DNA of 64,000 nucleotides. Origin: Pavona decussata. Lineage: Eukaryota. The notes beneath the pieces are model-generated. The model saw only the letters and a program-made list of their open reading frames with translations. It was not told the origin of the DNA and did not search any database. A program made the translations under genes and the position numbers. This document shows, piece after piece, positions 1-64,000 of the stretch. The stretch covers positions 868,001 through 932,000 of the forward strand of contig CDRNST010000048.1 in assembly GCA_977016875.1 (NCBI GenBank), written 5' to 3'. The first letter of the stretch is position 1; the number at the start of each line of letters is the position of its first letter.

Positions 1-2630
1 TAGCCATACTAGCTTTTCCAAATTAGTTGAAGCGTCACATTAGTCAATTAGCCTTTTGTTAAATTATTTCAGCTGCTCGAAACCAAGCATTTTGACATTG
101 CTACACTTTTTTTTTTTAATATTCGATCTCAAAAAGACAAATTAATGTACGATATACAGTGAAATGGTTAGATGCTAGCATTTCAAAAGTAGCTTTCTTG
201 TAATTTTTTATCAACTCGAAACCATTGCTACATGTTTGGTTTGAAAGAAATTCTATCTCAAACAATGTACGAAATAAAAGGTTAGCGATGTTCGCGTTTC
301 AAAATTAGCAATACGAACACACTTTTTTTACAAGGTCGAAACTAAGAACAGGGTTCTTAATGTACATTTATTCTTAAACTGATCTCTCAGAGTGGGGAGT
401 CGTTTGCAATGAGGCATTAACTAATCTTCAGTTATTTTCTTTGTCACCAATCGCCTTAACCTTAAATTATTTTAAAAATTCTGACAATGTGTTCGTAAAA
501 TCGCTTCCGTCACCGATTGACACAGCTGAATATTATTCATAGCAATGTGTTCAATCGTTTTATTAAACAGAGTTAAAACGCCGATAGAAAAATTCAAACA
601 TATGTCAACACACCGAAGCCAGCACACAACACGACCTTAATAACCCATTACACGGAAATTGGACTGTTTATTAGTCAAGAAAAACTGAGTACATGGAGAC
701 GGAACACACTTATTGCAAAATGGAGCTAAACTGTTCCACTTTTTGAGTAAATAGATAACTGATGTGCTAACCGTAAGGTAAAGTGATAGAGGGTAAGGGA
801 AGCCTTTTGACAATGAAAGTATTGCAACTTTGTATGTATAGTGGAAAGATCGGCCGTTGTTAGGAAGGATATCTGGTTACGCTGTGAGAAAATCTCCTCA
901 GGGGGAAAGAGTGCAGAAGCCCTAATACAAATGACCTATGGAAGTTCAGATTCCGGACGGAGGAAAACAAGGATATCTCACCGATTACTCTAATCTCAAT
1001 CGACAGGTGTTTTATTTAAGCATTTTAAAACTTTTTGGCGTTTGGTTTTTTCTTTTTTAAAAATGAAACAGTAAGTCACGCCAATTTGGAAGTACATCGT
1101 AGAAAAGCATCACAGAAGACGCCGTCCTATTGGACGATTTAGGACTAAACAAACTATTGGGGGGGGGGGGGGGGGAGAATAGTGTTTTGAGGTTGAAGTT
1201 AAAAACAAAGGTTTGGCAGAACTTGTTCTGACGAGAACCTAATTGAACAAAACAAAATAGAGCTTCGTCAACTAAAACCTCAATATTGACAATGAAGGAC
1301 TCACATATCCAACACTGTAAGTTCTCGGCAGTTTTGTTGAATGTTATTTGTGAAGGATTTCGTTGCGCTTTTTCTTTTCCTCTAATTTAGATTTCTTGTT
1401 CTTATCCAGACAACCCGGATCAGTGCTGAATTACTTCAAAGGTAGACCATTTTGATGTTTATTAGAATGCAGTTTAAGCAGCGCTTTCACGCTGAATTTA
1501 GTTTTTACGCCTTTAACAGTAAAGAAAATAGTTTTCCTTTGGCCTGTTTCGTGACTTTTAAAGAACAAATAACTAAATGCGTGTTCTAGTTTTTATGACG
1601 TGCGGAGTTCCATTTGATTTTGGAAAATGTATCGAGAGAGGTTACCATATTTGCTCAAAACTATCATTTCAGCTCTGATCAATAGAAAACAAACTTTTAT
1701 TCGCAATCCGATAATTTAGGTCACTTTTTCAGACACGACACGGTCTTTAGTTTGACCTTATTCACGTTATTCGCGGATCTCGATGGACTAAAAATGGCTT
1801 CTAAACAAACTGAACAAACATGTTACAAATTACTCCAGTATTATTCAGAATTGAACAGCACTCGGTTAAACAAAATCAGCGAAAAGCAACGAGTCAGTTA
1901 CAAAATTGTGATTTTTAGTTTACACCGCAAAAACTAAAAGCAAGTTTCAATCGGAAACTTTACTGCTAATGTTGATAAAAAAGAGTACTTTTACGTGTAA
2001 ATTTAATCCATCCTTGAGCTTTAAACTTGCAACATGGAAACGTAAATTTAGTTGCTGATTTTGCTATGTGTTAACAATTACGTAGACTTCTTATATAGAT
2101 CCATTCACAGATTAAATAAGATTGAATCGTGAAAACAATAAGAACTACACAAGTAGGATTTTGAATAATCTGGATCTGACGTGTCAAACATACTCAACGT
2201 TTGTTTTCTAAAAGCCGAGTAAAAGAAGTGAATTGAAAGTATATTTATTGAGAGCCGTGTAAAGACTTTAGTACGCGACTTTACATTCAAAAGAAAAAAA
2301 TCGCAAGTGTATTATTCCGTTTCACAGCCCACTTAACTAGAAACGGGTTTCAGTATGCAGCATTTTAATTTAAAACAAACCCGAAACTTATTGCCACATG
2401 AGCCATTTTGTTCAATTACCTATCAAACATTATGGATGTTTGACAGTTTTATACATGTTATCAAACAAGTTTTCAAGGTGTAAAAATTCTCAAAATACAA
2501 TGCAAAACAAGGCAGATAAAACAAAAGCGGGCACATCATTGGCTGAACCATCTAAAACTTGCTTCAACTTGTTAGTCATCCAAACAAAACATCTAAGAGA
2601 GTCAAGGTTACTGGTTATTGATACAGAAAT

Positions 2631-2995
2631 GATTTAACCAATAGGAGGGCTCAGCTAATCTTGGAACTCAACATGTTATGTGCTTTAAAACGTGTCTAGG
2701 ACAAGTGTTTACTTCCAAGTCAATAGAGATGATTTAACCAATAGGAGTGCTCGGCTTATTTTGGCATCCAACATGTTATGAGCTTTAAAACGTGTTACCT
2801 TCTAAGTCAACAAAATTATTTAACCAATAGAATGGCTTGGGCTATTTTGGCACCCAACATGTTGCCAGCTTTAAAACGTGTCTAAAACAAGATTTTTACC
2901 TACAAGTCAACAAACAAAAAGGATAAAAGCTTCTGTAATAGTAAGAGGTGAATCAGTTTTCCTTCGGATCACTTGAAGCCGCTCATGCAAGATTG
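2631..2995 (+). promoter_or_regulatory. Candidate CTHRC1 copy 1 promoter and short non-coding first exon
   Basis: TTAACCAATAG (CCAAT/NF-Y-like) occurs at 2638, 2738 and 2824 within ~86-100 bp repeat units. GATAAAAG is at 2922, initiator-like TCAGTT at 2953, donor G|GTAGGT at 2996, and acceptor TTCACAG ends at 3548, five nt before the ATG. The layout is conserved in all three copies. Confidence 0.55.
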
Positions 2996-3553
2996 GTAGG
3001 TAATAGAACTATAGATTACAACTTTACTTTTGTTTAGTAAATTATAATTTTATTCTTGACAGGATTGAACTGAATTCTAGTGCAATTAATTTAAAGATCT
3101 TTTTTTAGCAAGACTCGTTTAAACATCTTTTAAAAAGTTTAAATTTAGCAAGTATTTGAATTAGTCGTTTTTCATAAAAATGTTTAGGTCGCTAAACTGA
3201 ATAGCACTCCGCCATAACGTTTTCCTTCAGTATGATAAAATAAATGAAATTAGCAATAACAAGGACGAATAGCGCTTCAGTCACTTTATATCTTCATGAT
3301 GAAACTCAATGGCAACGGCTGATAAATAATAGTTATTAACTGATAAAGCACAAGCCAATCGACGACTTACTACCAACGGTTATGTGGTTGGTTTGTGTGT
3401 CTGATAATTACTTTAATTATTGTAACAAGGAAAGCTCAATATGAAAAGCCTCGTTTGGGCTCCTTGTAGTCCTTGTACTTTGATCATTTGTAGTTCTTAT
3501 CATTTTCAATCTTGAACAAAACTGAGTTGGAGAATTTAATGTTCACAGGTTGA

Positions 3554-5072
3554 ATGACGTCGAAACGCTGCCTGAATATACCGCTGACCATCATGCTGTG
3601 TGTACTGCTCTTACTGCTGATCACCTTGTGTTCTGCGAATGACAACAGCAGCAGCAGCAAACCACGTGACAACAAGGTGAGTTTGATGAACAGACTCTAG
3701 GTACAAACTCACAACAGTAAGCTCCCTTCCTGCTGCCCACCAAACAAAAAAGGATTCCAAAAGAAAAGAGTTACTGGTTACACGTCACTTCAAATTGCAT
3801 TTAACAATTTTAATCAGCTACTTGAAATTGTTGCAGTGAACATTATTTAAAATACAATTAAAAAGTTAAAAAATAAAACTCATTCAAAACGCTATTAACA
3901 AACCAATCAAAATATGTACATAACAATGTCCACAACTCAGCGCAAGTAGACTAAAAGAGAAGTTTTCATTTCTCCATTCAGGGTACTCCTCAACAGACGT
4001 CATCATATGGGTCTTGTGGTCACAGCACATGTTTCTGCGCACCAGGTATTCCAGGTATCCCAGGAAGCCCTGGATCCACGGGACCAGCAGGTGCCGCAGG
4101 ATCACCGGGCAATCACGGACCTGAAGGACCCATGGGCCCTCGAGGAAACAAGGGCGATGAAGGCCATAGGGGAAGACGTGGTACTTCAGGCCTTAAAGGT
4201 GCTCAAGGACCCCATGGACCTCCGGGTCCTGCTGGAAAAAAAGGCAAATCAGGTGCTCGTGGTAACCAAGGTCCTCCTGGCCCCAAGGGACAACAAGGAT
4301 CCTCTGGCCAACCAGGTTCACGTGGAAACAAGGGTGATACAGGTGCTCGTGGAATTCAAGGTCCCCCAGGCCCCAAAGGAGCTCTAGGGTCTGTTGTGCG
4401 TAACTGGAAACAGTGCGTTTTTAAGAAGCTGGGGGATGGAAGGGACTCTGGATTGATTAAGGTAACTGAGTTTTGAACTTGACATTAAATCGAAAGCTAA
4501 AAGCAACGAAATTATGTTTCTATGAATACTAACAATACCAACATCCGGTCTGACCTAGTTCAAGGTATAAGCTACTCCGGCCGCCCTATGACGTTGTATT
4601 GCACGGATGTATTTATACGTTTTAGACTGCATGATAATAATGTCTTTATATAAAAGCTGATGGTTTTCATTTCAGACCTGTTGTTGATTGATTTTTTTTC
4701 TCGTTTTTGCAGGAATGTGTTTTCAAGAAGATATCTGCCAAAACAGGGCTGCGTGTCTTCTGGAGTGGAACTCTTCGCATCTATGGCTGCCATGCGTGCT
4801 GCAGGCGATGGTATTTCACCTTCAATGGTGCAGAGTGCTCAGCTCCAGCAGCCATTGATGGCGTAGTGTATATGATACATGGGAATAGCGGCAGAAAGGA
4901 TTTACACCGTGTGAGGCAAATTGAAGGAGTCTGTGAGAAAGTCCACAAAGGCACTGTGCGCGTGGGATTCTGGGTCGGTAATTGTGCTGGTGTGGGATCG
5001 GCAGATGCATACACAGGCTGGAACTCAGTGTCCCGGATCTACGTGGAAGAAGTACCACCCCCACAGGCTTAA
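3554..5072 (+). CDS. CTHRC1: CTHRC1-like secreted short collagen, copy 1 (320 aa); coding exons 3554-3676, 3982-4461, 4713-5072
   Basis: Exon 1 encodes a hydrophobic signal peptide (MTSKRCLNIPLTIMLCVLLLLLITLCSA-NDN). Exon 2 has CGHSTCFC, 39 uninterrupted Gly-X-Y triplets and NWKQC. Exon 3 has CCRRWYFTFNGAECSAPAAIDG...EGVC...DAYTGWNSVSRIYVEE, the CTHRC1 C-terminal signature. Both introns are GT-AG, phase 0, and the joined frame is open. Confidence 0.95.
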
Positions 5073-5781
5073 AAAGAGCAAATTTTCATTTTTTCTTTTT
5101 TTTTAATTTTAAGGTGCTTGGTAGATTCCGAATGCGAACTGAATGATCGCTCAATTCAAAAAGGGTTAGAACCTCAATTTTAGCTAATGATAACCAACTG
5201 GAAGTAAATTTTGACAATCAAAACAGGCGTTTAATTTTTGAAGCTTCAAAGGTGTAAGGAGTAAAGGCAATTTTGTCCGGTAGCAATATATCACGGGAAA
5301 TACGCCAATAAAAGTCAAGTAACAATAAATAATACACTGTGTTGTGTGAATTTCTTACGGTGCTTGTTTCTTTGCTACAGAGTTGGATTTTACAAATTTT
5401 TACTAATTTTTTCTCAAACATGCCCTGAAGAAGAAAGGCCCTGCATTTCGAAATATTGGAAAAATATACTTTCTTGACCATGAAATCAGCCTTGCTCTTT
5501 TTTTTTTTTAAATTATTTGTTCTACAATGTTTTGCTGATTAGATCCTTTACTTCAGGATCTGGTACTTTTATTTTGTCGCGCTGGTCCTTGCAAACACAG
5601 TTAATTACTGGTTTTTACTCAACTTTTTCTTGGATTTTCATAATTCAACGATGGTCATCATGTGATATTTAAAGTGTATATGGCTGTTTTTTTTTTTGCT
5701 TGATAAAATGTGAATGTTGTTCTCGTATGAAAAAAAAAAAAAAAAAAAAAACCCTTGTCAATTTTTCTTCCCCGTCAAAAG

Positions 5782-6048
5782 TCACTTCCGGCTGGGTATA
5801 ATACCGCGTAGGACAGGAGACTGAGGATAGTAGGGTTGTGACGTCAATACAGCAGTTTCTCTAGTCCACAGTTGTTTCATTCTGAGTATTCGACAATCCA
5901 ATACATATTTTCGTCCACAACACAGTTTTCTTCCTCTACATACGAAAAGCAATTGAGGAATAGAGAAATCGTGGGACCTTTATTGACGTCACAGCCCTAC
6001 TATCCCTAGTCTCCCGTCTTACACGGTATTGTACCCAACCGGAAGTGA
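5782..6048. mobile_element. MITE-like element with ~70-bp terminal inverted repeats (degenerate copy ~49232-49468; right-arm remnant ~26200-26228)
   Basis: TCACTTCCGG...GTGACGTCAATA is matched by TATTGACGTCAC...CCGGAAGTGA. Confidence 0.65.
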
Positions 6049-6688
6049 AGTTTCACAATTTTATACGCCTTAAACGCAGCGGCAAAAAAATGAGGATTTA
6101 TTTACATGAAGATTTGATCAGGCAAAAAAAAAATTGTCATATACACTTTAACCTCCCCACACAATTAATCCACAAAAGGAAACGGCGTAGCGTGGATATC
6201 TACTTTGACGTAGTTAATCCACAAAAGTAAAATCTTGGCTACTTGGCTTTTTTAAAACTGTCGTGAATTTTTTTCACTGCACTTTTACTGCACCAGAACC
6301 ACTGTTTAATTTTTCAATCGGATTTTACGGGAAGTAAAACCAACATACCTTTTTCAGTTTTACACTGTTTCTTATCTTATTTATAAATAATAATAGGCAC
6401 GCTAGACTATATCTGAGCTCATATTCGATGATCTCGTTTGGACGATTACGTTCAAAAGTTTCCAGGACCCTTTATTCTCTTCCGCACCACCTCCCTCGCG
6501 AGGACAAGACAGTGGCGTTACAGAAACACCTCAACCCTGACTCACTGGGGCCCAATTTGACTCTGGTTCCCAGCTAGACCGCTTACTCGACTATGATTCG
6601 CCTCTAGGTACCTTGTACAATTTACAGAACTCTTCCCTTCTTATATGAGCGGCGATTGTATAAATGGATCTGCCTGAGGTTTATTTAA

Positions 6689-6994
6689 AGGGACTATGTC
6701 AGCTGGGACACATGCCCAGTAGAGTCCTGTTGAGACTAATTTGCATCCAACTCGTCAAGGGATTTTTCTTTTCCGCTATTGCAAAATCTTTCGAAAATAT
6801 CGCAGCAAACAGCTTCTGTAATTACTAAAGAACGTTTGCAAATGACTTCTTCAGCTAACTTTCCGAAGATGAACGCAAATCAAGCAGATGAAAACAGTTT
6901 CCTGAACTCTCCGACGGTATTTGGAAAAGTTGGGCCAACGATTTCAAAGTGCTTCTCATCGACGCGCGCATGCGCCTTGGGTGACATAGCCCCT
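6689..6994. mobile_element. Non-autonomous TTAA-target DNA transposon (Kolobok-like termini)
   Basis: TTAA|AGGGACTATGTCA...TGACATAGCCCCT|TTAA. The empty site is visible in unit 2 near 27798. Confidence 0.8.
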
Positions 6995-7179
6995 TTAAAG
7001 TCATGTCTCACCTCTGACCAAGAGAAATATACATTCTGTATACATGTATCACAATATGACCGCGAAAGACTGGACCTCAACTTCAGGCAGCATTACTTCC
7101 AGTTTATCTTCCTCTTGCTCATGTTGTCTTTCTCGACTTGATGTCTAAAGGCAGTAAACAAAATTTTTAGCTACTTACC

Positions 7180-8640
7180 ATTTTTTTTGTATTTTAATAG
7201 TTTTTATTCCATTTTATTTAGTTACAGATTCACAAATGAAATCAATACTAGTGCAGAACACACACACATCTACAAAGGACAGTAATTAGGGAGCCACGAC
7301 GCGTTATTATTATGGCCATCATTACTACTATTTTGTTACTTTTTATGAGCACCAAATATCAATCGTGGTGTTTGCTGATGTACTTGTCCCATTTATTTAA
7401 ATGAATAGCTAAGTTATCTGGTTATTTATCTAGTGATTTAGCGATTTTAGTTTCGAGCAGATAAACTACTTTAACTTTTGCAATAAATACTCTGAAGCTA
7501 GGTCTGGTTTCGACAATTCTACAATTACATATGTGCCGTTTTACTATTAACAAAATATGATTCACAAATAAAAAATCTTTACAGTCTAAAATACCAAGCA
7601 TTGTGTTTTTATTTGACAACTGATTTATATTTATATTAAAATCGCTAAACCACTTGATAACTTCCGTCCAGAACTCCCTAGTATAGTGGCAAGATACAAA
7701 GAGATGTTCAAGGGATTCATCTGTTTCTCCACAAAATGAGCATGCTGGTGAAAAAATACCGATTTTACATAGAAAGGCATTCGTAACTATACATCTGTTT
7801 AAAAGCTTGTATTGAAACTTGCGCGATTTTTAGGTTACACAAAATGGAAGACTGTAAATCTTTTACCAGTTTAAATTATCGTTTTCAAATTGAGCAACAT
7901 ATTTTCTCAGACTGGTTGGTTGGATGATAACTCTGTTTCGAAGTTCTTTGTAGATGATTTTTGACTCGGCTTTACTCAGGAGGACCTTTGTGCCATTTAG
8001 AAACAACTGACTCTGGTCATGTTAGATAAAAGGAACAGTGCCAGTACACTAGCAGGTCTTTAAGGATTGACGCCATGCTACTGGAGGGCATCCATCACTG
8101 AAGCAATTTGAAATGCATCCAATAGGGATACGTTTAGCTCTCTTAACTTACACTTCGTAATGAGCTCGTTGTTTTCAGCAATTAAATCCCCTATTCTAAT
8201 TATACCTTTGTTTACTAGTCTGTTGTTGTACACTGTCTTGCCATTGATGCAGACAAATTTATTGCTCCATAAAATAATACAAGCAACATCAGCAGTCTCG
8301 AGTTTGTCGGATTTTGTATGGTTTGCCACAGAACATTCTGTGAAATGTTTAAAGCATTCTTCATAAAAAGTTGGAAGCTTAATGGGCAGCAGCTTTACAT
8401 AAAAGTTACAACTTAAAACAAATTTACCACCGACCGGCTTTAGGTAATGTAGAACAATAGTTTTTCAGCTGCTGCGATAATCACTCGCTAATTTTTTTAC
8501 AGCAGAGTATTCTCTGAGCCTTAATTATGGAATATAGATGTGGAGCTTTAAGTCCACCATCTTCAATATTACCAATAAGCGCCAAACGTTTCATTATCTT
8601 TACCTTTCCAAATGAACTCAAATATTATTTTGTTAACATT
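7180..8640 (-). mobile_element. Degenerate 3' fragment of an L1/Tx1-type LINE ORF2
   Basis: Minus-strand peptides ILWSNKFVCINGK...GIIRIGDL, FQYKLLNR, CSFCGETDESLEHLFVSC (zinc-knuckle) and NHILLIVKRHI, interrupted by stops and frameshifts. Absent from units 2 and 3. Confidence 0.8.
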
Positions 8641-9559
8641 ATTTACAAATTTTTGGTCTATTCAAATCAGACTGGCACGAAAAAAAAAAAAATTGGGATG
8701 ATGAATGTTTTAACAATTTTAATTTTTACCAATTATAGTGAGATCCCTCCACCTTTCCTCTAATGGATTTGATCAACTCGTCAAAATTAAGCTCTCAGTT
8801 AAGGCGGTAATCGTAAGAGACATGTACCCCTAAGAGCTTCACAGATTTCTTGATCTTTATGGCCTTAAAGAAGTGTGCACTGCCCGCTCCGGAGTTCAAA
8901 TGGATACTGCGGATGTGTTTTTGAATTTTCATTTAATCAGAAATTCGAATCCGTTAAAAGGAAGATCACATTAAAATTAGTCAGTTTACCAAGTTTGAGG
9001 TTCTGTCGTTAGATTGCAACCATGTAGAAGGCTTTCAAAAAACTGAAAAATTAGAGATTTTATATGGATTTGGGGGACGCCTTTTCACAATTAGAGAAAT
9101 TTGTAGGAATTTTGGCGACCTTTGACAGCCTGGTTACTACGCAATGGAATATAACCAAACTTGGTAAACTTTGTGATTTTTATGTGATCTTTCTAGATCT
9201 GGCAATAGGGTTCATTTCTTCATATCGCTCAATTTGAACGATTTGTAAACTAGGGCCCATGCCTTTATGAGCTTCGGAACGGGCAATTGGTTGTACTCGC
9301 ATCGCAACCCCTAAAGACTGGATAACGGTACAATGCCATCTGTAACAGTGACTACTTTAGAGAACTTATATATCCAGGACGGCAATCCAAGGAAAATATA
9401 TACGTTCTTCAAAACCTCTGGAATCAAGCCATTTTACAATGAAGTTGTGTCGATAGCGACAAAGAAATGCACCAAACTGTATAACGCAGGCGCAGAACCA
9501 TTGTTTAGCGCAGTAATGTTTTTGGTGACGACCTCGTTGCCATTCTTTCCATGGGTTTG

Positions 9560-9966
9560 AGGAGGATGCCTCATTTTGCTAGTGCGCATACGTTCTGCGC
9601 ATCTCCAGATGGTTCGAGAACCTCTAATCTCTGAAGGACGGTGCCTACTAATTTAAAAGTTTGCGATTGCGCGATTCATGATTATACGGGAAAGGAACTG
9701 ATGTTAGCAAGGTCTATTGAAATAAAAAAAGAAGACTGGTGGTAACCACGCCTTTTTTTTTAGAGATAATCAAGTTTAAATATGGAAGAAATTTCACTCA
9801 TTGTTATGTTAACTTTTTTAACTAAGGCTTTTTAGAGTTATTGCTGCTTTAGTATCTCTGAAAAATGCGTGGTTACCCCAAATTTTCTTTTTAGATTCCA
9901 ATACCCCTTTGTAAGATCTCCATTTTCCACATTGTCATTCTCTGTATTAGGAAACACCGTCCTTAA
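9560..9966. mobile_element. GGACGGTGCC...GGCACCGTCC-family MITE immediately 3' of the LZTR1 stop (paralogues ~32385-32790, ~57570-57981; related remnants ~10433-10740, ~33268-33570)
   Basis: AAGGACGGTGCCTACTAA ... CACCGTCC|TTAA termini. Confidence 0.7.
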
Positions 9967-11826
9967 GGCCTCTTTTATCACGGGTTAACAGCTAGATCCG
10001 TGTCTTTTAAGTAGTCTGCTATAGCATCCAGAATCTCCAGCAACAAATCTCGGCTTAGTCTTCTGAGCTTCGGAGACTTTGCAACCTTCAGTGAGAGAGG
10101 AAAAGAGAAATAGTCAGTTGAATCATGCAGTGTAACATGCAGCTGGTATCTTCTGTTATTTCTCGTGGGAAAAACAAACTATCATGAGTTTTTTTCTTTG
10201 GGCAATTTCTCCACAATAAGCTAAAATACTGAATAAACTTGGAAACATTGCCCCATTTTTTTCAAGTTGCAGTCCATTTTAAACCTGACTATCCGCAGTC
10301 AAAGGTAATAAATACTAGTTTCTGTGCACTAGTAGGGTAAGTAACAAATATGAATCATTATTTTAACGTTTCCATCGATACAAATTTTTTTGCTTATTCA
10401 AAGTGACACTAAAAATAGGTGATACTTCTCCTTTAAGGACAGTACCTCCTAATGCAAAGTCATTTTTGCGCAGTTTATAGAAGGTAAAGGAAGAGGGAAG
10501 AGCTGATCCTCACAAGAACTATTGGAATACAAGAGAAAATGGGAGGGTAGCTACGCTTTTTCAGAGATAATTTTAGAACAACAATAACTCTAAAAATCTT
10601 AAAAATACATAACAATGTAGAGCATTTTCCCAAATTGAAGCTGAATTCTCTTTGAAAAATGCGTGATTACCGTCAATTTTCGTTTTGGATTCGAACAGTC
10701 CTTGCTGAGATCTGCTTTTCCTCCATTTTTCCCCTGAAAGTTTGATTTAAGATGTTCACGGTTTCTGGACTCGCACAGTGAAGCGCAGCAAACGGGAAGC
10801 CCAAGGGAATACCTTATTGGTCTTGTTAGCAAATGAAAGTAGCTCTGTCAAACACAAATTTAAATGAAATTTTAGTCAGTGGTAGTAACTTTCCACTTTC
10901 TACCAAAGTGCCTGAGAACTAGTTACCTTAGTAAAATGTCCGACAACAAGGTCGAGTGCATGCTTCTTCATGTCCGAAGCGCCGATCCTATGAGCCGCTT
11001 CAAGAATCTAATGAAAAATAATAAGAATCGTATAATAAGTTGTTTGTTATCAAGTAGTGAGATCTTGTTTCACCGATTAAAACACCAGATCCCAGTTGTA
11101 CTCGGCTATGCGTGGGAGACGAAGAACAGTTTGAAACAAACTAAATACCCGATGTAAGCGGCAGACTATAAGTTCTGAGTCTTAGTTAGAGAAACCTGAC
11201 ACTTCATTTTTTGAGAAGATATTTGTGGAAAACTGAATGCCTTGTCCTACAACCGTTTCAGAGACAGCGCGCCTTGCCATCCATATATCTTACCCCTTGG
11301 CCTGAGAGGAGAACTAGTGGAGAATGAGGCACCCTGGTATCGTGAAAGCCGCATCCCCCCCCCCCCCCCCCCCTTCCCCAATGGGTATCACACGATCGTC
11401 ATATGTGAGCAAAGTGATTTGGCTTGTAACTCAGAGCTCGCATGAACCAATCCAGCGAAACCTACGTTATGGAGTTTCACGGTAGCCCAATGGATGGGAC
11501 CAAAATTCTCAGTCCGTGACCGTCAAGTCCAAAAATGTTTTTTCAGCCCTCAGCGTTCTTTACAGGGACTCTCTGTATTCGCTAAAATAAACAGTTGTGA
11601 TAGTAATAGCGCCCTTTCCTTACCTCGACTACATTTTCAAACGAGACATTCATTTCCAGATTCTGTTTACAGAAGGCCTGAAAACGTTATCGAGTAATTT
11701 CATTAAATAACATCAAGAAGAAAACAGCTGTTAGAAAAGACTAAATTGTAAACCCTGTAAGGGATTATACAGACCTGTAGTCGATTGTTAGTGAAGCCAA
11801 AGAAATAAGGAGCTGACAGAAGATAT

Positions 11827-13112
11827 CTTGCATACAAGGTCAAGGAAAATTTCTTAATTTGATACCTTAAGACTATAATTAAGAAATTAGTTACGAAATT
11901 AGTGAGCGCGAGTTCAATGGAGCAGGCTTGTTATTACGAAACAATGAGTTCAGTTTTTCTGGACTTAGGGTGGAAGTTTTGAAATTACAATCTCGCATAC
12001 AAGATAAACTTCGATCTCCTTCATACTATATCATCATTTCAGCATATGATCAAAGGTAAAATTTACAGTGGAAGACTTATGTAAATTTTACCTTTTGCAC
12101 GACTTCACGTAATCATAAATATTCACGGCACGTGAACGGCAGTGGAATACACTGGATAAACAAAATAAAACTCATGTTCGAAGAAAGCAAATAATGACTG
12201 AAACTTGACCAAGATTCAGCCTTCTTATTTAACACCGGTTTCAGTTCTTAAGCCTAAAACTTGCTTGAATATCGAAAAGAATTGTTACTCTAACCGCTTG
12301 TAATTTGACAGAAAAATCTGTCAGGGTATTTTAAAGATATCTCGATTGATGCAAAGTAGGAACTTTTTCATTCATCCGCGCTTTATTTTAACTGTTTTTA
12401 AACATAAATATCTTAAAATCGGAGACACCCATGAAGCTTAATATACATTTAGAATGGTTTGCTATGAAGAATGACCTTTTAATAGTAAAGACAAGGTGTC
12501 AAGTTTTATTTTGCCGTAGATATTGGTGAAAAATGCGGGAATAAACAAAATCACCCCAGAAAAAAAATCGATTCATTATTTACTTGAAAACGCTCTTACA
12601 GATTTTTTCTAATTTCGCCTACAAGTTGTCTAGATTGAATAGTTTAAATCCCTAAAGTTTCGTCATAAAGTGTCTGACTAGATTTCGAGATAATCGACAA
12701 TGTTTAAAAAGAGAGGCTATGCGCTTCCGTTGCTATGGTAATGGCTGTTGCTTGGAAACCGATGAGAAAACTTTGATCATATGTTGAAATGATGATGTAG
12801 TATGAAGGAGATCGAAGTTTATCTTGTGTGCGAGATTGTAATTTCATAATTTCCACCGTAAGTCCAGAAAAACTGCCGCGAGCCTCCTTAAGGTTATGCA
12901 ATTGACGTTAATCCGAGACTTTAAATCTAACAGAGTTAATTGAAAAAGTTGTGCACTGGAAGTGCAGATGAACCCCTCTTCAAGGATATCTTCGCAAAAC
13001 GAAACAACATACGTTGAATACCTTAAAAAAGTTGTTCCGTGCAAATACCTTTTTTATCTAACAACATTTCTTCAATCAAGTGCATTTAAGAAACGTAACT
13101 CACGAAGGATAC
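11827..13112 (-). other. U12-type GT-AG intron in LZTR1 copy A (also 34659-35962 in B and 59249-59835 in C)
   Basis: The 5' site is CT|GTATCCTT. A branch site TTTCCTTGAC (11848-11839) lies just upstream of the AAG acceptor with no polypyrimidine tract. The join restores ...EDSL-YLL in frame. Confidence 0.92.
11951..12887. mobile_element. Non-autonomous Kolobok-like element with ~120-bp TIRs inside the U12 intron (left tip deleted)
   Basis: The arms at ~11951-12055 and ~12771-12887 are inverted copies. The right end is CCTCC|TTAA. Confidence 0.85.
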
Positions 13113-14595
13113 AGTGAGTCCTCAGGTGGCATAGACACATCTCCATGATAAATATAAAGAAGGAGAGAGTTGAAAGCTTCTCGCGAAGGAATTGTCTCAC
13201 CAATGGTAATCTTTATGAGGAAAAAAGACGGTTAACGGTTTACGCGTGTGCTCAACAAAACAAACACAAATGAAACAATAACAAAACATAAATCAGAACT
13301 CAATGAGAAAACAATGGAACTTATTATGATGAAGGCGATGTCTGCATCAAGTGTCGCAAAGAGTAAGTTGGTGTATAATTCTCCCTCCCCTTCTCCCACT
13401 CCCCACCCCTTACGTTTGCTGGTGCCTATTTAACACCTGGGCTCAGTTGTTCGATAGTCGGTAAGCATTAAACCGAGAGAAAACAGTTAGGGAAGTGGTC
13501 AAATAAAACTACTATTTTCAAGTGGGGCCCACCAAACCACAAAATAGATCAGGTGGTCTCTGCCTGCACCCCTTCTTCCTCAACCTGTAAGAAGGACAAT
13601 GAGATTCACACATCACTTTTCTTGTTTGTCTAGCAATGCTGTCTCTTTCTAGCTTAATATTTCTGTGCAAACGCAAATTTTAAAGCCATTAAAACTTTGT
13701 CGGTAATGTTCATCAGGTAGGTGGGGTCTTCCATAACCCCTCTATCCCAGACAAGGTGAGTCATCTTAGCCTGTTTCAAGCGTTCAGACGGTTGGCGAGC
13801 AGCGACAATTGGCGAGGGAACGATTAAAGTAATTCTACCTACCGTGACTGTGTTGTTCTCTGGCATAAATGATCGAAACATTGCCTCAAAATAACTAAAC
13901 AGAAAGAAAAAGAGCAAGGTTCAAAAACTAAATGTGTATGGTATGTAATCCTACTCAAAACTTTCAGGGTGACGAGACAATACACACCAGAACATGACAA
14001 GATTAAAAGGAATTTTGTCGAAAACAAAACTATACTTTAGTAATCACTATAATAGGCACAGTTTAGTTTTCGTCTCATATGTTTCTTGTATTCATGGTAA
14101 TAAGAACATGTAATAAAGAAGTTATTCCCTCAGCCAACCTACCTACACCTTGCAGCCAAGACCGCCTAGAAGGAAAAAATGGTAGATAGTCATTCACCTC
14201 ATAAATCTTTTACAAGAGGCAAACATAGGCACGCATCGCGCACAGAACTGATGGCGTTTTCTGAAAAGTGGTCTATTGTTGAAGAGTCCGTCAAAGCTCA
14301 AAGATGATAAAATGTTCGTGAGTTTGTGAGTTAACTAACTCATTTCACGATTTACTAAAACACGTTTCAAGTCTTTTATGTGGAGACAAGTCGGCAATAG
14401 GTGTCTTTGTTTTCTCTTTGAATGCGTGATATTACCTTTTGGTTCCTAAAACATTTTTTTTAGCAAATCATAAAATGATTCAGTAAACTGACAACCGACT
14501 CACAAGAAAAACTTACAGGCTTTTAAAGCTCTCAAAGTAAAAATCTTATATTAACGGACTTTTATGATTTTGTCTTTTCGTTTGACCGCGGTTAA

Positions 14596-14747
14596 NNNNN
14601 NNNNNNNNNNNNNNNNNNNNNNNNNNNNNNNNNNNNNNNNNNNNNNNNNNNNNNNNNNNNNNNNNNNNNNNNNNNNNNNNNNNNNNNNNNNNNNNNNNNN
14701 NNNNNNNNNNNNNNNNNNNNNNNNNNNNNNNNNNNNNNNNNNNNNNN
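14596..14747. other. Assembly gap (others at 37456-37602 and 53505-53702)
   Basis: Runs of N. Confidence 1.
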
Positions 14748-15646
14748 ATGATGCCTATTATTTGATGTAAATGTCAGCTGACCACCCAGTATAATCTGTG
14801 AGTACAATTCATGCAAATAAACAAAACAACACGCTCGGTCAGTCAAATGTCTATTAAGAAGAAATTTTCTCCGGTCACGCAGAGAAGTGAATCAAAATCC
14901 TATGAGTTTCAGTTGGCTGAACATGGTTAAAAGTGATCACGACGTTTGTGTTTTAAGTATTACACACTGTTGAACTGAAATTTGGCAGGGTTATTGTAAT
15001 GGAATAGTTACTTTAAACAAACATTTTCGACACACACACACAAAAATAAAGGTTCTGGGATAGTGATACTCGTTTTGCCTTGCCAACGAACCACCAACGA
15101 GTGCCGTTAACTGACAAAACATACATCTGCTACATTATTTTTTATTTATATCTTCTTTGTGGAGACGCCATTGTTAAAGCGTGCTTTGACAAAAAGACAG
15201 AGCTGTTCCATTACAGTCATTACATTTCCAAAATGAAGGTGTGTCTTCGGACGTATTTCTTTGTAACTTAGGGTGGACGCCAAAAATTTCGGCAACCTGT
15301 TTAACCGGATGAGCAAATACTCACGTACTTTATGTGCCCCGATTGCTTCGCCGTCCACCATCAGCGTGATGTCATGAAAGTCTTGGCCGCGCGCTCCCTG
15401 AAGAAAGTCCAACATGTCTTGTTGTAAGGTTTTCTCTGCAAAATATAAGAAGAAACTGCAAGGTGAGCGAGAACATGGTAAAATGTCTGCAGTTTGAAAA
15501 ATAGCGTTCTCTAGCGTACTTGGATGCGTCGACCGACACTGGTTGTCTCCTGGAATGAGGGCACTTGCCTAAAAAAGGAAACGAAAACTGATTTTAATTA
15601 AAATATAATATTACCTCTTTCATTCCTGATACAAACTTCAGTTAAT

Positions 15647-16003
15647 AGGGACCTTATGAAAACACGACGGCGACGGCAACGGCAACGTGAAAAAACAAAA
15701 GATTTAATGAGCTAAACAATGGCTCCGCACGTGTGTTAAAAAGTTAGTACATCATCGGCCACACAACGCCGTGAAATAACCAAATACAAAGTTTAAAGGA
15801 GAACGTAAACACCAGACGGTAACTGTTTCGTTGTTTTTTTCCTTACTTGAACACCGTTGTAACTAACCATGCTCCTGGTTATTGAGTTTACACTGTACAA
15901 GTTGAACGGGTTGGAATAATCACAAAGTAGATCAGATAACGCGAGTATTTATTTCTAAGTGACATTTCGGTTGACTCTGCCGTCGTGCTTTCGTAAGATG
16001 CCT
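15647..16003. mobile_element. MITE, PIF/Harbinger-like with a 3-bp AAT TSD (paralogue ~38502-38858)
   Basis: AAT|AGGGACCTTATGAAAACACGACGGC...GCCGTCGTGCTTTCGTAAGATGCCT|AAT. Confidence 0.75.
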
Positions 16004-16009
16004 AATGTA

Positions 16010-16745
16010 ACGTGATCTTAACTTTCGATTCTGTAAACGACATCCTGAAGTGTGACCATTCAAATGAAAGCTTTTGAGCAATACTCTCCTCTAGTGCTGT
16101 TGATTATGCTGCACAAGGTGGTTCTAGCTTTTGGGTCTGTGGGCGAAATTTTAAAGTGTGACCACTCAAATGCGAATGCATGCTACTGAGCAGTACTTTC
16201 CTGTGGTGCTGTTTACTACGTTGAACAAGGTGGTTCTAACTTTTGAGTCTCTCTATGAAATCCTAAAGTACGACCATTCAAATGAAAGCTACTGAGCAGT
16301 ACTTTCCGGAAGTTTGGTTAATAATGCTGAACAAGGTGGTTCTAACGTTTGAGTCGTTGGGTGAAATCCAGAAGTGTGACCATTCAAATGAAAGCTACTG
16401 AGCAGTACTTTCCGGAAGTTTGGTTAATAATGCTGAACAAGGTGGTTCTAACGTTTGAGTCTTTGTGTGAAATCCTGAAGTGTGACCATTCAAATGAAAG
16501 CTATACTGAGCAGTACTTTCCCGAAGTTTGGTTAATAATGCTTAACAAGGTGGTTCTAACGTTTGAGTCTTTGGGTGCAATCCTGAAGTGTGATGATTAA
16601 AATGAAACCCATTGAGCAGAGCGTTCCTGAATCTGCAGATAAAATCCTAAACCGCTGTGACCATTCAAAAGAAGGCTCCTGAGCAGTGCCTTCAGTGGTT
16701 TTAGCTTTACGTCCGTGAAAAAAATTCTAAAGTGCCACCATTCAA
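16010..16745. repeat. ~106-bp tandem repeat, about 6-7 units, in an LZTR1 intron
   Basis: The TGACCATTCAAATGAAAGCTACTGAGCAGTACTTTCC motif recurs at 16053, 16159, 16271, 16377, 16483 and 16591. Confidence 0.9.
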
Positions 16746-19700
16746 ACGATATTTATGAAAGCCATGCACTTCCTCCATGTCAATAAATAGTTCAGCGTAT
16801 TACCTGTGGAACTTGCCGCCTTCTAATTATCTCCACCATGAGTTTTTGAGGCACAGATTCAAAGTTCTTGCTCATGATGATATTGTTGTAGTTTGCTTCT
16901 CGAACAATGAAACGAAGGCAGAAATCCTGCAACAAAAAACACAACAATTAGCCAATTGGCCAATTTATCTGATCAACTCAATTGGTACAGCCGAATTCTC
17001 GTGTTTCACTTTGCCATCGACAAGGCAACGCAGTTTCTTTTGGGAAAAAAAACTGCTTCACAAATGAAAACGTGTTATGATCAGCTGGTCGCATAGTCTG
17101 TGTATCACTGTTGGATTCCAGTAAGCTCTTTGTAAGATCCGAAAGATACCTTTGTTTCAGGAAGTACCGCCCTTAAATAAATTTGTTTTGTAAATATTTA
17201 TCAAACCTTGAGCGGGTTCAGCTGTAGCCGGGCGGCACTGTCCAGGGCCACAAGAACGTTTTCCTGAGAGATTGAAGACTCGATATACTGCACACACAGT
17301 GCCTCCAAAGAACCAATCTCAAGCTGTAGAAATAAGGGCAGACCTTTAGAAAGGACATGAAACGAACAAACGGAACTATATACTACATACTTTTAGGAGT
17401 CGAGATAGCTCCAAATCGGATTGCTTCAGGAATTATTTTACGCTCAACTTCTTGAACATTTCTATGTGAGTGCTACCATGTGACTGATGCGATGGATGTT
17501 TTTTTTTCATGCAATTTTGATAAGTTTCCAACGATATCTGATTTGCAGAGCGGAAAAACGTTGTGCGCATATCAGTTCGCGGGCTAACGTGATCCGTGAA
17601 TAAGGAGCAAGCGCGATTTTTAACGAGATCGATAATAAAATCCCTGCAAAAAAAAAAAAAAATAGAAAATCCACTATGGATAAAAATTATGTACTTTGGC
17701 AAACCCAGTAATTAAAGATTAACTATATCCTTAGCCTTAAATATTCAGGGATTTGCTTCTGTAGCCGCATTTTGTAAAAAGGTCCATAACAATAATAGAC
17801 CTGTATAGGCGATTTGTTTACACACCGCGGGAACATTGAGGGCTTTAAAGTCTTTAAAGTTTAAGAAGCCATAAGAAAATTAATGCACAGCAAGGATACA
17901 TCTGCAGCTATCTTTTTTGTGAGAAAATTATCGCTTCTTACCGAGATACCTGCGGTAGCATAGTAATTTTTTTAAAATAACAACAATTTAATTGCCGCCA
18001 TTTTTGGAAATTTTGGTGCCCCGCGTTCGTCCCCGCGCTTGCGCAGAGTTCGCGTTTGCGTTTTTCGGCTTTTAATATCTGACTATGACCGCACGTATGC
18101 CGCTAACCCTGACCTAGAAATTTTTCCTGCTACAAAAAAGACTAACGCAATTCTTTAATTTTCAGTAAAACTTAATACTGAAATAAGAATAATTTACCTT
18201 TAGAGCTAATCTGTAAACATCCATGATTAGACTGATGTCCTGCGAACCTTGACAATCTGTTGAAACACACAGTATTGCTTTAAAAATACGTGTTTTTGCT
18301 ATCAACAAGCCACACGCTCCTTTAAAACTTCAAGGGAACAAACGTTTGAAGTAAAATTTATTTACTAGTAAAGCATGTTTTCAATGATAGTTGAGGAAAT
18401 GGTTGTAAGACTTTGCAAGCGATATAGAAGAACCAAAATTGATGATGGAAAACCTGCAACGGTACATAATATCCTTAAGGTGGGTTGGATTGGCTGCATT
18501 CTGGAATAACAATACACACTTCGATCACTAAAAGTCCCACATTAAAGTTATCTGGACTGCACGGAATGCAAACTCGCTCTTGGATATCGTGTGCCATCAA
18601 ACGGATGAACTTCAAGGAGTGAAAAATTTTCGATGTCTACGGACGAACCGCGTCCATTTCTGTCGTAAAACTTCATCCTTAGGGAAATGGTGCATCGACA
18701 CACATTGTTCGGGGCCCCGTAAGCGCAATTCGTTCCCCCTTTCTTCTCAATTGCATTTTTCCTTCGAAGCCATAGTTGCCGCGTTTTATGATTTTATCAC
18801 AGTTTCACACCATGTCACTGACATGTCACGCGCGAAAAGGAGCCATTTTCAAGCCGCTACATCGGATCTTCAACCTCGAAAAAGTTGGTTTTAGAAAGGC
18901 CGCAGGTTACTTCAATCGATCAGGGCTCATTTAAAACACAATAAATCACTAAAAATTACAAAAACAAAAATTCATTTCATATGCACTTTAAGGCAAATTA
19001 AAATCACTAAAGCAAACAAACGACTCGCTCTGTGAACATTCGCTGACGTGTTAAACTAACTCTTCCGCATCCACGAGGGGAAAATTTACCCGACTGATAA
19101 TACAAAATTACTTACACTGTTGGTGACTTGGAAGTCGAGATTGACCAAAAAAAACAAACAAAAAAAAAAAATAATAATAATAGAAAACAGGGAAGCTTTC
19201 ACATCTCACAATAGAACGAAGGCTACACTGCTTCTATTGTGACTGCTACTGTGACAAGTAAAACAAAGTGGAAATTAATTTGCTGACTGTATTGAAATAA
19301 TTAATTTGATGAACACAGTACAGGTTCAACTGACATGGTTTGACCCCAATTGGTTTTGATTTGCTGAAATTTGACATTTCTTTAGCTACTCGCTATGGTT
19401 TTCTCAGAATTCCATCTAAATTTAGACAAACCTAAAACTTAAGAAGACATCCCATTGGACATTTTGAAGACTTTAAACAAATTGTTTTAGCCAAAAATAT
19501 TTCTCGTTAGAATGACTCTGATCTGGAAGAATTTTTAAATATTTGTTCTCTCAAAAACTTGATCTTACGAGAGACTCATTATATGCAAAGAAAACAAAAG
19601 AGAAAAGTGACACACGCTTTACTTGAGCTTCGAACGATTGCTTGGATAATATGACAGCACAGTTTTGTATTCGTTTTCCTCACTGGTACCAAAGGAGAGG

Positions 19701-20339
19701 ATTGAAGCGGAAGACTTGACATGTTTTCTTTGTATTTCCATACGATTTGAGGGCTTTCAGGAATATTTGGGGAAACAGAGTTTAATTTGCATGGATGCTT
19801 TAGGCTGAATATTTAATTTCAAAATCAATCCTACATGGCGTTTGTCTTTCTTTTGGTTTCGTTGGCGCACTAGAAACGTCATTTTGATCCGGTTAAAATA
19901 GAGGACCGCAATTTTCTCATCAGTTGGAAAATTCCAGGCCAAGTTTCTCACCGCAATTCCAATCGAAATATCTGAAGCGATATTACAACGAAACGAATCA
20001 TTTTAGGGTGCCCTGGTTCAGATTTTGGATTTTTTGCCTGTTATTATACTGTGTATAACAACTTCTTTAATTTCTTTCTTATTAGATTTACGTTTCCGTT
20101 CCGCCGAGCAATGCAGTCGAGAAAATAATGCAAAGGTCACTGAAAGGTAAATTAGTTTAAACATGTATTCACTAAGACGTATTAAGGTGTTAAAATTAAT
20201 TACAGCATAAGGCTAAGTTTCAGCTTAATTCTTTATGGACTATTTTACTTGCATAAAATAAAATCGGTGTTAGTATAAATCTCATTATCTTGTAGGTCAG
20301 TTTTGGCTTTAGGTGAAGCTTTTACGTTAGACCTTCCGT

Positions 20340-20720
20340 CTAGGTAATTTCATAAGAAAACCAAGTTTTACATCGCTCATGTCAGTAATTTTAAAAGAAA
20401 TTCTTTTTCAAAAAGACGAATCAATAAACGATATACAGTGAAACCGTTGGCCACGTTGGCGTTTCAAATTAAGTAAACACTCTTTTGAAGCTGTGGTCAC
20501 AATTAACTTTTTTGCAAATTAGCTCGAAACCAAGCATTTTTACATCGCTACATGCTTGATTTAAAAGAAATTTCATCTCAATAAGATAAAACAATGTACA
20601 AGATAAAAGTTAACCATGCTCGCGTTTCAAAATTAGTAAATACAAACCAGTCTTTTATGCCCCCCAATTAATAAGCTTTTGTAAACAGTCTTTTAGCAGG
20701 TCGAAACCAAGCAAATGGAT
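20340..20720. repeat. Degenerate ~120-bp tandem repeat upstream of CTHRC1 (also ~1-350 and ~43250-43720)
   Basis: Recurring TCGAAACCAAGCATTTT.ACAT.GCTA...AAAAGAAATT...TCTCAA.AAGA motif. Confidence 0.55.
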
Positions 20721-23096
20721 CTTAATTAGCACAGTTATTCTTAAGCTGACCAAATAAACAGGAAATTCAAAGTTGGCAGTTGTTTGTAATGAGGCGTCAA
20801 ACAATCTTCATCTATGTTCTTTGTCACCAATCGCTTTAACCTTAAATTAGTTTGAAAATTCTGATCATGTGTTCGTAAAACCCTTAGTCGCTTCCCCTAG
20901 CGACTGACACAGCTGAACATTATTCACAGTGTGCTCAATGTGTTCAATCGTTTTATTAAGCGGAGCTAAACGTCGATAGAAAAATTCAAACATTTGTCAA
21001 CACACCGAAGCCAACATCAGCCACAACACGACCTTAATAACCCATTAAACGGAAATTGGACTGTTTATTAGTCAAGAAAAAAAATTATTAAATAGAGACA
21101 GAATACAATTATTGCAAGAGCCGCGATTCAAAAGACAAAGAAATAGTAAAAATGGAGTCAAACTGTGACACTTTTTGAGATAATATACAACTGATGTGAA
21201 AACCGTAAGGTAAAGTGATAAGGGTAAGGGAAGCCTTTTGACAGTGAGAGTATTGCAACTTTGTATTTTTGTGTAGTGGAAAGATCGACCATTGTTAGGA
21301 AGGATATATGGTAAGGCGTCCTCAGGGGAGAAGCCCTAATACAAATGACCTCTCAAAGTTCAGTTTCCGGACGGAGGGAAACAAGAATATCTCACCGATT
21401 ACTCTAATCTCAATCGACAGGTATTTTATTTAAGCAGTTTAAAACTTCTTGGCCTCTCCCTTTTTTATAAAAAAAAGGGAAATGTGAGTCACGCCAATTT
21501 GGGAAGTACATCGTAGCAAAACATCACAGAAGATGCCCTCCTATTGGGCGAATCAGGACCATACAAACTGTCGGGGGGTGGGGGGGGGGGAATAGTGTTT
21601 GAAGTTAAAATTTGAAACAAGGGTTTGGAAGAACTTGTTCTGACGAGAACCAAATTACACAAAACAAAATAGAGCTTCGACAACTAAAACCTTTTCAAAA
21701 GTGACAAGGAAGGATTAACGAATGCGACACGGTAAGTTCTCGACAGTTTTGTTGAATGTTATTTGTGAAGGATTTCGTTGCTCGTTTTGATGTAAAATCT
21801 AATTCTTTTTCTTTTCCTCTATTCCAGATTTCTTGTTCTCGTACAGACAAACCGGCTCAGTGCTGAATTACTTCAAAGGTAGACGATTTTGATTTTTACT
21901 AGAATGCAGTTTAAGCAGCGCCTAAATGCTGAATTTAGCTTTTGCGCCTAATAAACAGTAAAGAAATTAGTTTTCTTTCGGCTGTTTCGTGACTTTCAGC
22001 AACCAACTTACTCAATGCGTGTTCTAGTTTTCATGATGTGCGGTGATTCATTTGATGTTGAAAAATGTATCAATGAGAGAGGTTACCATACTTGCTTAAA
22101 ACTATCATTTCAGCTCTTATCGATAGAGTTCAAACTTTTGTTCGATTAATTCAGTGGCGGCAGTTTTTCAGGCACGAAACACTCTGTAGTTTGACTTTAT
22201 TCATGTCATTCGCCGATCTCGATGCAATAAAATGGCTGCTAACCAAACTGACCAAACATGTTACAAATTACTCCAATATGTTATCAGAATTTAACAGCAT
22301 TCGGTCAACCAAACCTGCAAAAAGCAACAAGTCATTACAAAATTGTGATTTTCAGGTTACACCGCAATTAATTTTAAGAAAGCTTCAATCAGAAACTTTA
22401 ATTCTGTGAAACAATCAATGATAATATTGATTCTGATAACAAAAATAGTACTTTTACGTGCAAATTTAATACACCCTTGTGCTTTAAACTTGCAACAGCA
22501 ATACGTAAATTTAGTTGCTGATTTCGCGATTTGTTAATAATTATATAGACCTCTTAAATAGATCCATTCACAGACTAAATAAGATTGAATCGTGAAAGCA
22601 ATCAGAACTGCACAAGTAGGGTAATCATTTTGAATAATTTGGATCTAACGTGTCAAACATACTCAACGTTTATTTCCCAAAAAGCCGAGTAAAAGAAGTG
22701 AATTAAAATTACAGTTATTGAGAGCCATGTAAAGACTTTAGTACGCGGCTTTACATTCAAAGGAAAAAAACCGCAAGTGCATTATTCTGTTTCACAGCTC
22801 ACTAAACTAGAAAAAAGTTTCAGTATACAGCATTTTAATTAAAAACAAATCCAAAACTTATTACCACATGACCATTTGTTCAATTGTCAACTAAATATTA
22901 GGGAGGGTTGTACAGTTTTATACATGTTATCAACCAAGTTTTCAAGGTGTAAAACCTCTCAAAACACAATGCAAAACAAAGCAGATAAAACAAAAGCGAG
23001 CACATCATTAGCTGAGTCATCTAAACTTGCCTCAACTTGCTGGCTACCTAAACAAAACATTTTAAAAGAGTCAAGGTTATTGGTAGATACAGAAAT

Positions 23097-23365
23097 GATT
23101 TAACCAATAGGAGTGCTTGGCTTATTTTGGCATCCAACATGTTATGAGTTTTAAAACGTGTTACTTTCTAGTCAACAAAAATTATTTAACCAATAGGAGA
23201 GCTTGGCTTATTTTGACTCCCAACATGTTGTCAGCTTCAAAACGTGTCTAAACCAAGAGTTTTACTTACAAGTCAACAAACAAAAAGGATAAAAGCTTCT
23301 GTAACAGTAAGAGGTGAATCAGTTTTCCTTTAGATGGTTGAAGCCGCACAAGCAAGATTGGTAGG
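23097..23365 (+). promoter_or_regulatory. Candidate CTHRC1 copy 2 promoter (2 CCAAT units, GATAAAAG, TCAGTT)
   Basis: Paralogous to 2631-2995 but with one repeat unit missing. Confidence 0.5.
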
Positions 23366-23398
23366 TAATAGAACTATACATTTCCCCTTACGTTTCTA

Positions 23399-23705
23399 TT
23401 TAACAATTAGATTATGAGCTCGAGATTTCTATCGCGTGATAGCTGATGAGGGCGAAGCCCGAATCAACTATCACGCATAGAAATCGAGAGCGAATAATCT
23501 AATTGTTTTAGTATAAGTCTACTAGTCGTTCAAAACAAAACAAGTAAATTATCTATTTCCTCATCGCAGACACTTCGAAAACGCAAAGATGCGGACGCCA
23601 TTTTGTTGAAAATCGCTACTCGCTATCTATCACAGAATAGATAGCGAGTAGCGTAGCCAATCAGCGAACGGCATTCGTGATAGAACACTAGTAGATTTAT
23701 ACTAA
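23399..23705. mobile_element. Foldback insertion specific to the copy-2 5'-UTR intron
   Basis: Absent at the paralogous site near 46355. Contains a ~105-nt imperfect palindrome at ~23402-23508 centred on GGGCGAAGCCC. Confidence 0.7.
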
Positions 23706-24181
23706 AGTAAATTACAATTATTTCTTGACAGAATTGAACTGAGTTCTTGTGCAATTAATTTGAAGATTTTTTGGCAAAATTCTTTTAACTTCTTTATATT
23801 AAATTTAGCAAGTACTTGAATTGGTCGTTTTTCATGAAAATGCTTAGGTCGCTAAATTGAAGAACATCTTACGTAATGAGTTTAACTTAAGTATGATAAC
23901 AGAAATTAAATTATCAATAAATAGGAGGAATAACGTTTCAGTCACTTTATATCTTCATGATCAAACTCAGTGGCAACGGATGATAAATAAGACTTATTAT
24001 GTGATGAAACACCAGAAATCGACAACGGTTATGTGTTTGGTTGGTTTGTCTGTTATCAAAAGGCTCATCGAATCCCGTTTGAGCTCCTTGTAGTCTTTGT
24101 ACTTTGATCATTTGTAGTTTTTTCTTTTCTTCTTCCGTGGTAAATAAAACTGAGCTCGAGAATTCAATGTTCACAGATTGA

Positions 24182-25798
24182 ATGATGTCGAAACGCTGCC
24201 TGAATATACCGCTGACCATCATGCTGTGTGTACTGCTCTTACTGCTGATCACCTTGTGTTCTGCGAATGACAACAGCAGCAGCAGCAAACCACGTGACAA
24301 CAAGGTAAGTTTGATGAACAGACTCTAGGTACAAACTTACAACAGTAATCTACCTTCCTGCTGCCCAGCAAACAAAATAGGATTACAAAAGAAAAGAGTT
24401 ACTGGTACACGTCACTTCACTTCAAATTGCATTTAACAATTACAATCAGCTATTGAAATTGTTACAGTGAACATCATTTAAAATACAATTAAAAAGTTAA
24501 AAAATAAATCTCATTCAAAACGCTATTTTAAAAGATACCAACCCAAATATGCACCTAACAATGTTCACAACTCAGCGCAAGTGGCTGAAAAGAGAATTTT
24601 AACTTATTCATTTAGGGCACTCCTCAACAGACGTCATCATATGGGTCTTGTGGTCACAGCACATGTTTCTGCGCACCAGGAATTCCAGGTATCCCAGGAA
24701 GCCCTGGAGCCGCGGGACCAGCAGGTGCCGTGGGATCACCCGGTAATCACGGATCTGAAGGACCAATGGGCCCTCGAGGAAACAAGGGCGATGAAGGCCC
24801 TAGTGGAAGACGAGGTACTTCAGGCCTTAAAGGTGCTCAAGGACCCCCTGGACCACCGGGTCCTACTGGAAAAAAAGGCAAAGCAGGTGCTCGTGGTAAC
24901 CAAGGCCCTCCTGGTCCCAAGGGACCACAAGGATCCTCTGGCCCACCAGGTTCACGTGGAAACAAGGGTGATACAGGTGCCCGTGGTAACCAGGGTCCTC
25001 CTGGCCCCAAGGGACCACAAGGATCCTCTGGCCCACCAGGTTCACGTGGAAACAAGGGTGATACAGGTGCTCGTGGAATTCAAGGTCCCCCAGGCCCCAA
25101 CGGAGCTCTAGGGTCTGTTGTGCGTAACTGGAAACAGTGCGTTTTCAAGAATCTGAATGATGGAAGGGACTCCGGATTGATTAAGGTACATGCTGAATTT
25201 TCAACTTCATATTAAATCCAAAGCTAAAAGCAACGTAATAATGTTTCTATGAATAGTAACATACTAACATCCGGTCTGACCTAGTTCGAGGTATAAGTTA
25301 CGCTGGCCGCCAGGTGTAAAGTTGTTTCGCACGGATGCATTTATACGCTTTAGACTGCATGATAATAATATCTTTATATGAAAGCTGATGGTTTCCATTT
25401 CAGTCCTGTCTTTGATCTCGTTTTTCTCATTTTTGCAGGAATGTGTTTTCAAGAAGATATCTGCCAAATCAGGGCTGCGTGTCTTCTGGAGTGGAGCTCT
25501 TCGCATCGCTAACTGCCATGGGTGCTGCAGGCGATGGTATTTCACCTTCAATGGTGCAGAATGCTCAGCTCCAGCAGCCATTGATGGTGTAGTGTACATG
25601 GTACATGGGAATAGCCACAAAAAGAATTTACACCGAGTGCGGCAAATCGAAGGAGTTTGTGAGAAAGTCCACAAGGGCACCGTGCGTGTGGGATTCTGGG
25701 TCGGTAATTGTGTTGGTTATGGATCGGCAGATGCATACACGGGCTGGAACTCAGTGTCCCGGATCTACGTGGAAGAAGTACCACCCCCACAGGCCTAA
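24182..25798 (+). CDS. CTHRC1: CTHRC1-like, copy 2 (350 aa, 49 Gly-X-Y); exons 24182-24304, 24616-25185, 25439-25798
   Basis: Same structure as copy 1 with intact splice sites. Exon 2 is 90 nt longer because of an in-frame internal duplication. Confidence 0.95.
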
Positions 25799-28231
25799 GA
25801 AGAGCAAATTTTCATTTTTCGTTTTTTAACTTTAAGGTGCTTGGTAGATTCCGACTGCGAACTCAATGATCGCTTAATTCAAAAAGGTGTTAGAATCTGA
25901 ATTTAAGCCTATGATTACCAAGTGAAAGTCAATTTTGACAATCAAAACAGGTGTTTAATTTTTGAAGCTTCAAAGGTGTAAGGAGTAAACGGGAAATATG
26001 CAAATAAAAGACAGGTAGCAGTAAATGATACACTGCGTTGTGTGAATTTCTTTACATGTTCTTACCAATTTATTTTTTTTTTTCTTGTATTTTTTTAATT
26101 CAATGATGGTTACCATGTGACATTTTAAGTTTATATGCCGGATTGTTTTTTTTTTATTTGCTTGATCAAATGTTGATGTTCTTGTACGAACAATTTATCT
26201 CCACGGTATTGTACCTAACCGAAAGTGACATTTCACAATTTTATACGCCTCCGGCGCAGTGACGAAAAATTGATAAGGATTTTACTTTTTTTTTTTATTT
26301 TCATGCAGGAACAACCTGCAGATTTAATTAGGCACAAAAAATAAAAATAATAAAAAAAAAAAAACATTTTGTCATAAACCCTTTAACTCCCCCACACAAT
26401 TAATCCACAAAAGGAAACACTGTAACGTGGATATCTAATTTTACGTAGTTAATCCACAAAAAGCAAAATCTCGGATACTTGGCTCTTTAAAACTCCCGTG
26501 AATTTTTTCACAATAATAACACTTTTTTACCGCACTAGAACCTCCGTTTAATTTTTCGATCGGATTTCACGGACGGTAAAAACAATTTTCCCCGTCTCAG
26601 TTTTACACTCCGCCCTATTGGATTTATAAATAATAACAAGAAAAAATTTCCATTGAAGTCTTGTCTCAGTTTTAACTAAAGCTGTTACCCCTTGACTTGC
26701 GCACCGGGTGGTCTTAAAAACATGAAGTTCACGTGAAAATTCACTAAAAGCAAGTACACTGCAAGATAATTTCAGGGTCCCAAAGGAGGGATATTAAGGG
26801 ATCCAGAATTACCGTGGATTCCAAAACCCACTGAGTCTTTCGTTGCCTGGAGCCTTGACAAAAGAACTGAGTACTGAGTTATGGAGCGCTGGAGTTTTAA
26901 TTTTTATTTACTTCCCTTTGGTGGGGGTGTTGGGGTGGTTGAGGGGGAGTTCCAAGCCTAAACGTCTTTAAAACCTTGTAGTTTGGTGTGTGAACCAGAC
27001 TTTAACATGTAAATCAACAGAAATGTTGAGCAGGATTTTCAAAACCATCAAGTTAATTCGTTTACAGACAGAATTGTTTCCTGTCACCTCGTCATACACA
27101 AAATCCAGATCTTTAGGCCCATCTATCAAAGCAAGCGACTTTTCATGCGCCCTACATTAGAAGGAACCAAAATTGGTATCTCTCGCTACTCGGCACGCTC
27201 GGCTATAGCTGAACTCATATTCGCCGATCTCGTTTTGACGTCTGATTACAGTTACAAGTAGCCTGCGAACGCACACGTATATCCGGCTGTCGCTTCCCTC
27301 AGCCGGAAATACGTCTGTGTTCGCAGGCCTCGTCACAAGCTGCCAGGCCGCACCACCTTCCTCGCAAGGACAAGACAGTGGCGTCACAATCTGAAACGTC
27401 TGAAATCGTGCCGTGATCAAAAACACATCGCCCCTGACGCACTGGGGCTTAATTTGACTATGGTTCCCAGCGTTGATCGCTTTGTCGATCCTTGTTTCGT
27501 TGACTACGAATATTTTCTAATTGGTTCTCTTGTGCGTAAGGCAAGTTTCATTTCCTATCCCATGAAACGTTAGGACTTGCCACCAAAAGTACATGGAGGA
27601 TATTGTTCCGAACTCGGGAAGCCGGTTCGACAATTGGCGCTTGTCCTCCACAAATTTTGGCAGTTCTCTGAAGGACTTTGCAGCCTGTAAAATTTACACA
27701 TCGACTATGATTCGCCTCTAGTTACCTTGGAAAATTTACAAAACTCTTCCCTTTTAATATAAACCGTGACTGTATAAACGAGTCAGTCTGTGGTTTATTT
27801 AAGGTCAAGTCTTACCTTTTACCAAGGGAAATATACAGTCTGTATACATGTACCGCAACGTGACCGCGAAAGACTGGGCCTCAACTTCAGGCAGCCTTAC
27901 TTCCAGTTTATCTTCCTCTTGTTCATGTTGTCTTTCTCGACTTGATGTCTAAAGGCAGTAAACACGATTTTTAACTATTTATCATTGCATTTTGTTAGAG
28001 TAAAAAGAAATTGATTTACTTTTGACAACGATGAATCCGTTGATTGTCACAAAATATAGTTGGAAGGCTGTTTACAGGTTACTTGTAAGACCTTTGTGTA
28101 AAAATGGATCAACTGATTTGAGGGAAGGAGAGACCGTTTATTGTGTAGACTGTTACAGGTGATTCACAATACAAGTTTTATGTTTTGTTTCAAAGTTTCA
28201 TCACAGGAAAAGGGAAGAATACACATATTAA

Positions 28232-29144
28232 GGCTAATTTACACATACCGATTAATCGGGCCGATTTGACAAAGAAAATGAGTGAGTGGACGAAAATCGA
28301 TCGAATTAATAATAGTCTGTGGCAAAGGGGCTAAAGATTTTTGGAATCAGGCCGATTATCACACCACACTTCACCAACAGAAAAAGAGAACAGCCGACAA
28401 ATTGTAATCTGTAAATGGGCCCATGCAACTTAAAGGGGAAGTATCAAGCAAATTTGCTGTCATTTCAAAAACCCAAAAATATTTGGCTGTCAACAGAAGC
28501 AAAGAAATAATTGTCTATTAAGTTTGTTATAAATTAACTCCCCAGTGCAATAAAACTATCGATTAGTACTTCTGGTCAGAGACGGAGTAGGCCGGTATGG
28601 ATTGAAACTTCTCAAACTCAGTAATAATTCGTAAAGAGAAGAAAAGGAAATCACTACCGTGAAGGAGGTTTGGAAACGTGATCTTAATTATCATAAAATT
28701 TTGTGAACTTTTGCTTCGAATTTCTCCAAGAATTAACAATAGTTTGAGAGGGTTATATCAAACACTCGAAAGAGTGTTTCCTCCTATTTCCAAACACCTC
28801 GAAGTTGGTTAAAAAACACTCGGCTGCGCCTCGTTTTTCCAACTTACTTCTCGGTGTTTGGAAATCGGAGGAAACACTTCCTCGTGTTTGATCTATTACT
28901 TGAAAAATGTTAGGCTAATGTTTTGAAAGTACTCGCATTCTTGTTTCCAAAATGTGCTATAACAGATCACGATTTTTTCCTTTCAGGAATTGAGCTGATT
29001 TCTTTCCTCTTGTCATTCTAGAATTACTTGGCAGCTGATTGAAGGTCTTATTTCATCATTTTTAACAAAAGATACCGAAAGACCCCATGATACTTCCCCT
29101 TTAACCTACTAATCGGCCGATAAATCGTTAAGTGTAAATTAGCC
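28232..29144. mobile_element. Nested MITEs: outer GGCTAATTTACAC-TIR element, inner AGGGGAAGTATCA-TIR element (28434-29100, TTAA TSD), innermost foldback insert (~28611-28901)
   Basis: TIRs read directly from the sequence. The unit-3 paralogue (~51539-52157) lacks the innermost insert. Confidence 0.8.
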
Positions 29145-30223
29145 TTAATAATACTTTGTACAAAGATTTTTGGTATCTTACATGCAAGAGTAAGAGCTAC
29201 AGACCAGAAAACATATCAATAGAAGTAGAATTGTCGCACTTCGGAGCAGCTGTGTTGTTAACCAAGGCGACCTGGCCGCCACAAAGGCCGCATGAACCGG
29301 GAACCGAGACCCTTCCTGCATGAAAAGAGAACAAGTAAGTTGTTGCATAGCAGTCATGACATAAGCTATGTCGTTGAAAAAATTTTTGAAAGCTAATTTG
29401 AAGCTAATAGTACTAAAGGACGGTGTCTACGTTTGTTCAGTGAGCATAAGTTCTGTGCATCTCGATATACTCGGGTTTCCTATGGGTGGTAACTACTAAT
29501 ACAGGGATATATTTTGCGCGTTTTAAAACTATGCAGAGAAAGCAGAATTTAGCAAGTGCTCCTGGTATCCAAAGGAAAAGTCCTAGTCAAACCCGTGAGA
29601 CAAAATCTTTTGGAAGAATCTTTATATAATGGTAATTAAATTAGAATCAAAGTTCACGTTAAGCCAGGATTAGTTTAAGCGGCCTTTGAACAACTGGACC
29701 CTAGGTAAAAACTGGAGACATTGTGGAGGTGGAGCAAAGTTTCTTGTCTAAGGAAACAACACGACCGCAGCACAATAATCACTACACCACCGCTCTTCTA
29801 CCTGATATCGAAAGTCATGCCTCTATTTTAGTTTTTACAATAACTTTCAAAATTCCCGCTTGCTGAGTGGCTCAAAGCTATTGTCAATAAGAGTACAAAC
29901 AATAATCAATGGCTCCTGCGAGCCAACTCGTGTTTGCAGAAGTAAATCGTGGCAAGGTATAAAACATTGTTTGCATTGTGTTTGGTTAGCCGAGGAATCG
30001 AAAAATGAGCCATAAAGGGTTAATAAGGGGCCTCACTGGCATTTTATTCCGTATCCTAGGCCAGTTCAACTACATTTTTAGCCGTTGTCCTCAGCAAGAT
30101 TGATCTCCTTGAATATTTTTGTATTTGTAAGAAAGGGTTTAATTTTAAAAGTTGTATGGAAGCTTTGGATTGGTTGGCTTTTTTAAAAGCCCCCCCCCCC
30201 CCCCCCAAAAAAAAAAAAAAATT

Positions 30224-30296
30224 CTCCGTTACCTCTGGAATCGAACCCGAGACCCTTTGCATCTAAGCCAGCGAGCTACGCCATTAGACAACTTCT
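30224..30296 (-). other. tRNA-derived (SINE-head/pseudo-tRNA) sequence; paralogue ~53425-53500
   Basis: Perfect B-box GGTTCGATTCC (30247-30237), an A-box-like segment and a downstream oligo-T run on the minus strand. No convincing acceptor stem. Confidence 0.5.
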
Positions 30297-30301
30297 GAAG
30301 G

Positions 30302-30357
<56 letters not shown>

Positions 30358-30380
30358 GTCAATCAATCAATCAATCAATC
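30302..30380. repeat. (AATC)n microsatellite (also 53703-53794)
   Basis: Read directly. It abuts TTTATT, consistent with a (GATT)n LINE/SINE tail on the minus strand. Confidence 0.95.
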
Positions 30381-31129
30381 TTTATTTGTATACGTTAAGA
30401 AGTAAAAGCTTAACAACTGTGGGGTCGTGTAACAAATAAATTGAGTTCAACTAAATTACAATACGTACATGAATACGATAAATTATATTAGAAAACTATC
30501 GATCAATAAAATCCTCAAACGCGTTTTGCGATGTTTGAACGTACACGACTTTGCAAACTAAAAATTGCCGTGGTAATACGCCTTTTAACGAAAAACTAAG
30601 AAAAAAGCGCAAACATGCTTTCGGATGTCGCAGCTTTTTTGAAATTGGAATCGAGTATTATCTCGTATTTTCTTTTTGAATTTCTTCACAGCATATTTAT
30701 TTTACAAAACAAAAGTAATTGTTTTTTTTTTTTTTATTTCATATGTTATAGTTTATTGTTCAGCGTACCAGAACGATTTAAGGTGGCTGAGCTTTATTTT
30801 TTTAAAGTTTAGATTTTCAACAACAACAACAACAACAACTTTATTTTACCCCTACAGAGAACTACAGCTGAAATGACATAAAATAGAAAATAAAATAGAA
30901 ACGGGGTATTGGCTTTGTAAAATAACTTGAGAGTTAAAGAACAAGGAAGCCAATTAACATGAAATAAATTACAATATTGAGGCCGGAAAACACAGAGAAA
31001 AGAGACAACAAACACAACAGAGACAAAAACACGCACACCAGTATCTACCTAAGAAAATAAATAAATCAAGCTTAAAACAGCAAATAAATCATGGAAAATC
31101 ATGAAATAAAAATGAAATTGACAAGATCA

Positions 31130-31345
31130 GAATAAGAACCAACATAAATATTTGCTTAGCAGTTCTCCTTTTAGATTTTCTTTAAATTTTCTACAGGAGG
31201 TTGACTTCACATTTTTACCTAAAGAATTACACACTTTTGGTCCCTGAAAACTAATGTACATATTCAATAATTTGTTCTTGCTCGAGGCAGATAATATGAT
31301 TGATTTGCTGCACTTCTTGTTTTATAAGTATTAACATCAGCTATT
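31130..31345 (-). mobile_element. CR1/L2-type LINE 3' remnant (paralogue ~54450-54670)
   Basis: The minus strand reads YKTRSAANQSYYLPRARTN...ISFQGPKVCNSL, typical of the RT C-terminus of this clade. Confidence 0.6.
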
Positions 31346-34300
31346 AAAATAAAAAAAGGTATCAAAATAAGAGAGGTATCTCATGTAACAGATTTTAAAT
31401 AGATTACTCTTGTACTATTCATGACGATTTTTGCTTTTACAAGGATTTGACCAATTTTTACTTTATTCTTAAGAATGCCTTTGTTTCCTAGTCTCTGCTT
31501 AGCTAATGCCATCGAATTATTTCTACCAAGAAAATTCGGCCGCAAAATGCCAAGTATTCTGGGTTTGTGATCATGATACACATAGAACTTAAGGAGTGAA
31601 ATGCAATATGTTATTTCGCAAGATTATCCTTTCACGCCGTAGTATCTGGTGTCGACATCTTCGCGTGTATCAAAACCCAGTAAGAGTGGGAAAAGAAGTG
31701 TGCACTGTCCGTTCCGGAGTTCAACTGGATACTGCGGACGAGTTTTTGAATTTTCATTTAATCAGAAAATGGAGTCGGTCAAAAGAAAGATCACATTAAA
31801 AGTAGTCAGTTTACCAAGTTTGAGGTTCTGTCGTTAGATTGCAGCCATGTAGAAGGCTTTCCGATATCGGAAAAATTAGAGACTTTATATGGATTCGGGG
31901 GAAGCCATCTCAGAATTAGAGAAATATGTAGGAATTTTGGCGACCTTTGACAGCCTGGTTACTACGCAATGGAATGTAACCAAACTGGGTAAACTTTGTG
32001 ATTTTTATGTGATCTTTCTAGATCTGGCAATAGGGTTCATTTCTTCATATCGCTCAATTTGAACAATTTGTAATCTAGGGCCCATGCCTTTATGAGCTTC
32101 GGAACGGGCAGTTGGTTGTACTCGCATCGCAACCCCTAAAGACTGGATAACGGCACAATGCCATCTGTAACAGTGACTACTTTAGAGAACTTATATATCC
32201 AGGATGGTAATCCAAGGAAAATATATACGTTCTTCAAAACCTCTGGAATCAAGCCATTTTACAATGAAGTTGTGTCGATAGCGACAAAGAAATGCACCAA
32301 ACTGTATAACGCAGACGCAGAACCATTGTTTAGCGCAGTAATTTTTTTGGTGACTACCTCGTTGCCATTCTTTCCATGGGTTTTAGGAGGGTGACTCATT
32401 TTGCTAGTGCGCATACGTTCTGCGCATCTCCAGATGGTTCGAGAACCTCTAATTTCTGAAGGACGGTGCCTTCTAATTTAAAAGTTTGCGATTGCGCGAT
32501 TCATGATTATACAGGAAAGGAAGATGTTAGCAAGGTCTATTGAAATAAAAAAAGAAGACTGGTGGTAACCACGCCTTTTTTTTTTAGAGATAATCAAGTT
32601 TAAATATGGAAGAAATTTCACTCATTGTTATGTTAACTTTTTTAACTAAGGCTTTTTAGAGTTATTGCTGCTTTAGTATCTCTGAAAAATGCGTGGTTAC
32701 CCCTAATTTTCTTTTTAGATTCCAATACCCCTTTGTAAGATCTCCATTTTCCACATTGTCATTCTCTGTATTAGGAAACACCGTCCTTAAGGCCTCTTTT
32801 ATCACGGGTTAACAGCTAGATCCGTGTCTTTCAAGTAGTCTGCTATAGCATCCAGAATCTCTAGCAGCAAATCTCGGCTTAGTCTTCTGAGCTTCGGAGA
32901 TTTTGCAACCTTCAGTGGGAGAGAGAAAAAAAAAAAGAGAGAAATAGTCAGTTGAATCATGCAGTGTAACATGCAGCTGGTATCTTTTGTTATTTCTCGT
33001 GGGAAGAACAAACTATCATGAGTTTTTTTCTTTGGGCAATTTCTCCACAATAAGCTAAAATACTGGGTAAACTTGGAAACATTGGCCCATTTTTTTCAAA
33101 TTGCAGTCCATTTCAAACCTAACCATCCGCAGTCAAAGGTAATAAATACTACTTTCTGTGCACTAGTAGGGTAATTAACAAATATGAATCATTATTTTAA
33201 CGTTTCCATCGATACAAATGTTTTTTGCTCATTCAAAGTGACACTAAAAATAGGTGATACTTCTCCTTTAAGGACAGTACCTCCTAATACAAAGTCATTT
33301 TGGCGCAGTTTATAGATATGCGGGAAGAGCTGATCCTCACAAGAACTATTGGAATACAAGAGAAAATGGGAGGGTAGCTACGCTTTTTCAGAGATAATTT
33401 TAGACCAACAATAATTCTAAAAATCTTAAAAATACATAACAATGTAGAGCATTTTCCCAAATTGAAGCTAAATTCTCTTTGAAAAATGCGTGAATACCCT
33501 CAATTTTCGTTTTGGATTCGAACAGCCCTTGCTGAGATCTGCTTTTCCTGCATTTTTCCCCTGAAAGTTTGATTTAAGATGTTCACGGTTTCTGCACTCG
33601 CACAGTGAAGCGCAGCAAACGGGAAGCCTAAAGGAATACCTTATTGGTCTTGTTAGCAAATGAAAGTAGCTCTGTCAAACACAAATTTAAATGAAATTTT
33701 AGTCAGTGGTAGTAACTTTCCACTTTCTACCAAAGTGCCTGAGAACTAGTTACCTTAGTAAAATGTCCGACAACAAGGTCGAGTGCATGCTTCTTCATGT
33801 CCGAAGCGCCGATCCTATGAGCCGCTTCAAGAATCTAATGAAAAATAATAAGAATCGTATAATAAGTTGTTTGTTATCAAGTAGTGAGATCTTGTTTCAC
33901 CGATTAAAACACCAGATCCCAGTTGTACTCGGCTATGCGTGGGAGACGAAGAACAGTTTGAAACAAACTAAATACCCGATGTAAGCGGCAGACTATCAGT
34001 TCTGAGTCTTAGTTAGAGAAACCTGACACTTCATTTTTTGAGAAGATATTTGTGGAAAACTGAATGCCTTGTCCTACAACCGTTTCAGAGACAGCGCGCC
34101 TTGCCATCCATATATCTTACCCCTTGGCCTGAGAGGAGAACTAGTCGAGAATGAGGCACCCTGGTATCGTGAAAGCCGCATCCCCCTCCCCCCCCCCCCC
34201 CCCCCTTCCCCAATGGGTATCACACGATCGTCATATGTGAGCAAAGTGATTTGGCTTGTAACTCAGAGCTCGCATGAACCAATCCAGCGAAATCTACGTT

Positions 34301-34789
34301 ATGGAGTTTCACGGTAGCCCAATGGATGGGACCAAAATTCTCAGTCCGTGACCGTCAAGTCCAAAAATGTTTTTTCAGCCCTCAGCGTTCTTTACAGGGA
34401 CTCTCTGTATTCGCTAAAATAAACAGTTGTGATAGTAATAGCGCCCTTTCCTTACCTCGACTACATTTTCAAACGAGACATTCATTTCCAGATTCTGTTT
34501 ACAGAAGGCCTGAAAACGTTATCGAGTAATTTCATTAAATAACATCAAGAAGAAAACAGCTGTTAGAAAAGACTAAATTGTAAACCCTGTAAGGGATTAT
34601 ACAGACCTGTAGTCGATTGTTAGTGAAGTCAAAGAAATAAGGAGCTGACAGAAGATATCTTGCATACAAGGTCAAGGAAAATTTCTTAATTTGATACCTT
34701 AAGACTATAATTAAGAAATTAGTTACGAAATTAGTGAGCGCGAGTTCAATGGAGCAGGCTTGTTATTACGAAGCAATGAGTTCAGTTAA

Positions 34790-35737
34790 GGAGGCTCGCG
34801 GCAGTTTTTCTGGACTTAGGGTGGAGGTTTTGAAATTACAATCTCCCATACAAGATAAACTTCGATCTCCTTCATACTATATCATCATTTCAACATATGA
34901 TCAAAGGTAAAATTTACAGTGGAAGACTTATGTAAATTTTACCTTTTGCACGACTTCACGTAATCATAAATATTCACGGCACGTGAACGGCAGTGGAATA
35001 CACTGGATAAACAAAATAAAACTCATGTTCGAAGAAAGCAAATAATGACTGAAACTTGACCAAGATTCAGCCTTCTTATTTAACACCGGTTTCAGTTCTT
35101 AAGCCTAACACTTGCTTGAATATCGAAAAGAATTGTTACTCTAACCGCTTGTAATTTGACAGAAAAATCTGTCAGGGTATTTTAAAGATATCTCGATTGA
35201 TGCAAAGTAGGAACTTTTTCATTCATCCGCGCTTTATTTTAACTGTTTTTAAACATAAATATCTTAAAATCGGAGACACCCATGAAGCTTAATATACATT
35301 TAGAATGGTTTGCTATGAAGAATGACCTTTTAATAGTAAAGACAAAGTGTCAAGTTTTATTTTGCCGTAGATATTGGTGAAAAATGCGGGAATAAACAAA
35401 ATCACCCCAGAAAAAACTGGATTCATTATTTACTTGAAAACGCTCTTACAGATTTTTTCTAATTTCGCCTACAAGTTGTCTAGATTGAATAGTTTAAATC
35501 CCTAAAGTTTCGTCATAAAGTGTCTGACTAGATTTCGAGATAATCGACAATGTTTAAAAAGAGAGGCTATGCGCTTCCGTTGCTATGGTAATGGCTGTTG
35601 CTTGGAAACCGATGAGAAAACTTTGATCATATGTTGAAATGATGATGTAGTATGAAGGAGATCGAAGTTTATCTTGTGTGCGAGATTGTAATTACATAAT
35701 TTCCACCGTGAGTCCAGAAAAACTGCCGCGAGCCTCC
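34790..35737. mobile_element. Complete copy of the same element (948 bp)
   Basis: TTAA|GGAGGCTCGCGGCAG...CTGCCGCGAGCCTCC|TTAA. The empty TTAA site is seen in copy C near 59378. Confidence 0.9.
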
Positions 35738-38700
35738 TTAAGGTTATGCAATTGACGTTAATCCGAGACTTTAAATCTAACAGAGTTAATTGAAAAAGTT
35801 ATGCACTGGAAGTGCAGATGAACCCCTCCTCAAGGATATCTTCGCAAAACGAAACAACATACGTTGAATACCTTAAAAAAGTTGTTCCGTGCAAATACCT
35901 TTTTTATCTAACAACATTTCTTCAATCAAGTGCATTTAAGAAACGTAACTCACGAAGGATACAGTGAGTCCTCAGGTGGCATAGACACATCTCCATGATA
36001 AATATAAAGAAGGAGAGAGTTGAAAGCTTCTCGCGAAGGAATTGTCTCACCAATGGTAATCTTTATGAGGAAAAAAGACGGTTAACGGTTTACGCGTGTG
36101 CTCAACAAAACAAACACAAATGAAACAATAACAAATCATAAATCAGAACTCAATGAGAAAACAATGGAACTTATTATGATGAAGGCGATGTCTGCATCAA
36201 GTGTCGCAAAGAGTAAGTTGGTGTATAATTCTCCCTCCCCTTCTCCCACTCCCCACCCCTTACGTTTGCTGGTGCCTATTTAACACCTGGGCTCAGTTGT
36301 TCGATAGTCGGTAAGCATTAAACCGAGAGAAAACAGTTAGGGAAGTGGTCAAATAAAACTACTATTTTCAAGTGGGGCCCACCAAACCACAAAATAGATC
36401 AGGTGGTCTCTGCCTGCACCCCTTCTTCCTCAACCTGTGAGAAAGACAATGAGATTCACGCATCACTTTTCTTGTTTGTCTAGCAATGCTGACTCTTTCT
36501 AGCTTAATATTTCTGTGCAAACGCAAATTTTAAAGCCAATAAAACTTTGTCGGTAATGTTCATCAGGTAGGTGGGGTCTTCCATAACCCCTCTATCCCAG
36601 ACAAGGTGAGTCATCTTAGCCTGTTTCAAGCGTTCAGACGGTTGGCGAGCAGCGACAATTGGCGAGGGAACGATTAAAGTAATTCTACCTACCGTGACTG
36701 TGTTGTTCTCTGGCATAAATGATCGAAACATTGCCTCAAAATAACTAAACAGAAAGAAAAAGAGCAAGGTTCAAAAACTAAATGTGTATGGTATGTAATC
36801 CTACTCAAAACTTTCAGGGTGACGAGACAATACACACCAGAACATGACAAGATTAAAAGGAATTTGTCGAAAACAAAACTATACTTTTAGTAATCACTAT
36901 AATAGGCACAGTTTAGTTTTCGTCTCATATGTTTCTTGTATTCATGGTAATAAGAACATGTAATAAAGAAGTTATTCCCTCAGCCAACCTACCTACACCT
37001 TGCAGCCAAGACCGCCTAGAAGGAAAAAATGGTAGATAGTCATTCACCTCATAAATCTTTTACAAGAGGCAAACATAGGCACGCATCGCGCACAGAACTG
37101 ATGGCGTTTACTGAAAAGTGGTCTATTGTTGAAGAGTCCGTCAAAGCTCAAAGATGATAAAATGTTCGTGAGTTTGTGAGTTAACTAACTCATTTCACGA
37201 TTTACTAAAACACGTTTCAAGTCTTTTATGTGGAGACAAGTCGGCAATGGGTGTCTTTGTTTTCTCTTTGAATGCGTGATATTACCTTTTGGTTCCTAAA
37301 ACATTATTTTTAGCAAATCATAAAATGATTCAGTAAACTGACAACCGACTCACAAAAAAAACTTACAGGCTTTTAAAGCTCTCAAAGTAAAAATCTTATA
37401 TTAACGGACTTTTATGATTTTGTCTTTTCGTTTGACCGCGGTTAAGGTCACGTGCNNNNNNNNNNNNNNNNNNNNNNNNNNNNNNNNNNNNNNNNNNNNN
37501 NNNNNNNNNNNNNNNNNNNNNNNNNNNNNNNNNNNNNNNNNNNNNNNNNNNNNNNNNNNNNNNNNNNNNNNNNNNNNNNNNNNNNNNNNNNNNNNNNNNN
37601 NNATGATGCCTATTATTTGATGTAAATGTCAGCTGACCACCCAGTATAATCTGTGAGTACAATTCATGCAAATAAACAAAACAACACGCTCGGTCAGTCA
37701 AATGTCTATTAAGAAGAAATTTTCTCCGGTCACGCAGAGAAGTGAATCTAAATCCTACGAGTTTCAGTTGGCTGAACATGGTTAAAAGTGATCACAACGT
37801 TTGTGTTTTAAGTATTACACACTGTTGAACTGAAATTTGGCAGGGTTATTGTAATGGAATAGTTACTTTAAACAAACATTTTCGACACACACACACAAAA
37901 ATAAAGGTTCTGGGATAGTGATACTCGTTTTGCCTTGCCAACGAACCACCAACGAGTGCCGTTAACTGACAAAACATACATCTGCTACATTATTTTTTAT
38001 TTATATCTTCTTTGTGGAGACGCCATTGTTAAAGCGTGCCTTGACAAAAAGACAGAGCTGTTCCATTACAGTCATTACATTTCCAAAATGAAGGTGTGTC
38101 TTCGGACGTATTTCTTTGTAACTTAGGGTGGACGCCAAAAATTTCGGCAACCTGTTTAACCGGATGAGCAAATACTCACGTACTTTATGTGCCCCGATTG
38201 CTTCGCCGTCCACCATCAGCGTGATGTCATGAAAGTCTTGGCCGCGCGCTCCCTGAAGAAAGTCCAACATGTCTTGTTGTAAGGTTTTCTCTGCAAAATA
38301 TAAGAAGAAACTGCAAGGTGAGCGAGAACATGGTAAAATGTCTGCAGTTTGAAAAATAGCGTTCTCTAGCGTACTTGGATGCGTCGACCGACACTGGTTG
38401 TCTCCTGGAATGAGGGCACTTGCCTAAAAAAGGAAACGAAAACTGATTTTAATTAAAATATAATATTACCTCTTTCATTTCTGATACAAACTTCAGTTAA
38501 TAGGGACCTTATGAAAACACGACGGCGACGGCAACGGCAACGTGAAAAAACAAAAGATTTAATGAGCGAAACAATGGCTCCGCACGTGTGTTAAAAAGTT
38601 AGTACATCGTCGGCCACACAACGCCGTGAAATAACCAAATACAAAGTTTAAAGGAGAACGTAAACACCAGACGGTAACTGTTTCGTTGTTTTTTTCCTTA

Positions 38701-38864
38701 CTTGAACACCGTTGTAACTAACCATGCTCCTGGTTATTGAGTTTACACTGTACAAGTTGAACGGGTTGGAATAATCACAAAGTAGATCAGATAACGCGAG
38801 TATTTATTTCTAAGTGACATTTCGGTTGACTCTGCCGTCGTGCTTTCGTAAGATGCCTAATGTA

Positions 38865-39600
38865 ACGTAAACTTAACTTTCGATTCTGTAAACGACATCC
38901 TGAAGTGTGACCATTCAAATGAAAGCTTTTGAGCAATACTCTCCTCTAGTGCTGTTGATTATGCTGCACAAGGTGGTTCTAGCTTTTGGGTCTGTGGGCG
39001 AAATTTTAAAGTGTGACCACTCAAATCCGAATGCATGCTACTGAGCAGTACTTTCCTGTGGTGCTGCTTACTACGTTGAACAAGGTGGTTCTAACTTTTG
39101 AGTCTCTGTATGAAATCCTAAAGTACGACCATTCAAATGAAAGCTACTGAGCAGTACTTTCCGGAAGTTTGGTTAATAATGCTGAACAAGGTGGTTCTAA
39201 CGTTTGAGTCGTTGTGTGAAATCCAGAAGTGTGACCATTCAAATGAAAGCTACTGAGCAGTACTTTCCGGAAGTTTGGTTAATAATGCTGAACAAGGTGG
39301 TTCTTATGTTTGAGTCTTTGTGTGAAATCCTGAAGTGTGACCATTCAAATGAAAGCTACTGAGCAGTACTTTCCCGAAGTTTGGTTAATAATGCTAAACA
39401 AGGTGGTTCTAACGTTTGAGTCTTTGGGTGCAATCCTGAAGTGTGATGATTAAAATGAAACCCATTGAGCAGAGCGTTCCTGAATCTGCAGATAAAATCC
39501 TAAACCGCTGTGACCATTCAAAAGAAGGCTCCTGAGCAGTGCCTTCAGTGGTTTTAGCTTTATGTCCGTGAAAAAAATTCTAAAGTGCCACCATTCAAAC
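38865..39600. repeat. Same 106-bp tandem repeat in unit 2
   Basis: Near-identical to 16010-16745. Confidence 0.9.
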
Positions 39601-42024
39601 GATATTTATGAAAGCCATGCACTTCCTCCATGTCAATAAATAGTTCAGCGTATTACCTGTGGAACTTGCCGCCTTCTAATTATCTCCACCATGAGTTTTT
39701 GAGGCACAGATTCAAAGTTCTTGCTCATGATGATATTGTTGTAGTTTGCTTCTCGAACAATGAAACGAAGGCAGAAATCCTGCAACAAAAAACACAACAA
39801 TTAGCCAATTGGCCAATTTATCTGATCAACTCAATTGGTACAGCCGAATTCTCGTGTTTCACTTTGCCATCGACAAGGCAACGCAGTTTCTTTTGGGAAA
39901 AAAACTGCTTCACAAATGAAAACGTGTTATGATCAGCTGGTCGCATAGTCTGTGTATTACTGTTGGATTCCAGTAAGCTCTTGGTAAGATCCGAAAGATA
40001 CCTTTGTTTCAGGAAGTACCGCCCTTAAATAAATTTGTTTTGTAAATATTTACCAAACCTTGTGCGGGTTCAGCTGTAGCCGGGCGGCACTGTCCAGGGC
40101 CACAAGAACGTTTTCCTGACAGATTGAAGACTCGATATACTGCACACAAAGTGCCTCCAAAGAACCAATCTCAAGCTGTAGAAATAAGGGCAGACCTTTA
40201 GAAAGGACATGAAACGAACAAACGAAACTATATACTACATACTTTTAGGAGTCGAGATAGCTCCAAATCGGATTGCTTCAGGAATTATTTTACGCTCAAC
40301 TTCTTGAACATTTCTATGTGAGTGCTACCATGTGACTGATGCGATGGATGTTTTTTTTTTCATGCAATTTTTATAAGTTTCCAACGATATCTGATTTGCA
40401 GAGCGGAAAAACGTTGTGCGCATATCAGTTCGCGGGCTAACGTGATCCGTGAATAAGGAGCAAGCGCGATTTTTAACGAGATCGATAATAAAATCCCTGC
40501 AAAAAAAAAAAAAAATGTAAAATCCACTATGGATAAAAATTATGTACTTTGGCAAACCCAGTAATTAAAGATTAACTATATCCTTAGCCTTAAATATTCA
40601 GGGATTTGCTTCTGTAGCCGCATTTTGTAAAAAGGTCCATAACAATAATAGACCTGTATAGGCGATTTGTTTACACACCGCGGGAACATTGAGGGCTTTA
40701 AAGTCTTTAAAGTTTAAGAAGCCATAAGAAAATTAATGCACAGCAAGGATACATCTGCAGCTATCTTTTTTGTGAGAAAATTATCGCTTCTTACCGAGAT
40801 ACCTGCGGTAGCATAGTAATTTTTTTAAAATAACAACAATTTAATTGCCGCCATTTTTGGAAATTTTGGTGCCCCGCGTTCGTCCCCGCGCTTGCGCAGA
40901 GTTCGCGTTTGCGTTTTTCGGCTTTTAATATCTGACTATGACCGCACGTATGCCGCTAACCCTGACCTAGAAATTTTTCCTGTTACAAAAAAGACTAACG
41001 CAATTCTTTAATTTTCAGTAAAACTTAATACTGAAATAAGAATAATTTACCTTTAGAGCTAATCTGTAAACATCCATGATTAGACTGATGTCCTGCGAAC
41101 CTTGACAATCTGTTGAAACACACAGTATTGCTTTAAAAATACGTGTTTTTGCTATCAACAAGCCACACGCTCCTTTAAAACTTCAAGGGAACAAACGTTT
41201 AAAGTAAAATTTATTTACTAGTAAAGCATGTTTTCAATGATAGTTGAGGAAATGGTTGTAAGACTTTGCAAGCTGCACAGGCGATATAGAAGAACCAAAA
41301 TTGATGATGGAAAACCTGCAACGGTACATAATATCCTTAAGGTGGGTTGGATTGGCTGCATTCTGGAATAACAATACACACTTCGATCACTAAAAGTCCC
41401 ACATTAAAGTTATCTGGACTGCACGGAATGCAAACTCACTCTTGGATATCGTGTGCCATCAAACGGATGAACTTGAAGGAGTGAAAAATTTTCGATGTCT
41501 ACGGACGAACCGCGTCCATTTCTGTCGTAAAACTTCATCCTGAGGGAAATGGTACATCGACACACATTGTTCGGGGCCCCGTAAGCGCAATGAGTTCCCC
41601 CTTTCTTCTTAATTGCATTTTTCCTTCGAAGCCATAGTTGCCGCGTTTTATGATTTTATCACAGTTTCACACCATGTCACTGACATGTCACGCGCGAAAA
41701 GGAGCCATTTTCAAGCCGCTACATCGGATCTTTAACCTCGAAAAAGTTGGTTTTAGAAAGGCCGCAGGTTACTTCAATCGATCAGGGCTGATTTAAAACA
41801 CAATAAATCACTAAAAATTACAAAAACAAAAATTCATTTCATATGCACTTTAAGGCAAATTAAAATCACTAAAGCAAACAAAAGACTCGCTCTGTGAACA
41901 TTTGCTGACGTGTCAAACTAACTCTTCCGCATCCACGAGGGGAAAATTTACCCGACTGATAATACAAGATTACTTACATTGTTGGTGACTTGGAAGTCGA
42001 GATTGACCAAAAAAAAAAAAAAAA

Positions 42025-42061
<37 letters not shown>

Positions 42062-45000
42062 GCAAACAGGGAAGCTTTCACATCTCACAATAGAACGAAG
42101 GCTACACTGCTTCTATTGTGACTGCTACTGTGACAGGTAAAACAAAGTGGAATTTAATTTCCTTATTGTATTGAAATAATTTGATGAACACAGCACAGGT
42201 TCAACTGACATGGTTTGACCCCAATTGTTTTGGATTTACAGAAGTTTTGACATTTCTTTAGCTACTCGCCATGGTTTTCTCAGAATTGCATCTCAATTTA
42301 GACAAACCAAAACAGAAGAAGACATCCCATTGGACATTTTGGCGACTTTAAACATATCGTTCTAGCCAATAATATTCCTCGTTAGAATAATGACTCTGAT
42401 CTGGAAGAATTTTTAAATATTTGTTAACTTAAAAACTTGATCTTACGAGAGCCTCATTTTTATGCAAAGAAAACAAAACAGAAAAAATTACACACGCTTT
42501 ACTTGAGCTTCGAACGATTGCTTGGAGAATATGACAGCATAGTTTTGTATTCTGTTTTCCTCACTGGTACCAAAAGAGAGGATTGAAGCAGAAGACTTGG
42601 CATGTTTTCTTTGTATTTTCATATGATTTAAGGGCTTTCAGGAATATTTGGGGAAACAGTGTTTGATTTGCATGGATGCTTTAGGCTGAATATTTAATTT
42701 CAAAATCAATCCTACATGGCGTTTGTCTTTTATTTATTTTCGTCAGCGCACTAGAAACGTCATTTTGATCCGGCTAAAAGAGAGGGCCACAATTTTCCCA
42801 TCAAATGGAAAATTCCAGGCCAAATTTCTCACCGCTATTCCAATCGAAATATCTGAAGCGATTATATTGCAACGAAACGAATCATTTCAGTGTCCCGTGG
42901 TTCAGATTTTGGATTTTTTGGCCTTGGGCTGTTAGTATACCGTGTCTAATAACTTCTTTAATTTCTTTCTTTTTAGATTTGCGCTTTCGTTCCGCCGAGC
43001 CATGCAGTCGAGAAAGTACTGCAAAGGTCACTGAAAGGTAAATTATTTTAAACATGTATTATTCACTGAGACGTATTCAAAAGTTTCACTGGTGTTAAAA
43101 TTATTTACAGCATTAGGCTAAGTTTAAGCTTTATTCTCTATGGACTATTATACTTGCATAAAATAAAATCGGTGTTAGTATAAATCTTATTATCTTGTAA
43201 GTCAGTTTTGGTTTTAGGTGGAGCTTTTACGTTAAAACGAGTCGTCAGGGTAATTTCACAAGGCACCAAGTTTTACATCGCTACATATTTAATTTAAAAA
43301 GAAAAAACTCGTACTCAGTAAGACGAATCTATGTAAAAATAAAACTGACAGCCATGCTAGTACTTTCACTGCTTTTGAAGCAAACAATTTTATCAGCTCG
43401 AAAGCAAACATTTTACATTGCTCATGCTTAATTTAAAAAGAAATTCCATCTCAAAAAGACGAATCAATAAACGATATACAGTGAAACTGTTAGCCATGTT
43501 GGCGTAAACACTCTTTTAAAGCTAGGGTCACAATTAGCTTTTTGTAAATTTGCTAGAAATCGTGCATTTTTACATCGCTATATGCTCAATTTAAAAGAAA
43601 TTCCACCTCAGTAAGATAAAACAATGTACAAAATAAACGTTAGCCAAGCTCGGTTTTCAAAATTAGTAAATACAACCACGCTTAGCTTTTGTAAACAGTC
43701 TTTTAGCAGGTCGAAACGAACAAACGGGTTCTTAATTAACACAGTTTATTCTTAAACTGACCAAATAAACAGGAAATTCAGAGTTGGCCGTCGCTTGCAA
43801 TGGGGCGTCCAGCAATCTTCATCTATGTTCTTTTTCACCAATCACTTTAACGTTAAATTAGTTTGAAAATTCTGCCAATGTGTTCGTAAAACCCTTAGTT
43901 TCTTCCTTTAGCGATTGACACAGCTGAATATTATTCACAGTGTGCTCAATGTGTTCATTCGTTTTATTAAGCGGAGTTAAACGTTGATAGAAAAATACAA
44001 ACATATGTCAACACACCTAAGCCAACACCAGCCAGAACACGACCTTAATAACCAATTACAAGTAAATTGGACTGTTAGTCAAGAAAAACTGAGTACCTAG
44101 CGACAGAACACAATTATTGCAAAAGCCGTGGTTCAAAAGACAAAGAAATAAGGGTAAGGGAAGCCTTTTAACAGTGAGAATATTGCAACTTTGTATTTTT
44201 GTGTAGTGGAAAGATCGACCATTTTTGGGAAGGGTATGCAGTTAGGCTGCGAGAAAACCTCCTCAGGGAGGAAGCCCTAATACAAATGACCTCTCCAAGT
44301 TCAGTTTCCGGACGGAGGGAAACAAGAATATGGCTCACCGATTACTCTAATCTCAATCAACAGGTATTTTATTTAAGCAGTTTAAAATTATTTAGCCTTC
44401 CTTTTTTTTCTTTTCATAAAATGAAACAGTGATTTACGCCAATTTGGGAAGTACATCGTGGCAAAACATCATAGAAGATGCCCTCCTATTGGACGACTGA
44501 ATCAGGACCAAACAAACTGTGGGGGTGGGGATAGTGTTTTGAAGTTAGAATTAAAAACAAAGGTTTCGAAGAACTTGTTCTGACGAGAACCTAATTAAAC
44601 AAAACAAAATAGAGCTTCGTCAACTAAAACCTCTTCAAAAGTGACAAGGAAGGACTAACGAATCCGACACTGTAAGTTCTCGGCAGTTTTGTTGAATGTT
44701 ATTTGTGAAGGATTTCGTTGCTCTTTTTGAAGTAAATTCTAATTCTTTTTCTTTTCCTCTAATTTAGATTTCTGTTCTTATCCATACAACCAGGATCAGC
44801 GCTGAATTACTTCAAAGGTAGACGATTTTGATCTTTACTAGAATGCAGTTTAAGCAGCGCTTTTACGCTGAATTTAGTTTTTGCTCCTTTAACAGTAAAG
44901 AAAGTAGTTTTTTTTTCCTGCTTCGTGACTTTTAGAAACCAAATAACTCAATGCGTGTTCTAGTTTTTATGACGTATGGAGCTCCATTTGATTTTGGAAA

Positions 45001-45969
45001 ATGTATCGAGAGAGGTTACCATATTTGCTCAAAACTATCATTTCAGCTCTGATCGATAGAGGGCAGTTTTTCAGACAGGAAACGGTATTTAGTTTGACTT
45101 TCTTTACCTTATTCGCACATCTCGATGCAGTAAAAATGGCTTCTAGACAAACTGAACAAACATGGTACAAATTACTCCAGTATTATTCAGAATTTAACAG
45201 CACTCGGTTAAACAAAATCAGCGAAAAAAAAACAAGTCAGTTACAAAATTGTGATTATTAGGTTACACGGCAAATAGGTTTAAGCAAGTTTCAATCGGAA
45301 ACTTTACTGCTAATTCTGATAAAAAAGAGTACTTTTACGTGTAAATTTAATCCATCCTTGAGCATTAACTTGCAACATGAATACGTAAATTTAGTTGCTG
45401 ATTTTGCTATGTGTTAATAATTACGTAAACCTCTTATATAGATCCATTCACAGATTAAATAAGATTGAATCGTAAAAGCAATAAGAACTACGCAAGTAGG
45501 ATTTTGCATAATTTGGATCTTACGTATCAAATATCAACGTTTATTTCCCAAAAGCCGATTAAAAGAAGTGAATTGAAATTATATTTATTGAGAGCCGTGT
45601 AAAGACTTTAATACGCGACTTTACATTCAAAAGAAAAAAAATCGCAAGTGTATTATTCTGTTTCACAACCCACTTAACTAGAAACGGGTCTCAGTATGCA
45701 GCATTTTAATCAGTAAAAACAAACCCGAAACTTATTGCCACGTGAGCCATTTGTTCAATTGTCTATCAAACATTATGGATATTTGTACAGTTTCATACAT
45801 GTCATCAAACAAGTTTTTTTAATGTGTAAAACTTCTCAGAATACAATGCAAAACAAGGCAGAAAAAACAAAAGTGGGCACATCATTGGCTGAGCCATCTA
45901 AACTTGCTTCAACTTATAAGTTATCTACACAAAAGATTTTAAAATAGTCAAGGTTATCGGTAGATACAG

Positions 45970-46320
45970 AAATGCTCGGCTAATTTTGGAAGCCAACATG
46001 TTATGTGCTTTAAAACGTGTCTAGGACAAGTGTTTACTTTCAAGTCAATAGAGATGATTTAACCAATAGGAGTGCTTGGCTTATTTTGGAACCCAACATG
46101 TTATGAGCTTTAAAACGTGTTACTTTTTAGCCCACAAATAATTAACCAATAGGAGAGCTTCGCTTATTTTGGCACCCAACATGTTGTCAGCTTCAAAACG
46201 TGTCTAAAACAAGATTTTTACTTACAAGTCAACAAACAAAAAGTATAAAAGCTTCTGTAATAGTGAGAGGTGAATCAGTTTTCCTTCAGATGGTTGAAGC
46301 CGCACAAGCAAGATTGGTAG
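45970..46320 (+). promoter_or_regulatory. Candidate CTHRC1 copy 3 promoter (2 intact CCAAT units, TATAAAAG at 46244, TCAGTT at 46275)
   Basis: Canonical TATA about 33 nt upstream of the initiator A, followed by the same splice donor as in copies 1 and 2. Confidence 0.55.
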
Positions 46321-47001
46321 GTAATAGAACTATAGTTTTCCCCTTTACGTTTCTATAGTAAATTACATTTTTTTCTTGACAGAATTGAACTGAGTTCTTG
46401 TGCAATTAATTTGAAGATTTGTTAGCAAAATTCTTAATTCTTAATTCTTGCTAAATTAAATTTAGCAAGTACTTGAATTAGTCGTTTCTCGTGAAAATGT
46501 TTAGGTCGCTAAATTGAAGAACATTCCATAATGAGTTTAACTTAATTATGATAACAGAAATTAAATTACCAATAAATAGGAGTAATAACGCTTCAATCAC
46601 TTTATATCTTCATGATCAAAGTCAAAGGCAGCGGCTGATATTTAAAAGTTATTATCTGATATAACACAAGAATCGACGACTTAGTACCAACGGTTATGTG
46701 GTTGCTTTGCGTGTCTAATAATTAATTACAACCAAACACAAACTCAAAGTCAGCGGCTGATATTTAAAAGTTATTATCTGATATAACACAAGAAATCGAT
46801 GACTTAGTACCAACGGTTATGTGGTTGGTTTGCGTGTCTGATAATTACTTTAATTATTGTAACAAGGAAGCTCAATATCAAAAGCCTCATCATTTTCCCG
46901 TTTGGGCTCCTTGTAGTCCTTGTACTTTGATCATTTGTAGTTACTTATCTTTTTTCGTGGTGAATAAAACTGAGTTCGAGAATTCAATGTTCACAGATTG
47001 A

Positions 47002-48525
47002 ATGATGTCGAAACGTTGCCTGAATATACCGCTGACCATCATGCTGTGTGTACTGCTCTTACTGCTGATCGCCGTGTGTTCTGCGAATGACAACAGCAGC
47101 AGCAACAAACCACGTGACAACAAGGTGAGTTTGATGAACAGACTCTAGGCACAAACATACAACAGTCAGCTCCTTTGCTGCTGCCCACCAAAACAAAATA
47201 GGATTAAAAAAAGGAAAGAGTTACTGGTTACACTACACTTCAAATTGCATTTAACAATTATAATCAGCTACTTGAAATTGTTCCAGTGAACAACATTTAA
47301 AATACAATTAAAAAGTTAAAAAATAAAACTCATTGAAAACGCAATTAAGAAACCAATCAAAATATGTACATAACAATATTCAGAACTCAACACAAGTAGC
47401 ATAAAAGAGAATTTTTAACTTATTCATTCAGGGCACTCCTCAACAGACGTCATCATATGGGTCTTGTGGTCACAGTACATGTTTCTGCGCACCAGGAATT
47501 CCAGGTATCCCAGGAAGCCCTGGACCCGCAGGACCAGCAGGTGCCGCGGGATCACCCGGTAATCACGGACCTGAAGGACCTATGGGCCCTCGAGGAAACA
47601 AGGGCGATGAAGGCCCTAGTGGAAGACGAGGTACTTCAGGCCTTAAAGGTGCTCAAGGACCCCGTGGACCACCGGGTCCTACTGGAAAGAAAGGCAAAGC
47701 AGGTACCCGTGGTAACCAAGGCCCCCCTGGCCCCAAGGGACAACAAGGATCCTCTGGCCCACCAGGTTCACTTGGAAACAAGGGTGATACAGGTGCTGGT
47801 GGAATTCAAGGTCCCCCAGGGCCCAAAGGAGCTCTAGGGTCTGTTGTGCGTAACTGGAAACAGTGCGTTTTTAAGAAGCTGGATGATGGAAGGGACTCTG
47901 GATTGATTAAGGTAAAAGCTGAATTTTGAACTTTATATTAAATCCAAAGCTAAAGGCAACGTTATTACGTTTCTATGAATACTAAGAATACTAACATCCA
48001 GTCTAACCTAGTTCAAGGTATAACTTACGCTGGCCGCCTTATGACGTTGTTTCGCACGGATGCATTTATACGATTAAACTGCACGACTATAATATCTTTA
48101 TATGAAAGCTCATGGTTTCCATTTCAGTGCTGTTGTTGATTGATTTTTTTCCCTCGTTTTTGCAGGAATGTGTTTTTAAGAAGATATCTGCCAAAACAGG
48201 GCTGCGTGTCTTCTGGAGTGGAACTCTTCGCATCTACAACTGCCATGGGTGCTGCAGACGATGGTATTTCACCTTCAATGGTGCAGAGTGCTCAGCTCCA
48301 GCAGCCATTGATGGTGTAGTGTACATGGTATATGGAAGTAGCGCCAAAAAGAATTTACATCGAGTGAGGCAAATCGAAGGAGTCTGTGAGAAAGTCCACA
48401 AGGGCACTGTGCGTGTGGGATTCTGGGTCGGTAATTGTGCTGGTTATGGATCGGCAGATGCATACACAGGCTGGAAGTCAGTGTCCCGGATCTACGTGGA
48501 AGAAGTATCACCCCCACAGGCTTAA
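47002..48525 (+). CDS. CTHRC1: CTHRC1-like, copy 3 (320 aa); exons 47002-47124, 47432-47911, 48166-48525
   Basis: Same structure and exon lengths (123/480/360) as copy 1, with intact splice sites and an open frame. Confidence 0.95.
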
Positions 48526-50922
48526 AAAGAGCAAATTTTCATTTTTCTTTTTCTAAATTTAAGGTGCTTGGTATATTCCTACTGCAAACTGAATGATGGC
48601 TTAATTTAAAAAGTGTTAGAATCTGAATTTTAGCTTATGATAACAAACTTGAAGTTTATTTTGACAATCAAAACAGGCGTTTAATTTTTGAAGCTTCAAA
48701 GGTGTAGGGAATAACGGAAATTTTATTCGGCAGCAATGTATCAGGGGCAATATGCAATAAAAGTGAGGTACCAATAAATAATACACTGTGTTGTGTGAAT
48801 TTCTTACGGTGCTAGTTTCCTTGCTACAGAGTTGGAGTTTACAGGTTCTTACTATCTTTTTCTGAAACATACCCTGAAGAAAAAAGGCCGTGCCTTTCGA
48901 AATATTGAAAAATTATACTTCCTTGACCATGAAATCAGCCTTGCTCTTTTTTTTTTTAGATGATTTGTTCTACAATGTTTTGCTGATTACATCCTTTACT
49001 ACAGGATCCGGTACCTTTATTTTGTTGTTTGTTGTGGTCCTTGCAAACACAGTTAATTAGTGGTTTTTACTCATTGTTTTTCTTGGTTTTTATGGTTACA
49101 ATGTCACATTTAAAGTACATATGCCTCCCCCCCCCCACCCCCCTTTTTTATTTGCTTGATAAAATGTTGATGTTGTTTTCGAATGAAAATGGAAACAAAA
49201 TCCTTATCAAGTTTTCTTCCCCATTTAAAAGTCACTTCCGGCTTGGTGCGGTGTTGTTACTACAGCGGTTTCTCTATTCCTCAGTTGTTTCATTCTGATT
49301 ATTCAACAATCCAATTCATATTTTCGTCCACAACTGAGTTTTCTTCCTCTGCATACGAAAAGCAATTGAGGAATAGAGAAATCGTGTGATAAGCGTTCCT
49401 TTATTGACGTCACATCCCTACTATCCCCAGTCTCCCGTCTTGCACGGTATTGTACCCAACCGGAAGTGAAATTTCTCAATTTTATACGCCTCAAACGCAG
49501 CGACGAAAACTTGATAAGAATTTTTTTATTTCATCCGGGAACAACATGAAGATTTTATCAGGAACAATTCATATACACTTTAACTTCCAAACGTGTGGAT
49601 ATCTAATTTTACGTAGTTAATAAACAAAAGCAAAATCTCGGCTACTTGGCCTTTTTAAAACTGTCGTAAATCTTTTCACAATAAGAACACTTTTTACTGC
49701 ACTAGAACCACTGATAAAATATTTCAATCGGATTTTACGGGCGGTAAAAAAAATATTTTCCCCTTTACAGTTTTACACTGTGCGTTATTGGATTTATAAA
49801 TAATAACAAAAAAAACATTCTCATTGACGTTTTGCTCTTTATCTGCCTCAGTTTTTACCCATTGTGATACGTAAAGCTCTTACCCCTTGACTTTCACTAA
49901 ATTAAAAGCAAGTACACTGCAAGATAATTTCAGGGTCCCAAAGGAGGGATGTTAAGGGCTCCAGAATTACCGTGGATTCCGAAACCCACTGAGTCTTTCG
50001 TTACCTGGAGCCTTGACAAAAGTACTGAGTAAAGTTATGGAGCTCTGGAGTCCCGAGTCTTTTTAATTTTTATTTACTTTCCCTTGGTTGGGTGGGGGGG
50101 GGGGGGGGGGGGGCTGAGCCTAAACGCCTTTAAGACCTTGAAGTTTGGTGTGTGAACCAGCCTTTGACACGTAAAACAACAGAAATGTTGAGCAGGATTT
50201 TCAACACGATCAAGTTAATTTGTTTACAGAGCGAATTGTTTCTTCTCATCCTGTCATACACAAAATCCAGATCTTTAGGCCACCTATCGAAGCAAGCGGT
50301 TTTCATGCGCCTTACATTAGTAGGACGCAAAATTGGTATGTCTCGCTGATCAGTACGCTCAGCTATAGCTGAGCTGTATTAGCCGATCTCGTTTGGACGT
50401 CTTATTACGGTCACAAGCTTCCAGGGCCCTTATTCTCTTCCGCACCAACTTCCTCGCGAGGACAAGAGAGTGGTGTCACAATTTTGACCTTACCGGGCGG
50501 TTGTTGTCTGAAATCGTGGGGTGATAAAAAGCACCTCACCCCTGACTCACTGGGGCTCAATTTGTCTGTGGATCCCAGTACTGATCGCTTTTTTGATCCG
50601 TGTTTCGTTGACTACGAATATTTTATAATTGGTTCCCTTGTACTTAAAACAAGTTTCATTTCCTATCCAACGAAGCGTTAGAATTCACCACCAACAGTGC
50701 ATGGAGGCTATTGTTCTTCATGGCAACTCGGAAAACCGGTTCCACGATTGGCGTGTGTCTACATAAATTTTGGCACTTCTCTAATGGTCTTTGCAGCTTG
50801 CAAATTTTACAACCATTTCCTCGACTATGATTCACCTGTAGAAGTCTTGTACGATTTACAAAACTCTTCCCTTTTAATATAAAGTGTGACTGTATAAATG
50901 AGTCAGTCTGTGGTTTATTTGA

Positions 50923-51097
50923 CCCTTTCAGCCCTAACAGTGATCAGCATCAAATTTCTCCTTGTAATGTCTATGCTTATTCAACCCCTGAGGTCATGAG
51001 AATTAAGGATATGATCACCCAAGGTGAATTTTCCTTTACAAGAAAAGTATGGGGACAAGATAAGAGAATTTGGTTTTTGATATTAGGGGTTAAAGGG
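50923..51097. mobile_element. piggyBac-like MITE (175 bp)
   Basis: TTGA|CCCTTTCAGCCCTAA...TTAGGGGTTAAAGGG|TTAA. Absent in unit 2. Confidence 0.8.
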
Positions 51098-52446
51098 TTA
51101 AGGTCAAGTCTTACCTTTTACCAAGGGAAATAAACACAATCTGTATACAAGTACCGCAAAGTGACCGCAAAAGACTGGACCTCAACTTCAGGCAACCTAT
51201 AACTTCCAGTTTATCTTCCTCTTCTTCATGTTGTCTTTCCCGATTTGATGTCTAAAGGCATTTAAGAAAATGGTGTTTCAGTACTATTTATCAATTGCTT
51301 TGTTTTAGATAAATGGAAAATTTCCTTGCTTTTGACAATGATGAATCGTGATGGTCACAAAATTTGGTTGGAAAGCTGTTTAAGGGGTACTTGTGAGGTC
51401 TTTGTGTAAGAATGGATCCACTGATTTGAGGGAAGTGGAGACCGTTTATTGCGTAGACTGTTACAGCTGATTCACAATACAGGTTTCATACTTTGAAAAA
51501 AAAAGTTTCGTCACGGGAAAAGTGAAGAATACACTTAAGACTAATTTACACAAACCGATTAATCGGACCGATTTGACAAAGAAAATGAGTAAGCGGACGA
51601 AAATCGACCGGTTTATAAAAATCAGTGGCAGAGCTACAGATTTTTGGAATCAGGCCGATTATCACCCCACACTTCACCAACAGAGAAAGAAATCAGCCGA
51701 CAAATTGCAATCTGTAAATTGACCCATGCGACTTGAAGGGGAAGTATCACGCAAATTTACTGTCATTTCAAAAAACCCAAAAATGTTTGTCTGTCAGCAG
51801 TAACGATGAAATAATGTTCAGGTTTGTTATAAATTATCTCCCCAGTGCAATAAAACTGTCGATTAGTGCCTCTGGCCAGAGACAGAGTAGGCCAGTATGG
51901 ATTGAAACTTGAAAAATGTTAGGCTAACGTTTTTCAAGTTCTCGCATTTTTGTTTCGAAAATGCGCTAGAATTGATCACGACTTTTTTCCTTTCAGGAAT
52001 TGAGTTGATTTCGTTCCTCTCGTCATTCTAGAGTTATTTGGCAGCTGATTGAAGGTCTTATTTTCATCATTTTTAACAAAAAATACCAAAAACCCCATGA
52101 TACTTCCCCTTTTAGCCTACTAATCAGGCTGATAAATCGGTAAGTGTAAATTAGCCTTTATACTACTTAGTACAAAGAAAGGATTTTTGGTATCTTACAT
52201 GCATGACTGTGAGCTAAAGACCAGAAAACATATCAATAGAAGTAGAATTGTCGCACCTGTAGTCTTTCTCTCGTTCGGAGCAGCTGTGTTCTTAACCGAA
52301 GGCGACCTGGCCGCCACAAAAGCCGCATGACCCGGGAACCGAGTCCATTCCTGAAAAGAGAATAAGTGAAGTTGTTGTAACAGCCATTGCATAAGCTCTG
52401 TCGTTGGAAAGTTTTTGAAAGCTAATTTTAAGCTAATAGTACTTAA

Positions 52447-52522
52447 GGACGGTGCCTACTTTTGTTACTGCGCATACGTTCTGTGCATCTCGAGATACTC
52501 GGGTTTCCTGAGGGCGGTAACA

Positions 52523-52559
<37 letters not shown>

Positions 52560-52709
52560 GCTGAGAAAGCTGATATAACAAGTGCTCTTGGTATCCGAAA
52601 AGACAATTTTGCATTTTTCAGAGATAATAAAACTTCAATTTGGAAAAACGCCATACATTGCTTCGTATTTTTCTGTTTTTTTAGAATAATTGTTACTTAA
52701 TTATCTCTA

Positions 52710-52753
<44 letters not shown>

Positions 52754-52827
52754 CCCTTGCTAAGATCTGCTTTCCCTGCATGGTCATAAACAACACAAAA
52801 ATACTTCTTCATTATTAGGCACCGTCC
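52447..52827. mobile_element. GGACGGTGCC-family MITE with TTAA TSD (truncated paralogue ~29418-29573)
   Basis: TTAA|GGACGGTGCCTA...TAGGCACCGTCC|TTAA. Confidence 0.85.
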
Positions 52828-53732
52828 TTAAGGAAAAGTCTTCGTCAAACCTGTGAGACAAAATATTTTGTAAGAATCTTTATATAATGGTAATTAAATT
52901 TGAATCAAAGTTCACGTTAAGCCACCCTAGGTAAAAAGAGACAACGCGGAGGCGGATCAAAGTTTCTTGTCCAAGAAAACAACACGACCGCAGCACGCTA
53001 ATCACTACACCATCGCTCTTCTACCTGATATCGAAAGTCGTGCCTCTATTTTAGTTTTTACAATAACTTTCAAAATTCCCGCTCGCTGAGTGGCTCAAAG
53101 CTATTGTCAATAAGAGTACAAACAATAATCAAAGGCTCCTGTGAGCCAACTCGTGTTTGCAGAAGTAAATAGTGGCAAGCTATAAAACATTGTTTGCATT
53201 GTGCTTGGTTGGTGGCCCAGGATCAGACATATATAAGCCATAAAGGGTTAATTAAGGGCCTCACTGGCATTTTATTCCGCGTCCTACGCCACTTTAAGTA
53301 GATTATTAGCCGTTGTCCTCGGTAAGATTTGTATTTTTTAAGAAACATTTAATTTTGAAAATTGTATGGAACGTTTGGAATAGTTGGCTTTTTAAAAGCC
53401 GAAAAAAAAAAAGAAAGAAAAAAGTGTCTCCTTTACCTCAGGAATCGAACCCGAGACCCTTTGCATCTAAGTCAGCGAGCTACCCCACTGGACAACATTG
53501 TCCANNNNNNNNNNNNNNNNNNNNNNNNNNNNNNNNNNNNNNNNNNNNNNNNNNNNNNNNNNNNNNNNNNNNNNNNNNNNNNNNNNNNNNNNNNNNNNNN
53601 NNNNNNNNNNNNNNNNNNNNNNNNNNNNNNNNNNNNNNNNNNNNNNNNNNNNNNNNNNNNNNNNNNNNNNNNNNNNNNNNNNNNNNNNNNNNNNNNNNNN
53701 NNGATTAATCAATCAACCAATCAGTCAGTCAG

Positions 53733-53779
<47 letters not shown>

Positions 53780-54670
53780 GCCAGTCAATCAATCTTTATT
53801 TATACACGTTTAGAAGTAAAAGCTTAACAGCTGTGGGTAACAAACAAGTTGAGTTCAACTAAATTATAATATGCACATGAATACGATAAAATACGTACAC
53901 GACTTTGCAAACTAAAAATTGCCGTGGTAGCACGCCTTTTAACGAAAAACTAGCAAAAAGCGCAAACATACTTTCCAAAGTCGCAACTTATTTGAAATTG
54001 TAATCGAGTATTATCTCGTATTTTCTTTTTGAATCTCTTCACAGCATATTTATTTTACAAAACAAAAGTAACTGTTATTCATTTCGTATGTAATAGTTTA
54101 TTGTTCCGCGTACCAGAACGTTTAAAGGTGGCTGAGCTTTATTTTTTAAAGTTTTGATTTTCAACAACAACAACAACAATAACAACTACAGCTAAAATGA
54201 CATAAAATAGAAAATGAAATAGAAAAGGGTATTGGCTTCCTTAAATAACTTGTGAGTTAAAGAACAAGGAAGGCAATTTACGTGAAATAAATTACAATAT
54301 TGAGGCCGGAAAACACAGAGAAAAGAGACAACAAACACAACAGAGACAAAAACACGCACAACAGTATCTACCTAACAAAATAAATAAATCAAGCTTAAAG
54401 CAACAAATAAATCATGGAAAATCATGAAATAAAAATGAAATTGACAAGATCAGAATAAGAACCAGCATTAATATTTGCTTAGAAGTTCTCGTTTCAGATT
54501 TTCTTTAAATTTTCTGCAGAAGGTTGACTTCACATTTTTACCTAAAGAATTCCACAATTTTGGTCCCTGAAAACGAATGTTAAATATTCCATAGTTTGTT
54601 CTTGCTCCAGGCAGATAATATAATTGATTTGCTGCACTTCTTGTTTTATAGGTATGAATATCAGCTATTG

Positions 54671-55185
54671 TAATCCATCAAATATTTTCGCTCGCGCGCG
54701 ATTGGTCTAAACGCCTCACGTGACCGAATATACCCCAGCTAAAACTGGGGAATATCCGATGATATTCCTCAAGTCCTTAATTTCAAAAACTTCAAGGCGC
54801 GTCTTGTTTACAATTAAAATTAATGAGAAGATGGGGGAACGGTTTGCTTTTGTGACAGAAGGAGAGATAAACCTGCTGGTCGATAAAGCAGTATCAGAGA
54901 ACAACATACGCTCTAAACGTTTTTGACGGTAGACTGTTCTTAAACGAAATGTTCAAATACTCAAGCTCTTTGCCACATGTTGCGAAAAATATTTGAAGGA
55001 TAATAACCAAAATAGCCTCCATTTGGCTTTAAAAATATGCTCAGATATTTGTCCTTGGACATTATCTGCTCCTCGAAGCTCACAGTTTTCCTCGAGCAAA
55101 ACTGTTCGCTTCTCTGAGCAGATAATGTCAGCAGACAAATATCGGAGCATATTTTCGCGCCAAATGGAGGCTATTGTTTATTTAA
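54671..55185 (+). mobile_element. Unit-3-specific insertion, possibly a non-autonomous Crypton-type element
   Basis: Absent at the paralogous site near 31344. Encodes the short peptide MGERFAFVTEGEINLLVDKAVSEN, reminiscent of the N-terminus of Crypton/DUF3504 proteins, and has a palindromic right half. Confidence 0.5.
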
Positions 55186-55826
55186 AATTTAAAATAAAAA
55201 AAAAAATATCAAAATAAGAGAGGTATCTCGTGTAATGGATTTTTAAGAAATAACTCTTGTACTATTCGTGACGATTTTTTTCTTTTTTCAAGAATTTAAA
55301 CAATTTTTTAGCTTTTTCCAAAGAATGCCTTTGTTTCCCAGTCTCTGTTTAGTTAATGCGATCGATTTATTTCTACCTAGAAAATTCGGCCCCAGAATGT
55401 CAAGTATTATGCGTTTATGGTACGTTTAGAACTCGAGGAGTGAAATGCAATATTTTCATTTCACGCCGTAAGCTCCGGTGTTGACATCTTTGCGTGTATC
55501 AATACCCAGCAAGGGTGGAAAAAGAAGTGTGCACTGCCCGTTCCGGAGTTCAGATGGATACTGCGGACAAGATTTTGAATTTTCATCTAATCAAAAATTG
55601 GAGTCGGTCACAAGAAAGATCACATTGAAATTAGTCAGTTTACCAAGTTTGAGGTTCTGTCGTTAGATTGCAACCATGTAGAAGGCTTTCAAAAATGGGA
55701 AAAAAATAGAGACTTAATATGGATTTGGGGGACGCCATCTCAGAATTAGAGAAATTTTTAGGAATTTGGGCGACCATTGACAGCCTGGTTACTACACAAT
55801 GGAACATAACCAAACTGGGTAAACTT

Positions 55827-57166
55827 TTTTTCACGTTGTTTTATTATTTATTTGCACTGTTTATAACATACACTGTATTTACTTCTTACACGATGCTTAC
55901 TCTACATTAACGTACACTACTTACAATACATATATTACAATACAATTTCACTAGTCAAATTATATTACATATGATCTGTTTACAATGACATTATTGTTCG
56001 TTTGTTAATTATTCGAGTCACTTATAAGAATTTTATTTGTTACTATATAGGGTGTTGATTTTCTAGAATTTAATAGAATATTAAATAAATAGGTAGCGAA
56101 AGCAAACAAATCAAAATACAAAACCTTAAAAGAAAAAAAAAAGACAGTACAATTTTATAAAGACAGAAAAAAATTTCCATTTGTTTCTGAATTCTTTCTC
56201 CTTATTAGAAGTGACAGCAATATGTTTTTCCAGATTGATGTTTTCGCGCACAAGTGAGAGAAAATCATCGAATTGAGAAGTTATAGTATTTAAAGCGTTA
56301 ATATATAAGAAATATTTACCCAAAATAATGAGATGGTTGAGAGCTAAACAGTAGGTGTGACAGCGAGTAATTCCGAACATAACCTCTAGTTCTGACAGCA
56401 GCAGTTTCGTATTACTAGAGATTGAGTACCACTCCTGGAATTTATTCCAAAAAGAACTTGCGTGTGTGCAGTTTTTAAACAGATGCCACAGGGTTTGACA
56501 CTCAGAAGGACAAAAGGGACAGGAGGGTGAGGCGACTTTTTTCATTTTGTGTAACAAGCTATTCGTTGGTAATATGCGGTGAATGATTTTGTATTGGAAC
56601 ATCGTCAATTTAATTTCTCTCGAAGTTGGTGGAGGTAGATCTTCAAGGTTAAGCAGCATACTGTATATTGTCTTGCATGTCAGTGAACAAATCAAGGTGG
56701 GAGGCGTAACTGGATCCATGGAACCTTCTTGCAATAGTTTCTTCCAATTTTGGGGAATAGAAGAAATAATGCTATGATATTGTAAAAAGTTACATTTTAC
56801 GTTGAATTTATTGTAAAAGGAATTAAATGGAAGGAAATGGCCCTCACGGGAGTCCAAAAGGTCCGAGATTTGTTTTATTCCTGCTTGATGCCAATGAGGA
56901 AAGAATACCATTTTCTTATTCACAATTAAAAATCGGTTGTTCCAGATTGGTTGTAGGAGAACCTCATTTTTATTTTTAGGTGTGGCCTTTGTGATATCCT
57001 GCCAGTAAAAAATGATTTGCTTGTAGAAAGCAGGAAGATGGTTATCTAGGTTAAGTAGATCATACTCATAATTACATTTAAACAGTTCTGTGCCGCCAAC
57101 ATCGGCGAGGAGCGATTTTGGTATGTACTGCCGTGGGGCATCCGAGTTAGAACATAACCGTTTCAC
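55827..57166 (-). mobile_element. 5'-truncated L1/Tx1-type LINE with a 17-bp TSD
   Basis: ORF 56126-57166 (IWNNRF, FQYKIIHRIL, CPFC...HLFKNC zinc knuckle, NHLIILGKYFLY). CCAAACTGGGTAAACTT is duplicated at 55810-55826 and 57167-57183. Empty sites are present in units 1 and 2. Confidence 0.92.
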
Positions 57167-57992
57167 CCAAACTGGGTAAACTTAATGATATTTAGGTAAT
57201 CTTTCTGGTGATGGGGCTCATTTCTTCATTTGCTCAATCTGAACAATGTGTAAACTAGGGCCCAGTCCCTTTATGAGATTCGGAACGGGCAATTGGTTGT
57301 ACTCGCATCGCAACCCTAAAGACTGCAAAACTGTACAATCCCATCTGTAACAGTGACTACTTTAAGGAACTTATAAATCCAGGACGGCAATCCAAGACAA
57401 ATATAAACGTTCTTCAAAACCTCATGAATCGGGTCATTTTAGAATGAAGTTGTATCGATAGCGACAAAGAAATGCACCAAACTGTATAACGCAGGCGCCG
57501 AACCATTGTTCAGAACAGTGATTTTCTTTTTTTGTGACGTCCTCGTTGCCATTGTTTCCATGGTTTTGACGAGGATGCGTTATTTTGCTAGTGCGCATAC
57601 GTTCTGCGCATCTCGGGATGGTCCAAGAAACTCTGATTTCTTAAGGACGGCGCCTACTAATTTAAAGGGGTTTTGTTTGCGCGATTTATCACTATACGGG
57701 AAAGGAAGATCTTAGGAAGGTCTATTGAAATCGAAAAATATAACTGGGGGGACCCACCCATTTTTCATCAAAAATTAAGGTTCAATTTGGAAACATTCCA
57801 CATATTGTTATGTTTTTGAAAGCTTTTTAGAGTTTTGTTACTTAATTATTCCTAAAAAAAAATTCGTTGTTACCCCCAATTTTCTTTTTAGATTCCAATA
57901 GCTCTTGCTTAGATCTGGTTTTCCCACATACAGTCAATCTCTGCGCATAAATCCCTCCGTATAAGAAGACACCGTCCTTAAGGCCTCTTTCA

Positions 57993-60900
57993 TCACGGGT
58001 TAACAGCTAGATCCGTGTCTTTTAAGTAGTCTGCTATAGCATCCAGAATCTCCAGCAACAAGTCTCGGCTTAGTCTTCTGAGCTTCGGAGATTTTGCAAC
58101 CTTCAGAGAGAGAAGAAAAGAGAAATAGTCATGTGATCCATGCAGTGTAATATGCAGCGGGTTTTTCTGAAAGTTTGGTTTAAGATGTCCACGTTTTCTG
58201 GACTCGCAGAGTAAGGTGCAGCAAACGGAAACCCCAAGGGAATACTTCATTGGTCTCGTTAGGCAATGAAAATCCCTCTGTCTTCCACATTTAAATGCAA
58301 TGTTAGTGAGAGTTATCAACTTTCCTCTTTCCACCAAAGTGCTGAGAAATAGTTACCTTGGTAAAATGTCCGACAACAAGGTCGAGTGCATGCTTCTTCA
58401 TGTCCGAGGCTCCGATCCTATGAGCCGCTTCAAGAATCTAATGAAAAATAATTAGAAACGTATAATAAGTTGTTTGTTATGAAGAAGTGAGGTCTTGTTT
58501 CACCGAATTGAAACACCAGATCCCAGTTGTACTCGGCTGAGCACGGACGACGAAGAACAACAGTTTGTAACAAACTAAATACCCGATGCAAGCATCAGAC
58601 TATCATTTCAGACTTGGTTAAAGAAATCTGATACTTCAGTTTTTGAGAAGATATTTGCAGAAAACGCCTCGATCGGTTCGCATAATCTTTTCAGGTCTCA
58701 CACAATCGATTCAGAGACAGGGCGTGTTGTCATCGGTATATCTTACCCCTTGGCCTGTGAAAAAAAACTACTTGGGAATAAGGCATCCTGGTTTCGTGAA
58801 ACCCGCATACCCCTCCGTATCAAACGATCGTGATTTGAGCAAGTGAATTGGCTCGTTACTCATAGCTCTCATGAACCAATCCAGCGAAACCTACTCTGTG
58901 GAGTTTCATGGTAGGCCAATGGATGGGACCAAAATTCTCAGCCCGTGACCGTCAAAATGTTTTTTTAGCTCCCATCGTTCTTTACAGGGACTCTATGTAT
59001 TCGTTACAATAAACCGTTGTGATAGTAATAGCGCTCTTTTCTTACCTCGATTACATTTTCAAACGAGACATTCATTTCCAGATTCTGTTTACAGAAGGCC
59101 TGAAAACGTTATGGAGTAAATTCATTGAACAACATCAAGAAGAAAACAGATGTTAGAAAAGACTAAATTGTAAAACCTGTAAGGGATTATACAGACCTGA
59201 AGTCGATTGTTCGTGAAGCCAAAGAAATAAGGAGCTGACAGAAGATATCTTGCATACAAGGTCAAGGAAAATTTCTTAATTTGGTAATTTAAGACTATAA
59301 CTAAGAAATTAGTTACGAAATTAATGAGCGCGAGTTCAATGGAGCAGGCTTGTTATTAAAAAAAAAAACGAGTTCATTTAAGGTCATGCAATTGACGTTA
59401 ACCAGAGACTTTAAATCCAACAGAGTTGATAGAAAAAGCTGTGTTCTGGAAGTGCAGATGAACCCTTCCTCAAGGATACTTTCTCATAACCAAACAATGT
59501 TCCCTGAATACCTCACAAGGGCGCATACACTCAATTGAAAAAAAGTTGTTCCGTGCAAGCGTGAACGATGCAACCTGATGGAATTATGGGATGCTCTTAT
59601 TAGTATGCGCACATTTCCTGTTTTTTTTTTTTTTGTCGCCCGTGACAAATATGTAATTTTTAAACCCGAGAAAACGCACGTGCTTTTATTTTCTAACAAC
59701 AAAAATGCAAATAACTTCATAGGTCAAACGTTCTCCAGAAAGCTGCTGAGTCTTATCATTTATGGTTTATACATTTTTATCTGACAACGTGTTTTCAATC
59801 GAGTGTATTTAAGAAACGTAACTTATGAAGGATACAGTGAGTCCTCAGGTGGCATGGACACATCTCCATGATAAATATAAAGAAGGAGAGAGTTGAAAGC
59901 TTCTCGCGAAGGAATTGTCTCACCAATGGTAATCTTTATGAGGAAAAAAGACGGTGAACGGTTTACTCGTGTGCTCAACAAAACAAACACAAATGAAGCA
60001 ATAACAAAACACCAATCGGAACTCGATAAGAAAACAATGGAACTTATCATCAATGATGAAAGTGATATCAAAATCAAGTGTCGCGAAAAGCAAATAGGAG
60101 TATAAGTACTCCCCCTCCCCCCCCCCCCCCCCCCTCCTCGTTCAGTCCAGCAAAGACACACCCTCAGCATTTTGTTAGCAGGCGTGACCCTTTATGTTCG
60201 CTGCTACGTATTTAACACTTGAGCCTAGATGTTCCACGCTGGGGATTTTTTTAAGTCAAATGTGGCCAAAACGTTTCTCCTCCTTAGGGTTTTGTAGTAG
60301 CAACCTCAAACTTTGCAACCAGACAAAACAATATTTTCTCTACAACTTGCCCTAATCGGATTTTTGAATTTCATTTTTCTAGCGGTAAAATGACGTCATC
60401 AATTTGGCGGGAAATTTTTTTTTTGAGCTACGACACAGTTGTCCCTAACATAAAAAAACAACATGAAATGAGAATAACAAATCTGAAAACAAATTTGGAA
60501 TACCTCATTGGAGTCAAGAGTTATGGGAAGTTAAGCGTTCAATTTAAGGCTTTTTTTAGTAACAAAATGGCGGAAAATTCAAACTTCAGAAGCCCAAAAT
60601 TTTTGATTCAGTTTAGATATTTCAAATCGTTTTTTCAGTTTTGTAATCCTTCAGGTATGTTTATTTTAAAAAAATGTGATCGCCTGCAAAAATTGAGATT
60701 CGTACAATAAAACCCTGAGGAGAAGAAACTTCTCGGCCGAATTTGACTAAAAAAATCCCCAGCGTGTTCGATAGTCGGTTAACGCATGGTCTATAGGAAA
60801 AATACAGTTCGACTAAATTAAGTTAAATTTCTCTCAAATAAAGTCAAATCAAAGTCACAAGACTACTCGGATGTAAGCAACAACTAGACAGAATATGTCG

Positions 60901-63458
60901 TATGAAAGCACGGGTTTGTCACGTTTTTGGAGCTTGACAACCTCAGCGTGAGAATGCGCCTTTTGAGGAAATGAAGAGCATGCAATTCTACCCACCATGA
61001 CCGTGTTGTTCTCCGGCATAAATGATCGAAACATTGCCTCAAAATAACTAAACAGAAAAAGAAAAAGAACAATCTTCAAAAACTAGATATGAATGGTATA
61101 TAATCCTACTGAAAACTTTCAGGGGGACGACCCAGTACACATCAGAACACGAGAATCTTTAAGGAATCTTCTTAAAAGACAATTAAAAAAAACGCATTAC
61201 AGTTTCAGTGTTGTATTTTTCTTGTATTTATGGTAACAAGCACATATAAGAAAGAAGTAATTCACTCAGCCAACCTACCTACACCTTGCAGCCAAGACAG
61301 CCTGGAGGGAAAAAACGACAGATAGTCATTCATTTCGTAAATCTTTTACCAGAGGCAAACATAGACACGCAACGCGTACAGAAGAGATGGCGTTTTCTGA
61401 AAAGTGGCGCCATGCATTGATCGCGGTCAAACGTAAAAACTAAGAAAAGTCCAATTTTCGCTCTGGTGGAAGGGAAAAACCCTAAATTCAATCACCTTAT
61501 CAGAACAAGAAATAATATACGGATTCACTAGAGATCTCTCTCGTCGTCTTGGCTTAAACCTCTGTTTAATTATTGCCAAATACTACATCTATTCTGCGTC
61601 ACGAAGAGAAGAAGAGTTTATCTGGGAAGCCTAGTATTGTGCTATATTAAAGAGTCACCTTGAAATTGAAAATCACAAATCTAAATTGCAAATAAGTCTT
61701 TGAGTCTTTTAATTTTAGTTCATTTTTTGCTACATTGCTTTGCAAGGCTGCCATGTGCCAGCAAGTAATGTGTAATTGTGTAATTTTTTGCTTAAGTTTG
61801 TAGTTTTAAAAGCATCATAAGTATTGTAAACATCTTTAGTACCGTCAGTTGTAAGTATGTAAGTATTGTAAGTAATTAGTATCGAATTGCAAGTAACGAT
61901 ATAATTGTTAGTACCGGTGTTAGCTGTATTGTAAGTTGTGTAGCTAGTTTGTTGTGTAGTTAAGTATGCTTCTTTTTTGTTTTGTAATGTAGTATCATAT
62001 AGTAATATAATAAATGAAATGTACTGTTCTGAAGTATTCAATAAAGTTTTCTTAAAAAAAAAAAAAACTAAGAAAAGTCTGGTGAAGATAAGGTTTTTAC
62101 TTTGAGAGCTCAAAGATGATCAGCTTTGCGTGAATTGTGAGTTTACCAACTTTTTGCACGATTTATTTAAAAAGTTAATTTCAAGTCTGTTATGTGGAGA
62201 CTGGTAGGCGCTGTGTGTCTTTGTTTTCTCTTTGATTGCATGATATTACCTTATCATGATCTAGCAAGAGAAAATTCTCTTGGTTCTAGCAAATCATAAA
62301 ATAATTTAGTAACCTCAGAGACTCACAAAAAACTTACCAGCTTTCAAAGCTCTCAAAGTAAAAACCTTATATTAACTGACTTTTCCTACTTTTTACGTTT
62401 GACCGCGGTTGCGGTCACGTGACTAGTATCGTATAGTATCGCAATCGGCATTTGAGCAGACCTAAGAAACGATCAATGCCTATTATTTGGTGACAAGTTA
62501 GCTGACCTTCCAAAAGTCCGTGGGTGCAATTCATGCAAAAAAACAAAACGTCCCCGTTCCTCAGATACATGCAAAAGAAATTTCCTGAGGTCATCGCCCG
62601 TCCTCGTTTGAGGAAGATATGTCCAGAAATGCACGCTAATGAAATTCAGAAACTGTATGATAGACATCACAAGGTGTCCCCTAACCTTAATTCTCACCAA
62701 AACACACATAATTCTGTCAAACATGAAGTCATGTGAAAACGACAAAAAGACTTGTTTTGTATGAAGTACCCAAATTCAGGGTTAGGTGCATTTCTGGACA
62801 TAAGTGACACTGTTGAACCGAAATTTGGCAGGTTTTGAAACTTTAAAGTTGAGTACTGTTGGGAACAATTGTAAAGGTCAAGTGGATGTAAAGTGTTGTG
62901 ATTACTGCAAAGACCAAACAAAGGTTATTGTAATGGAATAGCTACATTAAACAAACATCTTCAATACAAAAGGTTCTGGGGTGGTGATATTGGTTTTGAC
63001 TTGCCAACGAACCACCAACGACTCTCTTCTATGACTTTTTATTTATATGTTCTTTTGTCGGGGCGCCATTGTCACAGCGTGTCTTGACAAAAAGATAGAG
63101 CTCTTCCATTACATTTTCAAAATGAAGGTGCGTCTTCAGACTTATTTCTCTGTAACTTAGGGTGGAAGCTAGAATTTTCCGGTAACCTGTTTGACCGTAT
63201 GAGCAAATACTCACGTACTTTATCTGCCCCAATTGCTTCGCCGTCCACCATCAGCATGATGTCATGAAAGTCTTGGCCGCGCGCTGCCTGAAGAAAGTCT
63301 AACATGTCTTGTTGTAAGGTTTTCTGTGCAAAATAAGTAAACCAGCAGCAAGGTGAGCGAAAACATGGCAAAATATCTGCAATTTGAAAAACGGCGTTCT
63401 CTTGCGTACGTGGATGCGTCGACCGACACTGGTTATCTCCTGGAATGAGGGCACTCGC
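57993..63458 (-). CDS. LZTR1: LZTR1 copy C, last 9 exons; the 5' part would lie beyond the right edge (parental gene or another decaying duplicate)
   Basis: Exons 63458-63410, 63325-63219, 61301-61279, 61047-60996, 59933-59836, 59248-59197, 59099-59046, 58437-58357, 58100-57993. More diverged from A/B than they are from each other. Carries AHK>ADK and an acceptor CAG>CAC change at 63326. Confidence 0.75.
60235..60766. mobile_element. Non-autonomous CACTA/EnSpm-like element (532 bp, 3-bp TSD)
   Basis: TTC|CACGCTGGGGATTTTTTT...AAAAAAATCCCCAGCGTG|TTC. The empty site GTTGTTCGATAG is present in A/B (~13450, ~36300). Confidence 0.85.
61452..62062 (+). mobile_element. Short 5'-truncated L1/Tx1-type LINE end with poly(A) and TSD
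   Basis: Reads FSLWW...[10 protein letters not shown]...[13 protein letters not shown], then an AT-rich 3' UTR, AATAAA and poly(A). AAAAACTAAGAAAAGTC flanks both ends (61435-61451, 62063-62079). Confidence 0.85.
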
Positions 63459-63499
63459 CTAGTAAAAGGAAACGAAAGCTGATTTAATTAAAATGTATT

Positions 63500-63845
63500 G
63501 TTATATACCTAGACTTTCACTCAACAAAACGAGCACTGTCATTGGTTGATTCTTAGTCACGTGCCCCTGATCAAATACAATTGTATCCCGACCACGATAC
63601 AATTCCGCAGTTGTTGCCCTCTCAGTTGTTTGTTTGTTTGTTTGTTTTTCTGTGATTGTTGAAAGGAAAGTCTTAATTTAATATATAACAAAGCACTTAG
63701 TTTATGGTCCCTCGGGAAACTAGTTAGTTTTGTTTTCTCTCGAGTCCCGGTGTTTCCCTCGACTTCGTCTCGGGAAACATCAGGACTCTCGAGCTCGGGA
63801 ACACAAAACTAACTGTTTCCCTCGGGACCATACATAAAGGGTCAG
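63500..63845. mobile_element. Foldback element with a ~130-nt palindrome (~63702-63832)
   Basis: ATGGTCCCTCGGGAAAC...GTTTCCCTCGACTTCGTCTCGGGAAAC...GTTTCCCTCGGGACCAT. Not present at the paralogous A/B intron position. Confidence 0.65.
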
Positions 63846-64000
63846 TTATTTTAAAAAAACAGTTTAGACGGTGTTTAACAAAACAACGTTCTAAGCCATT
63901 TTCAATTTTCCCAACAGTCGTATCTAAACATTGTCTGCTGCTGACGGTAAAAAGAAGGCTTGCATCCCAGGCTAGAAAACTATTTATCTACTTAAATAAA

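Follow-up and report, generated by a model that had tools for sequence, protein, structure and literature searches.

Three tandem CTHRC1-like genes of the coral Pavona decussata, probable members of a very large family with fast-evolving loops in a conserved head

The window analyzed here is a 64-kb stretch of Pavona decussata DNA (64,000 nucleotides; GenBank assembly GCA_977016875.1, contig CDRNST010000048.1, positions 868,001 to 932,000 of the forward strand). It carries three intact three-exon CTHRC1-like genes (A, B, and C), which lie next to one another, all on the + strand, in a tandem repeat of ~22 kb, with GT..AG at every intron. The features to which we refer are as follows.

3554-3676, + strand: gene A exon 1, open reading frame (ORF) with GT donor; start codon, hydrophobic signal-like segment, and N-x-S/T-rich stretch
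3982-4461, + strand: gene A exon 2, AG acceptor and GT donor; Cys-rich segment, 39 G-X-Y triplets, and head residues 1-24
4432-4440, + strand: gene A patch 1, just after strand A, with hot codons head 15 (posterior for omega > 1 of 0.77-0.99) and 17 (0.91-0.99)
4713-5072, + strand: gene A exon 3 with stop codon; remaining CTHRC1_C head, strands B' to H
4770-4796, + strand: gene A patch 2, RIYGCHA, hot codons head 44, 48, 49, and 52 (posteriors 0.99-1.0); predicted end of strand B and B-C loop
4872-4901, + strand: gene A patch 3, MIHGNSGRKD, hot codons head 79, 80, 82, and 84; predicted D-E loop
4983-5012, + strand: gene A patch 4, CAGVGSADAY, hot codons head 116, 118, 119, and 124; predicted F-G loop and strand G
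14596-14747, no strand: assembly gap of repeat unit 1, a run of N outside the CTHRC1 genes
24182-24304, + strand: gene B exon 1, ORF with GT donor
24616-25185, + strand: gene B exon 2, encoding 49 G-X-Y triplets followed by the beginning of the head (KNLND)
25439-25798, + strand: gene B exon 3 with stop codon, head exon L007
37456-37602, no strand: assembly gap of repeat unit 2, a run of N at the point homologous to the unit 1 gap
47002-47124, + strand: gene C exon 1, ORF with donor
47432-47911, + strand: gene C exon 2, encoding 39 G-X-Y triplets followed by the beginning of the head (KKLDD)
48166-48525, + strand: gene C exon 3 with stop codon, head exon L008

A first-pass annotation had described these genes as a Cys-rich N-segment, a collagen stalk, and a head, and this layout was borne out. 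In gene A, exon 2 begins with a C-x5-C-x-C segment, matches Pfam PF01391 (Collagen, 7e-21), and ends in CTHRC1_C positions 1-24 (Pfam), which hold strand A and patch 1 (KKLGDG); exon 3 matches PF25815 (CTHRC1_C) at 7.2e-44 and 149.8 bits. The signal exon is, as had been reported, almost invariant, with 1-5 of its 123 nucleotides differing among A, B, and C. Exon 2 is more variable in its collagen part than the earlier wording implies: this part carries many substitutions among the three genes, and in gene B an in-frame 90-bp tandem duplication (30 residues; 24760-25025 vs. 24850-25115). Stalk length in coral CTHRC1 genes changes stepwise by ten triplets (39, 49, or 59).

Gene A, or near-identical copies of it, is transcribed and spliced. 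RNA contigs from runs X1 and X3 back the joint between exons 1 and 2 (3674->3980, GT..AG, cut +2, i.e., 3676|3982), and at the exon 2|3 joint they end loosely at matching positions. Contigs cover the exons, exon 3 included, and leave the sampled intron bins (3720-3783 and 4488-4679) uncovered. The GTG->TAT variant at 4992-4994 is present among them.

Of 187 candidates in this stony-coral genome, at least 150 are CTHRC1 head exons, and 137 of these contain no stop. About 22 further paralogues share the contig of A, B, and C, and five other clusters (C486, C56, C3, C10, and C51) lie elsewhere; several array members are broken. The highest published count that we found is up to 31 Cthrc1 copies, reported in corals by Leclere et al. 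2020 (Genome Biol Evol, PMC7058181).

Across A, B, and C, the 143-codon head varies at exactly 17 residues, two encoded in exon 2 (sites 13 and 15) and 15 in exon 3 (35, 44, 48, 49, 52, 79, 80, 82, 84, 85, 87, 116, 118, 128, and 139). The earlier observation on head variation is thereby confirmed in its counts, in its multi-base codons (TAT GGC / GCT AAC / TAC AAC; GGC/CAC/GCC; GTG/TAT/TAT; GGG/AAT/GAT), which are exact, and in its peptide motifs, all 12 of which were found on the + strand in the expected places. The pattern rises above chance: the same columns are hypervariable in the ~22 same-contig paralogues and the five other clusters. Patch 2 columns are also hot in C486, C56, C3, and C10, and the D-E loop (patch 3) is the most variable element in all six clusters.

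The CTHRC1-like head is predicted to adopt a TNF/C1q-type jelly-roll fold. An AF2 model of gene A exon 3 reached pLDDT 87, and a model of the full head (pLDDT 84.6) aligns over its entire length with TNF/C1q-type domains: the Photorhabdus lectin PLTL (Z 11.8, 124/134 residues), Pgp3 (11.3), BclA (10.0), C1q (9.1), and collagen VIII NC1 (8.8). At the sequence level, searches for C1q membership gave no Pfam C1q match and no PDB sequence match. In the model, patches 2-4 correspond to three loops (B-C, D-E, and F-G) at a common end of the sandwich. Per site, these loops show 2.32 non-synonymous state changes, against 0.80 in the B'-B, C-D, E-F, and G-H loops (p = 0.013), with equal synonymous counts; between inner- and outer-sheet strands the difference is only a trend (p = 0.29). 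The single distal surface that had been proposed is not supported. Patches 2-4 do share an end, but by C1q/TNF topology it bears the chain termini and is probably next to the stalk, while a different location on the head is probable for patch 1 and for sites 124/128.

The proposal that the head is under positive selection is supported for a small class of its codons. We used our own site-model code, whose M0 likelihood is identical to that of IQ-TREE and whose site models, keeping branch lengths in fixed proportion, are approximations of PAML; among paralogues it returned likelihood-ratio tests (LRTs) of 72.9 for M1a/M2a and 78.8 for M7/M8, with ~5.7% of head sites at omega 4.6-5.0. Hot columns recurring across clusters are 44, 48, 49, 52, 79, 80, 82, 84, 118, 124, and 128. 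When the 17 sites of the first-pass annotation were treated as a fixed class in 17 paralogues outside it, omega was 1.85, against 0.32 elsewhere, although at p = 0.036 this cross-validated test reaches only modest significance. The synonymous rate at those sites, relative to the rest of the head, is 1.00, and a local excess of exchange or mutation is therefore absent. The conserved framework (head 90-113) shows ~14 synonymous vs. ~2 non-synonymous state changes. A point against positive selection is that dN/dS between A, B, and C, taken over the whole head, amounts to 0.27-0.35.

Paralogues also appear to exchange short stretches of sequence. Copies L001, L002, and L003 (98.5% identical) differ at eight nucleotides in the head, seven of them inside hot codons 48/49, 52, and 118; the differences include two runs of three adjacent bases, and each variant state also occurs in other paralogues. 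As an account of the multi-base codon swaps, short-tract gene conversion between paralogues does better than a series of point mutations.

Taken as a whole, the explanation that we favor, at a probability of about 0.7, is that genes A, B, and C, all intact, belong to a huge CTHRC1 family arranged in tandem, a repertoire with a conserved scaffold, fast-evolving loop codons, and gene conversion. Each gene encodes a signal-like N-terminus and a short Cys-rich segment, possibly one that staples chains together, followed by a collagen stalk of 39-49 triplets and a 143-residue head. The inner-sheet strands as assigned (A, C, F, and H) and the C-D and E-F loops show almost no variation and are held by purifying selection, which would keep folding and trimerization compatible across paralogues. 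Some 6-8% of head codons evolve at omega ~4-5; they sit just behind strand A, within strand G, and in three loops (B-C, D-E, and F-G). Gene conversion also shuttles new hot-spot variants between paralogues, which accounts both for the multi-base swaps and for young near-identical copies that differ almost only at hot codons. The outcome would be a repertoire of heads, presumably trimeric, built on one conserved scaffold, with variable loops occupying one end of the head and forming many differing putative ligand-binding surfaces. Gene structure, transcription and splicing of gene A or near-identical copies, family size, fold, site-specific positive selection, and recombination are shown by the present analysis, and a conserved head in which a few loop residues change faster than neutral is as expected for diversified binding proteins.

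The earlier interpretation as a whole is partly supported, in its architecture and its selection; what such proteins might bind is a further matter. One tentative possibility is that the heads act as soluble pattern-recognition molecules, in the innate immunity of the coral or in its recognition of symbionts, their loops binding microbial or algal surface patterns, with an action modeled on C1q, collectins, ficolins, and the expanded C1q-domain families of bivalves. With these defense collagens and expanded C1qDC families, taken as one group, the coral genes have in common the Cys-rich N-segment, the collagen stalk, a presumably trimeric jelly-roll head, and large lineage-specific tandem expansions with variable surface loops. 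Loop selection recurs in several tandem clusters. The top structural matches include sugar-binding TNF-like bacterial lectins, namely PLTL and the N-domain of Burkholderia BC2L-C (TM 0.5). TNF ligands, for their part, engage their receptors low on the trimer, in its lower half, by way of the D-E and A-A'' loops, which we take to be the equivalents of patches 3 and 1. Yet PLTL, BC2L-C-N, and TNF ligands share 6-12% sequence identity with the coral head and have no collagen stalk, and likeness of fold proves neither homology nor a common function. Against this possibility stand the lack of sequence-level C1q membership, loops that by topology sit at the chain-termini end and probably away from the apex used by C1q, and the coral papers found to mention CTHRC1, which tie it to growing branch tips and matrix remodeling, not defense.

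Rather less likely, the heads work in the matrix, in adhesion, or in association with the skeleton, or serve as modulators of the Wnt/PCP type, as vertebrate CTHRC1 does, with paralogues tuned to endogenous partners (collagens, skeletal organic matrix, receptors) by sub-functionalization and not by an arms race. The collagen part of vertebrate CTHRC1 has about 12 triplets. Vertebrate CTHRC1, a secreted Wnt/PCP co-factor and regulator of collagen deposition, shares with the coral genes Pfam CTHRC1_C and the order of parts; it is a single slowly evolving gene (PMC7058181), whereas the coral genes are massively duplicated, with fast loops and 39-59 triplets. The coral genes are true family members: like cnidarian Cthrc1 in that study, they are tandem duplicates on one scaffold (there in Acropora, Nematostella, and Clytia), keep a conserved intron at the 5' end of the C-terminal domain, and have a head modeled as C1q/NC1-like. 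That study differs in its copy numbers, includes no positive-selection test, and gives no description of hypervariable loops; the present genes show omega ~4-5 at loop columns that recur, together with signs of gene conversion. Upregulation of coral CTHRC1 has been reported for growing Acropora branch tips and for matrix-remodeling gastrodermal cells, and the ten-triplet steps of the stalk would suit a matrix role. Recurrent omega 4-5 confined to the same few columns, across many young tandem duplicates, is however rarely the work of endogenous partners; differences between the youngest copies fall almost entirely in hot codons; and >150 copies far exceeds known matrix-modulator families.

A structural protein of similar build is BclA of the Bacillus anthracis exosporium, in which a collagen-like stalk leads into a C-terminal head of TNF/C1q-like form, matched over the whole domain. 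Unlike the coral family, it is a bacterial single-gene surface protein, and we know of no diversifying paralogue family of BclA. It was also among the HHpred matches in PMC7058181.

It is improbable that adaptive diversification is absent, the loops being merely unconstrained and omega > 1 an artefact of gene conversion and decaying copies. The head alignment does recombine (PHI p = 0.001; 47% of informative site pairs incompatible), the array has broken members, the omega > 1 class is not significant in C10 and C51 (two of the five other clusters), and a tree-free count of distinct codon states is not significant after multiple-testing correction. Neutral loops, however, would give omega of about 1, not 4-5, and M8 is preferred over M8a, in which omega is fixed at 1 (LRT 70.2). 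The signal is kept with intact genes only (LRT 54.3) and with four segment-specific trees (M2a vs. M1a, LRT 37.6), a control for the inflation of site-model tests by recombination that reaches the four-segment scale and leaves shorter tracts uncovered. It is replicated independently in C486 (LRT 42.3), C56 (49.3), and C3 (20.7).

The two assembly gaps bear on whether the repeated genes could be alleles. Their flanks align (14595<->37445 and 14748<->37603), and the sequence inside both gaps stands as N. The first gap lies 9.5 kb downstream of the gene A stop and 9.4 kb upstream of the gene B start, the second 11.7 kb downstream of the gene B stop and 9.4 kb upstream of the gene C start; no CTHRC1 reading frame crosses either, the nearest CTHRC1 exon being 9-12 kb off. 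Divergence at 98.5% identity is within the range of coral heterozygosity. Gaps at homologous points of two units and 98.5%-identical copies of gene A 94 and 192 kb away would fit uncollapsed haplotypes or a mis-joined repeat, but such an artefact is very improbable, given that non-coding DNA of units 1-3 differs by 3-20% and introns by 20-29% (too much for alleles), that gene B carries a 30-residue insertion, that >150 copies are spread over many contigs, and that the near-identical copies of gene A number three, not two.

The best-supported reading of the CTHRC1-like genes in this window is that they belong to a large germline repertoire of secreted, collagen-stalked heads that would assemble as trimers. 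A 21-23 kb tandem segmental repeat runs through the 64 kb about 2.8 times. Between copies, the non-coding DNA is 80-97% identical, and each copy carries one three-exon gene on the plus strand. The suspicion that the copies are a haplotype or assembly artefact can be set aside, as the repeat units are too divergent.

Genes and assembly gaps in the window (positions from the window start)
3554-3676, 3982-4461, 4713-5072, plus strand: gene A, three exons, intact
24182-24304, 24616-25185, 25439-25798, plus strand: gene B, three exons, intact
47002-47124, 47432-47911, 48166-48525, plus strand: gene C, three exons, intact
14596-14747, unstranded: assembly gap in repeat unit 1, a run of N
37456-37602, unstranded: assembly gap in repeat unit 2, a run of N
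53505-53702, unstranded: third assembly gap; at this point unit 2 has hardly any additional sequence (30292/30304)

In genes A, B, and C, every intron is GT..AG, and the two introns of each gene are in phase 0. The second separates head residues 24 and 25 in each of the 27 copies inspected (26 with GT..AG, one with GC..AG), and because the exon 2 tail matches the first 24 positions of the Pfam CTHRC1_C profile and exon 3 the remainder (25-137), it sits at the place of the conserved Cthrc1 intron that Leclere et al. (PMC7058181) describe near the 5' end of the C-terminal domain. None of the gaps touches a CTHRC1 exon or reading frame. The first two lie 9.5 and 11.7 kb past the stops of genes A and B, respectively, and 9.4 kb upstream of the next start codons; as their flanks align (14595 with 37445, and 14748 with 37603), they fall at the same point of two repeat units, which suggests a hard-to-assemble element common to both sites. 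Units 1 and 2 also carry a minisatellite (16019-16631 and 38874-39484) with a period of about 106 bp and about 80% identity between copies. A Pfam search of ten long open reading frames between genes A and B (6779-22406) gave zero matches.

The 143-residue C-terminal head is a CTHRC1 domain. Gene A exon 3 matches Pfam PF25815 (CTHRC1_C) at 149.8 bits (E 7.2e-44), well above the curated threshold of 27, and the last 24 codons of exon 2 supply the start of the domain, the rest of that exon being collagen (PF01391, 7.3e-21). For Pfam and the other searches exons were queried singly; the exon 2 tail and exon 3 were concatenated for the codon analyses only. At E <= 1, Pfam returned CTHRC1_C and a sub-threshold DUF alone, with no C1q or TNF domain signature. 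Neither exon 3 nor the profile, when searched against the sequences in PDB, retrieved a C1q/TNF chain or any relative.

Gene A exon 3 alone was predicted to fold with a pLDDT of 87. The full head was modelled on a natural coral protein of 142 residues (P0049), which is 86% identical and spans head residues 2-143, using an alignment of paralogue rows and without joining the exons of the window. The resulting AF2 model (pLDDT 84.6, pTM 0.79) matches TNF/C1q-type domains from end to end (VIA-align, Z 8-11.8). A structural search with it returned 30 chains at Z >= 8; of the 31 best hits, nearly all share the TNF/C1q-type fold. Foldseek E-values against PDB were weak throughout; the hit list was nonetheless consistent.

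Structural alignments of the full-head model
PLTL lectin: Z 11.8, 124/134 residues aligned
Pgp3: Z 11.3
BclA head: Z 10.0
EDA-A1: Z 9.6
C1q: Z 9.1
Collagen VIII NC1: Z 8.8

As modelled, the head is a ten-strand jelly-roll of the C1q/TNF superfamily, in agreement with the modelling by Leclere et al. The first-pass annotation had likened these proteins to the defence collagens, and the elements of that layout are all present: a Cys-rich N-terminal segment (motif C-x5-C-x-C) directly before the triplets, a collagen stalk of uninterrupted G-X-Y triplets (39 in genes A and C, 49 in gene B) that stops about five residues before strand A of the head, and then the globular head itself. We infer a trimeric head from just two features, the collagen stalk and the near-invariance of the strands assigned to the inner sheet. 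The first two head strands form an internal repeat, WKQCVFKK (4405-4428) and KECVFKK (4710-4733), by which MAFFT was misled, placing the QCVFKK of exon 2 tail fragments on ECVFKK.

The same annotation proposed that the paralogues differ at clustered, radical sites and that these are positively selected. Its raw observations hold: each quoted peptide motif is present in its place, all quoted codons are exact, and exactly 17 head residues vary among genes A, B, and C (2 in exon 2 and 15 in exon 3). For selection, we aligned the head codons of 22 distinct paralogues from the contig holding the window (C48) and fitted custom GY94-F3x4 site models. These match the IQ-TREE M0 likelihood to the last digit; relative branch lengths were fixed, hence the models are approximate.

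Site-model tests on the head
Overall omega, 22 paralogues: 0.50
M2a vs M1a, 22 paralogues: LRT 72.9
M8 vs M7, 22 paralogues: LRT 78.8
M8 vs M8a, 22 paralogues: LRT 70.2
Selected class, 22 paralogues: 5.7-5.9% of codons, omega 4.6-5.0
16 fully intact genes only: LRT 54.3

The models thus contain a class with omega above 1, to be read with their approximate nature and the presence of recombination in mind. Sites with a posterior above 0.95 are 17, 48, 52, 79, 84, 118, and 124, joined by 15 and 44 in other runs. The 17 sites named in advance, fixed a priori and evaluated in 17 unseen paralogues, have an omega of 1.85 versus 0.32 for the other head sites; the two groups do not differ in synonymous rate (1.00), and the LRT against omega = 1 is 4.4 (p = 0.036). 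Exon 3 tests in clusters on other contigs were significant for C486 (LRT 42.3), C56 (49.3), and C3 (20.7), where the hot columns, that is, those with omega above 1, occupy homologous positions (44-52, 79-84, and 118-128); in clusters C10 and C51 they were not significant.

One might ask if the conserved stretches are merely young. They are not, as head residues 90-113 show about 14 synonymous versus about 2 non-synonymous state changes. Over the whole head, dS among genes A, B, and C is 0.135-0.17, near the flank divergence, and dN/dS is 0.27-0.35. A tree-free count of codon states per column reached nominal p < 0.05 only, at sites 17, 48, 52, 84, and 124, and synonymous states saturate; we retained it solely as evidence of purifying selection on the conserved framework.

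It is important to remember that recombination can inflate site-model tests, and the PHI test on the head alignment gives p = 0.001. When four head segments were each given their own tree, the LRT was still 37.6 and omega 4.3, with tracts below the segment length uncontrolled. The tests of the 17 preset sites and of the clusters on other contigs served as two more controls for recombination. The near-identical copies of gene A are instructive here. Eight head bases differ between gene A and its two roughly 98.5%-identical copies, seven of them in hot codons 48/49, 52, and 118; two of the differences are runs of three adjacent bases (TAT GGC vs TAC AAC, and GTG vs TAT), and all of the variant states occur in other paralogues. 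These sequence patterns point to short-tract gene conversion carrying ready-made loop variants between genes, which is also the simplest explanation of the multi-base codon swaps remarked on earlier. Single head columns show 5-7 different residues, and conversion, which only redistributes variants, cannot create these.

Where, then, do the hot sites lie? Strands were assigned by chain order in head numbering, and orientation was argued from topology.

Strands assigned to the head (head residue numbers)
Strand A: 6-13
Strand B': 24-30
Strand B: 36-48
Strand C: 53-61
Strand D: 73-78
Strand E: 87-98
Strand F: 104-114
Strand G: about 119-125
Strand H: 129-138

Sites 15 and 17 come just after strand A, 44-52 are the end of B and the B-C loop, 79-86 the D-E loop, and 116-119 the F-G loop, with 124 in strand G. 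In each of the six clusters, variability is highest in the B-C, D-E, and F-G loops and among the lowest in C-D and E-F. The three variable loops have 2.32 non-synonymous state changes per site versus 0.80 in the B'-B, C-D, E-F, and G-H loops, with synonymous changes equal (p = 0.013). Inner-sheet strands (A, C, F, and H, as assigned) vary less than outer-sheet ones, a difference that is not significant (p = 0.29).

In a jelly roll, successive loops alternate between the two ends, so the B-C, D-E, and F-G loops share one end. In both C1q and TNF the chain termini are at the base, with strand H running down to it; this puts F-G, D-E, and B-C at the base, by the stalk, and C-D and E-F at the apex. 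The selected sites thus fall in loops and at the ends of strands, and as to the suggestion that the variable patches form one distal surface, the topology predicts a shared end for the three loops on the stalk side rather than the distal one. We think it probable that the variable loops sit at this stalk-side base, on the premise that the 10-residue segment after strand A makes the A' traverse; the orientation draws on the topology of the fold and on the end-to-end structural alignments. By this topology, the likelier place for the variable region is the lower outer part of the head. There, in TNF ligands, the D-E and A-A'' loops bind receptors.

The family is far larger than the window. A six-frame search of the whole 602 Mb assembly scored at least 150 head-exon matches among 187 candidates, 137 of them without a stop. 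About 27 copies lie on C48, in two arrays of opposite orientation, and further clusters are found on C486, C56, C51, C3, C99, C10, C176, C97, C49, and elsewhere. The copies of gene A lie 94 kb and 192 kb downstream of it and are about 98.5% identical to it over 3.3 kb, which implies either that a higher-order repeat of about 95 kb arose recently or that haplotypes are in part uncollapsed.

Near-identical copies of gene A on C48 (contig positions)
965412-968768: L002
1063685-1067041: L003

On C48, members L004, L040/L041, L043, L044, L024, L026, L031, and L042 are broken by a frameshift, by stop codons within the head or exon 2, or by the absence of exons 1-2 within 4.6 kb upstream. Apparent pseudogenes make up roughly one quarter to one third of the C48 copies.

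Taken as a repertoire, such genes would combine a conserved scaffold with a small candidate binding region diversified by positive selection and by the exchange of patches between genes, and the near-invariant stalk junction and assigned inner-sheet strands would permit mixed trimers. A bolder version, which we regard as unlikely, holds that coral CTHRC1 is a germline-encoded combinatorial repertoire of at least 150 tandem genes. An unvarying trimer interface and stalk register would allow paralogues expressed together to form mixed trimers, whose selected loops are reshuffled by conversion and which would discriminate microbes, algal symbionts, or neighbouring colonies. If true, corals would possess a kind of invertebrate recognition system that has so far escaped notice, comparable to the FREPs of snails or the C1qDC proteins of bivalves.

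To our knowledge, work on CTHRC1 has dealt almost exclusively with the single-copy vertebrate gene, as a regulator of Wnt/PCP signalling and fibrosis. In this genome, its domain appears as the scaffold of one of a reef-building coral's largest secreted gene families, apparently with positive selection on a few loops and active sequence exchange among paralogues. The orphan CTHRC1 head would gain a candidate surface for binding, equivalent to the D-E and A-A'' loops of TNF, and coral biology a testable candidate family for the recognition of microbes, symbionts, neighbours, or matrix. Should the ligands be foreign, the CTHRC1 family would become one of the few recognition families known to have diversified in invertebrates. 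The handful of coral studies that refer to CTHRC1 locate it in growing branch tips and matrix-remodelling cells. The cnidarian family, its tandem duplication, and its C1q-like fold have been published (PMC7058181), and the top copy number that we found in the literature is the 31 given there for corals. Neither that paper nor our literature searches yielded this family size, positive selection recurring at homologous columns of the loops, a signature of gene conversion, or the loop assignment.

RNA for the gene is present in public runs labelled coral metatranscriptomes and in runs of a coded "organism A." RNA contigs cover the three exons of gene A, leave the sampled intron bins 3720-3783 and 4488-4679 uncovered, and include a GT..AG joint consistent with 3676|3982 (exon 1|2); loose contig ends run from the end of exon 2 to the start of exon 3 and in reverse. 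Please note that these contigs speak to presence and splicing, not to expression level, and that in them gene A and its 98.5%-identical copies are inseparable. In runs X8 and X10, contigs map within gene A intron 1 (3784-3975); they may represent a retained intron, an alternative exon, or transcription of a paralogue or of the opposite strand. The named relatives that a word search returned, at 77-82% identity, are CTHRC1-like proteins of Acropora, Montipora, and Oculina, which marks the genome as scleractinian.

Exon 1, as read from the sequence, encodes Met, basic residues, a hydrophobic run of about 17 residues, and then small residues. A Pfam "Conotoxin" match to it (E 0.003, under the cut-off) was taken as a chance resemblance between signal peptides. 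The first-pass annotation called the signal exon almost invariant, and only 1-5 of its 123 bases differ among genes A, B, and C; the collagen stalk is more variable than that account implies. The dS of the signal exon is 0-0.04 among the three genes, whereas the head has 0.135-0.17 and intron 1 has diverged by about 20%; more uniform than neutral, the exon could reflect homogenisation by conversion or nucleotide-level constraint, the numbers being small.

In the stalk, the collagen exon of gene B holds an in-frame 90-bp tandem duplication (24760-25115) equal to ten extra G-X-Y triplets, and one paralogue, L032, has 59 triplets; with 39, 49, and 59 among paralogues, stalk length shifts in ten-triplet steps. 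In the collagen exons of three further paralogues (L003, L006, and L033), one Gly is replaced by Val, Glu, or Asp, breaking the triplet run in genes that are otherwise open.

Follow-up and report, generated by a model that had tools for sequence, protein, structure and literature searches.

The analysed window, a 64,000-nt stretch of Pavona decussata contig CDRNST010000048.1 (hereafter C48), consists of three direct repeat units of ~22.9 kb each, which self-BLAST aligns at offsets of 22.7-23.4 kb (E = 0) and with 77-91% identity over most of the unit length (Table 1). It is the left part of an array of ~312 kb (C48:~840-1151 kb) that comprises 13 CTHRC1 genes and 10 partial copies, or tails, of LZTR1. 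The preliminary description of this DNA had proposed a head-to-tail tandem array in which every unit carries a complete CTHRC1-like gene and a multi-exon fragment of the 3' half of LZTR1, and which may continue beyond both window edges; all of these elements were recovered, the fragments being without the Kelch part.

Table 1. Features of the window. Positions are those of the window unless C48 is given.
Feature	Position	Strand	Details
Repeat unit 1	66-20500		Approximate bounds; self-BLAST
Repeat unit 2	20500-43400		Self-BLAST
Repeat unit 3	43400-64000		Self-BLAST; clipped by window end, runs on to about C48:936.6 kb
CTHRC1-like gene, unit 1	3554-5072	+	Signal-peptide exon (putative) from 3554, Gly-X-Y exon within 3955-4473, head exon 4692-5072
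CTHRC1-like gene, unit 2	24182-25798	+	10 additional Gly-X-Y triplets
CTHRC1-like gene, unit 3	47002-48525	+	
Ez relic (BTB1 middle)	7013-7141	-	In-frame TGA; upstream of c1 in gene order, across unit 1 CTHRC1
Ez copy upstream of c2	27817-27945	-	Open; 88% identity to coral LZTR1; BTB positions 45-76, E 0.0026
Ez relic upstream of c3	51116-51248	-	Frameshifted
Ey relic (BTB1), unit 2	29244-29327	-	
Ey relic, unit 3	52300-52353	-	Degenerate
LZTR1 tail c2	9978-18256	-	Ea-Ek; end of BTB1, BACK1, BTB2, BACK2; stop 9978-9980
LZTR1 tail c3	32805-41109	-	Intact; 8 exon differences from c2
LZTR1 tail c4	57996-63458	-	Ed1-Ek within window, remainder beyond window end
U12-type intron, Eg-Eh	11827-13112	-	5' site GTATCCTT, branch site TTCCTTGAC
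THAP-domain relic of dispersed element	18615-18746	-	THAP 1.5e-5
Near-identical block	8867-20625		Partner 31692-43505; 11.8 kb; 1.1% substitutions
Assembly gap, unit 1	14596-14747		Ed2-Ee intron of c2
Assembly gap, unit 2	37456-37602		Ed2-Ee intron of c3; homologous place to c2 gap
Assembly gap, unit 3	53505-53702		Spacer, beside (TCAA)n microsatellite; flanks colinear with unit 2

All three CTHRC1 genes in the window have three exons with open frames, for a putative signal peptide, a Gly-X-Y collagen stalk and the head domain. The head of unit 1 (window:4692-5069) matches the Pfam profile CTHRC1_C (PF25815; E 7.3e-45, positions 23-137 of 137), the heads of units 2 and 3 show 90-91% identity, and the stalk, with about 37 Gly-X-Y triplets, matches Collagen (1e-20). 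In all copies, exon 1 encodes Met followed by basic residues and a hydrophobic run, as expected of a signal peptide. Exons 2 and 3 are split at about profile positions 23-27, which is the position of the conserved head-domain intron described for cnidarian Cthrc1 (PMC7058181). In cnidarians, Cthrc1 paralogues, whose products are secreted with the help of a signal peptide, form tandem clusters, including in Acropora, with 8-14 genes per species (Genome Biol Evol 2020, PMC7058181). The genes described here share with them the variable stalk, the conserved C-terminal head, the intron at its start and the adjoining of close paralogues on one scaffold, and have a putative signal peptide, but the genome contains at least 150 head exons, and the unit includes most of a host gene, LZTR1, which is unmentioned in that study. 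Elsewhere in the genome, the CTHRC1 expansion proceeds without LZTR1.

LZTR1 is a Kelch-BTB-BACK-BTB-BACK protein that acts as a CUL3 substrate adaptor for RAS-family GTPases and, to our knowledge, is single-copy elsewhere. Mapping against a coral LZTR1 protein (P0020) resolved the minus-strand fragment of each unit into 12 exons, named Ea to Ek (Ed being divided into Ed1 and Ed2), and the window exons are 86-95% identical to this protein. Together they encode the tandem double BTB-BACK part, from the end of BTB1 onwards. Residues 1-181 of P0020 are unmatched anywhere in the window, which contains no Kelch beta-propeller; the window copies are therefore fragments of LZTR1 rather than complete members, while the locus overall holds one presumably complete gene. 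A spliced contig of a related coral (L050) has the same exon order and exon joins identical to those deduced here. Its 334-aa ORF matches BTB (2e-24) and BACK in Pfam (BACK_BPM_SPOP 70-110, BTB 161-250, BACK 271-319), and the homologues of this ORF carry the name leucine-zipper-like transcriptional regulator 1, with 86% identity in Acropora digitifera, 60% in Saccoglossus and 53-54% in vertebrates (birds, fish), and E-values down to 1e-121. In tail c2, AG/GT splice sites are intact throughout, apart from the U12-type intron with its own signals, and the exon joins agree with L050 and with RNA-like contigs.

The branch site of the U12-type intron, TTCCTTGAC, lies about 12 nt from its 3' site (13112/11827). 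We take the position of this intron to be homologous to that of human LZTR1 intron 18. The human intron is of the U12 type, with the branch site TCCTTAAC (PMC9459249). In units 1 and 2, the coral intron contains a ~925-bp element with 105-bp inverted ends (unit 1: 11951-12875).

Across the whole array, the BTB2, BACK1, Ea, Eg and Ek exons are present in 9-12 copies apiece, all on the C48 minus strand at 840-1133 kb, and tail exons alternate with 13 plus-strand CTHRC1 head exons at C48:872-1148 kb. Larger blocks recur as well, as three ~100-kb super-repeats. The CTHRC1 genes CT872, CT966 and CT1065, which lie ~100 kb from one another, are 98% alike, the CTHRC1 half of unit 1 (1-8002) is 98.3% identical to sequence at C48:962194 and C48:1060476, and tails c1, c5 and c8 have in common a 12-nt insertion and a duplicated Ea. 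With head-to-tail copies that have junctions in common and with repeated larger blocks, the locus is a tandem segmental-duplication array with higher-order repeats. Within the window, the near-identical block of units 1 and 2 reaches 94.8-97.4% identity by self-BLAST, its introns differing by 1.1% when substitutions alone are counted, and probably results from recent conversion or duplication between adjacent units.

At its left end the array has a tail and at its right end a CTHRC1 gene, which is followed by two further exons, Ez and Ey, and by the 5' half of LZTR1. Ey and Ez match BTB positions 17-39 and 45-76, and Ea encodes the end of the same domain. Their best copies lie at C48:1151390 (Ey) and C48:1150259 (Ez, without a stop). 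The first BTB1 exon is found only at C48:1154062-1154181, and Kelch exons, with the ATRN/LZTR1 propeller as best Pfam match, only at C48:1154598, 1156799 and 1157538 (1154.6-1157.7 kb). Being single-copy and adjoining the array on its right, these exons leave c10, the rightmost tail, as the only one that can be part of a full-length LZTR1. The Ez-Ea intron of this terminal gene, which is known from match coordinates only (C48:1092-1160 kb stretch), now measures ~17 kb, compared with ~0.6 kb in related corals, and has a CTHRC1 gene inside. Gene callers are expected to fuse or miss the tail copies, and the true LZTR1 spans a CTHRC1 gene.

The same arrangement recurs in every unit of this genome, in which Ez is found across CTHRC1 from Ea; in unit 2, for example, CTHRC1 separates an open Ez from Ea of c2. 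In related-coral contigs (L043, L045 and L049), Ez and Ea flank an empty intron of 0.5-0.7 kb. Because Ez and Ey relics lie on its far side, CTHRC1 is an antisense gene nested within the LZTR1 Ez-Ea intron in each unit. The two genes do converge, as had been noted before, but they are not mere neighbours, as LZTR1 resumes beyond CTHRC1. Likewise, one amplification breakpoint was correctly placed inside LZTR1, but not just upstream of 18256/41109, as LZTR1-derived exons reappear past CTHRC1; the inner breakpoint falls in the interval that separates Ey from the first BTB1 exon, which is single-copy.

The sequence upstream of Ea is common to all tails up to about window 20420. The THAP relic sits where LZTR1 intron meets CTHRC1-array sequence, with the junction at about 18930-18975, and homology to an inverted, LZTR1-free CTHRC1 cluster (C48:485-716 kb) begins at about window 18975. 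The array was formed by repeated duplication of a ~23-kb unit, either segmentally or through unequal crossing-over. Read along the minus strand, the unit has the order Ey-Ez-(intron with antisense CTHRC1)-Ea...Ek-stop and corresponds to LZTR1's rear two-thirds with CTHRC1 nested inside. We consider the following account of the locus and its history likely, including the inferred use of some tails at the protein level. A CTHRC1 unit from an older, LZTR1-free array would have entered the ~0.6-kb Ez-Ea intron, with one junction at a THAP-type element. Next, a segment bounded by the intron preceding Ey and by a point ~1.1 kb beyond the LZTR1 stop codon would have been duplicated over and over. At a later stage, blocks of ~100 kb, each with about four units, would have been triplicated, and adjacent units would have swapped sequence. 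The shared junctions suggest, as a relative order, insertion first and amplification later.

Exons Ea-Ek diverge by 2.3-4.4%, compared with 10-14.5% in introns (3-5x lower), and conservation peaks sharply on exons of only 23-123 bp. Pairwise dN/dS among the tails is mostly 0.06-0.2, their protein differences are small (dN 0.6-3%), and copy-private changes are 35 non-synonymous and 37 synonymous, against a neutral ratio of 3.46:1 (p = 8e-8). This pattern indicates purifying selection on Ea-Ek in most of the nine headless internal tails. The signal may be historical, because lesions are present in six of the nine: c1 (Ei cut), c4 (a +4-nt frameshift in Eb, outside the window, and an Ed2 acceptor changed from AG to AC), c6 (two frameshifts), c7 (partial exon loss), c8 (without Ej and Ek) and c9 (without Ea). 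Ez and Ey serve as an internal control, as their decay beside Ea-Ek, with stops in 5/8 Ez copies, argues for selection on the retained part. The earlier suggestion that the LZTR1 tail hitch-hiked is thus not supported in the sense of neutrality. Non-synonymous divergence of the tails is also several times below that of CTHRC1 heads from the same units. The CTHRC1 genes, which are intact and evolve faster, are probably the main selected payload.

Two RNA-like contigs (putative RNA; 2118 and 1615 nt) have Eb-Ec-Ed1-Ed2 joined, and in the longer one, Ea is preceded by at least 1054 nt of further sequence. They fit no one copy, as their Eb variants match c10 and Ed2 is nearer to c2/c3; neither contig could be assigned to an internal copy, and no read has a transcript start inside an internal unit. 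From the exon-level constraint, we infer present or recent protein-level use of at least some internal tails, in which case the most likely product would be a Kelch-less BACK-BTB-BACK protein starting from a Met within Ea.

The main alternative is that all internal tails are dead pseudogenes, with the constraint reflecting conversion from c10 or very recent loss of function. The six damaged tails, the transcripts assigned to no internal copy, and the clear exchange between units, seen in the near-identical block and in mosaic identity, all fit such a history, which we consider unlikely but to be taken seriously. Conversion, however, evens out introns and exons alike, yet conservation peaks on exons; the copy-private substitutions, for which conversion among the sampled copies cannot account, likewise include fewer non-synonymous changes than neutrality predicts; and Ez and Ey are unprotected within the same units. 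Going beyond protein-level use of some tails, it is conceivable, if rather doubtful, that the tails form an expressed Kelch-less BACK-BTB-BACK family, or 3' cassettes of one LZTR1 promoter, whose products pair with full-length LZTR1 or CUL3 and tune RAS-GTPase turnover. If so, amplification driven by CTHRC1 would have created natural regulators of a dominant-negative type for a conserved tumour-suppressor pathway in a coral.

It is very unlikely that CTHRC1 and LZTR1 were simply convergent neighbours, that the unit broke in the LZTR1 intron just upstream of Ea (18256) and that the tails are neutral passengers of CTHRC1 amplification. The convergent layout and the Kelch-less fragments are real, several tails are broken, and the expansion of CTHRC1 without LZTR1 elsewhere marks it as the amplification-prone partner. 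Such a model, however, predicts Ez and Ey once, at the array end, instead of beyond CTHRC1 in each unit, as well as the opposite array ends, and the tail exons are constrained. Splicing of the terminal Ez donor to various Ea acceptors, with internal tails as alternative 3' cassettes of a single LZTR1 promoter whose transcripts run on through the array, would explain both Ea-Ek constraint and internal Ey/Ez decay without internal promoters, and the Ea acceptor is kept in every checked tail except c7; we nevertheless regard it as highly improbable, as it would require 40-310-kb introns running across polyadenylation sites and over antisense CTHRC1 genes, has no junction evidence, and would gain little protein diversity from tails this similar.

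Equally little credence can be given to an assembly artefact, in which allelic haplotypes or a collapsed repeat were misarranged as tandem copies. In their LZTR1 halves, units 1 and 2 are indeed close enough to fall within the allelic range for corals, and each has a gap at the corresponding position, the two gaps being one repeat period apart, but the remaining units are 10-20% divergent, with differing indels, lesions, transposon insertions and collagen-repeat numbers, which excludes assembler-joined haplotypes for the array overall. Moreover, a unique CTHRC1 gene lies between the near-identical halves, so both need a position in the array; the unit 1 flanks follow the ~100-kb super-repeat, as real conversion predicts; and public contigs of the same organism contain unit-1-like as well as paralogue-like sequence. 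The two Ed2-Ee gaps are outside coding sequence, and exon order and orientation across them agree with seven ungapped copies. The only part of the array that may still be allelic is the pair of near-identical LZTR1 halves, in units 1 and 2.

The locus indicates that a fast-expanding secreted family can enter an intron of a regulator that is conserved and single-copy, and carry the greater part of that gene along into a 300-kb array without the gene being lost. As in LZTR1, the end of BTB1, BACK1, BTB2 and BACK2 follow in order, there is a U12-type intron towards the 3' end, and Kelch exons are of the ATRN/LZTR1 type; unlike LZTR1 elsewhere, the rear two-thirds exist in ten copies, of which nine lack the Kelch half, and the presumed functional copy carries CTHRC1 in its enlarged intron. 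The nine are natural truncations that have lost the substrate-binding propeller and kept the CUL3-binding and dimerisation modules. In humans, SRGAP2C, NOTCH2NL and ARHGAP11B go back to partial segmental duplications and encode truncated proteins that modulate the parent gene. The coral tails resemble them in their intragenic duplication breakpoint and in truncated copies that keep an open frame and dimerisation-type domains, but the human genes are 5' fragments with the parental promoter, whereas the tails are 3' fragments without a known promoter, whose expression is putative. If expressed, they would offer an example, open to testing, of 3' gene fragments giving rise to new regulators. OMG, EVI2A and EVI2B are nested antisense in introns of NF1, and CTHRC1 is likewise a small opposite-strand gene within a host intron; unlike in NF1, the nested gene and the flanking LZTR1 exons have been co-amplified into a higher-order tandem array.

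Self-BLAST of the window (G+C 37.7%, three runs of N) revealed three direct units at offsets of 22.7-23.4 kb, whose copies are 77-91% identical over most of the unit. Identity rises to 95-97% between 8867-20625 and 31692-43505, where the introns differ by 1.1% if substitutions alone are counted. Together with exon mapping, this analysis confirmed the head-to-tail array of CTHRC1 and an LZTR1 fragment, with three units in the window, that had been proposed in the preliminary description, and with it the reality of the array and of the genes it contains. Across the gaps within two of the LZTR1 fragments, exon order and strand are as in seven ungapped copies. To the left of the third gap (53420-53800 region) lies a sequence, possibly a SINE, that resembles the 3' portion of a tRNA; to its right is a long (TCAA)n run.

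Each unit contains a CTHRC1 gene on the plus strand, which consists of a signal-peptide-like exon, a Gly-X-Y exon (Pfam Collagen, 1e-20) and a head exon (Pfam CTHRC1_C, E 7e-45). All three window genes are open, as had been claimed. In unit 2, the gene is longer by ten Gly-X-Y triplets, which stem from a 90-bp internal duplication (24760-25115), and a similar extension is present in the CTHRC1 copy at 1040 kb of the same contig (C48). Tandem growth of CTHRC1 in cnidarians has been described previously (PMC7058181), and we found at least 150 CTHRC1 head exons genome-wide. These include a second cluster at C48:480-716 kb, which is inverted, has ~13-kb units and lacks LZTR1 pieces; its CTHRC1 upstream region is common to the array at 70-80% identity.

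The second component of the unit was defined, from between-copy conservation and reading of the minus strand, as 12 exons (Ea-Ek, the tail) that encode the end of BTB1, BACK1, BTB2 and BACK2. One of its introns is of the U12 type, as is intron 18 in human LZTR1 (PMC9459249). Queried individually, the exons proved too short for the gene to be identified in Pfam, PDB and protein-library searches: Pfam gave a weak BACK match at most, a representative library of 1.8 billion proteins returned just ORF fragments of coral contigs, and three exons queried against PDB sequences, which lack the BTB-BACK part of LZTR1, gave nothing useful. Atlas look-ups yielded BTB/BACK and nothing more specific. A scan of coral metagenome contigs recovered nine loci, among them a naturally spliced contig (L050) with a 334-aa ORF, whose exon joins are exactly those deduced for the window. 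This ORF, not the joined window exons, was used as the query for gene identity. It matched BTB (2e-24), BACK and BACK_BPM_SPOP in Pfam, and a large protein search named it leucine-zipper-like transcriptional regulator 1, with 86% identity in Acropora digitifera and 53-60% identity to hemichordate, insect and vertebrate proteins of that name. Two further LZTR1 contigs, L045 and L046 (metagenome Ga0126343), are ~90% identical across Kelch-to-BTB2 and represent either two coral species or a full-gene duplication in one coral.

Features of the array. Bare positions are those of the window; C48 marks positions on the whole contig; c1-c9 are LZTR1 tails numbered from left to right
Feature	Position	Strand	Characteristics
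LZTR1 tail, Ea-Ek	18256 to 9978	minus	AG/GT boundaries
U12-type intron	13112-11827	minus	signals GTATCCTT and TTCCTTGAC
Ez copy	7013-7141	minus	in-frame TGA
Ez copy	27817-27945	minus	open
Ez copy	51116-51248	minus	frameshifted
Ey relics	29244-29327, 52300-52353	minus	
Ez, best copy	C48:1150259-1150396	minus	no stop; 8 copies in genome
Ey, best copy	C48:1151390-1151515	minus	4 copies in genome
First BTB1 exon	C48:1154062-1154181	minus	1 copy in genome
Kelch exons	C48:1154598, 1156799, 1157538	minus	1 copy each in genome
Assembly gaps	14596-14747 and 37456-37602		same place in Ed2-Ee intron of two near-identical tails; outside coding sequence
Third assembly gap	53505-53702		spacer, beside (TCAA)n run; flanks colinear with unit 2
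c1 lesion			Ei cut
c4 lesions			+4 nt in Eb; Ed2 acceptor changed to AC
c6 lesions			+1 nt in Eb; -1 nt in Ec
c7 lesions			loss of Ea acceptor and of half of Ec
c8 lesions			no Ej, no Ek; poor Eh acceptor
c9 lesion			no Ea

The array passes both window edges, as had been suspected. Each tested tail exon has 9-12 copies, all on the minus strand of C48 at 840-1133 kb (window, 868-932 kb), and interspersed among the tails are 13 CTHRC1 head exons on the plus strand (872-1148 kb). Nine tails (c1-c9; c2-c4 belong to window units 1-3) and eleven CTHRC1 genes were mapped in C48:828-1092 kb, for which the sequence was read; C48:1092-1160 kb is known from match coordinates alone. The array contains super-repeats of ~100 kb: in each of c1, c5 and c8, Ea is duplicated and Ec carries a 12-nt insertion, and CTHRC1 is ~98% alike at 872, 966 and 1065 kb. 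Unit 1 keeps the super-repeat pattern to ~8 kb and then switches to unit-2-like sequence, as would be expected of recent conversion between neighbours.

The units also carry repeats of other kinds. The spacers contain minus-strand zf-RVT ORFs, remnants of retrotransposons, at 7425-7829 (1.4e-9) and 56126-57166 (1.8e-6), and spacer 5070-8867 contains several dispersed repeats that recur on many contigs. An element of ~925 bp with inverted ends of ~105 bp (94% complementary) lies within the U12-type intron at 11951-12875 and 34786-35741, and is present in c2 and c3 only. The Ec-Ed1 intron holds a minisatellite with a 106-bp period (16019-16631 and 38874-39484), on which public contigs are 100-1000x deeper than on its flanks; this repeat is therefore dispersed and abundant genome-wide.

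Comparison with related corals revealed how the two genes are arranged. In these corals, only 0.5-0.7 kb separate the BTB1 exon Ez from Ea downstream of it, and Ez is preceded by Ey, the first BTB1 exon and the Kelch exons. In the window, each CTHRC1 gene is separated from the tail that follows by Ez-like sequence. Ez and Ey lie beyond CTHRC1, and the unit, read on the minus strand, therefore consists of Ey, Ez, an intron with antisense CTHRC1, and Ea-Ek. When the whole genome was queried with exons of the related corals and a coral LZTR1 protein (P0020), the remaining LZTR1 exons, all in minus orientation, were located immediately to the right of the last CTHRC1 gene. Whole-genome scans with PF24681 and PF13418 (Kelch) and PF00651 (BTB) were dominated by KLHL-type genes and gave no C48 match, and when the upstream portion of L045 served as a DNA query, a dispersed repeat dominated the matches. 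That Kelch exons hide in the unit spacer was ruled out, as the conserved minus-strand coding blocks there are Ez and Ey only.

None of the ten tails is directly contiguous with the LZTR1 5' half. For the leftmost and rightmost tails such contiguity was ruled out by the upstream junction, which is the same in all tails; the upstream sequence is common to all ten up to ~window 20420. The rightmost tail, c10 (1126-1133.5 kb, from match coordinates), is the only one that can be joined to the 5' half, by splicing over a ~17-kb intron, inside which the CTHRC1 gene at 1148 kb sits. A breakpoint upstream of 18256/41109 had been suggested; one just upstream of Ea is contradicted by the array order, in which a tail comes first and CTHRC1-Ez-Ey last. 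Such an order fits a unit that runs from the LZTR1 3' flank (window 8867) to the intron upstream of Ey. The nested CTHRC1 gene was co-amplified with the rear two-thirds of LZTR1, its host, and a single, apparently complete LZTR1 is left at the right-hand end of the array. Homology to the inverted cluster of CTHRC1 genes that lacks LZTR1 (C48:485-716 kb) begins at ~window 18975, adjoined by a THAP-domain relic (Pfam 1.5e-5); the same element is found on other contigs too.

The tails without a 5' half differ in their integrity. Those of window units 1 and 2 (c2 and c3) are intact and keep every splice site, unlike c4 of unit 3, and no disabling lesion was seen in c5. Copy-specific variants at 17268 and 17300 mark c2 or c3, and the predicted Kelch-less product of c2 has 297 aa. 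Compared with c2, tails c1 and c4-c9 show differences at 2.3-4.4% of exon sites and at 10-14.5% of intron sites. When dN/dS was summed over exons one at a time, most tail pairs gave 0.06-0.2, and pairs that include c8 gave 0.3-0.5. Codon changes found in a single internal copy, for which conversion among the sampled copies is excluded as a source, comprise 37 synonymous and 35 non-synonymous ones against a neutral expectation of 1:3.46 (omega ~0.27, p = 8e-8). The tails had been regarded as having hitch-hiked on CTHRC1 amplification, which implies neutrality. Neutrality does not hold for their exons, which are constrained, with low dN/dS, less divergence than the introns and a shortage of non-synonymous private changes. 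The tails are also more conserved than the presumed payload, CTHRC1 (dN 0.006-0.03 versus 0.04-0.12 for CTHRC1 head exons, whose median omega is 0.28). In the same units, most Ez copies are disrupted by stops or frameshifts. From these sequence comparisons, we infer that at least some of the internal tails probably are, or were until recently, functional. Exon Eg (13113-13210), whose end adjoins the U12 5' splice site, shows 99-100% DNA identity among most of the ten tails, versus ~85% for the flanking intron, a conservation that exceeds the prediction from protein-level constraint alone.

Segmental duplicates that are truncated have precedents, as do nested genes; new here is the combination of CTHRC1 tandem growth, truncated duplicates and a nested gene with constraint on headless tails.

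Spliced contigs of 2118 and 1615 nt, in two sequencing runs guessed to be RNA, join Eb, Ec, the 49-nt piece Ed1 and Ed2. In the 2118-nt contig, Eb starts at nucleotide 1114, which places at least 1054 nt upstream of Ea, as a full-length Kelch-bearing mRNA would give. At two Eb positions, the contigs agree with c10 and most of the remaining tails rather than with c2 or c3, and their copy of origin is ambiguous. One RNA-like run (X6) shows contig depth at 18786-18979, upstream of Ea and beside the THAP relic, where an E2F-like TTTCGCGC motif is present; this site may mark where transcription of the internal tails, or of the THAP element, begins.
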